The notes under the pieces: generated by a model
What the model was told of the DNA's origin: nothing
What the model saw: the letters and a program-made list of their open reading frames with translations, nothing else
Databases searched by the model: none
Translations under genes and position numbers: made by a program
Virus record (IMG/VR): IMGVR_UViG_3300047283_000054
Strand: one strand, 5' to 3'
Origin: a virus
Taxonomy: Duplodnaviria; Caudoviricetes
Length of the DNA: 64,000 nt
Part shown: piece by piece, positions 1-64,000 of the stretch
Numbering within the stretch: position 1 is the first letter of the stretch
Layout of the letters: every line of letters begins with the position of its first letter

Positions 1-619
1 CTAAATCGTTGGTTAGTGGTATATCTTTAATAATGTCGTACAATACTTCATTGAGTGCGGCTACGTAGAAATAACCATTGTTATATACAAGTGTCGGCTC
101 CCAATATTTAACTGATTCATATTCGCTAAGACTGTTAATAATATCTTTAGTAATCGGGCAATAGTCTATCATTTCAAAGTAATCTGCACTTAATGTGATT
201 AGCATTTTTAATGTTGTTGGGCCATACTCAATTTCATATTGACGTTTGTCCCTGTGCCATTCCATTGAATGTATTGGATTCTTTTTTAGTGCAGTTAAAA
301 AGTTTTTATTAAAAGGTGATCTAAAAATTATAGTGTCTTTTAAAATAGCAATAGATGCATTTGTATACTGCGGAGAACTTTCTATAACATTACATTTCCA
401 AGGTAATATTAACAAGTTATCAACGTCAAATTTTTGTTGCGTAAACTGTTTACGATATTTTAATGCAATCTTTCTAAAAAGACTATCCTGATTGGTAGTG
501 ATTGTATTCTTTATGCCAATCAGATTGGTTAAGTTATTTACAAATTGTAGGTCATACCTGCTTAATCGTACATTGATAAGCATAAAGGTGCCAACATCTT
601 CAAGCGTCTTAAAATCCAT
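1..619 (-). CDS. Hypothetical phage protein, 3'-truncated by window edge (MDFKTLEDVGTFMLINVRLSRYDLQFVNNL...)
   Basis: Manually translated open frame from ATG at 619 to the window start. Absent from the ORF track because it has no stop. Preceded by TTGTCA-17-TATAAT. Confidence 0.75.
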   Translation of the reverse strand, partial: MDFKTLEDVGTFMLINVRLSRYDLQFVNNLTNLIGIKNTITTNQDSLFRKIALKYRKQFTQQKFDVDNLLILPWKCNVIESSPQYTNASIAILKDTIIFRSPFNKNFLTALKKNPIHSMEWHRDKRQYEIEYGPTTLKMLITLSADYFEMIDYCPITKDIINSLSEYESVKYWEPTLVYNNGYFYVAALNEVLYDIIKDIPLTNDL

Positions 620-664
620 TCTTTATTATATCACATTCAAATATTATTGACAAACATAATGGTT

Positions 665-683
665 AAAGGAGCAATGCTCCTTT
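665..683 (-). terminator. Hairpin/putative intrinsic terminator
   Basis: AAAGGAGC-aat-GCTCCTTT inverted repeat downstream of the AAA ATPase gene. Confidence 0.55.
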
Positions 684-728
684 ATCGGAGAGGACTTATT
701 GACGTTGCCTCTACGCACACTGCAGGGG

Positions 729-1760
729 TTATGCAGATTTCATACACGTTGTACGTGCAAGATTTTTCCAGTTGTTCGGGCTAATCTTTACCAAGTCAGC
801 AATCTTCAAACACATACGCAAGGACACTTCACGCAATTTTGTATGATTGTCCCACATAAAGTCAATTACCATTTGTGATTGTTCTTCTGTGAAATCGTAA
901 TCACTAAACAAACCACCTTCAGCATCACGATGGACCTGCTTGATACGCAACATTTTGTCACGATCACCATCAATAGTCAGGTCCAGAAAGTGACAACGTG
1001 ACTGCAATGCCTCTAAGTGATCCTGCAATTTCTTAGACTTCAAGTTGCCGAATTTCAAGTTAGTGATAAAGATAGCACTACCATTGAAGTTGAAAGTATT
1101 CGGGATACCTTCTTCACGCAACAAACGTGAATCACTATTCCAGCAAATTCTACGAGTCTTGCCTGAATCAAGTGCGGCCTTCAAAATGTTCAATGCCAAG
1201 TCATCGGTAAAAACTGAATCACAATCATCGAAAATCAACACGTTTTTAGTGTCAGAATATTTGTACAACTGAGCATACAAACCCAATGCAGTCATCGCAC
1301 CTTTAACAATGTTAAAGCGAACACGTTTACCTGCAAGTTTGTCAAACATACTTGCTTTTTCCATTTGTGTCTCAACACCATATGACTTACCAACACCGGG
1401 CGGGCCTGATACAATCATAGCACGAATGTCACCATTGATTGCCGCACGTGACATTTCATCAAGGACCTCAAAACGAGCCGCAATACGGTCCATTGCTTCT
1501 GTTTCTGTTTCTTTAGCTACTTCAGCTTTTGCAAATTTTACTGTATTTTCTGTCACAGATTCTCCATTCAAAAATTCAATTTCATTGATACTATCAACAA
1601 GCACCTTAACTTCAGGGATGTTGATTGCGAATTGACCGTCATTTTTAACAGTCACATAACCACCTTTAGCACCGGTCTGAAAACCTTTAACTAATGTAAA
1701 TTCTGTATTGACTACAGATTGTTTACGATAAGAGCCAGAGAGAATGCGAATAGTAGACAT
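729..1760 (-). CDS. AAA+/P-loop ATPase (phage early protein)
   Basis: Walker A GPPGVGKS, Walker B LIFDD, sensor-1-like FITN, ALQSR arginine finger; SD AAGGAA. Confidence 0.85.
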   Translation of the reverse strand: MSTIRILSGSYRKQSVVNTEFTLVKGFQTGAKGGYVTVKNDGQFAINIPEVKVLVDSINEIEFLNGESVTENTVKFAKAEVAKETETEAMDRIAARFEVLDEMSRAAINGDIRAMIVSGPPGVGKSYGVETQMEKASMFDKLAGKRVRFNIVKGAMTALGLYAQLYKYSDTKNVLIFDDCDSVFTDDLALNILKAALDSGKTRRICWNSDSRLLREEGIPNTFNFNGSAIFITNLKFGNLKSKKLQDHLEALQSRCHFLDLTIDGDRDKMLRIKQVHRDAEGGLFSDYDFTEEQSQMVIDFMWDNHTKLREVSLRMCLKIADLVKISPNNWKNLARTTCMKSA

Positions 1761-1791
1761 TTGTTTCCTTTATTTCAGTGTCAATACAAGT

Positions 1792-1820
1792 ATTGTATCA
1801 CGTTATCCATTTATTGTCAA
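1792..1820 (-). promoter_or_regulatory. Sigma70-type early promoter TTGACA-17-TACAAT
   Basis: Consensus -35, 17-nt spacer, -10 TACAAT; carries the shared TTGACAATAAAT motif. Confidence 0.85.
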
Positions 1821-1830
1821 ATTTTGTGCC

Positions 1831-2214
1831 TTAAGCGGCCTTGCGAAAATACCCGTAAGGTAAGCTAAGTGTCCAAGCCAAATACTCATCATCGCCATTA
1901 GTGTCCTCAGCTTCGTGGATCCAACGCATAGCAGTAGCACGGTCCTTAGCACCAGCATCAACCAATGACTGAATCCGTTGCTCAAAAACAACAGTTGCAG
2001 TGGCCTCTGCCTCTTTGCGGGCCTTATCTTCGGCTTCAATAGCTACACCGAGTCCTTCAAATTCTGCTTCAAAATCCTCAAGGGTCCAGTGTGAAGTGTC
2101 AACACCGCGAGGGCGAACGCCGTAAGCGTCCTTATACATATCCCAATACATAGATTGGGCTTGTTCCAATTGTGTCAACTCTTCCCAAGATTTGAATTCT
2201 GTAGTCATTTTCAA
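1831..2214 (-). CDS. Hypothetical early protein
   Basis: 127-aa ORF with SD AAGGAC, downstream of a consensus promoter. Confidence 0.8.
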   Translation of the reverse strand: MKMTTEFKSWEELTQLEQAQSMYWDMYKDAYGVRPRGVDTSHWTLEDFEAEFEGLGVAIEAEDKARKEAEATATVVFEQRIQSLVDAGAKDRATAMRWIHEAEDTNGDDEYLAWTLSLPYGYFRKAA

Positions 2215-2241
2215 GTCCTTTTCTTTACTGTCTAAGATTCT

Positions 2242-2270
2242 ATTATAGCAGAAAACCCATTTATTGTCAA
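2242..2270 (-). promoter_or_regulatory. Sigma70-type early promoter TTGACA-17-TATAAT
   Basis: Perfect consensus -35/-10 with 17-nt spacer. Confidence 0.9.
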
Positions 2271-2274
2271 ATTT

Positions 2275-2499
2275 TTAGCCACGAATTTCAAACGCAAATT
2301 CAGTGCCGGCCCGTGTGACATAAATCTTACGGCCATAGACTGTAATGTAACCCCATTCTCCGTCTTGGTAAATGTCGTGCGGGTCTTTTTCAATAGTGAC
2401 ATTACGGACTATTTCACAGAAACCATTGCGCCAAGTGGGCAATTTCTGATTGAAATACTTGTCGTTGTCACGTTGGACAATGAAGATTTTTGCTTTCAT
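2275..2499 (-). CDS. Hypothetical early protein
   Basis: 74-aa ORF with SD AAGGT, downstream of a consensus promoter. Confidence 0.7.
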   Translation of the reverse strand: MKAKIFIVQRDNDKYFNQKLPTWRNGFCEIVRNVTIEKDPHDIYQDGEWGYITVYGRKIYVTRAGTEFAFEIRG

Positions 2500-2530
2500 T
2501 TTAGACCTTTATTTAACTATCTAAGACTCT

Positions 2531-2559
2531 ATTGTATACCCAAACTGATTTATTGTCAA
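2531..2559 (-). promoter_or_regulatory. Sigma70-type early promoter TTGACA-17-TACAAT
   Basis: Consensus elements, 17-nt spacer. Confidence 0.85.
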
Positions 2560-2586
2560 CCTTTTGCACAAACATAAATAAAATTT

Positions 2587-3885
2587 ATGAACAGAATATT
2601 AGTAGCATTTGATTATTGGGGCCCGAATTATCCACTAAGGAATAATCAAAACTTTAATAAACCATTTTCAGAGTTAATAGTTGATGATACCAGTTGTGAG
2701 TTTTTTAATAAGATACCAAGATATGAATGTGTACCATCATCCATTTTAAAAGATAAAGATTTATTTATTTACCCTATAATAATAGGATTCGGTCAATATG
2801 AATGGCCGTATAATACTGATATTGATATATTATCATCAACCTCAATGTCAATTAATGTAGCTAATAGCATACGTAGTAGAAATGGATTTTTATTTTTAGA
2901 TTTAGGTAACGAGTCGGCAATGACAGATTCTTTATTAGATAAGGTGCATTCATATATGTTAAGTAAAGATATTCCATTAAGGAAGATTATATTTCAAACC
3001 GGAAATAGTAATGGAAGAGAAATATATAAAAACTATTGTTTAAAAAAAGGAATTATTTTTGAAAAAGCAATGAATATATCTTCTATTGAATACTTTGAAT
3101 GGCATACAAGTAAACACTACAATGTAGGTATAAATAATCAAGGGTTTGTACCTTTACCAAAAAATGTAGATTATAGTAAAATTGAAAAAACATTCTTATG
3201 TTTAAATAACAGACAGCGACAACATAGAAAAAATCTGTTTATACTCTGGAATTTAAATGATTTAATTAAAGATAGTTTTTACACAATGCCCAATAAATCC
3301 GGATATACATTTGATACTAAAACATATAGTCTTAATGATTATATAGATACTGATTTAATGCACCGAGTTGGGGTAACACCTGAATACATTAATGAAATAG
3401 AAAAAACATTACCACTTACACTTGATGACCCTAGTAGACCGGTAAATTTATTATCTTTGTTTGTATCGATTGGTACGTATTATCAAAGTAGTTTAATTAG
3501 TATAGTCACTGAAACTAACTTTGAGGGGTCTGAGGTGTCTGATATTTTTAATACAGAAAAGATATTTAAACCAATGATTCATAGACACCCATTTATTCTG
3601 GTGGGTCCATATAAAACATTAGAGAAATTAAGAGAACTTGGTTACAAAACATTTAGTGAGTTTTGGGATGAGAGTTACGATGATATTGAAGATCCTACTG
3701 AACGATTATTAAAAATAGTTGAATTATGTAAATCCATAAATGAATGGAGTGACCTAGAAAAAAAGAGGTTTTTCTATAAATCTATGCTTATTACTAACCA
3801 CAATCATAAACTCTTAACGGAATGTTATCCCAATAACATGCGTAAAAACTTTTGGCATGAATTCAAGGATATAAACTATGAATAG
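2587..3885 (+). CDS. Putative glycosyltransferase-like protein (GT-B/GT10-like C-terminal motif), paralog 1
   Basis: FLCLNNRQRQHR and ISIVTETNF...TEKIFKPM...PFILVG motifs resemble the fucosyltransferase-type E..TEK motif; paralog of 3878-5188. Confidence 0.5.
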   Translation: MNRILVAFDYWGPNYPLRNNQNFNKPFSELIVDDTSCEFFNKIPRYECVPSSILKDKDLFIYPIIIGFGQYEWPYNTDIDILSSTSMSINVANSIRSRNGFLFLDLGNESAMTDSLLDKVHSYMLSKDIPLRKIIFQTGNSNGREIYKNYCLKKGIIFEKAMNISSIEYFEWHTSKHYNVGINNQGFVPLPKNVDYSKIEKTFLCLNNRQRQHRKNLFILWNLNDLIKDSFYTMPNKSGYTFDTKTYSLNDYIDTDLMHRVGVTPEYINEIEKTLPLTLDDPSRPVNLLSLFVSIGTYYQSSLISIVTETNFEGSEVSDIFNTEKIFKPMIHRHPFILVGPYKTLEKLRELGYKTFSEFWDESYDDIEDPTERLLKIVELCKSINEWSDLEKKRFFYKSMLITNHNHKLLTECYPNNMRKNFWHEFKDINYE

Positions 3886-5188
3886 AATATTAGTAGCTTT
3901 TGATTATTTTGCACCTAATTATCCAATACTTAATAATCAAAATTTTAATCAACCATTAACTAAACTATCAATAGATAATGGGGTATACGAGTTTTTTAAA
4001 TCATTAAATGGTTTTGAATGCGTACCATCATTATCATTAAAAGAAATGGATTATTTTGTATATCCAATTCGTTTAGGATTAAAGCCTGATGATTGGATAA
4101 ATCGTCCAGAAATAGATTTATTGGCTACCACTAATATGTCGATTCATACATTTAATGGAATAAGAGGTAGAAATGGATTTTTACTTCTTGATTTGGGACA
4201 TGAATCTATATTAAATGATAAAATTATAGATACTATCCACGAGTATTTAAAACTAAAAGATATTCCTTTAAGAAAGGTAATATTACAAACCGGTAGTGCA
4301 AATGGTGAAAAATACTATAAAGAATATTGTTTTAAAAAACAAATTAGTAAAGGAATCAATATATGTTGTATAGAATATTTTGAATGGATGAGTAGTAGAT
4401 TAGTAACAGAAAATAAAAAAATTAATAATAAAATTCTTCCAAAAAATGTAGACTATAGTAAAATTGAAAAAACATTTTTATGCCTAAATAGAGTACATCG
4501 ATGGCATCGTGTTAATTTATTTGTGTTATGGAATATCAATAATCTAATGGAAGATTCTTATTATACAATGGATAACAAATCCAATTTTCCTGTAGGTGAG
4601 AATTATGATAATGATATTTGGAGAAGAACTATTGATGTTAAATTAGTTAATAAATTAGGATTAACTGAAGAAGTCATAGATAAAATACAAGCCACATTAC
4701 CTTTAAAAATAGATGAGTTTTTGGAACCGGATGTTATGGCTGAATTATTTAGTACCATAGATCCGTATTATCAAAGTAGTTTAATTAGTGTGGTAACTGA
4801 AACCAATTTTCAAAACAACGATATTTTTAATACAGAAAAGATATTTAAACCAATGATTCATAGACACCCATTTATTCTAGTAGGTGCATATAAAACTTTA
4901 GAATATTTAAAAAATATGGGATATAAAACATTCAGCGATTTTTGGGATGAATCATATGATGATATTGAAGATCCATTTGAAAGATTATTAAAAATAGTAG
5001 AAATTTGTAAAGATATACAGAGTTGGGATGATGTTAAAAGAAAAAAATTTTTCTATAAGTCAATGGTTATAACTACTCACAATTATGATTTATTAACTTC
5101 TCAATATCCTGACAATATGCGTAAAAACTTTTGGCATAGATTAAGAGATTATGCTGTATTTCAACGGGATAAAGATAAATCTATTTAA
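3878..5188 (+). CDS. Putative glycosyltransferase-like protein, paralog 2
   Basis: Same N-terminus (MNRILVAFDY) and TETNF...TEKIFKPMIHRHPF motif as 2587-3885. Confidence 0.5.
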   Translation: MNRILVAFDYFAPNYPILNNQNFNQPLTKLSIDNGVYEFFKSLNGFECVPSLSLKEMDYFVYPIRLGLKPDDWINRPEIDLLATTNMSIHTFNGIRGRNGFLLLDLGHESILNDKIIDTIHEYLKLKDIPLRKVILQTGSANGEKYYKEYCFKKQISKGINICCIEYFEWMSSRLVTENKKINNKILPKNVDYSKIEKTFLCLNRVHRWHRVNLFVLWNINNLMEDSYYTMDNKSNFPVGENYDNDIWRRTIDVKLVNKLGLTEEVIDKIQATLPLKIDEFLEPDVMAELFSTIDPYYQSSLISVVTETNFQNNDIFNTEKIFKPMIHRHPFILVGAYKTLEYLKNMGYKTFSDFWDESYDDIEDPFERLLKIVEICKDIQSWDDVKRKKFFYKSMVITTHNYDLLTSQYPDNMRKNFWHRLRDYAVFQRDKDKSI

Positions 5189-6210
5189 ATAAATCCCTTG
5201 ATGACCTGACTATAATCATTAATAGCATATTGTATTTTGTTATTAGTTGAGTTAGGTCTGCAAGGTTTACAAAAACTTGTTATAAAGTTATTATAAATTT
5301 CTTTGTGCTTATCACTACACCATATATCTCTAAAATCATCATCTATCCAAGAGCCTAATTTAGTATCTTCTCGACCCTTGTACTCACAGCATAGATAAAT
5401 GTTTCCGTCAGCACAAAAACTAGGAAACAAAAACATCTGGTGGCATCGTCTGTATTCTCTTGCATCATATCTACCCAATGATACATCTGCCTTGATACCA
5501 TAGAATTCGCTTGCAGTTTTGATTCTGTTTGCGACTTCATCATTCATTATGAAACTATGTCCATTCAAAACCATAGGGCGTAAATGCACTGCACGTGCTT
5601 TCACATCTTTTGCATATTCAAATATGCTGTTGATTTCTATTTGACTTGTGTTCTCCGGCATTAACAATGCTTTTACATCTAATGGAACACCCCTACTACC
5701 TAACTCTTTTGCAGTCTCTTTAACTCTATCAAATGGACAAGCTGACATTTTACTATTACGTATTAACTCATACGTATTAGGATTACCACTATCAATATCA
5801 AGTCCTACATAAGCCATGCGCTTTAGCTTATCAGTATTGATAGTTAATAACTTATGTAACTTTGTACCATTTGTATTCATTGCGGCAACATAACCCTTGT
5901 CAATTACATCCTCTAGTAAATCTTCATAGCCTGGAAGTAATGTAGGTTCACCTCCACCACTAAAGATTACATTACTTAATGTACCTATGACGTTACTGTC
6001 ATGTTGTCTCCACGTATGTAGTCTGTCAATGAGTTTGCTATACTGTTCCACAGACTGGTACACCGGCAAGTCATTTCTGAATTGCTCGGTGTTGCAGTAA
6101 TAGCAGGCTTGATTGCAGATATTTGTAGTGTCTAAGTCTATCTGCCAGGGTAGTATCTTACCAGGTATGTTACCTTGTATCCAACGTGAAATTAATTGAT
6201 ATTGATCCAT
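5185..6210 (-). CDS. Radical SAM protein with C-terminal SPASM/twitch-like domain
   Basis: CNQACYYC, SGGGEP, C-terminal C...CADGNIYLCC...CKPC. Confidence 0.9.
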   Translation of the reverse strand: MDQYQLISRWIQGNIPGKILPWQIDLDTTNICNQACYYCNTEQFRNDLPVYQSVEQYSKLIDRLHTWRQHDSNVIGTLSNVIFSGGGEPTLLPGYEDLLEDVIDKGYVAAMNTNGTKLHKLLTINTDKLKRMAYVGLDIDSGNPNTYELIRNSKMSACPFDRVKETAKELGSRGVPLDVKALLMPENTSQIEINSIFEYAKDVKARAVHLRPMVLNGHSFIMNDEVANRIKTASEFYGIKADVSLGRYDAREYRRCHQMFLFPSFCADGNIYLCCEYKGREDTKLGSWIDDDFRDIWCSDKHKEIYNNFITSFCKPCRPNSTNNKIQYAINDYSQVIKGFI

Positions 6211-6219
6211 TAATCATAT

Positions 6220-7026
6220 TTAGACAAATTTAAACTTGTTATCTATTCTTAGAAACTCGTATCCATCTCTTGATTTTTTTCGGTATATGCCGTCAATGAT
6301 AACATCTGTATTATTAATTGTCATATCTAATAATGAAATTAATGGGTTAGTTATCTCAAAATTAAGTGCGACCAAGTTATTATGATTATCACTAAACCAA
6401 TATTCTTTACATTTAAACCGTTTTTTATTTACTGTTAGTTGTTTCACAAACTTCAATTTCTTTTTATCTGGTTGCAACAAACCATCTTGTCGCTTAACTT
6501 CTTTGTTGTATTCAAATAACATTTTTTCAAATTCAATATCATATTCGTAGAATTCAGGTAGACGATATGCTAATGGAATCATATCTTCTTTGAACGTTTT
6601 ACCATCACTATGTACAAAGGTATTTAAATCTTTGCGGAAAGAAGTAAATCCCACATTCTTAAGTTTCCACACCATGATTTTCTTACTATAGTAATCACGT
6701 ATATTATTAGCTTGAACAATATCATCTTCACTTACTAATCGGAATAATTCACTATCTAATAGTTTAGTGATAGTAGGACGTACCTTAAGGTCATCTTTAA
6801 CTTTGCGATATCGTGCCCAACATACACTTAGTGCAAGAAGGTCTTGACTGATTTCATAGACTTCATATTTTTTGACGTTATCATTGAATGCAAATTCTAA
6901 ATCACCTAAACTGATACTATTATTATAACCAGATATATTACTTAGTGAAATAGTATTTTGGCTTGCGGCTGCGATACCGATTCCACCACTACTACCATTG
7001 ATTATCCAGGGGTTATTATTTGACAT
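6220..7026 (-). CDS. Hypothetical protein
   Basis: Long ORF; the likely start is ATG 7026 (MSNNNPW) just after the uvsY stop. Confidence 0.7.
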   Translation of the reverse strand: MSNNNPWIINGSSGGIGIAAASQNTISLSNISGYNNSISLGDLEFAFNDNVKKYEVYEISQDLLALSVCWARYRKVKDDLKVRPTITKLLDSELFRLVSEDDIVQANNIRDYYSKKIMVWKLKNVGFTSFRKDLNTFVHSDGKTFKEDMIPLAYRLPEFYEYDIEFEKMLFEYNKEVKRQDGLLQPDKKKLKFVKQLTVNKKRFKCKEYWFSDNHNNLVALNFEITNPLISLLDMTINNTDVIIDGIYRKKSRDGYEFLRIDNKFKFV

Positions 7027-7028
7027 GT

Positions 7029-7490
7029 TTATCCTATTGTAATATCTTCCATACCGGCTGTGCGTAATCTTACAATGTGACCCATCTGCCATTGTTTAGC
7101 TTCAAGACCCTTCATAATGCCCAACCACTTATTTCTTAACAGTGCCACTTCATTGATAAGTGTTTCAAAGTCAACTACCTCATCTTCACCATCAACGTAC
7201 TTCTCAGCATCACGGCTTGTCAATACTCTATTATACGCTTCTAAATATTTTTGAAAATGCTTTCGGCGAATTTGCCGTAATTTAATATTGAGATAGTTCA
7301 ATACTGCTTCTATCTCTTGTAGTTGATTAAAACGATGTTCGGTAACTCCGGGAATAGCGGCAATGTTCTTTTCAACATTACCGTATACCTTTACCTCACT
7401 TTTTGCAGATAATAATTCATTCTCAAAATGAGAGATGAAATCGGGTATCACATTTAAATTTTGTGATACCCTTGTGTACCAATTTGACAT
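7029..7490 (-). CDS. uvsY: UvsY-like recombination mediator
   Basis: 153-aa helical protein (KYVDGE...KWLGIMKGLEAKQW) downstream of uvsX, T4-like synteny. Confidence 0.75.
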   Translation of the reverse strand: MSNWYTRVSQNLNVIPDFISHFENELLSAKSEVKVYGNVEKNIAAIPGVTEHRFNQLQEIEAVLNYLNIKLRQIRRKHFQKYLEAYNRVLTSRDAEKYVDGEDEVVDFETLINEVALLRNKWLGIMKGLEAKQWQMGHIVRLRTAGMEDITIG

Positions 7491-7742
7491 TTAATCCCAT
7501 TCTTCTTGGTCTTCGTCTTCATCATAATCTTCATACGATTCTTCAGTATCTTGATGTGCTAAATTCTCTTTAAGAGCAGTTAGCATTTCTTTATCGCCTT
7601 TAAAGGCATCTTTGATATCTTCAGCTTCGTAATTGTTATCAATCAGTAGATTGATTAGTGAATCGGCCGCATCAGTGCGGTCATTGAAATCAATATGAGA
7701 ACGCAATGCGTCCCATACTTCCGCAACAAAATCTAATTTCAT
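7491..7742 (-). CDS. Small acidic hypothetical protein
   Basis: 83 aa with a D/E-rich C-terminus; overlaps the uvsX stop. Confidence 0.7.
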   Translation of the reverse strand: MKLDFVAEVWDALRSHIDFNDRTDAADSLINLLIDNNYEAEDIKDAFKGDKEMLTALKENLAHQDTEESYEDYDEDEDQEEWD

Positions 7743-8806
7743 TCTGTAACATCCTCCTCCGATGATACATTACTTATCTTTGTTGTTGATTTTTGTGAAT
7801 ACTCAGTCATAACTTTGTCTAAGCATCCATCACTATTTGCTTCCCAAGCTTTACGAAACTTTTTAATGATTTCACCATCAAGTGTTGTATAAACAAGACT
7901 GTTACCTTCTTTCTTAACAAGTTCAGCCTTCTCAATCATATCTAATAGACCTGAATAAGGACTCATACCTGTTTCATACGGAATCTTAACTTGCACTGAT
8001 TCAAATGGTTTCGCATAACGAGTTTTCATAATCTTACAGGCTGCACGAATACCTCGTACATCACTAATCTTATTACCATCTTCATCTTCTTTAAGTTTCA
8101 ATTTCTTCATAGCAACTACGATGGAGCTTGCATAAACGAAACCTTGACCGCCTGAGATTTTATCATCTGGATCAAACATATCTTGTGAAGCATATGTGTG
8201 ATTAGTAGCTACTAAACCAATACCTAATGAACCAAACATATTAACACAGTTGCGAACAAGTGCTGTTAGTGCTTTAGGCTTACGACCCATATCACCTTTC
8301 ATATCACCTGCTTCAAACTGATTAACGTCAGTGGGAGTTAATAACATACCCAATGAATCAATTACAAATAATACCTTAGGACGATCTGTTTCAGGCAGTG
8401 CTTTGTAGTCTTTAACGAACATAGAAATAGTTTTTCCTACTTCGTCAATCATAGCCATATTTAATTTAAGCAACTTACTGTCGTCAGTTGATACGCCAAG
8501 TGCGTGTAGCCATGCTTCGTCAAGGGCATTCTCAGAGTCAACTAAGACTACAAAGATTCCTTGTTGTTGTGCGTGTCTAACAAGGTTTCCTGAGCAGATG
8601 AATGACTTTCCTGCTCCTGACTCTCCGGCAAAGACAGTAACTTTACCAAGAGGTACGCCTTTATTAAAATCACCGCTAATGAGATAATTGAGAGCATAAT
8701 TTCCTGTCGAGATCCAATCAGTGGGATCGTTAAATCCTATTGATAGACCTTCAATACTTTTTGTAATGTCCTTGCGGAACTTACTAATGTCAAAAGGTTT
8801 TCCCAT
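7739..8806 (-). CDS. uvsX: UvsX/RecA-like recombinase
   Basis: Walker A GESGAGKS, DSENA, VIDSLG, GGQG and KTR motifs of the RecA family. Confidence 0.93.
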   Translation of the reverse strand: MGKPFDISKFRKDITKSIEGLSIGFNDPTDWISTGNYALNYLISGDFNKGVPLGKVTVFAGESGAGKSFICSGNLVRHAQQQGIFVVLVDSENALDEAWLHALGVSTDDSKLLKLNMAMIDEVGKTISMFVKDYKALPETDRPKVLFVIDSLGMLLTPTDVNQFEAGDMKGDMGRKPKALTALVRNCVNMFGSLGIGLVATNHTYASQDMFDPDDKISGGQGFVYASSIVVAMKKLKLKEDEDGNKISDVRGIRAACKIMKTRYAKPFESVQVKIPYETGMSPYSGLLDMIEKAELVKKEGNSLVYTTLDGEIIKKFRKAWEANSDGCLDKVMTEYSQKSTTKISNVSSEEDVTE

Positions 8807-8807
8807 T

Positions 8808-8999
8808 TTAATTATCTACTTCCATTGCTAATGCTTCTTTGATTACTGCAAAGAGTTCTTCACTAGTAGTGCAAAGAATCTTGCAGTTCGTCCAATCATT
8901 TTCATTATCACGACCACCTACTTCAATCATAAAGCCATTATCATATCGGTTAACGGTAAATGATTCATTTACTTTGTTTAATTTTTCTAGGTATTTCAT
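8808..8999 (-). CDS. Hypothetical protein
   Basis: 63-aa ORF with SD AAGGAA inside the replication operon. Confidence 0.7.
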   Translation of the reverse strand: MKYLEKLNKVNESFTVNRYDNGFMIEVGGRDNENDWTNCKILCTTSEELFAVIKEALAMEVDN

Positions 9000-9007
9000 A
9001 TCATTCC

Positions 9008-9241
9008 TTATTGTTTGTGTATTCCGTTAGTATACACACTAAACGGTTGTTTGTCTAGCATATCTGGACATTTTTCTGCGATAGATTCTAATTCCCAATC
9101 ATTTGGGAAATGTCGTAATGCCCCTCTAGCCCTATCTCTGATTAAGCTAGGAACACGTGGAGTTTTACCTGGATCGCATAATTCTTCCAATAGTTTTTTA
9201 CCCTGCTTTAGGGCACGGTATCTTTCGTCAGGTAGTGTCAT
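9008..9241 (-). CDS. Hypothetical protein (resembles BPSL0761-family small proteins)
   Basis: MTLPDERYRAL...ALRHFP pattern; SD AAGGAG. Confidence 0.6.
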   Translation of the reverse strand: MTLPDERYRALKQGKKLLEELCDPGKTPRVPSLIRDRARGALRHFPNDWELESIAEKCPDMLDKQPFSVYTNGIHKQ

Positions 9242-9258
9242 CTAGTTCTCCTTAGGAA

Positions 9259-9272
9259 GGGGCCGAAGCCCC
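9259..9272 (-). terminator. GC-rich UUCG hairpin after gp32
   Basis: GGGGC-TTCG-GCCCC on the minus strand; weak U tract. Confidence 0.5.
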
Positions 9273-9280
9273 ATCACCTA

Positions 9281-10285
9281 TTAAGACTTATTTTGTCTAG
9301 CACGAATCATTGCTAGAATGTCTTGTGCTTTGTCACTTGATGTACCAGCTGCCGGTACACTAACCGGCGCAGTTGTTGTTGCAGGCTCATCTTCCCACGG
9401 TGCTGAAGTCTCTGCTACGGGTGCTGTTGCGGGTGCTCTAGTTCCAGTAGTAGCTGTTTGTTTATCCGCTGTCGCTCCTGCAGGTGCTTCTAGTCCCCAA
9501 GGACGATAGTAACTACCCCAACGCTCATTGTCAAAAGGTTGACCATCTACTGATGCTTCAAACATTTCTTTAATGATGCGTAACTCTGCTTCATTAGGCT
9601 TCTTGGGCAAGAAGTCTGTTAAGTTGAACAAACCATGTGCTTCAATTGCGGCTTGCTCTGACTCATTCAATGGTGATTCTTTACGTGCCCAATTACTAGT
9701 AGAGTAATCTGCGTAACCACCTTTACTTGTTTTCTTAATGTTGAAGTCAACACCGTGCAAGTAATCTGTTGGCAATTCTTCCATTTCAGGATCCATCAAA
9801 CTAGATTTAATCACATTGAAAATTTGTGAACTGATAACAAACCTGCGAATTGGGTTTGCAGGAACTTTGTCATCACCTAGTGGGTTCTGACGTACAAAAC
9901 CCTGAAAAATATAACTGCGTTTCTTCCAATACTTGTTTGCCATTTCTTTCAATGTTTCGTCTTTATACCAAGGACGAACTTCTGCCAAGATTGGGCAAGT
10001 CTCGCCTGTACCATACATTTCAATACAAGGTACTTGAACGATTGTTTGCTTGATGTTAGGATCACCCTTGACACCATTGAACGGCAACTTAATTAGTTGA
10101 CGCTCTACCCAGAAGAATGTATTGCTACTATTTGCGTCAGGCAAGAAACGAACTGTTGCTGTCGTGCCTTCATCAATGTTCCAATGGGGGTAGATAGAGT
10201 TATCTGATTGAGTATTAGAACTCTTGTTGTTTGTTTTGTTGTCTTGTGCCGCGATACGAGCACGAATGTCTGCTAATGATGCCAT
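9281..10285 (-). CDS. T4 gp32-like single-stranded DNA-binding protein
   Basis: ATVRFLP, CPI, YWKKRSY, DFNIKKT..GGYADYSTS motifs; low-complexity C-terminal tail; next to uvsX. Confidence 0.85.
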   Translation of the reverse strand: MASLADIRARIAAQDNKTNNKSSNTQSDNSIYPHWNIDEGTTATVRFLPDANSSNTFFWVERQLIKLPFNGVKGDPNIKQTIVQVPCIEMYGTGETCPILAEVRPWYKDETLKEMANKYWKKRSYIFQGFVRQNPLGDDKVPANPIRRFVISSQIFNVIKSSLMDPEMEELPTDYLHGVDFNIKKTSKGGYADYSTSNWARKESPLNESEQAAIEAHGLFNLTDFLPKKPNEAELRIIKEMFEASVDGQPFDNERWGSYYRPWGLEAPAGATADKQTATTGTRAPATAPVAETSAPWEDEPATTTAPVSVPAAGTSSDKAQDILAMIRARQNKS

Positions 10286-10360
10286 GATAATATTTCCTTA
10301 TAAAATTGAGATGGTCTCGTTTTTTAATATTCGCCGCTTCCCTGTGAAACGACTAACATT

Positions 10361-10406
10361 AGAGATAGTATAGCAGTACTATCTCTGAATGTCAATAGTA
10401 TTTATC
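10361..10406 (-). promoter_or_regulatory. gp32 promoter region: TTGACA-17-TATACT overlapped by an inverted repeat, plus upstream GATAAATA
   Basis: AGAGATAGTA-tagcag-TACTATCTCT palindrome covers the -10; late-like motif just upstream of the -35. Confidence 0.6.
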
Positions 10407-10442
10407 CCGTTTGTGGGTAAACACATTTTTTTCTACGGTTTT

Positions 10443-11804
10443 TTACCCTTTTATATAAGGTAGTCCGATTAGGTTATCCAACATACGTGAGTATGTTTTG
10501 TCTAAACTTTCACTAAACAAATCATTTTGTTTCAGATGTAGTGTTGAGCTTTCAGGAGGTTGACCGAATAAATCAGTTTTTACCCAATTGTAAAATGCAT
10601 CCATTGTTTGTCTTGATATTGGATTTTCTTCGTGTTTGAATAAGAACTCAATATTATCTTCGATTGTATATGCAATCTGATGGTCGCTATAGGTTGGATG
10701 CTTCTTACTTAATTCTACAGCATATTTCTTTTTAAATGAACGAACCATCATTGGTAAATATTTTGTCATCCATTCAGCTTTATCCGGGTCGTGTGAATAG
10801 TCAAGTGCAGGCCTAACTGCCATATTAGCTTCTTCAAATACTTTACTTTCGGATCTGTTTTTGATGGTCGGTTTATCTTCTTCATCACCAAATAGTTCAG
10901 GATCAAACTCAGGTGGTTTAGATTGTTGTGTTGCAACCTGTGATGTAGCTTGTGCATTATCGATAGCACCCTGTGCTACTGCGGCTGCATTTGGGCGAAT
11001 AGAAGGTTTAACAAATCTAATATTAGTTGCGATTTCATCAGCCATTTGTTGAATCTCACCTCTAAGATTCAGAATATTATCTCTCTCTGTATTCATAAAC
11101 TTATCAAAGTTATCAATCTTTTCTTTAGCGGCATCTACAATTTGAGAATACTTTTGAATTTCTTCAGCAGAGGTTTTCTTATATGTGTTAGTATCATCAA
11201 TGTAGTTTTGAAATCTCATTTCTTTACTATCCAAATCCTGCTTTGTTTTTTCAAGTTGTGCGGCAACCGCATCATAATTAACATTTGCTTTACTTTGAAT
11301 ATTGTTTACTAGATTTTGTAACTTCTTAACATCAGCATCTTCTGCACCATTACTATTAGCCAAAGCACTAATCTGTTGTTCTATCTCTTTGTATTTTTCT
11401 GGATCCATACCAGGCTTAGATTTCAGTGCTTCTAAATCTTTTTGTAGCTTCTCTAACTCATCAGCACTTACTTTAGCCTTCTGTTGTCTATCAGCACTAC
11501 CAGTTGTCAATGTACCACTTAGTTGTTTTAATCTTTCAACTTCACGGTCAGTCTCTTGTGCTTGTGCTTCGTAATCTTGCAATTCTTGCCCAATAGTTTT
11601 TAATGCACTTTGCTGTTTATTGATTAAGTTATTTTGTGCATCATCAGTTTTTTGTTGTTTGGCAGCTTTATCAGCTATGTACAATGATAATGCCTGTTGG
11701 CTATCATAGCCAGGAAACTTCAACATGGCTCTCTGCATTAAATCTTTATCTAAAGATAATGTAGGACCTTTTTGTGCTTCTCTTAACAATGACGATATTT
11801 TCAT
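10443..11804 (-). CDS. Coiled-coil protein, putative head/internal virion protein
   Basis: Long heptad Q/K/E-rich region; N-terminus MKISSLLRE resembles a capsid-targeting sequence. Confidence 0.55.
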   Translation of the reverse strand: MKISSLLREAQKGPTLSLDKDLMQRAMLKFPGYDSQQALSLYIADKAAKQQKTDDAQNNLINKQQSALKTIGQELQDYEAQAQETDREVERLKQLSGTLTTGSADRQQKAKVSADELEKLQKDLEALKSKPGMDPEKYKEIEQQISALANSNGAEDADVKKLQNLVNNIQSKANVNYDAVAAQLEKTKQDLDSKEMRFQNYIDDTNTYKKTSAEEIQKYSQIVDAAKEKIDNFDKFMNTERDNILNLRGEIQQMADEIATNIRFVKPSIRPNAAAVAQGAIDNAQATSQVATQQSKPPEFDPELFGDEEDKPTIKNRSESKVFEEANMAVRPALDYSHDPDKAEWMTKYLPMMVRSFKKKYAVELSKKHPTYSDHQIAYTIEDNIEFLFKHEENPISRQTMDAFYNWVKTDLFGQPPESSTLHLKQNDLFSESLDKTYSRMLDNLIGLPYIKG

Positions 11805-11805
11805 A

Positions 11806-13596
11806 TTACTTACTAATTAAACGCTTAATAACATCTAGGTCGTCTTGACCTTCACCAACTAGATCACCAATTGTTGCTGGCTTGTTAGCTTTAGGTCCTT
11901 TGTTACGCCATTGACCTGCTTCACCTGTAGCATAGTCACCTGCGAACTCACCATCTTCTGCAACTTCTTCTTTACTGCTATACTTAGCACGAATGTTTTG
12001 CATTGTTTTCTCGCTAGCATGCTCACTACCTGCTTTGCGTAGTGCATCCATACCATCTTTGCCGTATTTTTTATTACCCAAATATGCCTGCAATCCGCTT
12101 TCTTCAATGTCATCTTCTTCTAAGCGTTCTTCATCTTTAGAATGACCCATGTTTGGTTTACTGTGTTGTGCTGATGCCGGTATGCCTGCATCCTTTTGTA
12201 TCTTTTTCAATAGTTCTTCGTCACTACCGTGACCTAATTTATCCAATACTTTACCGCCAACTGTTTTAACAGCATCTTTAACTTTATCGAACATTCCTTC
12301 ATGCATATTACCCAATGAACGTTCTACTTGTTTTACCCAACCGCTTACATCGCTTGAACCAATTTCTTCAACGTCACCTACAAAATCTGCAACGTCGGCA
12401 ATAGCAGCCAATACTTTATCAGGACCGTGCTTTAATAATTCAGGGTGTTGACGTATGATACGGCGAGTTATTGCGCTTACTACTGGATCGTCAATATCAT
12501 CGTGACCTTCATCTATTTCTTTGTCTAACTTGTCAGCAAAGTGTGCAAGTGCCGGACTTTTACCTGCCATGTATGCATCCACGGCTGCACCTTCGTCAAT
12601 TAGGTTGTCTGCCCATTCACTTAATTCACCGACTTCTTTCATCTCTGCTACTTTCTTCTGTAGCTTATTCAATATTGGCATTACACTTTCAATACGTGGA
12701 TCTAATGTTTCTTGCACAAACAACTCATTTAAGTTGTTTTCTTCACTTTCTTCTTCCATCAATGATGGTGTCCAGCTTTCAAAGTAAGTATTGTAACCAC
12801 GATGGCCGGTCATTCTACTTAATGTTTCACGTAGACCTTGATAGTGATTGATACCTTCATTAACTAGTCGCTGTGCTGATTCATTGAACTGACCATTACG
12901 TGTGGCACGAACAAACGCACCCATCTTTTGATATTCTTCTACTAAACTTGTAACGTGATTCCAACGCTCACCATGTGGCTTATCACCTTCGGCAATCAAT
13001 CGACCATATACACGTGCAATGCCCGGCTTGATAGTTGGGGCTAAGAAACGTTCACCTTCACTATTCTCTAGGAAGATTTTAGCAATATTACGATAGCGTT
13101 GCTCACCTTCTTCAATTTGGCGAGTATGCTGTAATACAATTTTTACATTTGGCACAGCATCATTGTAACTTGCCTTTTTACCCATTGGGTAGTAACCTTC
13201 AGATATTCTTTCTTGCTTTTTCATATATTCCCTTTTTGCCATGTCGTGTTTCAAATGGTCAATATTCTTTAATTCAAAACTCAATTGATACTTTTGTGCA
13301 AAACGCTTCAATTGATTTAATACTTTGTACCAAGATTCATCTTCCCCATGACTTTCTTCTTTTTCACTATTAGCTACCTCGTCACTGAAGTATATACATA
13401 ATTTATGCAATCCATCAATAGAGATAGTTACTTTACCGTAATCTTCTCCGTCTTTGACAAAATTGAATTGAAATACTTCAGCTTCTTCAGGGGTAGGAAT
13501 TTCCTTACCTGAGGTGTCAAGCATAGTAGGGTCAAATCCTTTACTGTGTAAAAGATCGAATAATGAACGGTTTAAGGATTCTGTATTTTTTGGCAT
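11806..13596 (-). CDS. Putative virion/prohead-associated protein
   Basis: 596 aa, downstream of terminase, with many (I/L/V)xE motifs in the C-terminal half; late-like motif upstream. Confidence 0.5.
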   Translation of the reverse strand: MPKNTESLNRSLFDLLHSKGFDPTMLDTSGKEIPTPEEAEVFQFNFVKDGEDYGKVTISIDGLHKLCIYFSDEVANSEKEESHGEDESWYKVLNQLKRFAQKYQLSFELKNIDHLKHDMAKREYMKKQERISEGYYPMGKKASYNDAVPNVKIVLQHTRQIEEGEQRYRNIAKIFLENSEGERFLAPTIKPGIARVYGRLIAEGDKPHGERWNHVTSLVEEYQKMGAFVRATRNGQFNESAQRLVNEGINHYQGLRETLSRMTGHRGYNTYFESWTPSLMEEESEENNLNELFVQETLDPRIESVMPILNKLQKKVAEMKEVGELSEWADNLIDEGAAVDAYMAGKSPALAHFADKLDKEIDEGHDDIDDPVVSAITRRIIRQHPELLKHGPDKVLAAIADVADFVGDVEEIGSSDVSGWVKQVERSLGNMHEGMFDKVKDAVKTVGGKVLDKLGHGSDEELLKKIQKDAGIPASAQHSKPNMGHSKDEERLEEDDIEESGLQAYLGNKKYGKDGMDALRKAGSEHASEKTMQNIRAKYSSKEEVAEDGEFAGDYATGEAGQWRNKGPKANKPATIGDLVGEGQDDLDVIKRLISK

Positions 13597-13613
13597 AATG
13601 TATTTATCTAACT

Positions 13614-15173
13614 TTAACCCATAACAGCATAGAAGGGCAACGGCATTATAACTTCATTGTGGTCTCTGATTTGATTCTCTAAGTCATAATGGTAGTCACT
13701 TAATTGTTGTAACATACGTGTTACTAATAAGCTGGCCATAATCAAATCGTCTGTATCACCTATTTTAGCCGCATAACTTCCACCATGTGCTACAAATGCT
13801 TTTAATTCTGAAATAAGACTACGACTATTTACAGTCATTTTCTTGCTTTCAACCAATGTTTTAAACTTAGCACAACTTGCTAATTTACTCTTATTAGTTG
13901 TGTTAAATCCTCTACGTCCTTTACCTACTTCGCTGATAAAAATACCCGGAATATTTGCTTCTCCGTATTCATTTAATGACACGATTGCGGCTTCTCCTAT
14001 CCCGTTACATTCAATACTGTAGTAAATGTTGTTGGGTTCATTGGTGCATTCAGCAATATGTTTGTTAATTTGAGCCAATAGTTTAATCTGACTTGGAATG
14101 TCAGTTTTATTGTGCTTCCATTCACCTACTTGAGTAGTAGTGTTTGCTTCAAATATTTGAATAGCTGACGGGTCACCACCTGTACCTAGACTAGGATCTA
14201 ATCCTACACAATAAATATTACCTTTAGTTGGTTTCTTATACCAACGTACTTGTCCTATACGACTAACAGGCTCAATGCCTTCCATCATAATTAGTGTGTT
14301 TGGATTAATCAATGTTTCGTCAGCAATAATGAACTCACAACCAATCTCTCGGTTGAAACGATCCTCACCGAGCTGTGCTTTCATTTCATCAGCCCACTTC
14401 TGGTCTCTGCCCGGTTGCTCGTTCCAAAATGCTCTGTATGCTCTGAAGCCGTTTACACCTAGTTCAGTTGTGTTGCCAAACTCATCTTCAGTCTTATTAG
14501 CACCCTTCCAGATGAATGCAAACTGATCCTCGTCACTGTTTGGAGTACTTGTGATAATAGCTTTACCACCAGTACTTAGTGTTGGTGTAATAGCTGTCCA
14601 GAATTCTTTAGCGATACTTGGTCTAACGAATGCAAACTCATCTAAGTATAGTAATGTAATAGACATACCACGACCTGTATTTTCAGTAGTTGTTGCACTT
14701 ACAATACGACTACCGTTTTCAAAGTCTAATGATCCTTTGTTGTATGTGGTCACACCTGCTTTAATATGATCCGGGCAGTTTTCATATGCATAACGAATAC
14801 GTTGCATAATCTCCTGAGCACCTGTATACTTGTGTGCCGCAACTAAGATAGTTGAGTCTGGCACAAACATTGCGTACCAAAGCAAGTATCCTGCGGCTGA
14901 AGTTGACTTACCTGATTGTCGAGGCATCAAACTGATTGAATAACGAAAGTTGTGATAGGTTTCAATCAATCGTTTTTGATAGGGCCAAGGGTGATAAACC
15001 ATACTACCTTTTGTAGGGTGTTGTATGTAGAAGAAGTTATCCATAAAATATAGATAACCTGTATCTGGGTCACAGCATTTGATAAAATCCTGTAGTTCTT
15101 TATCAGTTTTAAAAACTGTTTTAGTATAAGGATTCTTTACTAATGAAGGTGCGTTGCTTAATGGCTTACTCAT
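13614..15173 (-). CDS. Terminase large subunit (T4 gp17-like)
   Basis: Walker A PRQSGKS, Walker B LYLDE, TSTPN coupling motif, RNase H-like nuclease GLDPSLG...DDLIMA. Confidence 0.95.
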   Translation of the reverse strand: MSKPLSNAPSLVKNPYTKTVFKTDKELQDFIKCCDPDTGYLYFMDNFFYIQHPTKGSMVYHPWPYQKRLIETYHNFRYSISLMPRQSGKSTSAAGYLLWYAMFVPDSTILVAAHKYTGAQEIMQRIRYAYENCPDHIKAGVTTYNKGSLDFENGSRIVSATTTENTGRGMSITLLYLDEFAFVRPSIAKEFWTAITPTLSTGGKAIITSTPNSDEDQFAFIWKGANKTEDEFGNTTELGVNGFRAYRAFWNEQPGRDQKWADEMKAQLGEDRFNREIGCEFIIADETLINPNTLIMMEGIEPVSRIGQVRWYKKPTKGNIYCVGLDPSLGTGGDPSAIQIFEANTTTQVGEWKHNKTDIPSQIKLLAQINKHIAECTNEPNNIYYSIECNGIGEAAIVSLNEYGEANIPGIFISEVGKGRRGFNTTNKSKLASCAKFKTLVESKKMTVNSRSLISELKAFVAHGGSYAAKIGDTDDLIMASLLVTRMLQQLSDYHYDLENQIRDHNEVIMPLPFYAVMG

Positions 15174-15179
15174 AGAGAG

Positions 15180-15187
15180 TATTTATA
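15180..15187 (-). promoter_or_regulatory. T4-type late promoter TATAAATA
   Basis: Exact T4 gp55 consensus 6 nt upstream of the terminase ATG. Confidence 0.7.
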
Positions 15188-15194
15188 TCCATAA

Positions 15195-15215
15195 AAAAAC
15201 GGCAGAGCCGTTTTT
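15195..15215 (-). terminator. Intrinsic terminator
   Basis: AAAAACGGC-aga-GCCGTTTTT with U tracts on both strands. Confidence 0.75.
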
Positions 15216-15216
15216 A

Positions 15217-15906
15217 TTATTTAATATCTAAAGGTCTTGCTTTTGTAGCAAGGATACAATAATATTTTTCTTTTGCGGTTACCATTTCACCACTTTCATT
15301 TGGAGTTTGGATATCAAATTCTAAATTATTAAAATAATCAATATTGAATCCACAACGTGTTAATAACGCGGCTAGTTGTTGTTCACCCAAAATACTATAA
15401 TGATTTAAATTCCATTCGTGTCTACGGTCACAGTTTGGAGCGGGAACTTCAATGTAAATTTTACCACCTTGTTTTAAAATACGATTGTATTCCATAATAC
15501 TAAAGATAGGATATGGACTATGTTCTAATGCGTGACGTAAAAAGATGAAGTCAACACTTTCATCAAAGTATCCGTCTTTTTGTGGTAAGAAACTTAAATC
15601 ATATTTTGCAATTTTATGACCTTTGTCCTCACAGATTTTAATATCACCCGGGCTTAGTGTAACACCAGTAACATCTGTGTAATTACGAGTTTTCATCTCA
15701 TCTAGGAAATATCCTGGGCCACATCCCAAATCTAATATTTTACTATTTTTTGGCAAGTTAATTGGATCTATATATTTTATAACTACTTCTTTGGTGAGAT
15801 TTTCGTGCATTGGGCTGTTGCCCTCATCGTAAATATGAGCGGTGTAAAGCCATTCATTGTAAAATTTTAATTTGATTAAATCTAAAGTGTTGTTAATATC
15901 TATCAT
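15217..15906 (-). CDS. Class I SAM-dependent methyltransferase
   Basis: ILDLGCGPG motif I, HALEH, RILKQGG. Confidence 0.85.
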   Translation of the reverse strand: MIDINNTLDLIKLKFYNEWLYTAHIYDEGNSPMHENLTKEVVIKYIDPINLPKNSKILDLGCGPGYFLDEMKTRNYTDVTGVTLSPGDIKICEDKGHKIAKYDLSFLPQKDGYFDESVDFIFLRHALEHSPYPIFSIMEYNRILKQGGKIYIEVPAPNCDRRHEWNLNHYSILGEQQLAALLTRCGFNIDYFNNLEFDIQTPNESGEMVTAKEKYYCILATKARPLDIK

Positions 15907-15958
15907 TGAGAATCCTGTAATTTGATATAATTACTTATTCTCTATATCAACGATGAAA

Positions 15959-16327
15959 TTATTTTTTGTAGCCCTTGAAAGGCTTTATTGTGCTTTGTGT
16001 ATTAGTTGATTCTAATTCTTGGCTATTTAGATCACCTTTGTTCAAATCTTTATACGTGATACCGGTGGCTTTATATGCTAATTTTAACATAGCTTGTTCT
16101 TCTTTGGTATACGGATGTGCCGTATTGTTTTTACCAACCCAACTTTCTGCATTCATTTCTATAGGATTCACACCATCGCTACACGCAACTGCCATCATTA
16201 CACGATTCAAATCATATAGTCGGTCAAATTGAGTGTCAGCAAATATATTCAAACCGCGTGTAGGCTGCTGTTGACGTTTAGTTATTTTTCCATTCTTACT
16301 TTCGGATACAAATTCATTTGCTCTCAT
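15959..16327 (-). CDS. Putative head internal protein (paralog of 16324-16725)
   Basis: N-terminus MRANEFVSE; YDLNRVMMAVA; C-terminus PFKGYKK. Confidence 0.55.
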   Translation of the reverse strand: MRANEFVSESKNGKITKRQQQPTRGLNIFADTQFDRLYDLNRVMMAVACSDGVNPIEMNAESWVGKNNTAHPYTKEEQAMLKLAYKATGITYKDLNKGDLNSQELESTNTQSTIKPFKGYKK

Positions 16328-16725
16328 CGTTTATATCCTTTAAAGGCCTTCATTGGTGACTGTGTTAGTGCATCATCCATTTCATCACTTGTCGATGAGC
16401 TGACTGCTTTTTTACCTGACTTACCTATTTTACTTAATGCTTTATCAATCAGTTGTCCTACTTCAGGATCCATTGAACTAACAATTTGATGCTCCCCCCA
16501 TTCAGATTCAGCACGAAATTCAGGTTCAGAACCATTTTTAACATTATCGTTACCACTCTCTCCTCTGACTGCAGCCATCGCTACACCAAAACGGTATAGC
16601 TGATAAAAATCTTGATTTTGTAAATCAGGAATAATAAAAGTATTAGGCAGTGACTTTGCAACAATAGACAAACCATCGTGTACGTCATCTAATTTCTGTT
16701 CTACTATAAACTCTTTGGCTCTCAT
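16324..16725 (-). CDS. Putative head internal protein
   Basis: N-terminus MRAKEFIVE; YQLYRFGVAMA; C-terminus AFKGYKR. Confidence 0.55.
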   Translation of the reverse strand: MRAKEFIVEQKLDDVHDGLSIVAKSLPNTFIIPDLQNQDFYQLYRFGVAMAAVRGESGNDNVKNGSEPEFRAESEWGEHQIVSSMDPEVGQLIDKALSKIGKSGKKAVSSSTSDEMDDALTQSPMKAFKGYKR

Positions 16726-16726
16726 C

Positions 16727-17548
16727 TTAATTTTCTGTAGTTAAGATATCATTATTCTCTGTGCCCAACACAGAATCAACATATCCATTTAGACCAATAT
16801 CAACACCAGGTGTTATTTCACCAATGAATGTAACCTGAGATGCTATAAAGTGTAGTATGAATGTGTTTGCAATAGGATTAGCAAGAATTCTAACATTACC
16901 ACCTGACACATCCATATCGTAACGTGTCAATGCATTGCCTGCAAAAGTCATAGCATAACCAGTGAATTTCACTGCGTCATTGTTGTTTGTAAGTTGTGCT
17001 GAAATTGTGATATCTTGACTATCAGGAGTTCCTGGATCGCTTGAACGAATTTGGAACATACCTTGAGTAAATGCATTTGCAGGATATTCATATATGACTT
17101 GTCCTGCAGTTAATCCGCTTGTGTAAACATTACTTGTATTAACAGTAGTAAAGAATAGATTACTAAAGTTGTTATTAATTTTACCAAACGCAACTCGTAA
17201 AGGATCTCCTAAACCATCATTGGGTGTTACACCAATGTTAATGTATTCTTGTGCTCCGTACGGACCTTCGGTTGTAGTAAATGACAATAACTGAGGTTCA
17301 GCTGGAGTAGAATCTGAGATAATATTAGTGTTGAAAACAACTTGACCAATATTTAAAATATTCTGTGTGCCACCGTTGTTGGATACGGTTGCTTCAGGGA
17401 ATTGTGAGGAATCAATCAACTCTACATTGGCACCTATTGTGGTGAATAAGTTAGCAAAATTGTTGTTAATTTTGTCGAAGGCTAAACGGAGTGGATCACC
17501 GGAACCATCGTTCGGTATTTCACCTGTTTCAATAACTTCTTGTGTCAT
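16727..17548 (-). CDS. Baseplate wedge gp9/gp10-like structural protein
   Basis: Two copies of G..PNDG.GDPLR.AF.KINNNF, the T4 gp9/gp10 N-terminal motif type. Confidence 0.7.
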   Translation of the reverse strand: MTQEVIETGEIPNDGSGDPLRLAFDKINNNFANLFTTIGANVELIDSSQFPEATVSNNGGTQNILNIGQVVFNTNIISDSTPAEPQLLSFTTTEGPYGAQEYINIGVTPNDGLGDPLRVAFGKINNNFSNLFFTTVNTSNVYTSGLTAGQVIYEYPANAFTQGMFQIRSSDPGTPDSQDITISAQLTNNNDAVKFTGYAMTFAGNALTRYDMDVSGGNVRILANPIANTFILHFIASQVTFIGEITPGVDIGLNGYVDSVLGTENNDILTTEN

Positions 17549-17575
17549 TATAATTCCTAGACTATAATGTATTTA

Positions 17576-17848
17576 TCAGTTTCCAAACATACCTTTGGGT
17601 TGTTGTATGATAATAGGACGCTTACTACGCTGGATTTCTTGTAGTGCTTTGATAGCTTGTATCTTTACTTGATTATCTGAACTCTTAACCATTTCGGTCA
17701 AGGCTGCTATACGTGCGGCTTCTGCTACAGTAGCATCTCTACTTAATGACTTCTGTGCTTCTACATAGACTGGATAATTGTCTACTGTTGCACACCCGGT
17801 CAATAAACATAATGCTAATAATATACTACTATTTTGCAATGTTATCAT
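17576..17848 (-). CDS. Small lipoprotein
   Basis: Signal peptide with lipobox LLTGC; the likely start is ATG 17848. Confidence 0.6.
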   Translation of the reverse strand: MITLQNSSILLALCLLTGCATVDNYPVYVEAQKSLSRDATVAEAARIAALTEMVKSSDNQVKIQAIKALQEIQRSKRPIIIQQPKGMFGN

Positions 17849-18092
17849 AGATTTTCTTCTGTGCGTTGTACCAATCTTGCCAACCATCTACTTTGGCACT
17901 GCATTCCCAATACAATGAGTAGTTATGGATTATAACTTTCATCATTTCGGTAATAGCTACTTTGTCACCCTCAATCTTTTTGAGGTCTTCACATTTCTTC
18001 ATTAATTCAGGAGTAGCGTTTGGGAACTTCTGAGTTACGGGAACTGTCGTAGAACAACCGGCTAATAATAGAAGTATTAATAGATATTTCAT
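17829..18092 (-). CDS. o-spanin (Rz1-like lipoprotein)
   Basis: MKYLLILLLLAGC lipobox, P-containing periplasmic segment, overlaps the upstream membrane/coiled-coil gene. Confidence 0.7.
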   Translation of the reverse strand: MKYLLILLLLAGCSTTVPVTQKFPNATPELMKKCEDLKKIEGDKVAITEMMKVIIHNYSLYWECSAKVDGWQDWYNAQKKIYDNIAK

Positions 18093-18547
18093 TTTGTAGC
18101 AGCCTTATTCAACTCAGCGGCTTGATTGTGTAAGTCTATGATTTCTTTAGGGACAGGGCAGTTTTCTACATACTTGATAACTTCTTCTTTTTTGACTACT
18201 TCTTTATCAATGTATTTGATAATGTCTTTACCCTTTTCACGGATCACTTTAGTCTTTGTTACAATCTTTTCCTGTATTTCTACATTCTTGTTTGCAGATT
18301 CAGCTTCAGCCTTTGCAACTTTAGCTTCCATCTCTTTTACTCTAAGTTCCCATTCTTTATAGTCGGCCAAACCGCCCTCAAGATAGACACCAAAGACTAA
18401 TACAACTAAACTAATTATTTGTATAGCTAATCTGTAGGTTTTAATGAAGGGAATGAATCCTAGGACGAATCCTGCTATTGTGCCCAAAATACCCAATCCA
18501 AAGATTGTATGTATTGCGGCTTCTGGTAGTATTGATAGTATCCACAT
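18089..18547 (-). CDS. i-spanin (Rz-like)
   Basis: N-terminal hydrophobic helices, coiled coil, C-terminal C-P-V-P...HN.AA. Confidence 0.7.
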   Translation of the reverse strand: MWILSILPEAAIHTIFGLGILGTIAGFVLGFIPFIKTYRLAIQIISLVVLVFGVYLEGGLADYKEWELRVKEMEAKVAKAEAESANKNVEIQEKIVTKTKVIREKGKDIIKYIDKEVVKKEEVIKYVENCPVPKEIIDLHNQAAELNKAATK

Positions 18548-18558
18548 AAACTTATTTA

Positions 18559-19797
18559 TCAGGTTAATCGCAAATTGTTTAATTCAACGTTGACATTTTT
18601 AAGATAAAAATCTCTATTTTTATCAAACACATCGTTCATTTGAAAGAACCTAGACAGATTATTAGTATAGTCAACATCGGTGTGACATTTAGTTTTTATG
18701 ACCTGCATCTTTTTAAAAAAACTAGGGGCTTGAAATTCAGTGTTTTTAATCATCCATTCTTCTATTTTAAACCAGCAATCTTTTTTATAGTTCAACGGTA
18801 AATTTATACAGTCCAAATGATTAGGGAGTTGCAAATTTATAGGTAATATACTAACTTTTGTAGTTCCTGCAATTCTATTAAAATTTTCAAAATAGTCAAA
18901 TAATTCTACAAGTTTATTCAGATTCGTAATCTGTATGACAGGAGATGGTTTTAATGTAATATTATCAAAATTCTCTACTAGATAATGAAAATTCTTATCT
19001 ATTTGTTTCCAATTGCTAGGATAACGTATATATTCTTGCAACGACCCCACACCGTCAATACTTGCATAAAAAGTTACGTTTTCAAATTCTTTAATGAGAG
19101 AATAGAATTTTTGATTGAGATTAGTCATGTTAGAATTTATAACTAATCTCATATGTTTACTACGTCCACTAGACACTAACTTATCTAAAATTTCATAATT
19201 TTTTTTAACAATAGTAGGTTCACCACCTGTAATATACATCTGTAATAGATTCTCTAACTGCGTATTGATATTATCTTCAAATATAAAAGTTTGATACCAA
19301 TCATTTATAGTTGTCGTATCTATAGGTTCGTAGAAGGTATTTAATTTAGTATGTTTCAATTCATCTAGTTCTTTTGCTAGTTGACTTGAATATAATGCAT
19401 TACAACTTTTACAAGCTAGATTACATAAGTTTCCAAAGCGCAAATCAATATCCAAGATTCTAGCATCGATAATAGAACCCTGCGCTATTTTTTCTTGTGT
19501 GATTATATTATCAAGCCATCGTTCATTATACATTTGTCGTTTACTTGATTCATCACCAAATTCTTCACTTTGATAACATCGATTACATCCTGATACCTTC
19601 TCACCTGCTAACATCTTTTCTCGTATGTTTACATAGTCAGGTGAGTTAATTATATCTGTTATATTGTCATAACCTAAATTAAATTTATCACCGTTATTTT
19701 TTTTAATTGGTTCTGTTGATATACAGCATGGTTTAATGCTACCATCAGAATCAGCACTTATGTTAATCCAAGGCATTACACAAAAAGTTTTATTCAC
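18559..19797 (-). CDS. Radical SAM protein with N-terminal twitch/SPASM-like domain
   Basis: FCVMPW...GSIKPCC...CNRC, then CNLACKSC and GGEP. Confidence 0.9.
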   Translation of the reverse strand: MNKTFCVMPWINISADSDGSIKPCCISTEPIKKNNGDKFNLGYDNITDIINSPDYVNIREKMLAGEKVSGCNRCYQSEEFGDESSKRQMYNERWLDNIITQEKIAQGSIIDARILDIDLRFGNLCNLACKSCNALYSSQLAKELDELKHTKLNTFYEPIDTTTINDWYQTFIFEDNINTQLENLLQMYITGGEPTIVKKNYEILDKLVSSGRSKHMRLVINSNMTNLNQKFYSLIKEFENVTFYASIDGVGSLQEYIRYPSNWKQIDKNFHYLVENFDNITLKPSPVIQITNLNKLVELFDYFENFNRIAGTTKVSILPINLQLPNHLDCINLPLNYKKDCWFKIEEWMIKNTEFQAPSFFKKMQVIKTKCHTDVDYTNNLSRFFQMNDVFDKNRDFYLKNVNVELNNLRLT

Positions 19798-20765
19798 GGT
19801 GCAACCTTATACGTTCCTAGATTAATAGCACAATGACATTCTCTGTATGGACAACTAATAGGATCTTTTTCAAAGCTAAATGTGTCTGTGTTTAAATCTG
19901 CCATCATTGTTCCGGCACCACATATACCTCTATATACTTTATCATATTCTATTCTAGCATTATCTACACCAATATTGCATTTCCAATTTTTGAATAGATT
20001 TCTCCTATCCTTCATTATTTTCTGAGCAGTTTCAATTTCTTCAATACTTCCATCACTATATGTGAATTTTAATTGAGAATTTAATTGCATATCAACGGGT
20101 AATTCAGTTTTGCATTTATCTTCATACTTGTTACCATAATACAATGTTTGTTTTCGTAGCTTAGCCAATTGTTCCGGTGTATATAGTTCGTAAATATCAT
20201 ATGCAACGATAGTCATTGCTTTACTATAAATCAATGCTCCTGTATTCTCAACAAAATAATCTACTGCATCAAATGCTTCTTCTACGGTTTTAATAACATG
20301 TGTTACCAAACATACAGTTTTAATAGGTTCGTTATGGAATAAATTTAATACTTTTGAAATGTGTTCTCTATCAGCTTTCTGTTCAGTATGAAAAGTTACA
20401 TATAAATGATCCAATGACTTTGATTCTTTGAATTCTTCCCACCATCTTAATGTGCGTGTTCCGTTGGTCACTATCCCAGTATATACACCTTTTGATTTAA
20501 TATATTTAAAAAGATCAATTAGTTTTGGATACAATGTAGGTTCGCCTCCTGTAAACTGTATCCATAATGGTTGTCCATTTGAAGCTGAAACCATCTTATC
20601 TATATACATCTTGTATGTGTCCAAGTCTCTCCATCTATCACTACCGTTTTTATGTTCTTCTCCGCAAAAACTACAATCATAGTTACAAACATTATGTAGT
20701 TTCCACTCAATGAATTTAAATTTAGGCGTAACTAATTTTTCTAATTTAATTGGAAATATCTTCAT
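19794..20765 (-). CDS. Radical SAM protein
   Basis: CNYDCSFC, TGGEP, C-terminal Cys cluster WKC...C...CPYRECHC. Confidence 0.9.
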   Translation of the reverse strand: MKIFPIKLEKLVTPKFKFIEWKLHNVCNYDCSFCGEEHKNGSDRWRDLDTYKMYIDKMVSASNGQPLWIQFTGGEPTLYPKLIDLFKYIKSKGVYTGIVTNGTRTLRWWEEFKESKSLDHLYVTFHTEQKADREHISKVLNLFHNEPIKTVCLVTHVIKTVEEAFDAVDYFVENTGALIYSKAMTIVAYDIYELYTPEQLAKLRKQTLYYGNKYEDKCKTELPVDMQLNSQLKFTYSDGSIEEIETAQKIMKDRRNLFKNWKCNIGVDNARIEYDKVYRGICGAGTMMADLNTDTFSFEKDPISCPYRECHCAINLGTYKVAP

Positions 20766-20768
20766 CAA

Positions 20769-21830
20769 CTATTTATAAAACCCTACAACCTTATCAGCAA
20801 TATATTGAACTTCAATATCGGTTAATTCTGGGTACATAGGTAGACTTAGTGCGCCCCTAGACAACATTACACTAGTACTTAACAAATCAGGTCTACTAAT
20901 GTTTCTATCTTGTGCGGTTGGTAAATCACCTAACACATATTCATAATGAATCTTACTATCGATTCCATCAGTTAGTAAATGCGTGTGTAAGCTATTACGA
21001 TCAGCCATATATACTACAAATTTCTGATGTGCGTGTGGGTCTACTGTATCTGATAAACAATGTAATGGTAGTTCTCTAAATTTATCACACCAATACTTTG
21101 CTATCTCACCTCTACGATTTTGCCACTCATCAATATACTTTGCACGAATCATAATCTGGGCACAATCTTGTTCGCTCATCTTACTATTAGTTCCCACATC
21201 ATGGAATGCAGGTTTGTTGTTGTCTCTATATGTTGCGGCAAACAAATATAATTGTTCATCATTGGTAACGATAGCACCACCGTTACCTGAGCTTGGTAAA
21301 TTCTTTGTAGGGTCAAAGCTGATTGACATACCACTACCTACATCACCGGCGGCAACTAACCAATGTTGTGCTCCATCTACAATAACAGCGTTGGCACTAG
21401 CATATCCTGCAATAGGCCAAGGTTTGCGACCACCATATCCCATTACACAAGTGTACCCTTTCAGACTATTCTCTACATCAATGACACCATTCTTATCAGT
21501 GTCAACTAACTCTACATCCCATCCTGCAGTCAGTAATGAGTTTAGTGTTGCTGGATAAGTTAAATTAGGAATACGAATCTTAGGAGTATTTTTAAATGTG
21601 TCTAAGTGTTTCTTTTTCTTATATCTTGCAATAATCTCTAATGCTTGTGTGCCACTATGTACTGTTACCGCATACTTTGTTTTAGTACGATGTTTAAGCC
21701 ATTCTTCAAACGAGCGGGTATAATGACCACCCACAAGTTGTCCGTCTTTAAGGGCACGGTGAGTTGCATCAAGCAACTCTTCACCGATGTTCTTATACTG
21801 TCTTGCTAGACCGAAGTGAGGGATTTGCAT
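20769..21830 (-). CDS. DegT/DnrJ/EryC1/StrS PLP-dependent NDP-sugar aminotransferase
   Basis: SGTQAL, DGAQH, SFDPTKNL (PLP lysine), GNGGAI, SLPMYP. Confidence 0.9.
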   Translation of the reverse strand: MQIPHFGLARQYKNIGEELLDATHRALKDGQLVGGHYTRSFEEWLKHRTKTKYAVTVHSGTQALEIIARYKKKKHLDTFKNTPKIRIPNLTYPATLNSLLTAGWDVELVDTDKNGVIDVENSLKGYTCVMGYGGRKPWPIAGYASANAVIVDGAQHWLVAAGDVGSGMSISFDPTKNLPSSGNGGAIVTNDEQLYLFAATYRDNNKPAFHDVGTNSKMSEQDCAQIMIRAKYIDEWQNRRGEIAKYWCDKFRELPLHCLSDTVDPHAHQKFVVYMADRNSLHTHLLTDGIDSKIHYEYVLGDLPTAQDRNISRPDLLSTSVMLSRGALSLPMYPELTDIEVQYIADKVVGFYK

Positions 21831-22002
21831 TTTTTGCCCAAGCTATATATCCGCCATTAGCAACAGACCATGGGCAATACTGTTCCCATAGTGCTTTTGA
21901 TTGTTCAGTATTTTCTTTCATCAACTTGTCTACATTGACTCTGGATTTATATCCGTCTAGAGTCCAATCATGTGCTTTTAGTACAGTTTCTAATTCATTC
22001 AT
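21793..22002 (-). CDS. Hypothetical protein
   Basis: 69-aa ORF translationally coupled between the epimerase and the aminotransferase. Confidence 0.55.
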   Translation of the reverse strand: MNELETVLKAHDWTLDGYKSRVNVDKLMKENTEQSKALWEQYCPWSVANGGYIAWAKNANPSLRSSKTV

Positions 22003-22967
22003 TTTATTTTATCTTGCCAGTAACTGGATGTTCTAAGCCAATCATAATATTTTTCAAAGCCTTCTTCTACGTCTACCTTAGGATCATATCCAAAGTCTCT
22101 ACGAGCGGCATCGATGTTTAATGCACCACGACTTGGGAAGTCAGCGTCTTTATCTTTAACTATTAATCGCCCTCCACCGGCTAACTTCAATGCTAGTTGT
22201 GCGGCTTCTAACAATGTACGACTGTGACTCTTAGTTATATTATATGTCTTGTTCTCTGTATTATCGCTTAATGCTGCCGCAACAATACCATCTGCGGCGT
22301 CATCAACATAAGTAAAGTCTAATGTTTCATTAGCACCATTAACATTCAATGTGCCTCCACGCATTGCTGTTAACATAAACTTGGCAATCACACGATCCTC
22401 AACATCTAACGGACCATAGACAGCACTAGGGCGAATGATAGTATGACTAAAGCATTTACGGCGACTATAATCTTCTACTAATCGTTCTCCTGCTAGTTTC
22501 ATAATGCCATACTGACCTTGAGGTTTACAGTTATAATCTTCTGTTACATCATCAGTAAAGTCACCATATACCATTGAACTACTGATATAAACAAATTTCT
22601 TTATTTCATGTTTCTTACTAACTTCACACAAATTCAATAGACCTTCCATCATTGTTTTTGCTCCCATAGTTGGATTAGCATTAACAACTTTTTGTCTTGG
22701 GAAGCTAGCCATATGAATTACAATATCAAACTTGTATCGACCAAATAACCAATCAATGCTTTCGCTAGAAATGTCAATAGCGTGAATACTGCCGGGTTGA
22801 ATTTTCTTCAACCGTTCTGTCATTAGATAGTCAATTTCATCTTGCGGAATGATGCCATAGTTAGTTCGTATATCGGTAATAGCAACACGGTGCCCCATAC
22901 GTTGTAATCTATCTACTACGTTATGTCCAATAAGTCCTAATCCGCCTGTAACTAATATATTACTCAT
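21999..22967 (-). CDS. NAD-dependent NDP-sugar epimerase/dehydratase
   Basis: GGLGLIG Rossmann motif, SSSMVYG, YGIMK (YxxxK), RPSAVYGP, DFTYVDD. Confidence 0.92.
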   Translation of the reverse strand: MSNILVTGGLGLIGHNVVDRLQRMGHRVAITDIRTNYGIIPQDEIDYLMTERLKKIQPGSIHAIDISSESIDWLFGRYKFDIVIHMASFPRQKVVNANPTMGAKTMMEGLLNLCEVSKKHEIKKFVYISSSMVYGDFTDDVTEDYNCKPQGQYGIMKLAGERLVEDYSRRKCFSHTIIRPSAVYGPLDVEDRVIAKFMLTAMRGGTLNVNGANETLDFTYVDDAADGIVAAALSDNTENKTYNITKSHSRTLLEAAQLALKLAGGGRLIVKDKDADFPSRGALNIDAARRDFGYDPKVDVEEGFEKYYDWLRTSSYWQDKIK

Positions 22968-23292
22968 ATTTTAATTTCCAAAATGTTAATTGTTTGTGTG
23001 TTAGATATGCTCTAATCTGATATACATAACTATAATCGTATAGATCGTTGTTACGATGCCAACTGGGTGTGGGATTAGAGTTTTCCATTATCCACTTACC
23101 TTCTTCTGTTTGTTGCCATTCATATATAGGTTGTGCCACCATTAGATCAGGATCTTCAACATCACCCATTCTAATAGTATGAACCACCTGAGTAATAGAT
23201 ACTGATTCTTCTCCTATATCAGATACTCGTACTTGATACTTGGGTCTATTAAATTCGTCTTTAGACTGCCATTGATGCTTTGATAGGGCCAT
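22960..23292 (-). CDS. Hypothetical protein
   Basis: 110-aa ORF; MGDVEDPDL...FWKLKYE. Confidence 0.65.
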   Translation of the reverse strand: MALSKHQWQSKDEFNRPKYQVRVSDIGEESVSITQVVHTIRMGDVEDPDLMVAQPIYEWQQTEEGKWIMENSNPTPSWHRNNDLYDYSYVYQIRAYLTHKQLTFWKLKYE

Positions 23293-24160
23293 GACTTTGA
23301 TAGTTCTCTAAATGAATGTCTTCCATTTTTATTTCAAAAATGTTATTCTTTTCTGCATTTAACATCAATGTAGGCAATGGATAAGTTTCACGCTGTAATT
23401 GTTCTTTGACTTGTTCAATATGATCTTTATAGATATGAGTATCACCTGTACTGATAACAAGCTCACCTACTTTTAGATTACAGTGATGTGCCAATAGATG
23501 TGTAAGTAATGCATAAGAAGCAATGTTAAAAGGTAAGCCCAAGAAAACATCAACGCTACGCTGATACATATGGCAAGATAGTTCTTTATTTTTGTTGACA
23601 TAGAATTGACTCATAACGTGACAAGGGGGCAAGGCCATTTCGTCTAACTCGCTCACGTTCCAGGCACTTAGAATGTGTCTGCGCCCATTAGGATCTTCAG
23701 TTAATCCTTTAATGAGATTTGCCAATTGGTCGACTTCTGTTTGGTCAACAGCGAGGCGTGTGCCACCTTTGTGCGCTTTGCCCATGTCTTTCTCTGTGCG
23801 ATACTTGTTCCAGTGACGCCATTGTACCCCATAGACACGACCGAGATCACCTTCGAATTTCGCTTTGTGTTTCCAATACGGAGCCTCTGCATTCGGGGTC
23901 CAGATAGTAGCCGTTCCTTCACGTGTACCGTGGGTGATCTCTGCCAGTCTACGTTCATCACTAGACCCTTCAATAAACCAGAGAAGCTCACCGACGCAAG
24001 CTTTCCAAGCAAGTTTCTTAGTAGTGACTGCGGGAAAGCCCCTACGCAAATCAAAGCGAAGATGACGTCCAAACACACTATGAGTGCCAATACCAGTTCT
24101 ATCATCTTTAATTTCTCCGTTATCTAAAATATCTTGTAGAAGTTCTAAATACTGTTTCAT
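23261..24160 (-). CDS. thyA: Thymidylate synthase (canonical dUMP-type)
   Basis: DRTGIGT, TTKK, ELLWF, LPPCH, YQRSVD, GLPFNIASY, DTHIY. Confidence 0.96.
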   Translation of the reverse strand: MKQYLELLQDILDNGEIKDDRTGIGTHSVFGRHLRFDLRRGFPAVTTKKLAWKACVGELLWFIEGSSDERRLAEITHGTREGTATIWTPNAEAPYWKHKAKFEGDLGRVYGVQWRHWNKYRTEKDMGKAHKGGTRLAVDQTEVDQLANLIKGLTEDPNGRRHILSAWNVSELDEMALPPCHVMSQFYVNKNKELSCHMYQRSVDVFLGLPFNIASYALLTHLLAHHCNLKVGELVISTGDTHIYKDHIEQVKEQLQRETYPLPTLMLNAEKNNIFEIKMEDIHLENYQSHGPIKASMAV

Positions 24161-24453
24161 AATTTACCTAATAGTCTGTCTGTCTCTGGTTGTACGGTGT
24201 CTGCAATACTTTGAACGTTGAGAACAAATTCTACACTCACTATTAGTTCATCTAGTTCATCTAGTTTGCGACTGACTGCTTCTTCTATTTGGTCTGGGTC
24301 TAATCCTTGTGATAGAAATTTTTGAATATTGATAGTCTGTTGTTTTTTACCTTGAAGTTTGATAATCAACTTCTTAATAAATTCTACAGGTATTTTATTC
24401 TTTTCTACATCTTCAAGGATATGTTCCCATTTTGAAATGAATTCTGGTGACAT
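24157..24453 (-). CDS. Hypothetical protein
   Basis: 98-aa ORF coupled to thyA. Confidence 0.7.
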   Translation of the reverse strand: MSPEFISKWEHILEDVEKNKIPVEFIKKLIIKLQGKKQQTINIQKFLSQGLDPDQIEEAVSRKLDELDELIVSVEFVLNVQSIADTVQPETDRLLGKL

Positions 24454-25118
24454 TAGACACTAACTTTTGCTCTTGGTTTTTTAACTTTAACTGGTTTTGT
24501 TTCTATAACTGCAGGTTCTGCAATAGTAGGATCTAAACTTTTTGCCTCATCGGTCAAACGCTTTGCTTCTGCTAGTAAGCCTTTAGCTTCACGTTCCATT
24601 TTTTGTGCTTGCTCTAATCGTTGTTTTGCTAGTGAAGCATCACCAAGTAAATCACCAGTTGGTGTTACTGGGTTTTGATTGCCACGCATTCTACGAACTA
24701 CATCAGCCGGATCTTGCATTCCACGACTGTCATCTAATTCTTGCAAACGCTTAACTGCGCTTTCACCTTGTTGCATCTCATCTAGTATCTTATTCAATTC
24801 ATCTAATCGAATTGTTTGATTTGGTGAGGGTGTCATAACAATTGCCGATGTTTGAACCTTCTTTAGTTGACCCTCTAAGTGTAATACCTGTAGAATTGGT
24901 CTACCATCTTTGGCATATGTTCTATTCAATGCGTCTGCTAAATGTTCGCTATTTTGTCCAATATCACTCTCAATGCATTTGATTAGTGGATCGTGAACGT
25001 GCTGATTTAATGTCTCTGTATATGTGACTAAGCACATATGAACTTCATTAGGCACTTCTCGAAATACTATTGCGACTTTCCTATCTCCGTGTTTACCAAC
25101 GTGTCGTGTAAAACTCAT
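24453..25118 (-). CDS. Hypothetical protein
   Basis: 221-aa ORF with SD GAGGAG and a basic C-terminal tail. Confidence 0.75.
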   Translation of the reverse strand: MSFTRHVGKHGDRKVAIVFREVPNEVHMCLVTYTETLNQHVHDPLIKCIESDIGQNSEHLADALNRTYAKDGRPILQVLHLEGQLKKVQTSAIVMTPSPNQTIRLDELNKILDEMQQGESAVKRLQELDDSRGMQDPADVVRRMRGNQNPVTPTGDLLGDASLAKQRLEQAQKMEREAKGLLAEAKRLTDEAKSLDPTIAEPAVIETKPVKVKKPRAKVSV

Positions 25119-25180
25119 AGTTGTGTTCTCCTCTTATATAAGCTTAAGATATTTAATACAAATTAATGTATCAAATATTT

Positions 25181-26419
25181 TTATTGGATAGTATGATAAC
25201 CCCATTGTTTGCTAAAATATGAATTAATAGTTTTTTGGGCATCTGTGTTATTAGTTAAATCAACCCCACAACAATAGTAATGATATATTCCGGTACCTTG
25301 TTTACTAAAATTTACATCCTGTAACCAGGGATTGAATCCTCCAAAACCCACACCATCGGTAACATCTATTAAGTGTTTATTTACTGCTTCCATAAATGCA
25401 GTAATTTTTAATAATTGCATTCGTTTATCAGTATGGGGTGTAAATACATTTGACCAAACATTATTAATTACATTTTCCCAAAAAGTAGAAGGTACATAAC
25501 CTACACCCATGTCAGTTATAACTGGGTGCGTTATTAGAATAAATTTCTTACCATATACCATGTGAAAATTCTTAATCAATTGAATTTGATTTTTATTGGA
25601 TGCATCATTAAAATATAAATTTATAATTGTTTTCAAATCATATATCGGAGTTTTAGATAATGTTTCATTCAAATTAATACTAGCGTAGTCAACGTGATTC
25701 CAAATTGATGTTGGCATCATTAAGTATGTGGTGTACGACAATTTGCCCGAATACACTTTTCTAATCTCAGAAATTAACTGTTGCCAATAATATAAATGTT
25801 CATATGATTCTAAGTTATAGTTACCCTCACTGATAAAAATACCTTGTACTTTGTATTGTTCAGCAGTTATTGCAATTTTTCGTTGATATTCAATGATGTT
25901 GTTAAACATTGATTGTTCGGTATATTTATTAAAATCCGGTGTCAACAATACATCAGTAACACTATCTACAATTTGTAGTGACAACCATACTTGTAATCCT
26001 TGAGATTTTATATACTCAACTAATTTCCAAGTATCTTTGGGAATTGTTTTATCAGTGTTTGCTGTATCATAAAGACTAATACGTCCAGTATGTTTGTTAA
26101 TGGGTGTTTGCAATTGTACAATAATCCCAGTAAATCCTATTTGTTTAATTTTATCAATTGCTGGTTTTACTGATTCGAATGAAGTAGTATGATATCCATT
26201 AATGTCAAATGATTGATTTTTTGATGTATCATATCTGTAATCAAGCTGTGCCAATCTAAATTTATCTACTGATATAGTAGTAGGAGTTTCAAACTGCGAA
26301 ATAGGTTTTATTATTGGAGTAGGGCTTGGGTCTGGTTGGGGAGATCCCCCATCTCCACCACCTCCGCAACCAGTTAGAATAACACTCAATGCCAATAAGC
26401 TTGCAATAATTTTTTTCAT
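25181..26419 (-). CDS. Lipoprotein with GH113-like TIM-barrel domain
   Basis: Lipobox LTGC-GGGG, P-rich linker, WQQLISEIRKVYSGKLSY...WNHVDY resembling GH113/GTA TIM barrels. Confidence 0.6.
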   Translation of the reverse strand: MKKIIASLLALSVILTGCGGGGDGGSPQPDPSPTPIIKPISQFETPTTISVDKFRLAQLDYRYDTSKNQSFDINGYHTTSFESVKPAIDKIKQIGFTGIIVQLQTPINKHTGRISLYDTANTDKTIPKDTWKLVEYIKSQGLQVWLSLQIVDSVTDVLLTPDFNKYTEQSMFNNIIEYQRKIAITAEQYKVQGIFISEGNYNLESYEHLYYWQQLISEIRKVYSGKLSYTTYLMMPTSIWNHVDYASINLNETLSKTPIYDLKTIINLYFNDASNKNQIQLIKNFHMVYGKKFILITHPVITDMGVGYVPSTFWENVINNVWSNVFTPHTDKRMQLLKITAFMEAVNKHLIDVTDGVGFGGFNPWLQDVNFSKQGTGIYHYYCCGVDLTNNTDAQKTINSYFSKQWGYHTIQ

Positions 26420-26661
26420 GACCATTTCAATTCATAAAATGTAGCATCTTTGGAATCTTCAAATGCTACGTTACCTAAATAATATTCTACCAAAAACAAT
26501 TGATTGGTTTGAATAATACAAAATCTACCTTTAAGATTATCTAATACCCATTGTTTAGAATCTACTGTCAAAGGAGTAGAAACTAAAATAAAATGTTTTG
26601 GACAAAAGTCTACCTGTCTTTTACCAAACCAAATATAAGGATCAATCTTATATTCAGTCAT
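26416..26661 (-). CDS. Hypothetical protein
   Basis: 81-aa ORF, coupled. Confidence 0.65.
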   Translation of the reverse strand: MTEYKIDPYIWFGKRQVDFCPKHFILVSTPLTVDSKQWVLDNLKGRFCIIQTNQLFLVEYYLGNVAFEDSKDATFYELKWS

Positions 26662-27080
26662 TTTGTTAAAGTATCCAACATCTTGTATTTTTCATAAGCT
26701 TCAACTACTGCAGGAGTAGAGTTGGTGTTAGTTGGAACCACTTGCATCCACAACCCACTACCATATTCAGCAGGATGCTGATATGCAACACCAAACCCAC
26801 CTTCTTCAACAAAAACCCTAGGTTGATGTATCTTACCCAAATAGTATAATCTACTAGCCATTTCAATTACGTCATCCAGTGATGATTCGCTCAAATCATA
26901 ACGAGATGGTTTACGTGCATATAGATTACCTTCTGCATAGTATTGCTTAACTACATCAATATATTTGTCAAATGTAGGGCACATTGTGCGTGTCACAATG
27001 AACATAACCTCATCGATGGACACTTCGTTTGCCATTAGACTTTGTAAACACCCACCGAGGCTTGTACCAATATACATCAT
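26658..27080 (-). CDS. Hypothetical protein
   Basis: 140-aa ORF; IGTSLGGC...GKIHQPR. Confidence 0.7.
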   Translation of the reverse strand: MMYIGTSLGGCLQSLMANEVSIDEVMFIVTRTMCPTFDKYIDVVKQYYAEGNLYARKPSRYDLSESSLDDVIEMASRLYYLGKIHQPRVFVEEGGFGVAYQHPAEYGSGLWMQVVPTNTNSTPAVVEAYEKYKMLDTLTK

Positions 27081-27451
27081 ACAATCATCTTTCTATTACT
27101 TTTAACATAGTCACTATACACTTTTTTGCCGTTCTCTCTAATCCATTCAACAACGGGTTGAGGGTCATCATTAAATACTTCTGTGAGTTCCTTATATCCC
27201 ATTGTGCTAGCGAATTCGTAAATCTCATACGAACGTTGGCTATTCACCTTTGCTCGTAATATCATATGCTGTAATGGAATAGCAGGTGGCTTTTCTGGAA
27301 TACGTTGTTCCTTAAGAATAGCAACAACTTTTAGTTTTTCCCATTCATTATACTGATCCATATAGGAGTCAACATCAAACAGGCACTCAAGACCTTGCAT
27401 ATCCCACATTGCAAGATAGTGTTTAGTTTTCTTCTTTCTTAAGGATGACAT
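27077..27451 (-). CDS. Hypothetical protein
   Basis: 124-aa ORF; MWDMQGLE...RAKVNSQRSYEIY. Confidence 0.7.
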   Translation of the reverse strand: MSSLRKKKTKHYLAMWDMQGLECLFDVDSYMDQYNEWEKLKVVAILKEQRIPEKPPAIPLQHMILRAKVNSQRSYEIYEFASTMGYKELTEVFNDDPQPVVEWIRENGKKVYSDYVKSNRKMIV

Positions 27452-27671
27452 ATAACATCTCTGCTTTGTTAATTGCGTTTGCCAATGAAGGTTCTGTTTC
27501 TGCTAGTTTAAGAATTTCTTTCCACTCATACCATTTTGTAATGTAATTTTGTGATGTATCTTCTTTAATTAGTGTTCGGTCCGACGATCCACTCTTACGT
27601 GAGTAGATCGTCTTACCACCATCCGGGCTTTCGTAAATGATTATTTCCTCACTAGACTTAATCATCGACAT
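27423..27671 (-). CDS. Hypothetical protein
   Basis: 82-aa ORF; IYESPDGGKTIY. Confidence 0.65.
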   Translation of the reverse strand: MSMIKSSEEIIIYESPDGGKTIYSRKSGSSDRTLIKEDTSQNYITKWYEWKEILKLAETEPSLANAINKAEMLYVILKKEEN

Positions 27672-27768
27672 CTTTTATCATTCCTAAAAATCTAATTAAG
27701 GCAATAACAAAAAGCCAACATAAGCCTAATATAAGTATTGAAATTATAATATAGTCAAGCCAACTCAT
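27658..27768 (-). CDS. Small single-TM membrane protein (MSWLDYIIISILILGLCWLFVIALIRFLGMIKDVDD)
   Basis: Manually found 36-aa ORF filling the gap; its ATG overlaps the vWA gene stop. Confidence 0.55.
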   Translation of the reverse strand: MSWLDYIIISILILGLCWLFVIALIRFLGMIKDVDD

Positions 27769-29045
27769 TATTTTTCATCATAGATAGCATACGTACCGAA
27801 TGGGGGATTCGGATTCTTATCACCATGAATGATCCAAGTAGTATCACAATAGTCTGGATCACCCCAACTACCACAGGGATATCCATCAGTGAAAACAATC
27901 AATCGTTTTGGATCAATAGCGTTATCTTTCAGATACTTAAAGATACAATCAAAGTCAGTGCCACCACCTCCCATTGGCTCATATTCTTCAATGCTTTCCA
28001 TATTCTCACTAGAGAAATCTTTCGGGTTATATGTATCAGTATCAAAGCAGAATACGTGAACCTTATAACCATCAAACGCATCCATCATACCACCAATTTC
28101 ACCTAAGAATTGTTGAGCTTGTTTGTTGCTAATTGAACCTGACATATCAATAGATACTACAACATCAATTTCCTCTCCCGGTGTCATACCGGGCATAATA
28201 GCATCCATATGCCAACCTCTACGTGAGGGACGCATCCAACTGTAATCTGTACGAATGGCACTTGTCAAATTAGTTTGAATCAGTTCACGCCAGGGCATAA
28301 CTGGGTTAGTATGCTGACGGATCAATCGTTCGACACCTAAGGGCAACTGACCTGCTTCTGCACTTTGTGCGGCATTGATAATAGCTTGCTTAACTTCCTG
28401 ACGTACACGCTCACGTTCCTCAGCACTCATTGAGGGACGCTTGCCTTTACCCTCTTTATCTCCATCACCTTCACTATCGCCATCTCCGTCACCATCCATA
28501 TGATCGTCAATCATCTGATCCAACAAATCTTCAATAGAGATTTTCTGTACATTTTTCATCAAATCATCATAGATAGCTTCTGCGGCTTTACCATCATATT
28601 TTGATTCATACAAGCAAGGTACAGTAGTAATGAATTGGCCAACTTTGTGACGTTTCAAATCTGCATTGACTGCATAGTCATCAGCAATATTCCAGATTTC
28701 AGGATCACGATTATCACGGCGACCCATATGATCGTACACCACGTGCAATACTTCGTGACCAACTAGAAACTCAACTTCTTTCGGCTTCAACATCATAATG
28801 AAGCGACTATTATAATAAAACTTCTGACCATCAGTTGCCGCAGTACTACACCATAGATCGGCATTAATCAATTGCATACGTGTGGCAAGATTGCCAAAGA
28901 ATGAATGACGTAATAGTAAACCAATACGTGCGGTTACTAAACGTTCACGTGCTAGTGCATCAATTTTGCTATCTGTAGGTCCTACTAGATTTTCAAATTT
29001 CTTACTACGACTACGTTTTTTAGTGGGATTAAGTACTTCGCTCAT
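27768..29045 (-). CDS. Metallopeptidase-vWA domain protein (DUF2201-like), MoxR partner
   Basis: TAATDG, HEVLH (HExxH), WNIADD, MIDAS-like DMSGS, GGGGTDF, VFTDG. Confidence 0.85.
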   Translation of the reverse strand: MSEVLNPTKKRSRSKKFENLVGPTDSKIDALARERLVTARIGLLLRHSFFGNLATRMQLINADLWCSTAATDGQKFYYNSRFIMMLKPKEVEFLVGHEVLHVVYDHMGRRDNRDPEIWNIADDYAVNADLKRHKVGQFITTVPCLYESKYDGKAAEAIYDDLMKNVQKISIEDLLDQMIDDHMDGDGDGDSEGDGDKEGKGKRPSMSAEERERVRQEVKQAIINAAQSAEAGQLPLGVERLIRQHTNPVMPWRELIQTNLTSAIRTDYSWMRPSRRGWHMDAIMPGMTPGEEIDVVVSIDMSGSISNKQAQQFLGEIGGMMDAFDGYKVHVFCFDTDTYNPKDFSSENMESIEEYEPMGGGGTDFDCIFKYLKDNAIDPKRLIVFTDGYPCGSWGDPDYCDTTWIIHGDKNPNPPFGTYAIYDEK

Positions 29046-29071
29046 ATTGGTCCTTTACTGTTTATGTGTAT

Positions 29072-29100
29072 ATTATAGCAGAATTTCTATTTATTGTCAA
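29072..29100 (-). promoter_or_regulatory. Sigma70-type early promoter TTGACA-17-TATAAT
   Basis: Perfect consensus. Confidence 0.88.
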
Positions 29101-29249
29101 ATAGACAAGCCACGATATCCTGCATCAAATGCAATCCTAGCGTAATCCTGTGCGGACTCAATAGCATACAAGGCCATTCCTTGGTCCTTTGATAAACCTT
29201 TTGCTCGGGCACTTTGCCCCAATGCGTAAAAATATTTCTTACCTGACAT
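29097..29249 (-). CDS. Small hypothetical protein, 50 aa (MSGKKYFYALGQSARAKG...AFDAGYRGLSI)
   Basis: Manually found ORF with SD AAAGGAA; its TGA stop lies inside the next TTGACA. Confidence 0.6.
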   Translation of the reverse strand: MSGKKYFYALGQSARAKGLSKDQGMALYAIESAQDYARIAFDAGYRGLSI

Positions 29250-29260
29250 TATATTCCTTT

Positions 29261-29287
29261 AAAAAAGGGTGAGCATTACACTCACCC
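29261..29287 (-). terminator. Intrinsic terminator after the MoxR gene
   Basis: GGGTGAG/CTCACCC stem followed by a U run on the minus strand. Confidence 0.7.
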
Positions 29288-29293
29288 ATTAAA

Positions 29294-30394
29294 TCACTCA
29301 CCAGCTTGCACAATGTACTTGCCGTATTTTTTGTGAAACTCATCAAAGTTTTTCAACTGACTTGGCTCAATGGGCAACTTGTAAGTCTTAAGTGCAATCT
29401 TTGCACCCATCACAACTAACTCAGTCTCAAAGTTTGCCATGATGTAGTTAAAGAAGTTGTCAGCCATTTCGTGGAACTTCTTACTATCCACTTTCTTATT
29501 CTCAAGTGCATCACGCAATTCATAGCACATTGAAATAGTCAATGAATACATAGCCGAGATTTCTTTAACTGCAAGGTCCTTCACTTTACCTGACAGAATA
29601 TCACTGGGCTCGGGCATACGACCTGCAACTTTGCGGTGTGCCGCAAACTTAACAGCAAGACCTTCACCAACAGCACCACTGATCAAATTGAACAATGTAT
29701 CGGCATCAGTATCATCCTCGTCATTCAACAAGTCACTAACGAAACACCAGCTACGTGGAGTAGCGAATGCACGGCTTGATGATTTACTATCAAACTCATA
29801 CAGGTCCTGTTTAGCGAATGATAGATAACCTACAACGTCTTTATGAATAGCTTTATTCACAGCCCAAGTCTGCCAAGCAGTAAAATCGGCTCGCATTTCT
29901 AAGTGTAAGAAACGATTAGCAAGGGGCATCGGCATACGATATGTAACGCCTTTGTCACTGTCACGATTACCTGCCGCAACGATAACAACATTATCGGGCA
30001 ATACATACTTACCAACTCTACGATTCAAAATCAGTTGATAGCCAGCTGCCTGTACTGCAGGTGATGCACTATTCATTTCATCTAAAAACAATACCACGAT
30101 CGGATATTGACTTGCAAGTTCCTCATCGGGCAAGTCAACTGGTGCCGCCCAATCCATCTTATTGATATCACGATTGAAGTATGGGATACCACGAATATCT
30201 GTAGGCTCCATTTGTGCCATACGCAAGTCAATCACGTGACCACCAAGCTCGTCAGCAACTTCTGCTACAACTTCACTTTTGCCGATACCGGGCGGACCCC
30301 ACAAAAAGAGTGGGCGTTTTGCCTTGAAAGCTTTAAGAATAGCTTTGCGGGCTTGAACTGACGTAATCGTCAGATTATCTGATACTGATGCCAT
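29294..30394 (-). CDS. MoxR-like AAA+ ATPase
   Basis: GPPGIGKS, LFLDE, AAGNR, LANRF, TPRSW. Confidence 0.88.
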   Translation of the reverse strand: MASVSDNLTITSVQARKAILKAFKAKRPLFLWGPPGIGKSEVVAEVADELGGHVIDLRMAQMEPTDIRGIPYFNRDINKMDWAAPVDLPDEELASQYPIVVLFLDEMNSASPAVQAAGYQLILNRRVGKYVLPDNVVIVAAGNRDSDKGVTYRMPMPLANRFLHLEMRADFTAWQTWAVNKAIHKDVVGYLSFAKQDLYEFDSKSSSRAFATPRSWCFVSDLLNDEDDTDADTLFNLISGAVGEGLAVKFAAHRKVAGRMPEPSDILSGKVKDLAVKEISAMYSLTISMCYELRDALENKKVDSKKFHEMADNFFNYIMANFETELVVMGAKIALKTYKLPIEPSQLKNFDEFHKKYGKYIVQAGE

Positions 30395-30425
30395 TAGATG
30401 CTCCTGTTAAAAATTTGATATATGA

Positions 30426-30454
30426 AGTATAGTAGAAAACTGATTTATTGTCAA
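30426..30454 (-). promoter_or_regulatory. Sigma70-type early promoter TTGACA-17-TATACT
   Basis: Consensus -35, 17-nt spacer. Confidence 0.8.
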
Positions 30455-30527
30455 ATTTTGAGTTGTTGTTTATTTACAACATCTGCCCACTTGATAAACT
30501 AGTCAGTTTTCTAGCTTCAATACAAGT

Positions 30528-30556
30528 ATTGTATCACCGATTCGATTTATTGTCAA
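30528..30556 (-). promoter_or_regulatory. Sigma70-type early promoter TTGACA-17-TACAAT (tandem upstream promoter)
   Basis: Consensus elements; shares 21 bp with the promoter at 1781-1801. Confidence 0.8.
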
Positions 30557-30557
30557 A

Positions 30558-30854
30558 TTACGGCAGTTTTGTGTATGCTCTACTCAGCATAGTTTGCAAT
30601 AGAGTGCTGGCCCTACTTACGTTAAAGTTTTCTTGACGATAGTGCCATTTTTTCTTACGTTCTGCAATTTCTAGTAGGTCCATTAATTGATACTTGTCTT
30701 TTAGATCACTTGTGCCCATAAGCATTTTCTGCATATCTACAATATCTAAACTGTACTCTACCCATTTCATTGTGCTATCAATTCTTTTCTTAGGGATCAT
30801 TAGTGGCCCATCGATTGATTTACTGTACTTCAATACATAATTTGCTATCTTCAT
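30558..30854 (-). CDS. Hypothetical early protein
   Basis: 98-aa ORF with SD AAGGAC and its own promoter. Confidence 0.75.
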   Translation of the reverse strand: MKIANYVLKYSKSIDGPLMIPKKRIDSTMKWVEYSLDIVDMQKMLMGTSDLKDKYQLMDLLEIAERKKKWHYRQENFNVSRASTLLQTMLSRAYTKLP

Positions 30855-30881
30855 AATAGGTCCTTAGTTAAATGAAACTCT

Positions 30882-30910
30882 ATTATAGACCCAAAATGAT
30901 TTATTGTCAA
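30882..30910 (-). promoter_or_regulatory. Sigma70-type early promoter TTGACA-17-TATAAT
   Basis: Perfect consensus; the -35 overlaps the upstream gene's TGA. Confidence 0.88.
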
Positions 30911-31500
30911 TTTTTAGGCAAAGTAAAATACCATATAGATGTTTTTGGGATGATTGTTACTTGTTGTTTTAGTAAGTCTTCCATGTATTCAACATTTGTA
31001 TTTACATCTGGTATCCTACGGTCCTCATACCAATCATGTCCTAAAAACATTCCTCCTGGTTTGATTTTTGGTAACCAAAAATCAATGTTGTCTCGGTCAC
31101 TAGGGTTGTGATGCGATGCATCTAAAAAAATAAAATCTATGGGCTTTGTCCAATCTTTTACCACTTCGGGACTAGACCCTTGTATTGCAACAATGTTTTT
31201 TCGATCCTCTGTATTTTTTAAGAAAGTCTCTTTTATATTATAACTTCCTTTAGGTGGCAAATTATTTTTGGCAATTACTTCATCACTAAATTGCGGATCA
31301 TATGCATCTCTACCATCCCAAAGATCAATACAATATAATGTACCCTTATGAATTGCTACAGATATTGCATAACTACTTCTACCATGCAGGCATCCAACCT
31401 CTACACCAACACAATCTGGATGATTGTATTTCAATAATAATTTAATTGTTTCTGTTTGATGCGGGCCAGAAAACCAACCCAAGATATTGTTCATGTTCAT
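30907..31500 (-). CDS. Class I SAM-dependent methyltransferase (Methyltransf_24-like)
   Basis: VEVGCLHGRS, CIDLW, FIFLDASH, KPGG...GHDW. Confidence 0.82.
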   Translation of the reverse strand: MNMNNILGWFSGPHQTETIKLLLKYNHPDCVGVEVGCLHGRSSYAISVAIHKGTLYCIDLWDGRDAYDPQFSDEVIAKNNLPPKGSYNIKETFLKNTEDRKNIVAIQGSSPEVVKDWTKPIDFIFLDASHHNPSDRDNIDFWLPKIKPGGMFLGHDWYEDRRIPDVNTNVEYMEDLLKQQVTIIPKTSIWYFTLPKN

Positions 31501-31751
31501 TTCATTAGATTAGCCATCAATACTAGTTTTTCTAAGTGATTGATTGCTGTATTGATTTCTTTTACTCTATCATCAAGCATACTGTATTTGCCTGTTCTGC
31601 GTAGATTGACTTCAAGTTTACTTAATTCACTTACCATTTTACCAATATTCAAATGCATACGTACTAGATCGGGATTATAGCCAATGCCATTCATTTGACT
31701 ACTTAAGTCAATGCTAACTTGATTCCAATCTATTGCACGTTCTATTTTCAT
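31497..31751 (-). CDS. Hypothetical protein
   Basis: 84-aa ORF; TTGACA-17-TACATT upstream. Confidence 0.7.
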   Translation of the reverse strand: MKIERAIDWNQVSIDLSSQMNGIGYNPDLVRMHLNIGKMVSELSKLEVNLRRTGKYSMLDDRVKEINTAINHLEKLVLMANLMK

Positions 31752-31789
31752 ATCGCTAATGTAACATAGTATGATATTTATGTCAACAA

Positions 31790-31812
31790 AAAAGGCTCAT
31801 AAAGAGCCTTTT
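31790..31812 (-). terminator. Intrinsic terminator
   Basis: AAAAGGCTC-ataaa-GAGCCTTTT. Confidence 0.75.
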
Positions 31813-31828
31813 ATAATAGTATATTAAA

Positions 31829-32731
31829 TTACGCTACGAATGGAGTATATTCGATACCAGTTGTTGCTAGTCCAACTAAACCTATAGTTGTTTCAAATGC
31901 GGATAACTCACTTGCGGCTACTAAAACATCTGCTTGACTTAGATTACTAGAAGTCATCCAAGTCGTGTATTCATTGACTTGCGCCAATGTAGCATCAGTG
32001 CCAAATACGTTTTTGTAAACGTGCTTGATAAATGTTTCATTGCTAACACCACCGGCGTCAGTTTTGTATGTATCAGTAGCAAGCAAGGCTGTTGCTAATT
32101 CTTTGTTAGTCCAACCGGCGTCAGCAAGATGTATACCGATGCCTTTGTATGCATTAGTTACATCGGCTGTACCTAATGCGGCTGCTAGTAATGCATAAAC
32201 ATCACCTGCACGACCTGTGGCATCAAATGCGATACCTTTGTTGTCAAACACAACACGCTCATGGTCTGCTAATGTAAATGTAACATTAGTTGCGACTGTG
32301 CTTACTGCTGTGATTTTGTCTGCGGCTTTGGTAATTGTGAAGTCTGTGCTTGCGCCATTTAGTGTGTATGTGTCAATGCCGGTTGTACCGGTTACATCAA
32401 CAGCAACATCAACAGTGCCATCACCTACACGACCTGTACCAACAGCACCAAACGTAGCAATCTTACCTGCGGTACCAACTGTTGCAACAGTTAGTATCAG
32501 GTTGTTTGTAACGTTCACACCGCCAAGTGCAGAACCAAGAATAGTGATTGTATCACCGGCAACATAGCCAGAACCAGCACTTGCGGCTAGACTGTCTAAA
32601 CTTGCTGTGTAAACACCGTTAGTTTTTACTACGTCAAAAACTGCATCAATTCCTGCACCACCTGTCAAACCTGTAACGTTTTGATATGTAGCATTAATTG
32701 GCTTGTCTTTAATTGTAATTGTTGTTGTCAT
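31829..32731 (-). CDS. Thr/Gly/Ala-rich protein with C-terminal DUF4214/S-layer-like domain
   Basis: GSGYVAGDTITI in the N-terminal part; DHERVVFDNKGIAFD...AGDVYALLAAALG...NETFIKHVYKNVFG resembles DUF4214 proteins. Confidence 0.6.
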   Translation of the reverse strand: MTTTITIKDKPINATYQNVTGLTGGAGIDAVFDVVKTNGVYTASLDSLAASAGSGYVAGDTITILGSALGGVNVTNNLILTVATVGTAGKIATFGAVGTGRVGDGTVDVAVDVTGTTGIDTYTLNGASTDFTITKAADKITAVSTVATNVTFTLADHERVVFDNKGIAFDATGRAGDVYALLAAALGTADVTNAYKGIGIHLADAGWTNKELATALLATDTYKTDAGGVSNETFIKHVYKNVFGTDATLAQVNEYTTWMTSSNLSQADVLVAASELSAFETTIGLVGLATTGIEYTPFVA

Positions 32732-32851
32732 AAATTTCCTTTATATATAAAATAACTCAATAAGTATATAGTGTTTCTACTAGTACTGTCAAGGTTAATC
32801 CTGGATAAGGATGTGATCCGGATCACAACCTTGGATGGAAATATGGTAAAA

Positions 32852-32869
32852 AAGAGCCTTTTGGCTCTT
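32852..32869 (-). terminator. Intrinsic terminator after pstS
   Basis: AAGAGCC-4nt-GGCTCTT followed by a U run on the minus strand. Confidence 0.7.
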
Positions 32870-32914
32870 AGTGCTGGTTACGAGACTCCGGCCACACTCT
32901 ATCTTGTGTGCGAT

Positions 32915-33922
32915 TTACTTAATCTGTGTCCAAACACGTTCACGTATCTGTTTTGTTAGTGCATCGGGTAATGGTACATAATCTAAATCTACTGCATCTT
33001 TCTTGCCATTCTTAAATGCCCAGTCAAAGAACTTTAATACTTCATCGCTGTTGGCTTTATTATTAGAATTCTTGTACATGATAATAAAACTTGCCGAACT
33101 AACTGGCCATGCATCAGGATTCTTTTGATCCACAATGCTCAATCCCATACCTGGAACACTAAACCAATCAGCACCATCTGCGGCTGCGGCAAATGTTACA
33201 TCATCTGGACTAACATACTTGCCACTTTTGTTTTGTAGTTGTAAGAATATCATTTTGTTCTTTTTAACATAAGCATACTCTACATAACCGATACTACCTT
33301 TGATGCGGTTGACGTTGGCGGCAACACCTTCGTTGCCTTTGCCGCCCACTGAATTTACTGCTGGCCATTTAACTGCGGCACCACGACCTACTTTGCTCAA
33401 CCACTCAGGACTTACTGTAGCGAGATAGTCTGTCCAGTTGAATGTTGTACCACTGCCATCAGCACGGTGAACAACGGTAATTTCTACGTCAGGTAGTTTC
33501 TTGCCTGGATTCAGTGCTACTAACTTAGGATCATTCCACTTAGCAATAGTACCCATGAATACTTCAGCCATAACTGGTCCAGTAATCCTTAGTTCACCTG
33601 GTTTGAATCCGTCTAAGTTTACTACAGGAACTGTTCCGCCAATGATAGCAGGGAATTGTACCTGTTTATTCTTATCTAAGTTTTCACCAGTTACTGGAGC
33701 ATCTGTTGCTCCAAAGTCTACTGTCTTTGCATTGATTTGTCTGATACCACCCGATGAACCAATTGACTGATAGTTCATGCCAGTGCCAGTAGCTTTTTTA
33801 TATCCTTCTGCCCATTTGGCATAGATTGGGAACGGAAATGTAGCCCCTGCACCTGTAATGTCTGCTCCAACTGCAACTGTTGATATTAACAATGCACCTA
33901 ATAATGCTGTTATTTTTTTCAT
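32915..33922 (-). CDS. pstS: Phosphate ABC transporter substrate-binding protein PstS
   Basis: Signal peptide, ITGAGATFP, YQSIGSSGG, DFGATD, HRADGSGTT, GYVEYAY; true start ATG 33922 with SD AAGGAG. Confidence 0.95.
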   Translation of the reverse strand: MKKITALLGALLISTVAVGADITGAGATFPFPIYAKWAEGYKKATGTGMNYQSIGSSGGIRQINAKTVDFGATDAPVTGENLDKNKQVQFPAIIGGTVPVVNLDGFKPGELRITGPVMAEVFMGTIAKWNDPKLVALNPGKKLPDVEITVVHRADGSGTTFNWTDYLATVSPEWLSKVGRGAAVKWPAVNSVGGKGNEGVAANVNRIKGSIGYVEYAYVKKNKMIFLQLQNKSGKYVSPDDVTFAAAADGADWFSVPGMGLSIVDQKNPDAWPVSSASFIIMYKNSNNKANSDEVLKFFDWAFKNGKKDAVDLDYVPLPDALTKQIRERVWTQIK

Positions 33923-33973
33923 GTAATAGTCTCCTTGTGTGTTAGTATTACACAAATATTTAATCAGAAAACT

Positions 33974-34002
33974 GTGACAGTAATGTGACAATCGTGTGAA
34001 AC
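33974..34002 (-). promoter_or_regulatory. Pho box (three 11-bp-spaced half sites)
   Basis: GTTTCAC-acga-TTGTCAC-atta-CTGTCAC upstream of pstS matches the PhoB CTGTCAT/C-N4 repeat. Confidence 0.8.
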
Positions 34003-34009
34003 CAAAAGA

Positions 34010-34031
34010 AAAGGGCAACTAGTTGCCCTTT
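34010..34031. terminator. Perfect 22-bp palindrome; terminator after tmRNA
   Basis: AAAGGGCAACTAGTTGCCCTTT. Confidence 0.75.
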
Positions 34032-34372
34032 CTGTTATTTTCTGTTACGAGGTATAACTACCCTAAGCGGCGTAATCTCACGCGGCTAAGGCAAAATGTT
34101 CGTCATTTGCATTTACGGTTTTTGCTTCTTCGGCCGGGAAACTCCCAACCCTAACGGCTTCTACCTTGCCGGACTGTCCATTTCGTTACTCTTGACCCAA
34201 TCGATCCTGTGTCAGGCCCATCATAAAAACACAATACCAAAGTAAATTTATCTAGAATACCAAAGTAAATTTATCTAGAATACCAAAGTAAATTTATATG
34301 TTCTTATGGTGGACCTGGCGGGCACTGCCCCCGCGTCTTGAATCCTTTTTACTCTACTTCATACAGTCTTAA
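34032..34372 (-). ncRNA. ssrA: Circularly permuted (two-piece) tmRNA; tag (A)ANDEHFALAA
   Basis: The acceptor piece, with T-arm GCGGG-GGCAGUG-CCCGC and 3' CAGGUCCACCA (ends 34307), comes before the coding piece that starts GGGCCUG (34219). The acceptor stem has 7 bp with G3:U70. Tag ORF GCA AAT GAC GAA CAT TTT GCC TTA GCC GCG TGA at 34110-34078. Confidence 0.93.
34233..34297. repeat. 23-bp tandem repeat (2.8 copies) in the tmRNA intervening segment
   Basis: AATACCAAAGTAAATTTATCTAG at 34233-34255 and 34256-34278; partial copy at 34279-34297. Confidence 0.95.
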
Positions 34373-34373
34373 C

Positions 34374-37300
34374 TCATAAGTATTTAGTATTAAAATACTT
34401 TTGCAACCAAGGCCAATCATAACTTAAACGTAATTTGTCTAACTCACCATTGACTTGTTCAAAGTATTCTACAGCATCTAATGCACCATTGATACTATAT
34501 TGGGCAAACGGGCCTTCACCTTTAGTCAACCAAGCATCTAGTCTATATTTGCTATCGTCACTAGTACTTGCACGTAGTTTGATTGCTTCTCTAAACGCAG
34601 TACGCCAAGTACTCCATTCGTCTGTATTAAACATTGCTACACCACTATTCATATCAACAACTTCGTGTTCGTTGTCTAATGTGAAGTCTAATCCAGTACC
34701 TTGATTACCTAACACAATCTTCTTATTGTAAGCAATCATAGCTTGGTGGCCGTATACTAATCCATTAACAGGGTTAGTAGCGTGGAAGATGTAATGCTTA
34801 GGTACTTGAAGTCTATCAGGTTGCCAAGAGAAGTCAAATTTATCATTAACACGCAACTTAGCAAATACAGTGAACATCCAAGGTGTGGTACTTGCTTCAG
34901 CTGCCGCATGATAAGCCTGCACACGACCATTGACTCCATCAACTCTAACGACTCTATTATTTAATCCCTTAGTCACTTTTAGCAAGTGTTCATAGTTCTC
35001 GTCAGATCCAGTTTCACCATTACTTAGGAAGACTATATCTAACGGTTTAGATTTAGTTAGAGATTTAGCACGTGAGATGTATGGGTAATCATATAACTCA
35101 TTCTCTACATAATCTTTAGCTTCTTTGGGAACAATTATTCGTGTTGCACCCGTACTTGTAATCAAAATGTTCTTAGTATCAGGTGTCCACAAACTAATAG
35201 GTTCAATATCTTGTATATCTAATCCTTTGTTATCTTCCGTGACAAACGTAGCATAAGGCCAATCAAAATCAGTATGAATATTAGTGACATGGGTATCTTC
35301 TTTCGTAATAATTATAGGTGCGGGTAATCGTTTTACTCTTTGATGTTGATTGTAGTTAACCTTTTCATAGTCTTCCATCATAATCATATCATCAATCAAT
35401 GATTTGAATTTGTTTACATCAATTAAAAATGTGTCTCCAAATTTCTGTTTATCACTAGGGAACACATGTAATTGCTCTCTAGCATATGGATCACATATAT
35501 AGCTGAAGTCAAAATTTTCATAATCACATATACTTGAACAGATCCAAAGATAATGTTCTTTTCTAGTGTCTAATTTTTTTAATATCTCTTTGAATGTTTT
35601 TAGGTAGCTATGCTTATAGTCAACTGTAGTTATAGATTTATTATCAATCTTAGATTTGATAACTTCATTTACATTTGACTTGTTTCCATGATTGATTAAT
35701 ATCACATCATACAATGAACCTTCTGCTTTGGCTCTCTTATCTTTAACAAAGTTAAGCATACTTAAATGTTCAATGATTTTGACATATTTGGTATCTTCAT
35801 TGAATGAGTTCTTGTTCACCAAGTATGTATTACCCCAATGAGTCCATTGACTACCGAACACATGAATCATTCGTTTTTGCCAAGGATTAGGGTTATAGTC
35901 AAAGCTAAACTCAGTATAATCTAATTCACTAGACAATACCCAAAACAGTTCAGTTGTACTTTTAGATGTGCAACGTGATATTGTTTCTACCCATGAATTC
36001 AAATATCTAGTTTTCTGAATAGCAGGAAATTGTAATTTTAGTTTTTCAAATCTATACCTGCTTTCACTATTGCCCTTATCAACAAAGAACATATCACGGT
36101 GTATTATCTTTTGAATAACTTCGTCAGTAGTTTCAACTACAATGTTTTCTCTTGCGGATTCATCATAGTCTAATGTAATTGTTGTTTTAAAGTCAGGTAC
36201 AATGTAAACAGGACCATCAGTACCCCACTCATATCGTGCAGGATCTTTGTTAGGATTAGGTCTCCAAGAGAAGTCAAATGCTTTCAAGTCTAATTCATTA
36301 CGAACCAACCAGTTAGTCATATTCACTTTAGGAGTAGCAATGATAGAGTCTAAGAATTTGTACTCAGTCGCACCCTCAACACGATACATCACAGTGGGTT
36401 CTGTTTCAGCATCATTCCATTTATTACCAAATACATAGATGAAAGGTGGCTCTAATGGATCAGGTCTCCAGCTAAAATCAAACTTAGAAATAGACAACAA
36501 TATTTCCCACTGAGGATCCTTCTCAGTAGATTTTACCATAGCGACAGCATCCTCTATGTATTTGTATTCAGTTGCCCCGGGTACAGTATAAGATACAGTG
36601 GGTTCCATGAAGCAATTGTTCCATTGATTACCCCATACGTATATGTATGGTGGACTGTCAGGGTGTGGTCTCCAACTAAAGTCAAAGTTATCTACTGGGA
36701 TAAGTGTCTCCCAGTTTTCAGTAGTAGGTGCAACATTAGCAGTTACATCATTAATATATTTCTTTTGTGTTGCCCCAGGCACAGTATAGATAACAGTCGG
36801 CTCAGTAACAGCATCAAACCATTGATTACCAAACACGTAGATGAACGGTTCTTCTGTGGTATCTGGATGCCAACTATAGTCAAAATCTTTTACAGGAATT
36901 AATGTTTCCCAATTATCTTTGTTTGATAATGCTTTTGCCTTTGTTACATCAACATATTGTATATCGCTATCTTCTGTGCATCCGACTGCATAGAACTTAG
37001 GACCGCCTGTTCGTTGCCATTGCGTTCCAAATTGATATATCAAAGGTGCGTGGTCTATATCAGGATGCCAACTAAAATCAAAATCAGTTGTATCAATACC
37101 TTCAGGTATTGTCCAATGCATCTTATCTTGTTTGGCTGTTGCTATCTGTGCATCAATATATTTTATTTCGGTTGCACCAGGTACAACATATCTAGGGCCT
37201 CCGGTGCGTGTCCATTGGTCAGGAAATTGATAGATGAATGGTTCTTCCGTCGAATCAGGATGCCAACTAAAATCAAATTTAGATTGGTCTATATTTTTAG

Positions 37301-38441
37301 GTACTTGCCAATTTTCAAATTCTGTACAAACAACTTCTGCTTTTAATGTATCAATATATTTTATATCTGTTGCTCCGAGAACTACATATCTTGGTCCACC
37401 TGTTTTTTGCCATTGTGTACCAAATTGATATATGAACGGTGGGTCATGCGGATTAGGTTCCCAACTAAAGTCAAATTTATTCTGAAACATATTAGTAGGT
37501 ATATCCCAGTTATCCATGCATGGATTACGTTTGACACGTTCTTCCATGTACTTGTATTCAGTGGCACCTTCTACGTTGCGTATAACACTAATCTTATCTT
37601 CAGGTTTGTTCCATTGATTACCCCAAGCATAGATATATGGTGGCGCAGTTGGATCAGGTACCCATGTCATATCAAATGATGACGGGTCTATATCTTCTAA
37701 TGCTTCAAAGTCAGCCGGTCTAGCTGCCAATTTAGGTACAATATTTTCAATGAACTTACGTTCAGTTGCACCTTCTACGTGATACTCTATCGTTGGCATC
37801 ACACTTGCTGGATACTGATTATTGCCAAATACATAAATGTATGGTGGCGCAGTTGGATCAGGTCTCCAAGTGTAGTCAAAATCTGCCGGCTCATATATAA
37901 TATTGAACAAGCGAGGCATTGATAATAATGTAGCCAATGTATCTGTTATATATTTTTTATCAGTAGCTCCCGGTACATGGTATTCAACTGTTGGCATGAT
38001 AGTACCGGGATACCACTTGTTACCCCAGACATAGATATAGGGGGGATCACTTGGGTCTGGGTGCCACTTAAAATCAAATTTATCTTTTTCAATATATTCA
38101 ATTATTTTCCAGTTACTTGTTACTTCATCTTTAAGAGCTATAGGATCAACATCAGCACGATATATTGTTACAGCATCTATATTGGTCGAGCATAACCAAG
38201 TACCACTGTCTTTTTGATAGGGGCTAGGCCATACGTTGTTGTGTTCTTCTGCCCATACATCTTCATCGGGAAGAAAGTCAAAGTCCCAATCCCAATCAAA
38301 ATCTTTATAATTACATTGTTCGTTGATTACCCAAAAATGTTCTGTTGTGCATTGGCGTTTTGCATCAGATAAATCTGTTGCAAATCTTTCTCTAGGGTGA
38401 ACGTTAGGTTTTTCTCCGAAATAAAATACATCTCTTAGCAT
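34374..38441 (-). CDS. 1355-aa tandem-repeat protein with degenerate GT-A-like domains
   Basis: About 10 repeats of FDFSW.P.....P.IY.(F/W)G.QW...P...V.GAT..KY; the C-terminal domain is homologous to 62357-63310. Confidence 0.7.
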   Translation of the reverse strand: MLRDVFYFGEKPNVHPRERFATDLSDAKRQCTTEHFWVINEQCNYKDFDWDWDFDFLPDEDVWAEEHNNVWPSPYQKDSGTWLCSTNIDAVTIYRADVDPIALKDEVTSNWKIIEYIEKDKFDFKWHPDPSDPPYIYVWGNKWYPGTIMPTVEYHVPGATDKKYITDTLATLLSMPRLFNIIYEPADFDYTWRPDPTAPPYIYVFGNNQYPASVMPTIEYHVEGATERKFIENIVPKLAARPADFEALEDIDPSSFDMTWVPDPTAPPYIYAWGNQWNKPEDKISVIRNVEGATEYKYMEERVKRNPCMDNWDIPTNMFQNKFDFSWEPNPHDPPFIYQFGTQWQKTGGPRYVVLGATDIKYIDTLKAEVVCTEFENWQVPKNIDQSKFDFSWHPDSTEEPFIYQFPDQWTRTGGPRYVVPGATEIKYIDAQIATAKQDKMHWTIPEGIDTTDFDFSWHPDIDHAPLIYQFGTQWQRTGGPKFYAVGCTEDSDIQYVDVTKAKALSNKDNWETLIPVKDFDYSWHPDTTEEPFIYVFGNQWFDAVTEPTVIYTVPGATQKKYINDVTANVAPTTENWETLIPVDNFDFSWRPHPDSPPYIYVWGNQWNNCFMEPTVSYTVPGATEYKYIEDAVAMVKSTEKDPQWEILLSISKFDFSWRPDPLEPPFIYVFGNKWNDAETEPTVMYRVEGATEYKFLDSIIATPKVNMTNWLVRNELDLKAFDFSWRPNPNKDPARYEWGTDGPVYIVPDFKTTITLDYDESARENIVVETTDEVIQKIIHRDMFFVDKGNSESRYRFEKLKLQFPAIQKTRYLNSWVETISRCTSKSTTELFWVLSSELDYTEFSFDYNPNPWQKRMIHVFGSQWTHWGNTYLVNKNSFNEDTKYVKIIEHLSMLNFVKDKRAKAEGSLYDVILINHGNKSNVNEVIKSKIDNKSITTVDYKHSYLKTFKEILKKLDTRKEHYLWICSSICDYENFDFSYICDPYAREQLHVFPSDKQKFGDTFLIDVNKFKSLIDDMIMMEDYEKVNYNQHQRVKRLPAPIIITKEDTHVTNIHTDFDWPYATFVTEDNKGLDIQDIEPISLWTPDTKNILITSTGATRIIVPKEAKDYVENELYDYPYISRAKSLTKSKPLDIVFLSNGETGSDENYEHLLKVTKGLNNRVVRVDGVNGRVQAYHAAAEASTTPWMFTVFAKLRVNDKFDFSWQPDRLQVPKHYIFHATNPVNGLVYGHQAMIAYNKKIVLGNQGTGLDFTLDNEHEVVDMNSGVAMFNTDEWSTWRTAFREAIKLRASTSDDSKYRLDAWLTKGEGPFAQYSINGALDAVEYFEQVNGELDKLRLSYDWPWLQKYFNTKYL

Positions 38442-38451
38442 AGATACTTAC

Positions 38452-39945
38452 TTATGATATAACTTTTACATTATACATTAATTCAAAGCGATCCGCATCT
38501 TTTCGGTCATTTACCATAGGCTCACCTCTAACATTTAATGAGGTATTCAACAACATCGGGCAACCGGTTAACACATACCATTTCTCTAATAGTTCTCGTA
38601 TTCCGGAGCCATCGTTTGGAACTGTCTGTACACGACTAGTCCCGTCAGCGTGAACGATAGCAGGAAATAACTGAGTATGCCTACAGCGAGCGATGACTTG
38701 CATATACCTACTATTATCGAAGCCACGAGGCATATCAAAATACATATCAGCATACTCCTCCAAAATGACTGGTGCAAAGGGTCTAAACTTCTGTCTGCGT
38801 TTAATTTCATTTACTTTGTCCTTGATTTCATTTCCTCTTGGGTCTGCAAGTAAGCTTCTATTTCCCAAGGCCCTTGGCCCAAACTCTGCTCGTCCGTTAG
38901 CGACTCCCACAATTTTGTCAGTAAGTAAACAATCAATAATACGATTAGCAGGATAAACCCCACTAATGTCATGGCCAAGAAAAGCATTAGTCCAGTTAAC
39001 ACGTTTACCATAACCGAGACAGGCCGCTCCAAGACTAGAACCAGCATCGCCAGGATTAGGCATAATCCAAATGTTGTCATAAAATTCTCCTAACAATCTA
39101 TTTGCTGAACAGTTTAATGCTACACCACCACCATATACTAAGTTCTTACTACCACCTAGCATTCTTGCTTTTGATATCACTGATTTAATTAATATTTCTA
39201 CTACATTTTGTGTTGAACTAGCAACATCCATTTCATTTTTATCAACTAAAAATTTATCAGGGGTTCCTATGTGTAAATTTTCTGCAAAACGAATATCCTC
39301 TATGTCTGTAATTAATCCTGACATTACATCTGTGTGCTTAGGATTACCGTAAGCAGCCATACCCATAAGAATATATTCTTCATCCAATGGTCGTAAGCCT
39401 ACATGCTGTGTCATTGCTGAATAAAATAATCCAATACTGTGTGGATACTTTTGTCCCCATAACTTTTTGTACTTTGCTAAACCATTTTTATCATACCAAG
39501 CATTGTAAATGCTAATAGTATCAAACTCTCCGATAGCGTCAATGACAACTACAGTAGCATCATTGTAGGGGCTTGTTTGGAAGCCTGCAGCCGCATGACT
39601 TAAATGATGATTATGTGTATGAACTTTGCCCCCACGTCCATCTTGTAGTTTATGTAATAACCCCGTACCTATAATATCTTTAACAAACAAATTAGATAGT
39701 GAGGGTTTTTCGCCTGAACGAACTTGTCGTAGAAACTTCATCCAAGGTCGTTCATAGTAGTGAATTTCTATGTCACGTGAATTAGTGTATGACAATATAT
39801 CTTCAACTATACCCATACATAGATGTTTGTCATGTTTATCTTTAGAGTATCGTTCACTATGTCCGGCAAACAGTATGTTACCATTATTATCTATAACACT
39901 TAGTGCGGCATCGTGAAATCCTGAGGATATGCCTATATAGTTCAT
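38452..39945 (-). CDS. Carbamoyltransferase (NodU/CmcH/TobZ family)
   Basis: GFHDAA, HHLSHAA, DAIGE, MGMAAYG, GGVALN, GDAG, EFGPRALGNRS, FRPFAP, LLNTSLN. Confidence 0.93.
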   Translation of the reverse strand: MNYIGISSGFHDAALSVIDNNGNILFAGHSERYSKDKHDKHLCMGIVEDILSYTNSRDIEIHYYERPWMKFLRQVRSGEKPSLSNLFVKDIIGTGLLHKLQDGRGGKVHTHNHHLSHAAAGFQTSPYNDATVVVIDAIGEFDTISIYNAWYDKNGLAKYKKLWGQKYPHSIGLFYSAMTQHVGLRPLDEEYILMGMAAYGNPKHTDVMSGLITDIEDIRFAENLHIGTPDKFLVDKNEMDVASSTQNVVEILIKSVISKARMLGGSKNLVYGGGVALNCSANRLLGEFYDNIWIMPNPGDAGSSLGAACLGYGKRVNWTNAFLGHDISGVYPANRIIDCLLTDKIVGVANGRAEFGPRALGNRSLLADPRGNEIKDKVNEIKRRQKFRPFAPVILEEYADMYFDMPRGFDNSRYMQVIARCRHTQLFPAIVHADGTSRVQTVPNDGSGIRELLEKWYVLTGCPMLLNTSLNVRGEPMVNDRKDADRFELMYNVKVIS

Positions 39946-40766
39946 TTGATAAATTCCTTGGCAGCATTTACCCATTGCTTATGATGTATTGGGCCAGGAT
40001 GTTTTTTATCTCTTGCTAAATCTGATTCTGCTTGTTCTTTGCTTTCTGAAGCCCACAACGGCAAGATAATACTATTTTTTAGTTTCAAACTTTTAAGTAA
40101 GTTGTATGTTTCAGCGTCCCATGAAGAAAGATATAGTTTTACGTTTCTATTTTTTGCAACATAGTCTATTAAATACATGTCGTTTTTAAAAGTTTTGATT
40201 TGTTCATCATTGGGAATATACTTATATAACATTTCAACATCTACCCCGTAGCTGTACGACAATTCACTTTTTAACCCTGGTATTAAAGATAAGTGAGTTA
40301 ACATATCTTTTTTCATATGCTTTATTCCAATTTGCATTCTATTATAACTAGGTAACAAAAATACAGCATGTTTCATTTGTATGTGTTTGGACGTGATTAA
40401 AAATAACTCTGAAATAGATTTGGCTGACGCACCAGACACACCAAAATTCAAAGATGTTAATTTCAATTCAGTTGCTAATACATTATGCCAAAGATAACTA
40501 TCAGGCAAACCTAACCCAGCAGTAAAACTGCACCCAAATGCGCCCATATCAATACTGTCAGGTATATCATCTGAGAATCGAAATCCTAATTTATTAAAAT
40601 AGTAATCAAAGTTGGGACCTTGCCATGTACAAGCATGTTCAATTTCCCCACGTGATGCAAAATCAACTCTGTATGATTCGTCAGTCCACTTCAAGTATTC
40701 TGTTTTAGTATACCCGATTACATCATCCAATGATTCAGAATCTAATAAGTTAACCAGTTGTATCAT
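39942..40766 (-). CDS. SGNH/GDSL-like protein
   Basis: FGCSFTAG block I, NFGVSGAS block II, C-terminal RDKKHP (DxxH). Confidence 0.6.
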   Translation of the reverse strand: MIQLVNLLDSESLDDVIGYTKTEYLKWTDESYRVDFASRGEIEHACTWQGPNFDYYFNKLGFRFSDDIPDSIDMGAFGCSFTAGLGLPDSYLWHNVLATELKLTSLNFGVSGASAKSISELFLITSKHIQMKHAVFLLPSYNRMQIGIKHMKKDMLTHLSLIPGLKSELSYSYGVDVEMLYKYIPNDEQIKTFKNDMYLIDYVAKNRNVKLYLSSWDAETYNLLKSLKLKNSIILPLWASESKEQAESDLARDKKHPGPIHHKQWVNAAKEFIK

Positions 40767-40867
40767 TTATAGATAAATGGATCACGTTTACGTAGTTCTT
40801 TAATACGCTTGCGGTAGCGTATCTCTGCTCTAATCGTATGATATAAATTTTTAATCCACTTGAACAT
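40763..40867 (-). CDS. Small basic peptide, 34 aa (MFKWIKNLYHTIRAEIRYRKRIKELRKRDPFIYK)
   Basis: Manually found; SD GAGGAG upstream; overlaps the rSAM stop upstream and forms an ATGA overlap with the next gene. Confidence 0.7.
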   Translation of the reverse strand: MFKWIKNLYHTIRAEIRYRKRIKELRKRDPFIYK

Positions 40868-42158
40868 AATCTGGCTCCTCTTTGCTAATAGTATTTATTA
40901 TATCTACAATCTGAGGAAATATTGCTTTCCAGTCTCTATTCCTACGTTTATCTATGTCAGCTAGGAAGTTAGCAAAATCATTAACTTCCTTCTTGTTTGC
41001 AGGAGTAGTTAATAGTTGTTGCTGTATTCCCATTAAATGAGTTTGTAATTTTTCTTTTTCAATAGGGTCGCTATAATTTTCTAATGCTTTGATTGGTGCA
41101 TCAATGAAATGTGCTAAATATTTTCCAAAGTTGTATGGATTGAATGTTGAGGGTCTAACTACAGTGTTCCAATTAATACCAACAGTAGATTTAATTTTGC
41201 GCCATTCATTTGTTTTTTCTATCAACTGGTGTAAGGTGGGCAACGTCAATGCAGTAAGTGTTGCATGAATCAACACACCTACACCCGGAGCATTTAACAA
41301 CGTGGTCATGTTTTGTTCCCATTCAGTTAATATTAATCCATCACGGACATATTCAATCTCAGGACCCCAGCAATCAATACTACATACAAACTCCATGCGT
41401 TTAAGTTTACCTTGATCAATCAAGTTTTGCACACGTTGAATCTTTGCTTTAAACTTTTCAGGATCATGTTTCAAATTACTAAATGAACGGTATACTAAAT
41501 TTGGTCTGGGGTGTCTATCAAAGAAATCTAAACATTGTTCAAATTCTTTTTGATATAGAGGTTCCCCACCTAATACTTGCAATATTTGTACGTGTTCGCT
41601 ATTCTTCTCCATCCATTCCCAAAATTTTTCTTTGTATAATTCATACTTAGAATCAGGGCGCCATGTGCTATAATCTTGGTTAAACTCACTTGGTCCAAAT
41701 TTACGAACTTCTTGTTCAATCTGACTGCTAAAGCCAGGTGTGCAATACACACATGATTGATTGCATACATTATTGAAGTAAACTTCAAGCAATGTGGGAC
41801 TAACACTTAATGGAATATTATCAAACTCATATGCACGTTGCACGTATCCTTCAAACTCAGGTGGCAACAATTCAATCGATTCATTTACAAATCCTGTCCT
41901 ATCGCTTTTACCGCCGGTCTTTTCAACATCTCTGCAATATTCACATCCGTTACCTGGCCATTCCCCACTTGCCATTTTTTCTCTATCAGCGAGCTTACCG
42001 TGATGATTATGAAAATCCATAAAGTTATCCTCAGTCAATCTCCAATGACGACCTCGATGACAACTTGATGTAGTGCCTCTACTTAAAAATAAGGTGCTCC
42101 ATGCCCATTTGTATAAGCAAGCGGCATCATTTTGTATAGGAAATGTTTTTTTTATCAT
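40851..42158 (-). CDS. Radical SAM protein (subfamily A, N-terminal Cys domain)
   Basis: CLYKW...SSCH...CEYC; CNQSCVYC; GGEP. Confidence 0.9.
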   Translation of the reverse strand: MIKKTFPIQNDAACLYKWAWSTLFLSRGTTSSCHRGRHWRLTEDNFMDFHNHHGKLADREKMASGEWPGNGCEYCRDVEKTGGKSDRTGFVNESIELLPPEFEGYVQRAYEFDNIPLSVSPTLLEVYFNNVCNQSCVYCTPGFSSQIEQEVRKFGPSEFNQDYSTWRPDSKYELYKEKFWEWMEKNSEHVQILQVLGGEPLYQKEFEQCLDFFDRHPRPNLVYRSFSNLKHDPEKFKAKIQRVQNLIDQGKLKRMEFVCSIDCWGPEIEYVRDGLILTEWEQNMTTLLNAPGVGVLIHATLTALTLPTLHQLIEKTNEWRKIKSTVGINWNTVVRPSTFNPYNFGKYLAHFIDAPIKALENYSDPIEKEKLQTHLMGIQQQLLTTPANKKEVNDFANFLADIDKRRNRDWKAIFPQIVDIINTISKEEPDYVQVD

Positions 42159-42166
42159 ACAGCTAT

Positions 42167-42925
42167 TTATAGAAGGCGTTGTATGAGGGGGATTATTTCT
42201 CTTTCAAAATAAATCAAATGGCCTTTATCATTTACATGATGATCGGGTGCATAACAAGTTTTATTAAAATTATAATCTCCTTTCCCAGAAGAATTATATC
42301 CAGAAAAATCGTATTTAGAGATATGTGGTATTTGAAATTTACCAATGCATAAAAGTTTTTTTAGAAAAGGTGTATTATATGACTGGGTAGGGAGAGACCA
42401 TATAAATTTTAAATTATTTACTGTTGCAAATCCATATGTTGCTAATAATGCAGTCATTGACAGATTATATCCTATGTCATCGTTAAACAAATGTCTTATA
42501 TACATTTTTTTAGCTTTATTATATGGAATTTCATTTTCCATTTGAGAATGATGATCCCATCCCATTACCCAAGGTACTATAACCTCAGGTTTAACTCCTA
42601 AAGCAACTTCTATCCTTGATGGAAAGGTTCCATTAAATATAACAATATCATCTGCACTTAGTGGATGTTCACTATGATATTCTATTAAGTTACGAAACAT
42701 TCCTTGACTACAATTTGCAGGTATTCCTAAATTTATTACTTCTATATTATTAAATTGATGTTGTAACAACGATGCCCAGCAATATGAACTAGGAATATTT
42801 TGCATAAATGGAGTTTCATCCCCTATGAATGTTTTAGTATCATGGTCATAGTAATATTCACGGTCTGAACAACCGTGCCCAAAAGTATAACTATCTCCTA
42901 ATACTATTACTTTATGTTTCTGCAT
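42167..42925 (-). CDS. SGNH/GDSL-like protein
   Basis: LGDSYTFG, INLGIPA, C-terminal PDHHVN. Confidence 0.6.
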   Translation of the reverse strand: MQKHKVIVLGDSYTFGHGCSDREYYYDHDTKTFIGDETPFMQNIPSSYCWASLLQHQFNNIEVINLGIPANCSQGMFRNLIEYHSEHPLSADDIVIFNGTFPSRIEVALGVKPEVIVPWVMGWDHHSQMENEIPYNKAKKMYIRHLFNDDIGYNLSMTALLATYGFATVNNLKFIWSLPTQSYNTPFLKKLLCIGKFQIPHISKYDFSGYNSSGKGDYNFNKTCYAPDHHVNDKGHLIYFEREIIPLIQRLL

Positions 42926-43653
42926 TCATATCTCTCAGTAATTTCCTTGTCATATCGAAATTCAGTTTGTTTATATAAATCAATAATGTTTTTATCTTGA
43001 CTAAGCAATGATTTAAATATAATCCCGGAAAGTATTGAATTGTTTTCTTTAGAAAGATGACACCATCTATTATCTACCTCACCCATTGACGGTAATTCTT
43101 TTTTACTTACATTAAATAAATTATACAAACAAGCTCCATGCCTTGATTCTAATGATATGGTAGTATTTTTATCTTTTCTATCATCAAACGTAAGTAAGTT
43201 TACAAGTTTGATATTATTACCATAGCACATCATATTTACGTCATTGAATATTTGTTGTTTTATCCAAACATCAAATGGTATTGAAATATTGGGTACATGA
43301 CCGGTTAATATTCTAACCATTTCTAATTCTTGTTGCCTAGATAAATTTTTATTTCTTCTTAACGCATATAACTCATCTGGTGTTGTTAGAAAACTCAAAT
43401 CCTCAAGTCCTTCAGGCAAATGATGTATTCTATGTAATGATGAGTAGCAAAATATGATATGGTCAAACTGTTCTCGGTGAGCTAAAAATTGCTGAAAAGA
43501 GTACCATGTAGAGGACCCTGTTTTACCATACGTAGTTACTTTATGACCAGCGTTCTCCATATCTGCAATCCAAGATTCATCTTCAGTGAAAGGACTTTCT
43601 GGATTGTAGGGATTTCTATCAGCAAAGCTGTCACCAAATATACCTATTCTCAT
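42907..43653 (-). CDS. SGNH/GDSL-like protein
   Basis: IFGDSFA, YGKTGSS, C-terminal CHLS. Confidence 0.55.
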   Translation of the reverse strand: MRIGIFGDSFADRNPYNPESPFTEDESWIADMENAGHKVTTYGKTGSSTWYSFQQFLAHREQFDHIIFCYSSLHRIHHLPEGLEDLSFLTTPDELYALRRNKNLSRQQELEMVRILTGHVPNISIPFDVWIKQQIFNDVNMMCYGNNIKLVNLLTFDDRKDKNTTISLESRHGACLYNLFNVSKKELPSMGEVDNRWCHLSKENNSILSGIIFKSLLSQDKNIIDLYKQTEFRYDKEITERYECRNIK

Positions 43654-44822
43654 TTTGATACCTCTATCATTTTAGTTTTATATAAATTATCCATAGCAGA
43701 TTTATTACCACATGTTTCTAAACAAAATAATAATTTACCATTTTCAATTGTGTCTGCCTTCCAACCGTCTAAAAAGAATTTAGAAAACTCCGGGCCTTTA
43801 ATTATTTCCAACATAGATTTTTTATTTAAATTAAAAACTTCTAATCCATAATCATTAATCATAGTGTTAAATTGATACCTAGAATAAGAAGAATTAAATT
43901 GACCAAAGACTCCCCCTAAGAAACAACAGGGCAACATATATCCTGTAGCAGAAATATAAACCTCTTGTGATTCTTTTCTCTCAATAGATTTACATGTTAT
44001 AGTAGATGTTTTTTCTAATTCTTTACTAAATTCATTTAGGATTGGAACGCTTTTAATCATACGAGTAAAGTCTACTTTTTCTCCAAAGCTAGGGCCATCT
44101 TTTAAACCTTTGTGATTAGCAGGCCATATTGAATATTCATATTCACCTTCTTTGTTATAGACTGACAAGCCTTTAGCTTTTTCATCATATTCGCCAAACC
44201 CTAATGGATTTTTCACAACAAGTTGAAAATTTAATTCTTTTGCAAGTGCCCGAGCTTCTTCAACTTGATGTTGATTATGTTCAAATATCAGCCATTCCCA
44301 TATAGCATTTGCGCCAGTTGCACTGTATGCTCTCATATTTGCAATTAATTTTTCCCATTTAACACCTCTGCGATATATGTGATTAGTATCTTCAAGCCCA
44401 TCTACACTAAATACCACACCTGCCCTGTTAAATAAGAATTTATCATTTGGATTAAGTTGTTTTGAAAAAAAGTTTCCTAGTTTAGTCCAATAGTCTGCAT
44501 TACGCATTCCGCCGTTAGTTCTAATTTGCTGAACAACATTGGGTGATTGCTCTCTAAAATATTCTATTATCTCTAATAAATCAGGTGCCATTCCAGGATC
44601 GCCTACGTTACCACAAAAATTTATACTTCTAATATTTTTTGCAATTTCTACTGGAACCATTCTTTTTATATCATCAATAGACAGGTCAGTAAGTTCTAAA
44701 TCTTCTGCCACGGGGCCGCCGCTATGATTTCTGCTACATGCAGGACAACTGGCGTTGCATCTACTGGATAATTCAATGTGTAACCTTGTTACACAATTTA
44801 TATCATACATTTGTTCTTCCAT
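43650..44822 (-). CDS. Radical SAM protein with C-terminal twitch-like domain
   Basis: IELSSRCNASCPAC, CGNVGDP, TNGG, C-terminal C...PCC...CLETC. Confidence 0.9.
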   Translation of the reverse strand: MEEQMYDINCVTRLHIELSSRCNASCPACSRNHSGGPVAEDLELTDLSIDDIKRMVPVEIAKNIRSINFCGNVGDPGMAPDLLEIIEYFREQSPNVVQQIRTNGGMRNADYWTKLGNFFSKQLNPNDKFLFNRAGVVFSVDGLEDTNHIYRRGVKWEKLIANMRAYSATGANAIWEWLIFEHNQHQVEEARALAKELNFQLVVKNPLGFGEYDEKAKGLSVYNKEGEYEYSIWPANHKGLKDGPSFGEKVDFTRMIKSVPILNEFSKELEKTSTITCKSIERKESQEVYISATGYMLPCCFLGGVFGQFNSSYSRYQFNTMINDYGLEVFNLNKKSMLEIIKGPEFSKFFLDGWKADTIENGKLLFCLETCGNKSAMDNLYKTKMIEVSK

Positions 44823-46075
44823 TATCGTAATCCTATATATTTTGCTAGATTGTCTGGTTTGTTTCTACGTTGTGTATATTGTTCAAAGAATATATCACTG
44901 TCTTTACGTAGTTGCGGTTGTGTTTCTTTAATGAAGCCCTCATCTAAAAACTTAAGTAGTCTAGCACAATGTTCGTGTTCCACTGGTAGTAATTCATCTT
45001 TGATTGACTCGTAAAAATTAGTATACTTGGTAATGTAAAAGTCTCGTTCTTCACGTGTTAAACAAGCAAAGCCTTGAAAGTCCGGCTTATCAACCATGTT
45101 GATTGAGATGTAGGGTTTTACTTTAGAACGATTGCGTATAGCAATAATATCCAAATACATTTGATCAAGTGACTGTAACGCAATTGCACTTACTGTTGTA
45201 CTTACACTAAACTCTCTGACCTTACTATTTGCCAATCGTTCAATGTTCTCTAACCATTCAGTATATATCATGCCCTCACGCACAAATTCGGCAGTCTCTC
45301 CTGCACTTTCATTACTGATATTCATACGCAAGTTGGTCAATCCACTAATCTTATCAAAAAATCTATCCATGATTACTGTCTTTTGGCAGAGGTTGCTGTG
45401 TATCACGCATTCAATGTTCGGGTTTATCTCTGTCATCATCTCAAACACACGAAAGACTTCTTCGTGCATCAGTGGTTCTCCGCCCGAAACACGGATAGAT
45501 TCTAAACTAGTAGCAACACTTTCAAACCATTCCCAAAACAATTTCATGTCGGGCGGATCTATCATCTCATTGAGTTCGTTGATATCTTTTTGATAGTGTC
45601 TGCGGTCATCAGTAATAATACCAGTATAAACACCATTTACTCTAATATCGTTTGTCCAACTTGTACTAAACTGTGGGCTACAATAACTACAAGCTAAGTT
45701 ACATGTATTCTGAAATGCTAACTCTAATGCTTTGGGCTTGAACACATAATTAGGATTCTTGTAGTCGTCTGATGATAAGTGATCCTTAAAGCTTAAACTC
45801 TTACGTGTTCTGTCACTACGCAATCCTAAATTCTCATAACGCCAGCAACTATCGCATGCAGGTGGTTGTTCTCCTGCTAACATTTTCTTTTGTTGTTCAC
45901 GTTTCTCGGCAGGGTTATAGAATGTATCTACTGTATTACCCACTTGAATAAAAGGAGTGTAATGGCAACTGGCAATCTTACCTGAGTAAACCCAGATACT
46001 TGCCTCATGAAATTTTGCAAGACAAAACGTATCGCTTGTCTCATCTCTTATCTTAAATAGTTTCTTCTCGTCCAT
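44822..46075 (-). CDS. Radical SAM protein (subfamily A)
   Basis: FCLAKF...SCH...CDSCW; CNLACSYC; SGGEP. Confidence 0.9.
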   Translation of the reverse strand: MDEKKLFKIRDETSDTFCLAKFHEASIWVYSGKIASCHYTPFIQVGNTVDTFYNPAEKREQQKKMLAGEQPPACDSCWRYENLGLRSDRTRKSLSFKDHLSSDDYKNPNYVFKPKALELAFQNTCNLACSYCSPQFSTSWTNDIRVNGVYTGIITDDRRHYQKDINELNEMIDPPDMKLFWEWFESVATSLESIRVSGGEPLMHEEVFRVFEMMTEINPNIECVIHSNLCQKTVIMDRFFDKISGLTNLRMNISNESAGETAEFVREGMIYTEWLENIERLANSKVREFSVSTTVSAIALQSLDQMYLDIIAIRNRSKVKPYISINMVDKPDFQGFACLTREERDFYITKYTNFYESIKDELLPVEHEHCARLLKFLDEGFIKETQPQLRKDSDIFFEQYTQRRNKPDNLAKYIGLR

Positions 46076-47368
46076 TATTTTTTGGATTTGTTATAATCAA
46101 ATTCAATATTCAATTCATTGTGTGTCAAATAATTCTTTATGTTTATGTGTTCTGGGTACACCTTAAAGAAACTTTGGTCACGAATTTCATCCAGTTTAGT
46201 AGTAATTTTATTAAATTCTTTCAAACTCTCATTGATCCCATTGTAATATTGCCCATTTTTATCCCACATGAATTTAATTGCTGTCTCATACATACTTATG
46301 ATTCCGAAAGTCGGGTCTAAAGATTTTAACCAGTCAATATTCTTCTGCAATTCTTTTTCAATCTCTGTTTTTTTCCAATCTGGAATATTTTTCAGACAGT
46401 AATAGGGCGGAGTATCTAACGGATTAACCATCATGTGTTCAGGCTTGAGATATCCCAAATCTACCCATTCTCTATGAAACTCTGCTAAGTTAAACGCATT
46501 AGGCCAACTTAATGTGTATGAAATCATAAAATGTACGTGAGGACATTCTTTCATCATTTGTTTACGATTCTCTACAACTTGCTTCCAATCTATACCATTA
46601 CGCCAGTACTCACCCTTTTCATGGCTACCGTCTAAGCTTGCATATACGTGTACGTTGCTGAACTTCTTCCAATATTCGAGTACATTGTCGTATTTTTTTA
46701 GTTTAAAATTACTGAAGTTTGTGTTGTAACGAATCTCTAAGTCAGTATTACCAAATTCAATCAATTTGTTAAGAACTTCGTAGTGTTCTTTTTGCATCAA
46801 TGGTTCACCACCTGCAAAGTAAATCATCTTTGCTGTTGCTAGGTGAGGGATAATTTCTTCTAATGCTTGACCTTCAGTTTTACCCGGGAACTGATAACCA
46901 TCATCTTTATCTCGTCTTTCGGCCAAGTTATATAACTTACGATGATCCATTACCCAACTAGTGCTAAAGTGAGGGGCACAACTACGACAACTTAAGTTGC
47001 ATAGGTTATTATACCTAACATCAATATAATATAGCTTGTGTTCATCTAATGATCCGTCTGTATTGGTACTTTCTACAATTTTTTGAATTTCTTCATCTTC
47101 ATCAAAAAACATTCTATTGTATTCGTTCTTGTGTGCATGTCCCAATCCAGCACGACGGTTACATATACTGCAACTAGGTTCTTCTATTCCATTTAAGAAA
47201 TTTAGTCGCATTTGCTTTGTTTTATCGTTATTCCAAATTTCTGCCAATGTGTTTTCTTTAAGACTTCCAATCTCGTCTTTATTATCATAAACACAGCATG
47301 GTTTAACATCGCCGGCAAAATGTTTTGCTACTCTTTGCCATTTCAACTGGGTTAAAGTTATTACTCAT
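46075..47368 (-). pseudogene. Radical SAM gene (subfamily B) with a 5' frameshifting deletion
   Basis: The coupled start at 47368 reads MSNNFNPVEMAKSSKTFC-RRC-stop; the body GDVKPCC...CNLSCRSC continues in another frame; the paralog segment xxPWxHxxxxP is missing. Confidence 0.7.
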
Positions 47369-48677
47369 TTGTTAAATATTCTTTAAATTTTGAATCTAAG
47401 TAAGGAAATACCTCACTAAATTTTTCTTTTCTGATATTATCAAGTAAGTTTGTCTCTACATAAAATCTTGATAGCTGTTTACTCTCATCTTCGCTGTTCA
47501 TAAACAGCATTGCATCTTTCCAATGTGCAATAGTAACATCATAATTAAAATCATGTTCTTGTGTTTCTGATAACCATTCAATATGTTTATTAATCTTTTC
47601 GGTAACTTCTAATTTTACGTTTGGTGGTAAAATTTTAGTACGTAATTGAGGTGGGGAATGTAATGTGTTTAGATAAAATCCAAAAGTTCTACCATCCGGT
47701 CTTTTAAATACATCACTCTCACACATATATCTATGTAAATCAATTGATCCATAACAATTTAATAAGCTGAATACTGCGCTAACTCCATAGTCGGCTTTGG
47801 GCAAATATTGTTTAGCAGTTTCTATCCATTTTTTAGCAAGTTCCCAATCAAAACCTTTACGTATATATTCTCCTTCAGTACCCATGGCATCAATACTACC
47901 CACAATGAACACATTATCAAAATGCTGTAGCATTTCAAACGCATTATAGTCTTTTAAAGTATAAACTGTGAGGTTGGTATTATATCGTATTTTTGTCTGT
48001 GTTTTACCTCGTTCAACCAATAGTTTTAAAAACAAATAGTGTTCTTCTTGCATCATTGGTTCGCCACCACTAAAATGTATTTCTGTGTAGGGATCAATCA
48101 TATCAATAAGATAGTCTAAATCATCCTGCATATGTAATACACCATCATTGGTTATTAATGACGTTGGATTAATCTGATATCTACCTAACTTAATCTGATC
48201 CGGTATCCATCCGGTACTTAGTCCTGGGCCACATGACCTGCATTTTAAATTGCATAGATTATTGAAAATCAAGTCAATCGTACCTAGTTTAATATTTTCA
48301 ACTGACCCGTCGATATTGGTATATCTAATGATATCTTTTAACTTATTATATCCATTTTGATTTGTGTAGTCGGGGAAATCAGAATATCTCTCATTGAATC
48401 TTTGTCGCATACTTGTCGATCCTGAATCTTCTTCTTTCCAACAACGGGTACAAGTCTCTGGCTTTTTACCATCTAAAAAATCTTTTCTAAGTTGATTCCA
48501 TTTTTTGCTATTAAATATATCAACTAATTTTTCTTTATTCCAGTTACCTAAATCATGCTTTGCATCAAAGCTGTAATAACAACACGGGAACACTTTACCA
48601 TTTGGCTCAGTGTGAATTTGTAACCAGGGTACACTGCAAAAATGTTCTGGTAAATCTTCAATTTTTTTATCTAACAT
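47361..48677 (-). CDS. Radical SAM protein (subfamily B)
   Basis: FCSVPW...GKVFPCC...CTRC; CNLKCRSC; SGGEP. Confidence 0.9.
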   Translation of the reverse strand: MLDKKIEDLPEHFCSVPWLQIHTEPNGKVFPCCYYSFDAKHDLGNWNKEKLVDIFNSKKWNQLRKDFLDGKKPETCTRCWKEEDSGSTSMRQRFNERYSDFPDYTNQNGYNKLKDIIRYTNIDGSVENIKLGTIDLIFNNLCNLKCRSCGPGLSTGWIPDQIKLGRYQINPTSLITNDGVLHMQDDLDYLIDMIDPYTEIHFSGGEPMMQEEHYLFLKLLVERGKTQTKIRYNTNLTVYTLKDYNAFEMLQHFDNVFIVGSIDAMGTEGEYIRKGFDWELAKKWIETAKQYLPKADYGVSAVFSLLNCYGSIDLHRYMCESDVFKRPDGRTFGFYLNTLHSPPQLRTKILPPNVKLEVTEKINKHIEWLSETQEHDFNYDVTIAHWKDAMLFMNSEDESKQLSRFYVETNLLDNIRKEKFSEVFPYLDSKFKEYLTNE

Positions 48678-49869
48678 TATTATCCCATTTAATCGGTTTA
48701 GTATCCGTCACATAATTAAACCAAGCACTTTTTTTAGACAATGATAAAAAGTTTACAAAGTTTTTTATTATTTTTCTGTGGTCAGCATTACGTCTATAAT
48801 CAATTACGTTCAATGTAGACATTCCATGCTGTAATAATTTTTCATTATATTCATCGTATGTAGTGGATAACATATGTTCTTTGTATAAAAACAACGCCTT
48901 TTCATAATGCTTATTAACCGGCGTTTCTATCTTTTTCATTGTTTCATTAAATATTTTTGTTCTCATTTCCAATGACAATAGTTCAATAGAATAATGATCG
49001 GGGCTTTGCAATTTGCTAACATATATTTCTAACTCAGGGTATCTGGATTGTGACCAATTAAAATATTCGGCAAACGTCAAACAATTCATCCAAGAAAGCG
49101 TGTAATGTGCTCCTATTCCAAAATTAGAATATTTAGTTTTTAATGCATAAAAACTATTAGACACCTGTTCTAAATTTTCAAATGATGATCCATATCGTAG
49201 ATATTCAAACTCTTCACCAATACCATCTATACTAAGCTGGACGCCAACTCTAAGAAATTTGTCCAAATATTTTGTTAGTTTATCCGTATACGTTGTTCCG
49301 TTTGTAGTCAGAGCTACTGTGGTTTGTTTAGCATATGGTTGGTCAGATAACCAATCCATAAATTCAAAAATTGCCGGATTAATTAGTGGTTCTCCACCTA
49401 ATATATCAAACCGTAATCTATTAAATGTAGCGTTAGCTAAAGTAGTTTTTATAAAATCTATTTTTTTTGGAGCTTGTTTAGCTACTACTTCTGTAATATA
49501 TTTTCTTGTATATTCAGCATCAACCTTCTCGTCAAATTTAAATCTCTCTGCAAGAATTTGAGTGCTATTATTAGGCGTGCAGGTAACACATTTTAAATTA
49601 CAAATATTGTCAAATGATGCAGTTATAACCATTTCATTTGGATCTTTAAACATTTGTCTATAGCTATAACTTCCTCCCTGATCTTGTTTAATACAATAAT
49701 CGCAATTGTATTCTAAATCCATTTCAGAAAGTTGGTGTTTATAATCATTAATATCTGTAGCATCTATATATGTTTTGAACCAGCAACAGGGTCTATATGG
49801 TTTTTCTTCGTTAGCAATAAAAATACTATTTTTTAATGCTAAACAATTTTTATAAGGTGTTAAATCCAT
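48667..49869 (-). CDS. Radical SAM protein (subfamily C)
   Basis: MDLTPYKNC...RPCCWF...CDYC; CNLKCVTC; GGEP. Confidence 0.9.
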   Translation of the reverse strand: MDLTPYKNCLALKNSIFIANEEKPYRPCCWFKTYIDATDINDYKHQLSEMDLEYNCDYCIKQDQGGSYSYRQMFKDPNEMVITASFDNICNLKCVTCTPNNSTQILAERFKFDEKVDAEYTRKYITEVVAKQAPKKIDFIKTTLANATFNRLRFDILGGEPLINPAIFEFMDWLSDQPYAKQTTVALTTNGTTYTDKLTKYLDKFLRVGVQLSIDGIGEEFEYLRYGSSFENLEQVSNSFYALKTKYSNFGIGAHYTLSWMNCLTFAEYFNWSQSRYPELEIYVSKLQSPDHYSIELLSLEMRTKIFNETMKKIETPVNKHYEKALFLYKEHMLSTTYDEYNEKLLQHGMSTLNVIDYRRNADHRKIIKNFVNFLSLSKKSAWFNYVTDTKPIKWDNNVR

Positions 49870-49871
49870 TA

Positions 49872-51173
49872 TTATTTCTCTTGTATAAATTCTATCATAT
49901 CTGTATGCTCAGTAAACACTTTTAAAAAATCTTCATTACGAATTCGATCATATTTATTGTTTACTTCTTTAAAAGTGTCTTTGTATATAAAATCATTGCC
50001 GGAATCAAAACTATTCATAAAACTAATAGCATCAGTAAATTGTTTTATGGTACTATCATATACTTTAAAAAATTTAATAGTATCACTTGATTTTATACTA
50101 CGTAACCAGTCAATATGTTCTAAAAACTTTTGTTCAATTTGTTTCTTTTTCCATGTAGGTATGCCTTTTAATGAGTACATATCAGGATCATCTAAACAAT
50201 TGACATTAATTTTATTTGGATTTATATAACCCAACGTTACCCATTCTCTATGCAGATCAGGTAAATTAAATGCATTAACCCAAGACAATGTGTAATTGAT
50301 AGACAACCGAGCATAAGGGTTGTCTTTTATTACTGTTTTTAAATTATCAACGATATCATTCCACTTTGTTCCCTTGCGCCAATATTCGGCTCGTTCATAA
50401 CTACCGTCAAGGCTTAAATTTAAAACAACATTTGAAAATTGTCTCCATAAATCAATAGCAAAACGATTACCTAACTTCAATGAACTAAAATTAGTACTAT
50501 AGACAATCATGGGAAGTTTATTAATTACACCTGTATTTTTTAAATTAATTAAATTTTCTAATATCAAATAATGTTCTACTTGCATCATAGGCTCGCCTCC
50601 AGCAAAATAAATACGTTCTACGTGTGGCAATTGTTCTATAATTTCTTCTAAAAGATGTTCTTTTGTATTACCGGGATACAACAGTGTTTTTGGGAATTCA
50701 TTAAATGCTTTCTCATGCCTTGTATTTTGATAATCATCATACCAACTTGTGCTAAATCTAGGACCACATGTTCTACATTTAAAATTGCACAAATTGTTAA
50801 ATCTTGCGTCTATGTATTTTAATTCATGTGTTGGTAACGACCCATCAACATTTGTTTGTTCAACTACATTTTGTATTTGGTGATTCCAAAGTTCATTCGC
50901 CTCATCTCGGTGAGCAGTGCTTATACCCTCTCTACTATTGCATTTTGAACAACCTTTTATGATTACCCCATTAAGCATATCTAAACGCATTTGTTTGGTA
51001 AGATCATTGTTCCAAAGTTCTTTAAGGCTATTATCTTTAAGATTTCCTATACCTTCTTTGTTGGGATTATACAAACAACAGGGTTTTACGTCTCCGGTTG
51101 GATCTACATATTGATGTAACCATGGATATATACAAAATGTTTTACTTGTTGCCGCTTTTTCTGTAAGGTTCAT
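49872..51173 (-). CDS. Radical SAM protein (subfamily B)
   Basis: FCIYPW...GDVKPCC...CSKC; CNFKCRTC; AGGEP. Confidence 0.9.
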   Translation of the reverse strand: MNLTEKAATSKTFCIYPWLHQYVDPTGDVKPCCLYNPNKEGIGNLKDNSLKELWNNDLTKQMRLDMLNGVIIKGCSKCNSREGISTAHRDEANELWNHQIQNVVEQTNVDGSLPTHELKYIDARFNNLCNFKCRTCGPRFSTSWYDDYQNTRHEKAFNEFPKTLLYPGNTKEHLLEEIIEQLPHVERIYFAGGEPMMQVEHYLILENLINLKNTGVINKLPMIVYSTNFSSLKLGNRFAIDLWRQFSNVVLNLSLDGSYERAEYWRKGTKWNDIVDNLKTVIKDNPYARLSINYTLSWVNAFNLPDLHREWVTLGYINPNKINVNCLDDPDMYSLKGIPTWKKKQIEQKFLEHIDWLRSIKSSDTIKFFKVYDSTIKQFTDAISFMNSFDSGNDFIYKDTFKEVNNKYDRIRNEDFLKVFTEHTDMIEFIQEK

Positions 51174-52324
51174 ATAACGTTGTTTGTTTTTAGTAAATCT
51201 ATCATTGGTTTAAAAGTTTTATTGAAATCTGAATTTCTATTTATAAGTTTATCATTTCTATTTAAAGTATTAATACCGGTATTTATAGTATATCTTAATC
51301 TTGTATTATCAGGGGTATTAAGCATATGTTGTTTGTAATATTTAAGTCCAGATTGCACACCTCTACTGTTAGAATCAGTGGTAAGTTTTGATACTTCTTC
51401 AGCTATTTGTTTACGTAATTCTATTGGTAAAATGTTAATAGCGTATTCAGGTGGCCACTCAAGTTTTGTAACCAATATATGATTTATTTTAGGATAATTA
51501 ATATTGACCCAATTAAAAAATTCTTTAATGTGTAATGAGTTCATCCAAGTCAACGTGTAGTTCATTGATATTGCAAATTTTGCAGGATATAAGGTGAGTA
51601 ACTCATAAAATTTACTGGTTACCTGTTCAAGGGTAGAAAACTTTGCGCCAAAACGTACATATTCAAATGTATTTTCTATACCATCAATGCTAAGTTGCAA
51701 TAAAAATTTTCGGAAATATTTTATGTATTTTAAAATTCTATCATCAAACGTAGTACCATTAGTAGTAAGATTTACCTGTGCCATTGGGGCATACGGTTGT
51801 TCTATTAACCAATCTAAAAAATCATACACTACGGGATTTATTAACGGTTCACCACCTAATATTTCTAGGTTTATTGTTCGATGAGTAACACTATTAGCGT
51901 CGGATAGCATTTTTTTTAAAAATTCAGCTTTTATCGGTCGCTTTTTGTGAATTGAAGTATATATTTTTTTCTGTGTAGAATTTTTAATTTCAGTAGCCAA
52001 TTGAGAACTATTTGTAGGTGAGCAAGTAATGCATTTTAAATTACATAAATTGTCAAAAGAAATAGATACTGTAATAAAGTTTTCATTTTCGAGATCCATG
52101 TAATTCATTCGGTGACTCCATGTGCCACCGTTAGACTCTGTTTCAATACAATATCTACAATTTTCTTCAACGTCTAATTTTGATAATTTCTCTTGATATT
52201 CTTCATATGAATTAGCATCAATGGGATTTTTAAACCAACAACAAGGTCTAAACGGTGGATCCTCATTACCTATGAAGATTGCATTTTTATGTGCCCTACA
52301 TTCTTTAAATGGAGTTAGATCCAT
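51170..52324 (-). CDS. Radical SAM protein (subfamily C)
   Basis: MDLTPFKEC...RPCCWF...CRYC; CNLKCITC; GGEP. Confidence 0.9.
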   Translation of the reverse strand: MDLTPFKECRAHKNAIFIGNEDPPFRPCCWFKNPIDANSYEEYQEKLSKLDVEENCRYCIETESNGGTWSHRMNYMDLENENFITVSISFDNLCNLKCITCSPTNSSQLATEIKNSTQKKIYTSIHKKRPIKAEFLKKMLSDANSVTHRTINLEILGGEPLINPVVYDFLDWLIEQPYAPMAQVNLTTNGTTFDDRILKYIKYFRKFLLQLSIDGIENTFEYVRFGAKFSTLEQVTSKFYELLTLYPAKFAISMNYTLTWMNSLHIKEFFNWVNINYPKINHILVTKLEWPPEYAINILPIELRKQIAEEVSKLTTDSNSRGVQSGLKYYKQHMLNTPDNTRLRYTINTGINTLNRNDKLINRNSDFNKTFKPMIDLLKTNNVI

Positions 52325-53601
52325 GCAGATAACTCCGGAAAGTTTTCTTCAAAGTTCTTATCACGGCGTTTGTCATATTCACCAATGAATTTTGCAAACT
52401 GTTGCCTGCGCCATTCACGGTCATCAGTTGTCATTGTGTCATGTCTTGCTTTCCAAAAATCATAGACCATCTGCCATGTTTCTCTCTCAACATTTGAAAT
52501 TTGTCCATTATCTGTAATAAATGAATTCATTCTGGTAAAATACTTGTCACAATAATCTGGAAGTATTCTTAAATCAAACTGTTTAGGGTCAACTAATCTT
52601 GCACAGTTAAACATAATATCAACACCTTCACTACGCATTTGAATGATTTTTTCAGCAAACGTTTGGAAATTAAAAATACTCATCAATCCAAATGTAACCA
52701 TCACACGAATAGGTACATGGAATGTTGTACTGACTTTACGCACTGTGGCTTCCCATCGTGTTATATCCAAACCATCACGTATGTATTCTGCCTGAGGTCC
52801 CCATGTATCCATACTGGTGTACACTTCAAGACCCTTGATAGTTTTAGCGTTTAATAATGTAGTTGCCTTTTCAAAGAACATATTCAAGTTCTTGTCAGGT
52901 ACACATAGATTGGTGTTGACAACTAATGTTAAGTTTGGATTATGATTTTGTGATACAAAGTCTAATAACTTCATAAAGTTACGTGTTGCCAATGGCTCAC
53001 CACCTGTGATACGTAAATACTTTAAGTCTTTATATGCATCAGGTAACCACTTCCAAAATGCTTCAATATATGGATTATCATCTTCTGGAATCATATCGTG
53101 CATTTTGTCTTTATGCACAGTAGGATCTTCTACTGGGTAACTACCATACTTGCGTACTTCATTCTCCCACTTACTTGATTGACCAGGACTGCAATAACTG
53201 CAACCAAAGTTACACACGTTACTAAAGCTTAACTCTAAGTAGCTTGGATTTACATGTCTATCAAATGGTGCATCAATCAACTCTTGTCTACGTTCAATAG
53301 CGTATTCTTCATTAGTGAAACGTTTGCGGTCACTGATAACATCAGGATTGATTTTTTCCATGTCAAAGCAATAGTAGCATTCTTTTGGCTTCTCGCCATT
53401 CATCATCTGTCTACGCTGTTCAATCTTGTGTTGAGTATTGTGAAGCATACTAGGATCACGTTGAACATCTTCTAAGTTCCAACGATGAATTGGCGGATGA
53501 TAGCAACTGTGATTCTCGCCCATACCAAAATGCATGGTAGCCATTAGCCATTTTGCTGAACAGAATGAATCTTTAATCTTATCGGGTATTATTGGTATCA
53601 T
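52315..53601 (-). CDS. Radical SAM protein (subfamily A)
   Basis: FCSAKW...SCYHP...LHNT...CYYC; CNFGCSYC; TGGEP. Confidence 0.9.
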   Translation of the reverse strand: MIPIIPDKIKDSFCSAKWLMATMHFGMGENHSCYHPPIHRWNLEDVQRDPSMLHNTQHKIEQRRQMMNGEKPKECYYCFDMEKINPDVISDRKRFTNEEYAIERRQELIDAPFDRHVNPSYLELSFSNVCNFGCSYCSPGQSSKWENEVRKYGSYPVEDPTVHKDKMHDMIPEDDNPYIEAFWKWLPDAYKDLKYLRITGGEPLATRNFMKLLDFVSQNHNPNLTLVVNTNLCVPDKNLNMFFEKATTLLNAKTIKGLEVYTSMDTWGPQAEYIRDGLDITRWEATVRKVSTTFHVPIRVMVTFGLMSIFNFQTFAEKIIQMRSEGVDIMFNCARLVDPKQFDLRILPDYCDKYFTRMNSFITDNGQISNVERETWQMVYDFWKARHDTMTTDDREWRRQQFAKFIGEYDKRRDKNFEENFPELSAWI

Positions 53602-54785
53602 AGTATTTCTTTTAATTCTGGTATATAATCTTTATAGTCTAACCCACGTGCGTTGTCAACTGCTATTATAAACTCTTTTGCTTTCTTTAGCAAGTCGGGT
53701 TGGTACGGTTCATGTAGTTTATTTAATAAATCTTTGCGTTGCCATTCATGTAATCTATTTGCATAATGACTACGTAGTTCTTCTTTATAGAAATCGGGTA
53801 ATGTTGCAAGACTTAAATAGTCCGGGTACAATACATAGTTATGATGTGGGGTCTTGTTATAGTTTGTTTCTAACCAATTACCAAACTCTGCAAGATGGTA
53901 TATATTTAAAATGCTAACAGTCTGTGTTACATGCCAATTTAAGTTTGGCAACTTGGTCAGTTTCTCAATGCTTGCAACTGTCTCTTCCCATTGTGTAGGA
54001 TAACGAATATAATAATTGCGATGACCCAAATCATCAATACTTGCGTTAACAGTAACCTGTTTGAATTCTTTCCATAACTCAACCAATCTGTCAGGTATAT
54101 CCATCATGTTTAAACTATAAACAAGATGTACGTTCTGTGATGTACCTAATGTAATTAAGTGCTTTAAGTATTCAAAGTGAGCCTTAATCAATGTGGGTTC
54201 GCCACCGTTGATATAGATTTCTTCTACATTTTGACTCTTGTTTGCTAAATCCCAGTAGAAATCTTCATTCTCAAACCACTTGAAGTTTTCCATTGCTCGT
54301 AACTTAAACCAAGGCAAATCATTAGCAATCTTCTTCTCATCAGGATACCACTTAGTACTGCTATAACTATTACATGTTAGGCAGGCATTGTTGCACACAT
54401 TACCCAAACGTAGCTCTACATATATTAAATTAATGTCTTTTAGTTTTGCTGATTTTTCAAGTTTAGGGATAATGTGTGCCCAACGCTCATTCTCATATTG
54501 ACGCTTGCTTTTGATACCAGCATCTTCGTCACGCCAGCAACCTTCACACTCAACAGGACGTTTGCCATCAATCATTGCTTGTCTAACTTCAACAAACTTT
54601 TCACTGTTCATTATATCTTCTACACTATCGTCATCTAACATGACAAGATTTTGTGTATTAGATTTCTTTGCCCAACTAATCGCATCTGTATGATTGCTAC
54701 GGCAACAGAGGCTTGCGCCTCCATTTGGATGTGTTGCTAAGTGCATCCAGGGTAATACACATAATGTATCACTGGTGTTTTGCAT
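53598..54785 (-). CDS. Radical SAM protein (subfamily B)
   Basis: LCVLPWMH...LCC...CEGC; CNNACLTC; NGGEP; the likely start is ATG 54785. Confidence 0.9.
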   Translation of the reverse strand: MQNTSDTLCVLPWMHLATHPNGGASLCCRSNHTDAISWAKKSNTQNLVMLDDDSVEDIMNSEKFVEVRQAMIDGKRPVECEGCWRDEDAGIKSKRQYENERWAHIIPKLEKSAKLKDINLIYVELRLGNVCNNACLTCNSYSSTKWYPDEKKIANDLPWFKLRAMENFKWFENEDFYWDLANKSQNVEEIYINGGEPTLIKAHFEYLKHLITLGTSQNVHLVYSLNMMDIPDRLVELWKEFKQVTVNASIDDLGHRNYYIRYPTQWEETVASIEKLTKLPNLNWHVTQTVSILNIYHLAEFGNWLETNYNKTPHHNYVLYPDYLSLATLPDFYKEELRSHYANRLHEWQRKDLLNKLHEPYQPDLLKKAKEFIIAVDNARGLDYKDYIPELKEIL

Positions 54786-55467
54786 ATTGAACTTTACCCG
54801 GTACGTATGGATTTTCAACTCCATTAAATTGATGCATTAGTTTTCCATTAACACTGTCATCGTGCGTTAGAATGTAATTATATGTTTGGTCAAACGTTTG
54901 CTTATATAAATCTGGTTTATCGTATAAGAAATAAGGGCACATACAACTAAAAGTAATTTCTTTTGTTCTACATCTTGCCATAGTTGATATTAAATGCATG
55001 GCATATGATTTAGCACCGGGGTAGCCTACTCCCTCTGGGTAAAATTCACGTTCATATTGCAATGCCATAGCAGTACCCATATATAATACTTTACTACCAT
55101 TAATTAAATTGTTGTACAACGATGCAATAATTAGATGAGGAATAGTTACTGCTCTATCTATTGAATGGTGGTATTCAACAGGATTTGGTTCGTTGAATAA
55201 CTGGTTTGTTGAACTTGGATATCCTGATCCATTCTGATTAAACAATATAATATCAATTACTGGTAATTCATTAGCTAATTCCACGCACTTACTTTTTACT
55301 TGTTTAGTATCATCATATTTGATATATCTATCATCTATGTGATTAGTTTTATGATCCTTATGCGAAAAAACTATTACACGATTACCGTCATCTCTTGCTT
55401 TAGTTACAAACTGATTTCCAAATTTACCGGGTATTCCGGCTCCTACTACTAAAATATTTTTACTCAT
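54769..55467 (-). CDS. Short-chain dehydrogenase/reductase-like protein
   Basis: N-terminal Rossmann ILVVGAG...FG, IDIILFN, YPGAK (YxxxK). Confidence 0.65.
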   Translation of the reverse strand: MSKNILVVGAGIPGKFGNQFVTKARDDGNRVIVFSHKDHKTNHIDDRYIKYDDTKQVKSKCVELANELPVIDIILFNQNGSGYPSSTNQLFNEPNPVEYHHSIDRAVTIPHLIIASLYNNLINGSKVLYMGTAMALQYEREFYPEGVGYPGAKSYAMHLISTMARCRTKEITFSCMCPYFLYDKPDLYKQTFDQTYNYILTHDDSVNGKLMHQFNGVENPYVPGKVQYAKHQ

Positions 55468-56710
55468 TTATGTACCCTTTCATGTTGTTGTGTTCTGGAA
55501 AATAATCTAAAAAATCTTTTCCTCTAATTTTATCAAGTATCCTATTTTTTTTGAATGAGTCTGGATTAATAATATTACTGGATGCTGTCATCATAAAAGA
55601 TTTTATATTTTTCATATTGTTTATTACGTCAGTTGCTCCGGGCATACTATTAGTATCATATTGTTTCATATATGTAATAAACTCATCAATTACCATTGAT
55701 ATTTCTTCTTTTTTAAAGTCTGGCAATGATTGCAAAGAGAATTCTCCTGAATCTTCTAAACACCAAATAGTCGTATTGCCACCAAAAGAAAGGCGTTCGT
55801 TTAAAAGAATTTTAACTAACTCTATATAACTGTAAATATTTACCCAAGATATTACGCTATGGATAGAATATTGTACTTTACTTCCGGGTAGGGCAAAACT
55901 ACTATTTTCTTTAATTTTTTTTATGTTGTTAAATAATTCTTCCCAATTAGTTCCGTCTCTCCAATACTCTGCTCGACGACCTTCAGCATCAATACTCATC
56001 TGAACATGAACCCCTTTAAAATGTTTCCAATAATCAAATACTGAATTATTTTTATATGATAGTTTACTTGTGTTGGTAGAATATATAAGACTAACATTCT
56101 TTGCAGTGTTAGAATCAACAAAATATTTCAAAATATCCCAATGTTCTTCTTGCATCATAGGCTCACCACCGGCAAAATAAATATGCTTTACGTGTTCATA
56201 ATGTTTTTCTACTTCGGAGATAATGTTTTTATTATGATAAAGACTCTTATTAGATATTTGGTAATAGGATTGCAACTCAGGATTTTTAATATTTTCAACT
56301 GCAACACTACTACTAAACATGGGGTTGCAGGATCTACATTTAAAATTGCATAGATTATTAAATCTTATATCTAAATATGTTAATTTAAAATTATTAAGAG
56401 AGCCATCGTCATTGGTTATAGATTTCATTTCTTCAACGGGTGCAGTCATTCTAAGAGTAGAAGTTTGTCGCATTGATTTAAAACCCATATCTTCTTTTTT
56501 ATAACAATTAGAACACAATTCATTCTTTACGTCTGATAGCATATCTAAACGTAGTTGTTTCATTTTATCTGAGTTCCATGCTTTTTCTAAAGTTATTTCT
56601 CCATAATTACCTATGGGTTTACCTATACAGCATGGAGCTATTTTACCATTTGGTCCTACATAAATATGTGACCAAGGTAGTGGGCAGTAGGCAGAATTGA
56701 TATCACTCAT
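55460..56710 (-). CDS. Radical SAM protein (subfamily B)
   Basis: YCPLPW...GKIAPCC...CSNC; CNFKCRSC; AGGEP. Confidence 0.9.
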   Translation of the reverse strand: MSDINSAYCPLPWSHIYVGPNGKIAPCCIGKPIGNYGEITLEKAWNSDKMKQLRLDMLSDVKNELCSNCYKKEDMGFKSMRQTSTLRMTAPVEEMKSITNDDGSLNNFKLTYLDIRFNNLCNFKCRSCNPMFSSSVAVENIKNPELQSYYQISNKSLYHNKNIISEVEKHYEHVKHIYFAGGEPMMQEEHWDILKYFVDSNTAKNVSLIYSTNTSKLSYKNNSVFDYWKHFKGVHVQMSIDAEGRRAEYWRDGTNWEELFNNIKKIKENSSFALPGSKVQYSIHSVISWVNIYSYIELVKILLNERLSFGGNTTIWCLEDSGEFSLQSLPDFKKEEISMVIDEFITYMKQYDTNSMPGATDVINNMKNIKSFMMTASSNIINPDSFKKNRILDKIRGKDFLDYFPEHNNMKGYINE

Positions 56711-58110
56711 TGTATATTATCCCACCATGTTAATAATTTAGGGTTTTGACTATATATGTTACGCATTGTGACTTTTTCATCACCGCGAATTTTTTCTAAA
56801 TGTTCAACCCAACGTTTGCCATTCAATCTTGCAGTTTTATACTTATCAGGCCATTCTTCTTCATGCGTTTTGCGGCTGTCTTTTAATGCCTGTAAATTGC
56901 CAATAAAACTACGTTGTTTCCAAGTAGCACGTGATTTGCAATATAAAAGTATATCATCTACCATTTCATTTAGTATTTCACGTGGCCAACTGGTTGGACT
57001 CCACATGATATCTGGATGAAATGCAAATGTAATCTTTGTAATAATTTCAACATCTAACTCAATGCTCAAATCAAACAACTCTTTTAATGAGAACATTCCC
57101 GGGGCTGTAATAGTTAAGTCTAACTTCATTTTGTCTTTGCCACCGGGCAATGCCAATCCTTGTTTAAAATTTTCTAACCATTTGTCCCATTTGATTCCAG
57201 TACGAATGTATTCTACAATATCACCTGTACCATCAATACTTGCACACATCATCCAATCTTTATAGTGTGGTAGATAGTCATATAAGTTTTTCTGACCAAA
57301 TTGAACACGACTTAAATTGCTATTATAACGCATATAACAATTCTTAGCAGAACCATTTTTTAACATTTCTTCTAATGTCCACCAATGCACATCATACATC
57401 AATGGTTCTCCACCAACCCAATACATTTCTTCAACAATACCGCGACTTACTGCATCACGAAACTCTGGTTCAACTACAGTTTGTTGAAAGTCTTGCATCG
57501 CAGATTTAATTTCAGGAATCATAAAAGGTTGATTTTTAGGAGTCCACATGTTATTAATCTTTTTTTCAGTTTCCCATGTTGAACTCAATTGTTCACCACA
57601 CATGCGACACTTAAAGTTACATAGATTGCTGAAACGGTAGTCAAAACTTATTGGCTCCATTGAAGTAAATCCAGTATCGTCTGTGGTATCAAATGCTTGT
57701 TGAATTTTATCTTTAAACAATACACCAGTGAACCATCCACGATAGCTTTCACCCTCCATCAATAAGTTTTTATTACACACATCACATTGAGGTATCTCTT
57801 CTCCTCGCATTAGTTTTACACGAATATCTTTCATGTACTCACTATTCCAATGTTCTTTTAAACTTATAGGTTGATAGTCATCTAATGCTGTTTTGCTTTC
57901 AGTTACAGTACCATACTTTGAATCGTTACTACTATCAATGTATTGCTTCTGGAAAGAATGTTCTTCACGTGATGCACAACACATCCTACGTTCGCTTTGC
58001 GGGCTAATGTAAGTATGTGTCCACGGTGCCATACAAAATACTTTGTTTGGACTGTCAGGGTGGGGTTTTGCATCTGTACCCCATATTGGTATTATTTTAT
58101 TAGTATCCAT
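56707..58110 (-). CDS. Radical SAM protein (subfamily B)
   Basis: FCMAPW...MCC...CDVC; CNFKCRMC; VGGEP. Confidence 0.9.
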   Translation of the reverse strand: MDTNKIIPIWGTDAKPHPDSPNKVFCMAPWTHTYISPQSERRMCCASREEHSFQKQYIDSSNDSKYGTVTESKTALDDYQPISLKEHWNSEYMKDIRVKLMRGEEIPQCDVCNKNLLMEGESYRGWFTGVLFKDKIQQAFDTTDDTGFTSMEPISFDYRFSNLCNFKCRMCGEQLSSTWETEKKINNMWTPKNQPFMIPEIKSAMQDFQQTVVEPEFRDAVSRGIVEEMYWVGGEPLMYDVHWWTLEEMLKNGSAKNCYMRYNSNLSRVQFGQKNLYDYLPHYKDWMMCASIDGTGDIVEYIRTGIKWDKWLENFKQGLALPGGKDKMKLDLTITAPGMFSLKELFDLSIELDVEIITKITFAFHPDIMWSPTSWPREILNEMVDDILLYCKSRATWKQRSFIGNLQALKDSRKTHEEEWPDKYKTARLNGKRWVEHLEKIRGDEKVTMRNIYSQNPKLLTWWDNIQ

Positions 58111-59260
58111 ATTCTTTTGCTAATTCTTGGTATTCAGGAAACACATCTATAAATGATTGATTTCTACGGAGATCAACTTCTTTGAGTGACTTAAAGGCTA
58201 ACGGTAGTAAGAGTGTTTTATCGGCTGAATTCATATAATCAATTATATATTTACATTTAGAAGTTGTACTTAGTAGAGGAATACTTTCTAAATATTCTTT
58301 TGCTTTTTTCTTTATGTTTGCTGGTAGATTTTGAATCGAGAATTTGGGTTCCCACATTGCATTAAAGTTAAATTCAAAATTACCGTTATTTATTTTTTTA
58401 ATCTCATCTAATAATTCACCAATTCTAAATAAAGTAGGCCAAGCTAAAGTGATTATATAAAGAATATCTACGTTATTTGATTTATTTTTTATATCCCTAA
58501 TATTATTCGCAATAGTATCCCAATCGGCACCTGATCCGGGGCGCCAATAATCAACTGCTGAACCAGAAACGTCTAAACTTACTCTATATAAAATTTTATT
58601 AAAATGCTTCCATTTTTCAGTAATATGTGTTCCCTTAAAGGTGATGTTACTGCCATTACTATAATATAATAGGTCAATCTTTTTGTTGTTAGCAATAAGA
58701 TGGTCTAAAAACTCCCAATGCTGCCAATGTAACATTGGTTCGCCTCCGCTAAAAGTAACAGCTTCTAACTCATCGGTGTATTGTTTAATTTCATTTAACA
58801 CAAAATCTTCTGTAGGGCCGGCGAATTTTAATATAGGGCCATTGTATCTACCGTATGTTTTTTCTTCACTTGCTATTGCAGAACTTACACTACTATAGCA
58901 TATCCTACATTTGCAATTGCATAAGTTAGAAAATCGAACTTCAACGTGTTGTATTTTTGTTTTTTCGTAAATACTTTTATCAGGAAATCTTTGTAAAATT
59001 CCCGAGCGCATTGAATGAAATCCAATATCCTCGTATTTATAGCATCGCTCATTGCAATATCCTGTAGTCCTAACTTCATTTATCATATCAGTTTTGATTT
59101 GTGATAGTGGTTTAGAATTTAGATATTCTGTTACGGAAACTGCGGACACTAACGGATTAAGCGAACACGGCCCCATTCTATTCGTCATATCATAATATAA
59201 TGAATTGAAGGGATAGGGGCACTTAACTGTTTGCGTATGATCCGTAAGATACTCACTCAT
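58100..59260 (-). CDS. Radical SAM protein (subfamily B-like)
   Basis: KCPYPF...GPC...CNERC; CNCKCRIC; SGGEP. Confidence 0.9.
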   Translation of the reverse strand: MSEYLTDHTQTVKCPYPFNSLYYDMTNRMGPCSLNPLVSAVSVTEYLNSKPLSQIKTDMINEVRTTGYCNERCYKYEDIGFHSMRSGILQRFPDKSIYEKTKIQHVEVRFSNLCNCKCRICYSSVSSAIASEEKTYGRYNGPILKFAGPTEDFVLNEIKQYTDELEAVTFSGGEPMLHWQHWEFLDHLIANNKKIDLLYYSNGSNITFKGTHITEKWKHFNKILYRVSLDVSGSAVDYWRPGSGADWDTIANNIRDIKNKSNNVDILYIITLAWPTLFRIGELLDEIKKINNGNFEFNFNAMWEPKFSIQNLPANIKKKAKEYLESIPLLSTTSKCKYIIDYMNSADKTLLLPLAFKSLKEVDLRRNQSFIDVFPEYQELAKEYGY

Positions 59261-60783
59261 TGTAAATCTGGGTTGACAAACACATCTTTACTTGGATCCT
59301 CTGGTGGATGATCTGGTATTAAATCAACACCCTGACGATAATTTTGTGTGTTAATTTCCTCTGCAGTGGGTAGCTCTGTTTGAATACTATCATAGAATGC
59401 GACAAACTCTGGTGGGAAAGTATTACGGAAATTTTTACCACGACGGACATCATACTGGGCATAGAACTGTTTGAAGTCTCTACGATTCTGTTCAATGTCT
59501 TTAACATTCTTGTGCGGTGTCTTAATAACGTCAAGGTAATCAATCAATCGTTGAGTCTGTTCTCGCTCAATACTCATAAGCATTTGTTTACCATCAGTAG
59601 TACGGAAATCCATAGCAATTTGATTATCTAACCATACTTGCAATTGGTCTTTATACTTTTGACGAATCTCTGTTGGTAACATAGCACAAGATTGAAAGCT
59701 AGGGAAACGCAATATGTTTAAGCTCATTGTAGGATAAACTGTATTATGAATCTTTTTGAATTCCATCATCTGATCCATGAATTGAACAATACTTGCCAAA
59801 CATAAACTATTGATAGTCATCATCATGTGAGTCTTTTTGATGTTGCCTTCAGTATGTAATCTACCTAAGTTATGAATCCATTTGTTCCAATCGAATCCAT
59901 CACGAATATATTCAGCATGAGCACCAAACGCTTCACAACTTGTGTATACTTCCATATATGGAACAAAGTGACTATACTCAATCAACTTGTCCATAATCTC
60001 ATCTTTAGGAACTAAGTTACTATTAATTGCATAACGCAACACTTTGCCATCTGGACGATTAGTAGCACGTTCTTGGTTGTTACGGAACCATTCAAACAAC
60101 TTCCATACGCCCGGGGCCATTAATGGCTCACCACCTGTAATGCGAATTTCTTCTAAGTTGTCTGCAAGACCATCTTCCCACCAACGCCAGAACGCTTGAC
60201 TGTATGGGTTGATTTCATCTGGTAATGGTTTAGCATGGTCAGCTTCGTTAATAAAGTGACTACGTGCGTCACCATCGATATTACGATAAGGACCAAACTT
60301 ATGAATATCTTTAACCCATGTTGTACTGAAACTTGGGTTGCAATAACTACAAGCAAAGTTACATGTACGGTCAAAAGAGATTTCTAATGTTTTTAACATT
60401 GTATTCTCTTGCCAATCTGCTTTAGCAGTATGTAGGATATGTTCTTCTTCAAACACAGCAGTTTTATAAACACGGTCACTCATGTTATCACGACCAATAT
60501 CTTCAATCTTCCAGCAGTATTCACACTCTTGCGGACGTTTACCTTCTTGCATTAACTTACGCATATACTTCTTATGCGGAGTATTGTGAATTGCGGATGG
60601 ATTAGTGAGTAACTCTGCCGCATCAATTTGATGACCCAATGGGTGGTGACAACTTGTTGTTTGTCCGTTGCCTAACCAGATAGTAGCGTTAAGCCATTTA
60701 GCGGCACAATAACTGTCGCTAATAGGATCGATAAGTCTTGCTTTATATTGTGCGAATGATTCTTCGTGTTTCTTGCCTGCCAT
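59257..60783 (-). CDS. Radical SAM protein (subfamily A)
   Basis: YCAAKW...SCHHP...IHNT...CEYCW; CNFACSYC; TGGEP. Confidence 0.9.
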   Translation of the reverse strand: MAGKKHEESFAQYKARLIDPISDSYCAAKWLNATIWLGNGQTTSCHHPLGHQIDAAELLTNPSAIHNTPHKKYMRKLMQEGKRPQECEYCWKIEDIGRDNMSDRVYKTAVFEEEHILHTAKADWQENTMLKTLEISFDRTCNFACSYCNPSFSTTWVKDIHKFGPYRNIDGDARSHFINEADHAKPLPDEINPYSQAFWRWWEDGLADNLEEIRITGGEPLMAPGVWKLFEWFRNNQERATNRPDGKVLRYAINSNLVPKDEIMDKLIEYSHFVPYMEVYTSCEAFGAHAEYIRDGFDWNKWIHNLGRLHTEGNIKKTHMMMTINSLCLASIVQFMDQMMEFKKIHNTVYPTMSLNILRFPSFQSCAMLPTEIRQKYKDQLQVWLDNQIAMDFRTTDGKQMLMSIEREQTQRLIDYLDVIKTPHKNVKDIEQNRRDFKQFYAQYDVRRGKNFRNTFPPEFVAFYDSIQTELPTAEEINTQNYRQGVDLIPDHPPEDPSKDVFVNPDLQ

Positions 60784-60791
60784 TTTATTCC

Positions 60792-62360
60792 TTAATGTTT
60801 AGTGTGCGATTTGATACATTCTCTCCAGTAACTCTTTAGTTCCGGAAACGTTTCCATAAAATTCGTTTGCCTGCGTCTATCATATTCAGTGATGAACATG
60901 TAGAAGTTCTTCTTATTTAGTAATAGTTGCTCTTGGGGTAGAGATTCTTTCATTATAGCAAGGTCTCGCTTGATTTTCAATAGCTCATATGGTTTAAATC
61001 CCTCAAATGTTTCCAAATAGTCGTCACCCTGTACATTATCTTCCATGTACTTTAAGCAACGTTCTACTTCATCGATACCATATTGTCCTGCATTTTGAAT
61101 ACTGAACCAAGGAGGGTATCTTAGTATTGGAATGTCAAAGAATACACGTTGGTATTTCTTTTGGGTATAGACTTTGTGAACAATGTCGTTCTCTTTTTCT
61201 GTTTCTGTTTGTTCTGGTGCAATCTCAAATTCAACTTGACTACGACCACCAAACTCTGCTCTTAACTCTAATACCATTTCTAAGAACTTATGTAAGCTAG
61301 GAATAGACATGATGTTAAACGTATTAATAAAGCTAACAGTACTATACTTTGTTTCACGTAAAAAGGTTCTTACATTATTAAGCATACGTTCAAACTCTAA
61401 GCCAGTACGCATATATTCAGCTTGTTCACCGAATCCATCTAATGATACAAATAACCAAAAGTGTTTGAATCCTTTATCTACATACCAATGATTGCCACTG
61501 AACTCATTAAAGTTTTCTTTATCTTCGTATGTACGTAGTTCTTCAATTGCTTTAACTTTCTCAATAAACTTGTCAAACAACTTCTGGTCGGGAGGACACA
61601 TATTGCTTGTGATAGATAACTCAAGTTGGCCGTGAGGATTCTCATTCACGTAGTCAAGTACTTTGAATGTGTTCTTGTCCATGAGTGGCTCACCACCTGT
61701 CATTCTGAATACACGTAGTTTGCGATAGATTTCAGGAAACCATTGCCAGAATGCTTCAACATAAGGATTGTCTTTGTTTGCAACCTTAAGTGGCATCATC
61801 CCTTTTTGTTCTAATGCCTCTAAGTTATTATGTATCATTCCGGTTAATTGATAACCACCGTGCTTCTTAACTTCTTCTTCCCAACTACTGGAAAGATGTG
61901 GACTACAATACATACATTTAAAGTTACATGCTTGATTGAAATTGACTTCTACGTATCGAGGGACAACATCATAGTCAAATTTATTTTGAGTAACTTCTTC
62001 AAACGTAGGTGCATTCCACCACTCACTACTGCGATAGTGTCTATCACTCATATGACCTTTAGGATCATCACTTATAGCATCTTCTACTTTCCAGCAGTAA
62101 CTACAACCTTCTGGTCGTTTGCCTTCAAGCATTTGTTTACGTTCGTGTATTTTGATGGGAGTATTATGTAAAGCACTAGGTTGTAATTTTAATAAGTCCA
62201 AGGGGATTTTGTGTGTGGGTGGGTGGTAACAACTCTGTGTCAATCCACTAGGTAAGTGAATTGATACTTGTTGCCATTTAGCAAGACACAAAGATGGGCT
62301 GACCGCATTTAAGCGGTCACGCATATCACGGGCAAACTGGTCGTACTCGCCGCTCATCAC
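60792..62360 (-). CDS. Radical SAM protein (subfamily A)
   Basis: LCLAKW...SCYHP...LHNT...CSYCW; CNFKCMYC; TGGEP. Confidence 0.9.
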   Translation of the reverse strand: MMSGEYDQFARDMRDRLNAVSPSLCLAKWQQVSIHLPSGLTQSCYHPPTHKIPLDLLKLQPSALHNTPIKIHERKQMLEGKRPEGCSYCWKVEDAISDDPKGHMSDRHYRSSEWWNAPTFEEVTQNKFDYDVVPRYVEVNFNQACNFKCMYCSPHLSSSWEEEVKKHGGYQLTGMIHNNLEALEQKGMMPLKVANKDNPYVEAFWQWFPEIYRKLRVFRMTGGEPLMDKNTFKVLDYVNENPHGQLELSITSNMCPPDQKLFDKFIEKVKAIEELRTYEDKENFNEFSGNHWYVDKGFKHFWLFVSLDGFGEQAEYMRTGLEFERMLNNVRTFLRETKYSTVSFINTFNIMSIPSLHKFLEMVLELRAEFGGRSQVEFEIAPEQTETEKENDIVHKVYTQKKYQRVFFDIPILRYPPWFSIQNAGQYGIDEVERCLKYMEDNVQGDDYLETFEGFKPYELLKIKRDLAIMKESLPQEQLLLNKKNFYMFITEYDRRRQTNFMETFPELKSYWRECIKSHTKH

Positions 62361-63310
62361 CAGCCCTGAATCTGACGAATAACTTCCATCTCTGTTACCA
62401 GTGGGCCACGATTGTATTTGTCTGCACCATAGTGACGTTTAAAGAATTTACTTTGTAAGCCATCTAATGTGGCCATCGGTAGTCCTAGTTTATTATTCAA
62501 TGCGGCTCCTAGTAATGCTGATTCACGCACAGGATCTCTATTCACGTGTTCTTCCCACAACGTGATGTAGTTATCAAACCATTGAACATTGGCGTGATCC
62601 CATTCAGTAAGCATAGTCATGTATGTACCAAGACGGGCACCATATATAGCCCATTCACCGTTCTCAACATCCATACCAACATTATGCCATATCGTTAAGT
62701 TATCTAAGTTACGACTTGCTACTGTTTCTTTAAATTGATCCACAGTAGGACGAGCACCTCTATCTAAACTCATCTTAACACCTTCACGAAAACCTGCACG
62801 CCAAGCTTGAAATGGTGTCATATTTGGATATGTAGTTGAATAGCAATCCCACATAGCCCAATATAAGTTATCATCCCCGCCCATACAGAAGTCAGCAATA
62901 CGTGATACATCACCGTCTTTTTGATGTTCATGTGTTTTCATATTAGCAACATATTCTTTAGTCCAACTGCTCATGCCACCATTACCATAACGCAATCCGT
63001 TAATGTTATTGATAGCTTTCCAACGAAACTGTGCTTGTCTAAACTTTTCGTCTTTGTCAGTAAAGTCTAATTGAATGTTGAAGAAACTTTCTTCAGGCAT
63101 GTTGTCGCCGTCAATTAGAATGAAGCGTTCTGTGTCACTCGCTTCACCGGCGGCTTTGTGTGCCGCATCACTGCCCTTAACATTGTCAACACGCTTTGCC
63201 CAAGGCACCATGTGTTTAACTTTAAGCCAAAATTCTTCTTTCTGTGGTTCATCATAGCTTAGATAAATGCAATCTAAGTCTGCTACATCAATAATATCAT
63301 TCGAGTTCAT
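62357..63310 (-). CDS. Putative GT-A-fold glycosyltransferase
   Basis: DCIYLSYDEP...VKGSDAAHKAA...FILIDGDN (DxD), NGLRYGNGG, WRAGFRE. Confidence 0.55.
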   Translation of the reverse strand: MNSNDIIDVADLDCIYLSYDEPQKEEFWLKVKHMVPWAKRVDNVKGSDAAHKAAGEASDTERFILIDGDNMPEESFFNIQLDFTDKDEKFRQAQFRWKAINNINGLRYGNGGMSSWTKEYVANMKTHEHQKDGDVSRIADFCMGGDDNLYWAMWDCYSTTYPNMTPFQAWRAGFREGVKMSLDRGARPTVDQFKETVASRNLDNLTIWHNVGMDVENGEWAIYGARLGTYMTMLTEWDHANVQWFDNYITLWEEHVNRDPVRESALLGAALNNKLGLPMATLDGLQSKFFKRHYGADKYNRGPLVTEMEVIRQIQGW

Positions 63311-63632
63311 ATGTTGTTAATTTCCAATTAATAGTTTTACCTTTGTAGGTTTTATCTACTATAATACTAATATCTTCTTCAGCACAAGCAATACCATCTT
63401 CCTTACTAGGCATAAGCTTTGATACAACTGCACTTGCAACTACAGTAGAAATTTTCCCGTCAATGACTCTAACGTCCGGTCTACCTATAGCATATGTTGT
63501 TGCATCAATTACGATGTAGTTACCTTCAGGCTTCTCACAACTGTAGAAAAGCACTTTACCTTTATCGTCATAGTAAAGTCTGAATTCAGGTTTGATGATA
63601 GCTGGAGCTTCCCAGAGTATTACATGTTCCAT
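63297..63632 (-). CDS. Hypothetical protein
   Basis: 111-aa ORF; EFRLYYD. Confidence 0.7.
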   Translation of the reverse strand: MEHVILWEAPAIIKPEFRLYYDDKGKVLFYSCEKPEGNYIVIDATTYAIGRPDVRVIDGKISTVVASAVVSKLMPSKEDGIACAEEDISIIVDKTYKGKTINWKLTTYELE

Positions 63633-64000
63633 TTATATTTCTCTATTAGTTTATCACTAAATGACTTTATATGATAGTGAAATGGATATTCTTGTACGTA
63701 TGTGTTCACCTTAATTGCATCGGTGGTACATTCGTATACAAGAGTATCAGTCCAATTTTCAGTAAATGTTCCGGTAATAAATTGCTTCATATGAGTCATT
63801 GACAATTCATTAAAATTAGGTAGTGTAGTTTTTTCTACTCCAATAATATGACTTGCAATAGCGTATACCCAATCAGTAGTTGCTTCTTCTGTTGGATTAC
63901 ATTTTAATATTGCTTTATATTCTTCCCAATTCTCAAACACATTTCTGACAATACCAAAGAATTGTTCTGCTGTCTCAGACTTTTTAAAATAAGTAATGGC
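63620..64000 (-). CDS. Partial gene (5' end outside window), possibly glycosyltransferase-like
   Basis: Frame is open to the window edge (AITYFKKSETAEQFF...); C-terminal PFHYHIK. Confidence 0.5.
   Translation of the reverse strand, partial: AITYFKKSETAEQFFGIVRNVFENWEEYKAILKCNPTEEATTDWVYAIASHIIGVEKTTLPNFNELSMTHMKQFITGTFTENWTDTLVYECTTDAIKVNTYVQEYPFHYHIKSFSDKLIEKYKWNM

Follow-up and report, generated by a model that had tools for sequence, protein, structure and literature searches.

The question raised by this locus is whether a phage carries a working two-piece tmRNA of its own and from which of the known permuted tmRNA types such an RNA is derived. The DNA analysed here is a 64-kb stretch from an IMG/VR virus record (the window, to which all positions refer), in which a first-pass annotation had proposed a permuted tmRNA gene combining betaproteobacterial and alphaproteobacterial traits. 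Judging from the sequence evidence given below, we consider it highly probable that the locus encodes a functional two-piece tmRNA of a jumbo phage and belongs to a phage-borne branch of the beta type, in which the elbow of the RNA has undergone repeated change and is alpha-like in the present copy.

The window comes from a jumbo phage and encodes TerL, a UvsX-like recombinase, a gp32-like SSB and a thymidylate synthase (ThyA), as well as PstS, a carbamoyltransferase, a MoxR ATPase with a VWA partner and radical SAM enzymes near the tmRNA. The minus strand carries nearly all of the genes, and the GC content is approximately 35%. TerL is about 50% identical to that of Sinorhizobium phage Phosso (469 kb) and Pseudomonas phage PA5oct, which together with RsoM2USA are the nearest cultured relatives, and IMG/VR yielded at least 597 confirmed relatives, with contigs of up to 524 kb. 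TerL, UvsX, SSB and these relatives thus identify the DNA as phage-derived, as the first-pass annotation had assumed. Neither the tmRNA (blastn) nor the surrounding 20 kb (megablast) matched any of 50,697 GenBank phage records. Therefore, no close copy is present in cultured phages, and relatives were found via proteins and covariance models. Upstream of the carbamoyltransferase, positions 40851-63310 hold a long run of similar ORFs of approximately 400 aa, several of them with weak radical SAM/SPASM matches.

Detection and organization of the tmRNA gene

ARAGORN predicts a permuted "tmRNA*" with the tag ANDEHFALAA at 33987-34399 on the minus strand, its sole gene call across the whole 64-kb window; no tRNA gene was found anywhere in it. 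The Rfam covariance search returned RF04321 (tmRNA_permuted) with 114 bits (gathering score 47, E 1.7e-21). RF01850 (beta_tmRNA) was matched over its full length (model positions 1-331) with 90.4 bits and E 5.5e-26, a narrow margin over the gathering score of 84, and is the best match within the tmRNA clan for the window copy, in a search that reports the best clan match only. No riboswitch was matched in the window at Rfam gathering scores. The permuted phage tmRNA of the first-pass annotation, which had named Infernal with Rfam models and ARAGORN as a check, is borne out by both programs above their thresholds, with an RF04321 score far beyond chance. The gene and its surroundings comprise the following features:

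34374..38441, minus strand: upstream ORF of 1355 aa, function unassigned, stop 5 nt before the tmRNA
34381..34386, minus strand: TAAATA motif, 12 nt 5' of the first helix, in the final codons of the upstream ORF
34307..34368, minus strand: acceptor piece of approximately 62 nt (ARAGORN, Rfam and covariation; predicted 5' end), with the P2c 5' strand GACUGU, the P2a 5' strand GAUUCAA, the T-arm, the 3' acceptor strand CAGGUCC and the encoded ACCA end
34318..34334, minus strand: T-arm with the stem GCGGG/CCCGC and the non-canonical 7-nt loop GGCAGUG (alpha-like; RF01849 consensus GGCgGUA)
34220..34306, minus strand: intervening segment of 87 nt, whose ends AAGAACAUA/UGUGUUUUU pair and lengthen the acceptor stem
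34233..34297, minus strand: perfect tandem repeat of 23 nt in 2.8 copies, within the intervening segment
34005..34219, minus strand: coding piece (Rfam, ARAGORN, covariation and fold), with GGGCCUG, the D-loop analogue ACACAGGAUCGA, the P2a and P2c 3' strands, the PK1-region hairpin, the extra hairpin, the tag ORF, helix 5, the 3' pseudoknot and the terminator
34132..34150, minus strand: extra hairpin GGUUGGG-AGUUU-CCCGGCC, specific to the family and placed after the PK1-region hairpin and before the resume codon
34078..34110, minus strand: tag frame with the resume codon GCA, ANDEHFALAA (34110-34081) and the stop TGA (34080-34078)
34034..34063, minus strand: 3' H-type pseudoknot with S1 GGGU/ACCU, S2 GUUAU/AUAAC and the conserved loop CGUAACAGAA
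34009..34032, minus strand: intrinsic terminator, a hairpin with a U run behind it

The gene order is permuted, as the CCA end at 34307 precedes the 5' acceptor strand at 34219, both on the minus strand. The acceptor piece ends there in ...CAGGUCCACCA (also written GACGCGGGGGCAGUGCCCGCCAGGUCCACCA), and the intervening segment terminates in the conserved leader UUUUAUGAU. When the minus strand was read again, the structural details claimed for this RNA were recovered: the 7-bp acceptor stem with G3:U70, formed by GGGCCUG (34219-34213) and the acceptor piece; the helices between the pieces, GACUGU (34368-34363) with ACAGUC (34177-34172) and GAUUCAA with UUGGGUC; the resume context UAAAU-GCA followed by the tag and its stop (34110-34078); and the terminator, a hairpin at 34032-34009. 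The minimum free energy fold of the precursor recovered the T-arm, acceptor stem, spacer-closing stem, extra hairpin, helix 5 and terminator (z = -3.94). In the alignment, the extra hairpin is an insert relative to the Rfam models.

Conservation and covariation in related phages

In a survey of related phages, as proposed by the first-pass annotation, at least 120 IMG/VR contigs proved to contain an identical 31-nt acceptor 3' piece, and the helices covary across relatives. In the 104 contigs with full flanks, the 5' strand lies 27-382 nt beyond the acceptor piece, and the coding pieces amount to 64 distinct sequences. Among 72 further loci that were fetched via the C-terminus of the upstream ORF, 27 have a tmRNA at most 1.5 kb downstream of this C-terminus, which indicates a conserved genomic site.

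Covariation was assessed in a MAFFT alignment of 45 distinct family members, for which the helices P2c, P2a, T-stem, acceptor stem and spacer-closing stem were specified by hand. In these five helices, 91.5% of the cells are paired compared with 80.5% after shuffling, and both sides have changed in 24 of the 34 pairs. The covariation score is 0.310 against 0.128 for shuffled alignments (0 of 500 shuffles as high) and at most 0.092 for slid controls. The G3:U70 pair is invariant (45/45 family members and 82/82 in a wider set), while adjacent pairs covary. Within the same 45 members, P2a is paired in 95.6% with both sides changed in six of seven pairs, P2c in 92.9% with both sides changed in four of six pairs, and the T-stem in 100% with three covarying pairs. 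Across relatives, compensatory changes were also seen in the extra hairpin, including GC to AU exchanges (17/52), and in S2 of the pseudoknot, for example GGUAGGUU/AACCUACC and GCAAGUUGA/UCAACUUGC. RNAalifold applied to the concatenated pieces recovered the tRNA-like helices only and not the P2 and pseudoknot helices, which were specified by hand and tested by pair counts.

The tags of the relatives drift, yet they remain degron-like (ANDEQFALAA, ANDSQFALAA, ANDAYFGEDRLAA, ANDSRFLMAA) and follow the pattern AND...(F/Y)xxAA. Covarying helices and degron-like tags kept across relatives point to a functional RNA under purifying selection that is neither a relic nor a decoy. The two-piece tmRNA gene is real and, as far as sequence comparison can tell, almost certainly functional. 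With regard to individual loci, ARAGORN reads the tag of L155 as ETQKRHFGAFSLINNA, and L152 has a long frame beginning with ANKAS; these aberrant or longer frames may be miscalls or true tag expansions.

Type of the tmRNA and variation of its elbow

The first-pass annotation had described a betaproteobacterial-looking tag on an alpha-like architecture. This holds for the two loops, since the T-loop GGCAGUG and the D-loop AGGAUCGA are alpha-like, but not for the overall architecture, which is of the beta type according to the RF01850 match. GGCRGU was correctly named as an alpha-type T-loop: the consensus T-arm of RF01849 reads GGGGGCgGUACCC. The window copy resembles the alphaproteobacterial tmRNAs of RF01849 (Caulobacter type) in its non-TPsiC T-loop of the GGCRGUA kind, its D-loop AGGAUCGA and its 3' motif ACCUnGnAACAGAA. 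It differs from them in the final base of the T-loop (G instead of A) and in its stems, body and short tag, which are not alpha-like, and its best clan match is beta. The consensus 5' half of RF01849 is GAAAuAGGAUCGAC, and the window counterparts are GGGGGCAGUGCCC for the T-arm and GACACAGGAUCGAU for the 5' half. The alpha loops (GGCRGUA and the D-loop AGGAUCGAC) are close to, but not identical with, those of the window (GGCAGUG and AGGAUCGAU).

Two-piece tmRNAs of betaproteobacteria go back to Sharkady and Williams (2004), as cited in PMC9004378. The window copy resembles the betaproteobacterial RF01850 in its permuted order and 3' pseudoknot-like region, and its P2 strands, the PK1-region hairpin CCGGC...GCCGUUA, UAAAUGC, the tag (one residue off the consensus ANDEHFAMAA) and the terminal hairpin all fit this model. 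Differences are the T-loop (GGCAGUG versus UUCGAUU), the D-loop (AGGAUCGAU versus GGUUUCGAC), the extra hairpin before the resume codon, the longer hypervariable spacer and the location on a phage. The canonical beta loops, GGUUCGAUUCC for the T-loop and GGUUUCGAC for the D-loop, are absent from the window and present in the relatives L081 and L084 and in RsoM2USA.

The relatives score between 84 and 129 bits on RF01850. Those with a canonical T-loop belong to the same family, occupy the same genomic site, have near-identical bodies and reach 92-129 bits. When 20 relatives were subtyped with Rfam, beta was the best model in nine (up to 129 bits, some of them with GGCAGUG) and alpha in seven. 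L081 and the window copy agree in T-stem and acceptor stem, but the loops of L081 are UUCGACU and UUGGUUUCGAC. L083, from a 524-kb phage, has UGCGAAU and AAAAGUUUCGAC, and its body is almost the same as in L082, whose loops are those of the window. Other pairs found in relatives are UUCGAUU with GGUAAUCGAU and GGCAGUU with AGAUAUCGAU, and the pairs closing P2a change together with the loops (CAA/UUG versus CUG/CAG). Identical tags occur with different elbows (ANDSQFALAA, ANDELFALAA, ANASNDEVFALAA and ANDSVYSLAA). In a maximum-likelihood tree of the adjacent ORF with 14 rows, the alpha-like label requires six changes, at least four of which are forced by well-supported branches.

The first-pass annotation had suggested a separate phage-specific permuted lineage, which would have arisen by a permutation event of its own or as an ancient alpha/beta chimera and would thus be no offshoot of the bacterial beta type. 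Such an origin would fit the split of homologous family members by Rfam (7/20 alpha, 9/20 beta), the alpha model as best clan match of L082, and the distribution of the window-type T-arm GG-GGCAGUG-CC, which was found in no tmRNA across one genome each of 185,579 bacterial and archaeal species. In addition, true alpha-type tmRNAs at the same site, described below for the L266 group, show that recombination partners exist. However, the resemblance to the alpha type is limited to two loops, and the flanking stems do not differ from those of L081 with its canonical loops. Body, tag and terminator match RF01850 from end to end, and relatives with a canonical elbow reach 129 bits on the beta model. 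Near-identical relatives with canonical loops and the interspersed loop types favour beta-type descent over a separate permutation event, and we consider an independent lineage improbable. The sequences are most economically read as a beta-type lineage that branched off in phages and has a fast-changing elbow, a beta origin that is based on Rfam consensus lines and one cultured relative (RsoM2USA).

Two matches to the T-arm in actinobacterial MAGs were dismissed as chance, as they came without any tmRNA or tRNA call. The loci L266, L268, L269 and L275 have a true alpha-type tmRNA approximately 0.8 kb downstream of the same upstream ORF (RF01849 96.8 bits, T-loop GGCGGUA, tag AANDNNVDLALAA), so that tmRNAs from different lineages can occupy this site.

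In a permuted gene, the entire tRNA-like domain is contiguous, and one short recombination tract could therefore exchange it. An exchange of the elbow via short recombination tracts between co-infecting phages is plausible; the identical flanking stems of L081 and the window copy equally allow a stepwise or convergent change. We propose only tentatively, and with more doubt than confidence, that the elbow, i.e., T-loop plus D-loop, is a swappable module that occurs in alpha-like and canonical-like versions on near-identical beta bodies, with at least four well-supported switches. If the switching were adaptive, for example because it fits the RNA to different host SmpB types or protects it from an elbow-targeting factor of a host or rival, these phages would offer a natural experiment on tmRNA-SmpB recognition. 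The coupled change of T-loop and D-loop on a constant body could reveal which features of the elbow are needed by SmpB and the ribosome. Caution is also advisable when the host class of a phage tmRNA is deduced from the alpha and beta subtype models of Rfam. No description of a mixed, repeatedly switched elbow was found in the literature.

Unlikely alternatives: decoy or host-derived remnant

A tmRNA-like molecule might also act as a decoy or inhibitor, with a tRNA-like domain that soaks up host SmpB and blocks host trans-translation without any tagging. There is a precedent in mycobacteriophage DS6A, whose RNA consisting of the tRNA-like domain only inhibits tmRNA (PMC4131195), and the unusual T-loop of the window copy could alter the use of the RNA. 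In contrast, the tag ORF, the resume context, the in-frame stop in a hairpin and the degron-like C-terminus are kept in at least 64 distinct coding pieces. Synonymous and conservative tag changes accumulate, and the pseudoknot and P2 helices covary. None of these features would be needed by a decoy. We therefore hold a decoy function to be very unlikely. The view that the gene is a host-derived remnant, either a piece of an attachment site or a host ssrA that was captured recently and does nothing for the phage, takes account of tmRNA genes being common integration sites that leave fragments in prophages (PMC4383910; PMC9004378). It is effectively refuted by a complete and covarying gene that follows the same ORF at a conserved site in 27 of the 72 related loci, by its presence in cultured jumbo phages of the lytic type as well as in at least 120 phage contigs, and by the lack of an integrase among the proteins scanned and of the window T-arm in any tmRNA of the bacterial species genomes scanned.

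Comparison with known phage tmRNAs

The novelty implied by the first-pass annotation was overrated, because two-piece tmRNAs of phages have already been published (PMC9004378; PMC7162821). Buchholz et al. (2022; PMC9004378) described one in the OM43 phage Melnitz, for which they also reported a glutamine riboswitch, and 53 unique two-piece tmRNAs are given there for 18,146 phage genomes, 50 of them aquatic. tmRNAs and SmpB were found in huge phages by Al-Shayeb et al. (2020; PMC7162821), and a tmRNA database of 2025, with roughly 12,000 permuted sequences, lists 79 sequences from phages (PMC11915505). Phage two-piece tmRNAs being known, the mixed, swappable elbow is the only new angle of the present locus, and a modestly new one.

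Melnitz and the pelagimyophages resemble the phage of the window in having a complete permuted ssrA; Melnitz is a lytic, T4-related aquatic myophage without smpB. A TAAATA-type motif upstream is a further common trait, and the T-loop of Melnitz, GGCAGUA, is of the alpha type. Unlike the window copy, the tmRNA of Melnitz has an alpha-type body and the long tag ANDNYVPVDYALAA, and no similarity between the two genes was detectable by blastn. The two tmRNA genes are separate acquisitions.

RsoM2USA and Phosso belong to the same broad phage group as the window and likewise carry one permuted tmRNA each and no smpB. RsoM2USA, whose host is the betaproteobacterium Ralstonia, has a homologue of the 1355-aa ORF upstream of the window tmRNA, and its own tmRNA is of the beta type (RF01850 92 bits) with a canonical T-loop and the tag ANDSRYAVAA. 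The tmRNA of Phosso is a true alpha type (RF01849 108 bits) with a 410-nt spacer and the tag ANDNVSTKVALAA. Both genes lie on the minus strand in GenBank gaps without an annotated feature, at PV764938.1 349596-350198 in Phosso (L208) and at MG752970.1 331728-331923 in RsoM2USA (L287). RsoM2USA is not mentioned in those supplements of the Melnitz paper (PMC9004378) that were examined. One tmRNA is on record for Sinorhizobium phage AP-J-162 (PMC11242549). In Atu_ph07 and PA5oct, no tmRNA was found, which for Atu_ph07 agrees with PMC11242549. The unannotated permuted tmRNAs of the cultured phages RsoM2USA and Phosso make the role of such an RNA in infection testable at the bench.

Presumed dependence on host SmpB and proposed mechanism

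SmpB was searched for as PF01668, which was detected in the control genomes. None was found among 20 ORFs of 84-252 aa in the window, as the first-pass annotation had claimed, nor in eight related or comparator phage records: five related records from IMG/VR, one of which spans 524 kb and has a completeness rating of 100%, and the complete genomes of Phosso, RsoM2USA and Melnitz. With no phage SmpB found, the RNA must work with the SmpB of the host, if it works at all. A very large family of uncultured jumbo phages thus joins those with a ribosome-rescue RNA of their own that presumably relies on host SmpB.

We propose that a single precursor is transcribed, either by read-through of the long late operon that precedes it or from a late-type promoter with the TAAATA motif, and that transcription would stop at the intrinsic terminator. 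The paired spacer ends would extend the acceptor stem, and tRNA-processing enzymes of the host would excise the spacer, with RNase P cutting at G34219 and 3' trimming to the encoded CCA. The expected products are an acceptor piece of approximately 62 nt and a coding piece of approximately 190-215 nt, joined by P2a and P2c. Host AlaRS would charge the RNA via G3:U70, and host SmpB and EF-Tu would bring it to stalled ribosomes. The use of host SmpB is proposed because no smpB was found in the phage; its binding is only assumed, because the T-loop of the window copy is devoid of T54/Psi55 and A58 equivalents. Translation would resume on GCA and append ANDEHFALAA, a tag with the canonical ...LAA degron, leading to proteolysis of the stalled products. 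The probable benefit is that ribosomes are freed and truncated products and amino acids recycled during mRNA degradation and bulk late protein synthesis. A counter-defence role of the phage tmRNA, by comparison, is pure speculation.

TAAATA occurs at the same distance in 40 of 87 unique upstream sequences, compared with 1% in the background, and is also present upstream of the tmRNAs of Phosso and Melnitz. From its sequence and position, it is possibly a late promoter of the T4 type. The motif overlaps coding sequence, so that its conservation may be driven by the protein. No sigma-70-type promoter was found upstream on the right strand, and WTAAATAC is not enriched across the window (14 found versus 15.3 expected). 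On the minus strand, ATAAATAC occurs at 13600-13607, 15179-15186, 17569-17576 and 10398-10405, in each case a few bases before the start of the terminase gene or a neighbouring gene. These four copies before late-type genes such as TerL are consistent with a T4-type late promoter.

The intervening segment

The spacer between acceptor and coding piece varies from 23 to 410 nt among 87 unique sequences. In 72 of the 81 spacers of at least 40 nt, the first 16 and the last 20 nt form a spacer-closing helix of eight or more contiguous pairs, which starts 0-2 nt past the CCA, stops 4-6 nt short of G1 and covaries in sequence. The final bases are usually UUUAUGAU, UUUUGAU or UAUAAU. Among the 87 spacers, the 23-nt tandem repeat was found only in the phage of the window; it is therefore probably the result of replication slippage in an unconstrained spacer, and a functional role was rejected for it. 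The idea that the spacer houses a tRNA gene was likewise discarded, since ARAGORN finds none in the 87 sequences.

Five of the 87 spacers (L128, L197, L093, L095 and L124) contain one or two hairpins with a canonical T-loop, for example AGUGG-UUCAAUU-CCACU and UGAGG-UUCGAAU-CCUCA, which received no tRNA call from ARAGORN; the tmRNA proper in these loci has GGCAGUG. These T-arm-like hairpins may be left over from an older T-arm or may serve as signals for processing. In some relatives, a tRNA gene adjoins the tmRNA, as identified with RF00005 at positions 727-798 of L108 (minus strand, 75.8 bits) and 2827-2898 of L214 (plus strand, 35.7 bits).

Follow-up and report, generated by a model that had tools for sequence, protein, structure and literature searches.

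A radical SAM-rich cassette behind the tail genes of a jumbo phage and its possible role in virion glycan tailoring

Operon layout and satellite loci

The source of the DNA analysed here (the window, 64,000 nucleotides) is an aquatic jumbo phage of ~350 kb, which gives ~30 kb directly behind its tail genes to sugar-transferring enzymes and 15 different radical SAM (rSAM) enzymes. The genes form an operon on the minus strand (as do all features below unless stated otherwise), and the gaps between them, computed from the nearest ATG of each gene, are all −19 to +14 nt, bearing out the translational coupling proposed in the initial annotation. The operon lies directly downstream of baseplate wedge and virion structural genes, in the structural module and outside the replication module; the Ser+Thr content of some of the upstream structural proteins is 23–30%. 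All cassette proteins were scanned for hydrophobic segments and none has one above 1.5. The cassette encodes no transmembrane protein and has no flippase or ligase-like gene, nor was a protease or exporter seen there.

Three GT-A-like genes form a fixed operon head behind the baseplate and tail genes. The operon starts beyond the window end, and positions 63620–64000 hold the 3′ part of the second of two GT8/GT77-like GT-A genes at the head (~257 aa; 94% to its L001 ortholog). Its product is homologous to upstream F8, which is linked at 0.96 to Nucleotid_trans/GT8 clusters (Atlas). A conserved 111-aa protein (63297–63632; dN/dS 0.09–0.16) is a fixed head member found in nearly all 80 loci. The fixed left anchor, a 317-aa GT-A-fold glycosyltransferase-like protein (62357–63310), occurs in 394 viral stretches. 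Its AF2 model (pLDDT 93) has GT-A enzymes as top Foldseek matches, including a PBCV-1 capsid glycosyltransferase, and a best VIA match to B4GALNT1 (rmsd 3.2, 144 aligned); Z reaches no more than 9.4, a modest level, and nucleotidyltransferases are also on the list of structural matches. The DxD motif previously ascribed to this protein is present at D67-G-D69, both aspartates being at least 90% conserved (80 sequences).

The giant repeat protein recognized earlier is the fixed right anchor (34374–38441, 1,355 aa). It carries about ten repeats of ~66 aa each (36162–38129) and a C-terminal domain (34377–35054) that belongs to the 317-aa glycosyltransferase family and lacks the DxD. Relatives have 6–17 copies of the repeat motif and lengths of 1,234–2,014 aa, and the protein is probably a scaffold or sugar binder.

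Two satellite loci lie elsewhere in the window. One (18559–22967), which adjoins thyA, encodes an NDP-sugar epimerase/dehydratase (21999–22967), a DegT aminotransferase (20769–21830) and the rSAM proteins rB (19794–20768) and rA (18559–19797); in other phages, rA/rB-like genes and other epimerases lie within the cassette. The other, on the plus strand (2587–5188), encodes two GT10-like proteins of 432 and 436 aa with a TEK motif, convergent with the minus-strand rSAM gene rC (5185–6210). The GT10 assignment, with links of 0.78–0.79, is a lead only. Homologues of both proteins are found inside the cassette in other phages.

The radical SAM array

Fifteen minus-strand open reading frames with CxxxCxxC motifs, one of them frameshifted, lie at 40851–62360, and three further genes at 5185, 18559 and 19794 bring the total to the 18 that the initial annotation had counted in the window. 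Shuffled copies of the 15 proteins gave a mean of 0.047 motif-bearing proteins. Fifteen window proteins belong to NF033640 (N_Twi_rSAM; whole-protein score of at least 170 bits, the NCBIfam cut-off), with the same N-terminal twitch followed by an rSAM core: 14 cassette proteins and the product of 18559–19797 score 178–352 bits. The cassette members are r1 (60792–62360; 35% to its relative ORF349 in the cultured Ralstonia phage RsoM2USA), r2 (59257–60783; 50% to its RsoM2USA orthologue ORF202), r3 (58100–59260; an optional paralog missing in most close relatives), r4 (56707–58110), r5 (55460–56710; optional and faster evolving), r6 (53598–54824), r7 (52315–53601), r8 (51170–52324; nearest paralog r10, at 43%), r9 (49872–51173), r10 (48667–49869), r11 (47361–48677), r12 (46075–47368), r13 (44822–46075) and r15 (40851–42158). 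The remaining protein, r14 (43650–44822), has its CxxxCxxC at residue 22 and an extra Cys in its C-terminal half; it scores 52 bits and, like rB and rC, falls below the NF033640 cut-off. Between r5 and r6 lies a gene for a possible SDR-like protein (54769–55467, 232 aa), found together with r5 in two relatives. Its earlier designation as an SDR has as its sole basis an N-terminal Gly-rich motif and YxxxK at 149; the protein has no Pfam or PDB match.

In the modelled r9, the twitch cysteines C14, C32, C75 and C78 precede the core C129/C133/C136 and a GGE motif, and the four twitch cysteines are invariant ahead of the core triad (81 sequences). The best PDB sequence match of the twitch is the BtrN twitch, with the four Cys aligned (domain E about 4e-7). 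The best sequence matches of the core are TigE and SkfB. The fold matches are family-wide: the best Z (12.8) is shared by BlsE, a sugar-nucleoside enzyme, and a peptide maturase, and anSME, CteB and SkfB are at Z of about 12.

Pairwise identity among the rSAM paralogs is 20–45%. Syntenic orthologues exist for 14 rSAMs at dN/dS 0.02–0.26, mostly below 0.1, which indicates an old, selected diversification; most paralogs form their own supported orthologue clade with order kept. Catalytic motifs are intact in all 14 NF033640 cassette copies. The frameshifted r12 is a genuine gene that starts at 47368; compared with four orthologues it has lost 35 nt near 47315, and because of this deletion the first twitch Cys is missing from its downstream frame. 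The rest of r12 is still at dN/dS 0.02–0.06, so the lesion is recent or an assembly error. Two findings that the initial annotation had set against its own reading, relaxed selection (dN/dS near 1) and membership of known cofactor-biosynthesis families, were not obtained: selection is purifying (dN/dS 0.02–0.28 over cassette genes), and MoaA, QueE, PqqE, viperin and SPASM maturase equivalogs score at most 56 bits against cut-offs of 131–850.

A carbamoyltransferase, SGNH proteins and a 34-residue peptide

Next to the right anchor is a NodU/TobZ-type carbamoyltransferase (38452–39945), confirmed as such by PF02543 and PF16861 (phrog_1601), with its true ATG at 39945 overlapping the stop codon of SGNH-like protein A. 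All three SGNH-like proteins reported earlier are present with Ser/His motifs: A (39942–40766; GCSF, Ser80, and DKKH, His256), B (42167–42925; GDSY, Ser12, and a C-terminal His), which weakly matches Lipase_GDSL_2 and DUF6071, and C (42907–43653; GDSF, Ser9, and His199). About a third of carbamoyltransferase loci have no SGNH motif in the flank examined.

The 34-aa peptide, also seen before, is a basic microprotein ending in DPFIYK (40763–40867). Its C-terminal end, DPFIY[KR] across the family, has an invariant DPFIY tail that is the only invariant part, and its dN/dS is 0.01–0.04. It adjoins the carbamoyltransferase in all 30 phage loci. Bacterial counterparts lie between SGNH and carbamoyltransferase genes in genomes that have no NF033640 gene. 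DUF5989 peptides, which adjoin bacterial carbamoyltransferases, end in PF[IL]YxxF; the phage peptide has no Pfam match to DUF5989 and lacks its membrane anchor. The DPFIY tail, mirroring DUF5989 and DltX-type shuttles, suggests by analogy that carbamoyl groups reach the SGNH proteins through a soluble relay, with the peptide as candidate tyrosine shuttle.

Variation, a late-promoter motif and the probable target of the pathway

The cassette is widespread among phages and its content differs between lineages. Comparison of synteny and copy number in related phages, an approach already proposed for this locus, found variable content between fixed anchors, with 1–15 rSAMs per phage. Gains and losses of rSAM paralogs go along with those of GT10-like, epimerase and SGNH genes, and structural genes stay constant. 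RsoM2USA carries a minimal version. On a Bdellovibrionales chromosome, a similar array lies beside cytidylyltransferase and NeuB (NeuA/NeuB-type) genes, together with a carbamoyltransferase–DUF5989–SGNH block, and adjoins membrane proteins.

A T4-like late-promoter motif, TAAATA, precedes the operon head in all 79 loci (background 2.6%) and structural gene F5 in 78 of the 79; neighbouring AAA/vWA genes bear sigma70 sites instead. Within the operon, the T4 late-promoter-like motif TATAAATA lies before r15 (42164–42171; six of six orthologous sites), where it overlaps the upstream stop codon and is therefore weaker evidence; the internal motif before the giant gene likewise overlaps a stop codon. 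In RsoM2USA, TATAAATA heads a relocated SGNH–rSAM–peptide–carbamoyltransferase block. The late-promoter motif is also present at genes 356 and 361 of that phage, whose virion products are confirmed by MS, and is missing directly before the glycosyltransferase head gene. In Rak2-like phages, too, structural genes bear this motif (PMC5259590).

The best reading, in our view and with slightly better than even confidence, is that a virion glycan is synthesized late in the cytoplasm and tailored by radical chemistry. The dedicated, paralog-expanded pathway proposed in the initial annotation is well supported by context, because of the three GT-A-like head genes, the GT10-like genes, NDP-sugar epimerase and DegT, the BtrN-like Cys4 twitch, and the bacterial array beside NeuA/NeuB-type genes. 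As a whole, that earlier reading is partly supported: it overlooked the catalogued family NF033640, the wide distribution and variability of the cassette, and the association of the peptide with the carbamoyltransferase. It had proposed the virion or host surface as target, with DNA as an alternative; the late-promoter motif, the lack of membrane proteins and the failure to find a base-activating enzyme favour the virion over both others.

From their families, the epimerase/dehydratase and DegT would supply amino- or deoxy-NDP-sugars for transfer by the GT-A-like and GT10-like proteins, probably onto the Ser/Thr-rich upstream tail and baseplate proteins. As the fold matches of NF033640 proteins are family-wide, we infer their sugar substrates from neighbouring genes. 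The SAM cluster of each paralog may abstract one specific C–H from an NDP-sugar or attached glycan, with the fully Cys-ligated N-terminal twitch cluster accepting the electron, as in BtrN; a keto sugar would result by oxidation, or a product of related epimerization, dehydration or decarboxylation, and different paralogs may act at different sugar positions. By analogy, the carbamoyltransferase would load carbamoyl onto the peptide tyrosine, and the three SGNH proteins would take it up on their serine and deliver it to selected hydroxyls. The giant protein, which lacks the DxD, may organize or bind the product, and swapping cassette genes would change the ‘glyco-type’ of the particle. The phage would thus most likely make an unusual sugar coat for its own particle and alter it chemically, a reading that the cultured RsoM2USA makes testable.

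The enzymes could instead act on precursors of host envelope glycans, altering O-antigen or LPS intermediates at the cytoplasmic face so as to block superinfection, which we think unlikely. Soluble glycosyltransferases can act on lipid-linked precursors, and the Bdellovibrionales array adjoins membrane proteins. Host-glycan remodelling has also been proposed for glycosyltransferase-rich islands beside tail genes with variable radical SAM cassettes (PMC7029224). However, the phage cassette has no transmembrane protein, flippase or ligase-like gene, its peptide lacks the DUF5989 anchor, and its promoter is of late type, whereas exclusion would presumably pay most early in infection.

It is also improbable that, with the glycan made as proposed, the rSAM targets are amino-acid residues in virion proteins, modified through anSME-like oxidation or cross-links. 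The anSME, CteB and SkfB fold neighbours and the core matches to TigE and SkfB fit such a role, but the rSAM complement changes in step with the GT10-like, epimerase and SGNH genes against a constant set of structural genes, the Bdellovibrionales array has no virion, and peptide-maturase equivalog scores are far below cut-off.

We assign little probability to DNA hypermodification, with sugars and carbamoyl groups ending on phage DNA bases. Late expression also fits post-replicative DNA modification, as with Mu mom, and late DNA modification has precedent. The satellite locus adjoins thyA, and viral glycosyltransferases are known to glycosylate DNA (summarized in PMC12619734). Against this, each of five near-complete relatives has a single canonical ThyA, with no thymidylate-synthase-like hydroxymethylase in addition, no TET/JBP match exceeded its cut-off, and the cassette belongs to the structural module and not to the replication module. 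No base-activating enzyme (hydroxymethylase paralog, TET/JBP or hmU kinase) was found, the HMUDK search having had no positive control.

Similarly low is the chance of a RiPP or small-molecule pathway in which the rSAMs would act on the 34-aa peptide or on a diffusible metabolite resembling an aminocyclitol. Aminoglycoside pathways include BtrN, DegT and TobZ-type enzymes, and a short conserved peptide does lie inside an rSAM operon. However, the peptide is improbable as a precursor: it tracks the carbamoyltransferase, also in bacteria that have no NF033640 gene, and does not follow the number of rSAMs (1 to 15); it is absent from several cassettes rich in rSAMs (G008, G023 and G014), invariance is confined to its tail, and no protease or exporter is seen in the cassette. 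That the tandem copies arose neutrally or are decaying, and have no distinct functions, which one frameshifted copy and varying copy number might suggest, is very improbable given the divergent, order-preserving paralogs with intact motifs, and is disfavoured by dN/dS.

Among known systems, BtrN, a dehydrogenase with Cys4 auxiliary-cluster ligation (PMC10337720), shares with the phage proteins the four-Cys auxiliary ligands and intact rSAM core motifs, as judged from sequence. Its twitch is C-terminal, whereas that of the phage proteins, which are ~150 aa longer, is N-terminal, and BtrN is one enzyme of an antibiotic pathway rather than an array. The N-terminal twitch lowers the case for BtrN-type membership and leaves standing the suggestion that the proteins work like BtrN. 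NF033640 carries no assigned function in NCBIfam, and we found no dedicated paper on it in the literature; here it appears as an ordered, selected 14-paralog array in one viral operon.

MBOAT/SGNH tyrosine acyl shuttles (DltB–DltX–DltD and PatA–PatB; PMC12148441) resemble the phage locus, in which a microprotein with an invariant C-terminal F-I-Y lies beside SGNH proteins with catalytic Ser/His. Unlike them, the phage system has no MBOAT or other membrane donor enzyme and no membrane segment, and its peptide stops at FIYK, short of the Dlt/Pat FxYxxF hexapeptide that is complete only in the DUF5989 counterparts. The donor would here be a carbamoyltransferase; DUF5989/SxtK proteins sit beside SxtI-type carbamoyltransferases.

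Clade-specific fibril glycosylation clusters of Megavirinae (PMC10117803) and virion glycosylation in mycobacteriophages (Freeman 2023, as summarized in PMC12619734) resemble the cassette in clustering virus-encoded glycosyltransferases and NDP-sugar enzymes with lineage-specific content. In those systems the glycan is demonstrated on the particle and, as far as these accounts describe them, neither a radical SAM array nor a carbamoyl relay is at their core, whereas for the present cassette the glycan and its acceptor are predicted. The pelagimyophage host-recognition cluster is a hypervariable island that lies beside tail genes, holds genes of GT8 type as well as radical SAM cassettes that vary, and is interpreted as serving host O-chain modification (PMC7029224); the cassette described here belongs to another phage lineage and has fixed glycosyltransferase anchors, as many as 15 rSAMs and, in addition, a late-promoter motif.

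The radical SAM array and its age

Six-frame translation confirmed the 15 CxxxCxxC genes proposed in the initial annotation, as minus-strand open reading frames of 384–522 amino acids between 40851 and 62360, together with three further motif-bearing genes outside this cassette (5185, 18559 and 19794); shuffled copies of the 15 cassette proteins give 0.047 motif-bearing proteins on average. The proposed translational coupling also holds, with intergenic gaps of −19 to +14 nt when the nearest ATG is taken as the start. In profile searches, 14 cassette proteins and the protein encoded at 18559 pass the cut-off of NF033640, the NCBIfam family of N-terminal-twitch radical SAM (rSAM) proteins, and none of the proteins comes near the cut-off of any characterized rSAM family, those of cofactor biosynthesis included. 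NF033640 is catalogued yet unstudied, judging from the family record and a literature search, which returned no paper on the family or on this phage operon (most subscription papers lay outside the search).

Cassette paralogues are 20–45% identical, orthologues are 58–97% identical and fall into supported clades, and the dN/dS values of the orthologues (0.02–0.26) indicate purifying rather than relaxed selection. These figures point to an old array whose members have divided their functions, not to a recent amplification. The rSAM tree was built by a quick method that leaves deep joins unsure, and the orthologue clades alone were used. One member, r3 (58100–59260), has no close orthologue among the relatives compared. 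The gene reported as frameshifted (46075–47368, starting at 47368) indeed lacks 35 nt relative to four orthologues; its remainder is still under purifying selection, and thus the lesion is either recent or an assembly error. Individual records contain between 1 and 16 NF033640 matches.

A probable late operon next to virion genes

The window encodes a T4-like terminase and a gp9/10-like protein. The gene for a 317-amino-acid GT (62357–63310, minus strand), the left anchor of the cassette, has relatives on 394 IMG/VR stretches, some of them near-complete genomes of 335–364 kb. When grouped at 90% identity, this anchor gene yields no fewer than 8,000 clusters, which implies a pathway abundant in aquatic viromes. 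A single GenBank phage matches the gene, the 344-kb Ralstonia phage RsoM2USA, which PMC8504454 describes as distantly Rak2-like; it carries a two-rSAM version of the pathway, its genes all annotated ‘hypothetical’. Distant N-terminal-twitch rSAM homologues (20–25% identity) are also found in the cultured, schizotequatro-like Vibrio phages KVP40, K566 and K567 in GenBank, in four places in K566/K567. A circularly permuted tmRNA (33987–34399, minus strand; tag ANDEHFALAA) lies directly after the gene for a giant protein (34374–38441) and before pstS, and passes both Rfam RF04321 and beta_tmRNA RF01850; this match to a betaproteobacterial family suggests a betaproteobacterial host. PstS (32915–34018, minus strand; PF12849; true start probably about 33922) is optional among relatives, and a search with it for the host yielded no taxon.

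Genomic context beyond the window was read from relatives, in which 15 stitched clusters have constant flanks and a variable middle. Upstream are baseplate wedge genes, a very large structural protein, Ser/Thr-rich virion proteins and a 101-amino-acid gene, followed by the operon head (two GT8-like genes, a 111-amino-acid gene and the 317-amino-acid GT); the downstream flank is the giant protein. The anchors are 7–24 kb apart in relatives and enclose 1–15 rSAM genes, and the gene order of the window is conserved in five relatives. Cassettes of other phages also include GT10-like genes, epimerases and other enzymes, of a type that the window phage places outside its cassette, at 2587–5188 and 18559–22967. 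In one relative, another genomic site holds a second cassette (L089; G014 1–20000), which is headed by a 528-amino-acid two-domain GT paralogue and contains eight more rSAM genes. By eye, from N-termini, other cassettes (L092, L091 and L095) contain an amidinotransferase-like gene, UDP-glucose-dehydrogenase-like genes and rSAM proteins of 640–750 amino acids that resemble B12-dependent enzymes. Elsewhere in the window, all on the minus strand, are a pair of SAM methyltransferases (Pfam PF13489/PF13578; 15217–15906 and 30907–31500), the first with a late-type motif and with homologues inside some cassettes, and a lipoprotein-like protein (25181–26425) with a GH113 glycoside hydrolase match (E 1e-6).

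The motif TAAATA occurs in the gap before the operon head at 79 of 79 loci and before F5, a structural gene, at 78 of 79, compared with 2.6% of random windows. The terminase is likewise preceded by it. AAA and vWA genes instead carry σ70 sites; a generic σ70 scan at the operon head gave chance-level results. For Rak2-like phages, ATAAATA has been predicted as the late motif (PMC5259590). In RsoM2USA, some 90 kb separate the carbamoyl block from the tail genes, yet the block starts with TATAAATA; virion genes of this phage share the late-type motif, which is absent before its GT head gene.

We consider virion proteins the most likely acceptors, and slightly favour virion glycan tailoring as the function of the pathway. 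A 6,291-amino-acid Ser/Thr-rich structural protein encoded just upstream of the operon (L081:5877 to L002:4752) is a candidate glycan acceptor. Modification of phage DNA by known hypermodification routes is disfavoured by five near-complete relatives, each of which has one canonical ThyA and no TET/JBP protein over the cut-off. Gtr-type serotype conversion is disfavoured by the absence of membrane segments from all cassette proteins.

Predicted tailoring enzymes and a candidate carbamoyl shuttle

The AF2 model of r9 (49872–51173; pLDDT 94) places an N-terminal twitch ahead of the rSAM barrel, and four twitch cysteines, three core cysteines and a GGE motif are invariant in 81 sequences. Among solved structures the twitch best matches that of BtrN, which has a Cys4-ligated auxiliary cluster and oxidizes an aminocyclitol (PMC10337720). 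Fold searches picked out no single rSAM subclass, and sugar-nucleoside and peptide enzymes tied on the whole fold; structure alone thus does not fix the substrate. The 317-amino-acid protein is modelled as a GT-A fold with a conserved DxD; PDB sequence searches returned a weak GmaR match and nothing else for this protein, and nothing for the GT8-like and GT10-like alignments. The giant protein combines about ten 66-amino-acid repeats with a terminal domain of the same GT family that lacks the DxD, which suggests a non-catalytic role. Most of its repeats carry P[FYL]IY (36162–38129, minus strand), which recalls the PFIY tail of the 34-amino-acid peptide discussed below and is probably a β-strand coincidence. 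Neither Pfam nor PHROGs contained a significant match to the GT, giant, SDR-like or peptide genes, and database comparison did not uphold the earlier ‘SDR’ label.

The peptide (40763–40867) is a basic microprotein ending in DPFIYK. A short open reading frame ending in DPFIY[KR] lies within 1.6 kb upstream of the NodU/TobZ-type carbamoyltransferase (38452–39945 in the window) in 30 of 30 phage loci, some of them redundant. In RsoM2USA it is an unannotated 36-amino-acid frame between ORF201 and ORF200 (L102:14168–14275, plus strand) with a different middle and the DPFIYK tail retained. By our count, 26 of 70 carbamoyltransferase loci on bacterial genome contigs have a comparable microprotein. 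Eleven belong to the soluble PFIY type, and several of these, on large contigs, are flanked by an SGNH-like gene on one side and the carbamoyltransferase on the other; the other 15 are membrane-anchored and end in PF[IL]YxxF, with a DUF5989 match in all four tested. In DltX and PatA, FxYxxF serves as the tyrosine acyl shuttle, from which the acyl group is handed to an SGNH serine (PMC12148441), and all three SGNH-like proteins of the cassette retain Ser and His. By analogy, we infer that carbamoyl groups may be relayed in solution through the peptide tyrosine to the SGNH proteins. Compared with the Dlt/Pat shuttle, the tail of the window peptide is shorter and the cassette lacks an MBOAT, which places it outside that class in the strict sense; at some carbamoyltransferase loci no SGNH gene was seen nearby. 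A complex prediction for the carbamoyltransferase and the peptide (median 0.30 against a mark of 0.32) was counted neither for nor against this relay.

A cellular array and known glycosylation systems

A Bdellovibrionales metagenome-assembled genome (MAG) carries, on a chromosomal contig with housekeeping genes (C80, about 36.8–70 kb; L211–L212), an island of about 15 related rSAM genes around a cytidylyltransferase, NeuB (NeuA/NeuB-type) and a carbamoyltransferase–DUF5989–SGNH block, with membrane proteins present. This array is independent support for sugar chemistry, and exchange between phage and bacterium is possible. Three other ‘bacterial’ MAG hits (Rickettsiales, L215–L216; Verrucomicrobiales, L217; Haliscomenobacter, L218–L219) look like mis-binned phage contigs and were left out of the cellular count; the tail–GT head recurs on two of them, and the remaining contig is short and lacks housekeeping genes. 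A viral origin may thus apply to many NF033640 records labelled ‘bacterial’.

Tentatively, and with the odds against the scheme as a whole, this widespread group of jumbo phages would coat its particle with a self-made glycan, each enzyme of a swappable rSAM array editing one sugar position and carbamoylation passing through a soluble tyrosine-shuttle microprotein without a membrane enzyme. If true, NF033640 would gain its first function, and the DltX/PatA shuttle principle would apply to carbamoyl groups as well. NF033640 is a large rSAM family without a known reaction, for which this locus offers 14 diverged, selected paralogues with partner enzymes. With the two-rSAM version in the cultured RsoM2USA, direct tests of the product, the target and the carbamoyl shuttle become possible; were the virion glycosylated, radical chemistry would enter phage glycobiology, along with a variable island of serotype-like character. 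Glycosylation clusters that are encoded by viruses and vary between lineages are known (PMC10117803; PMC12619734), and GT-rich islands with rSAM cassettes have been noted in pelagimyophages (PMC7029224). The literature searched contains no description of a late operon that centres on an ordered NF033640 array and has a candidate soluble carbamoyl shuttle.
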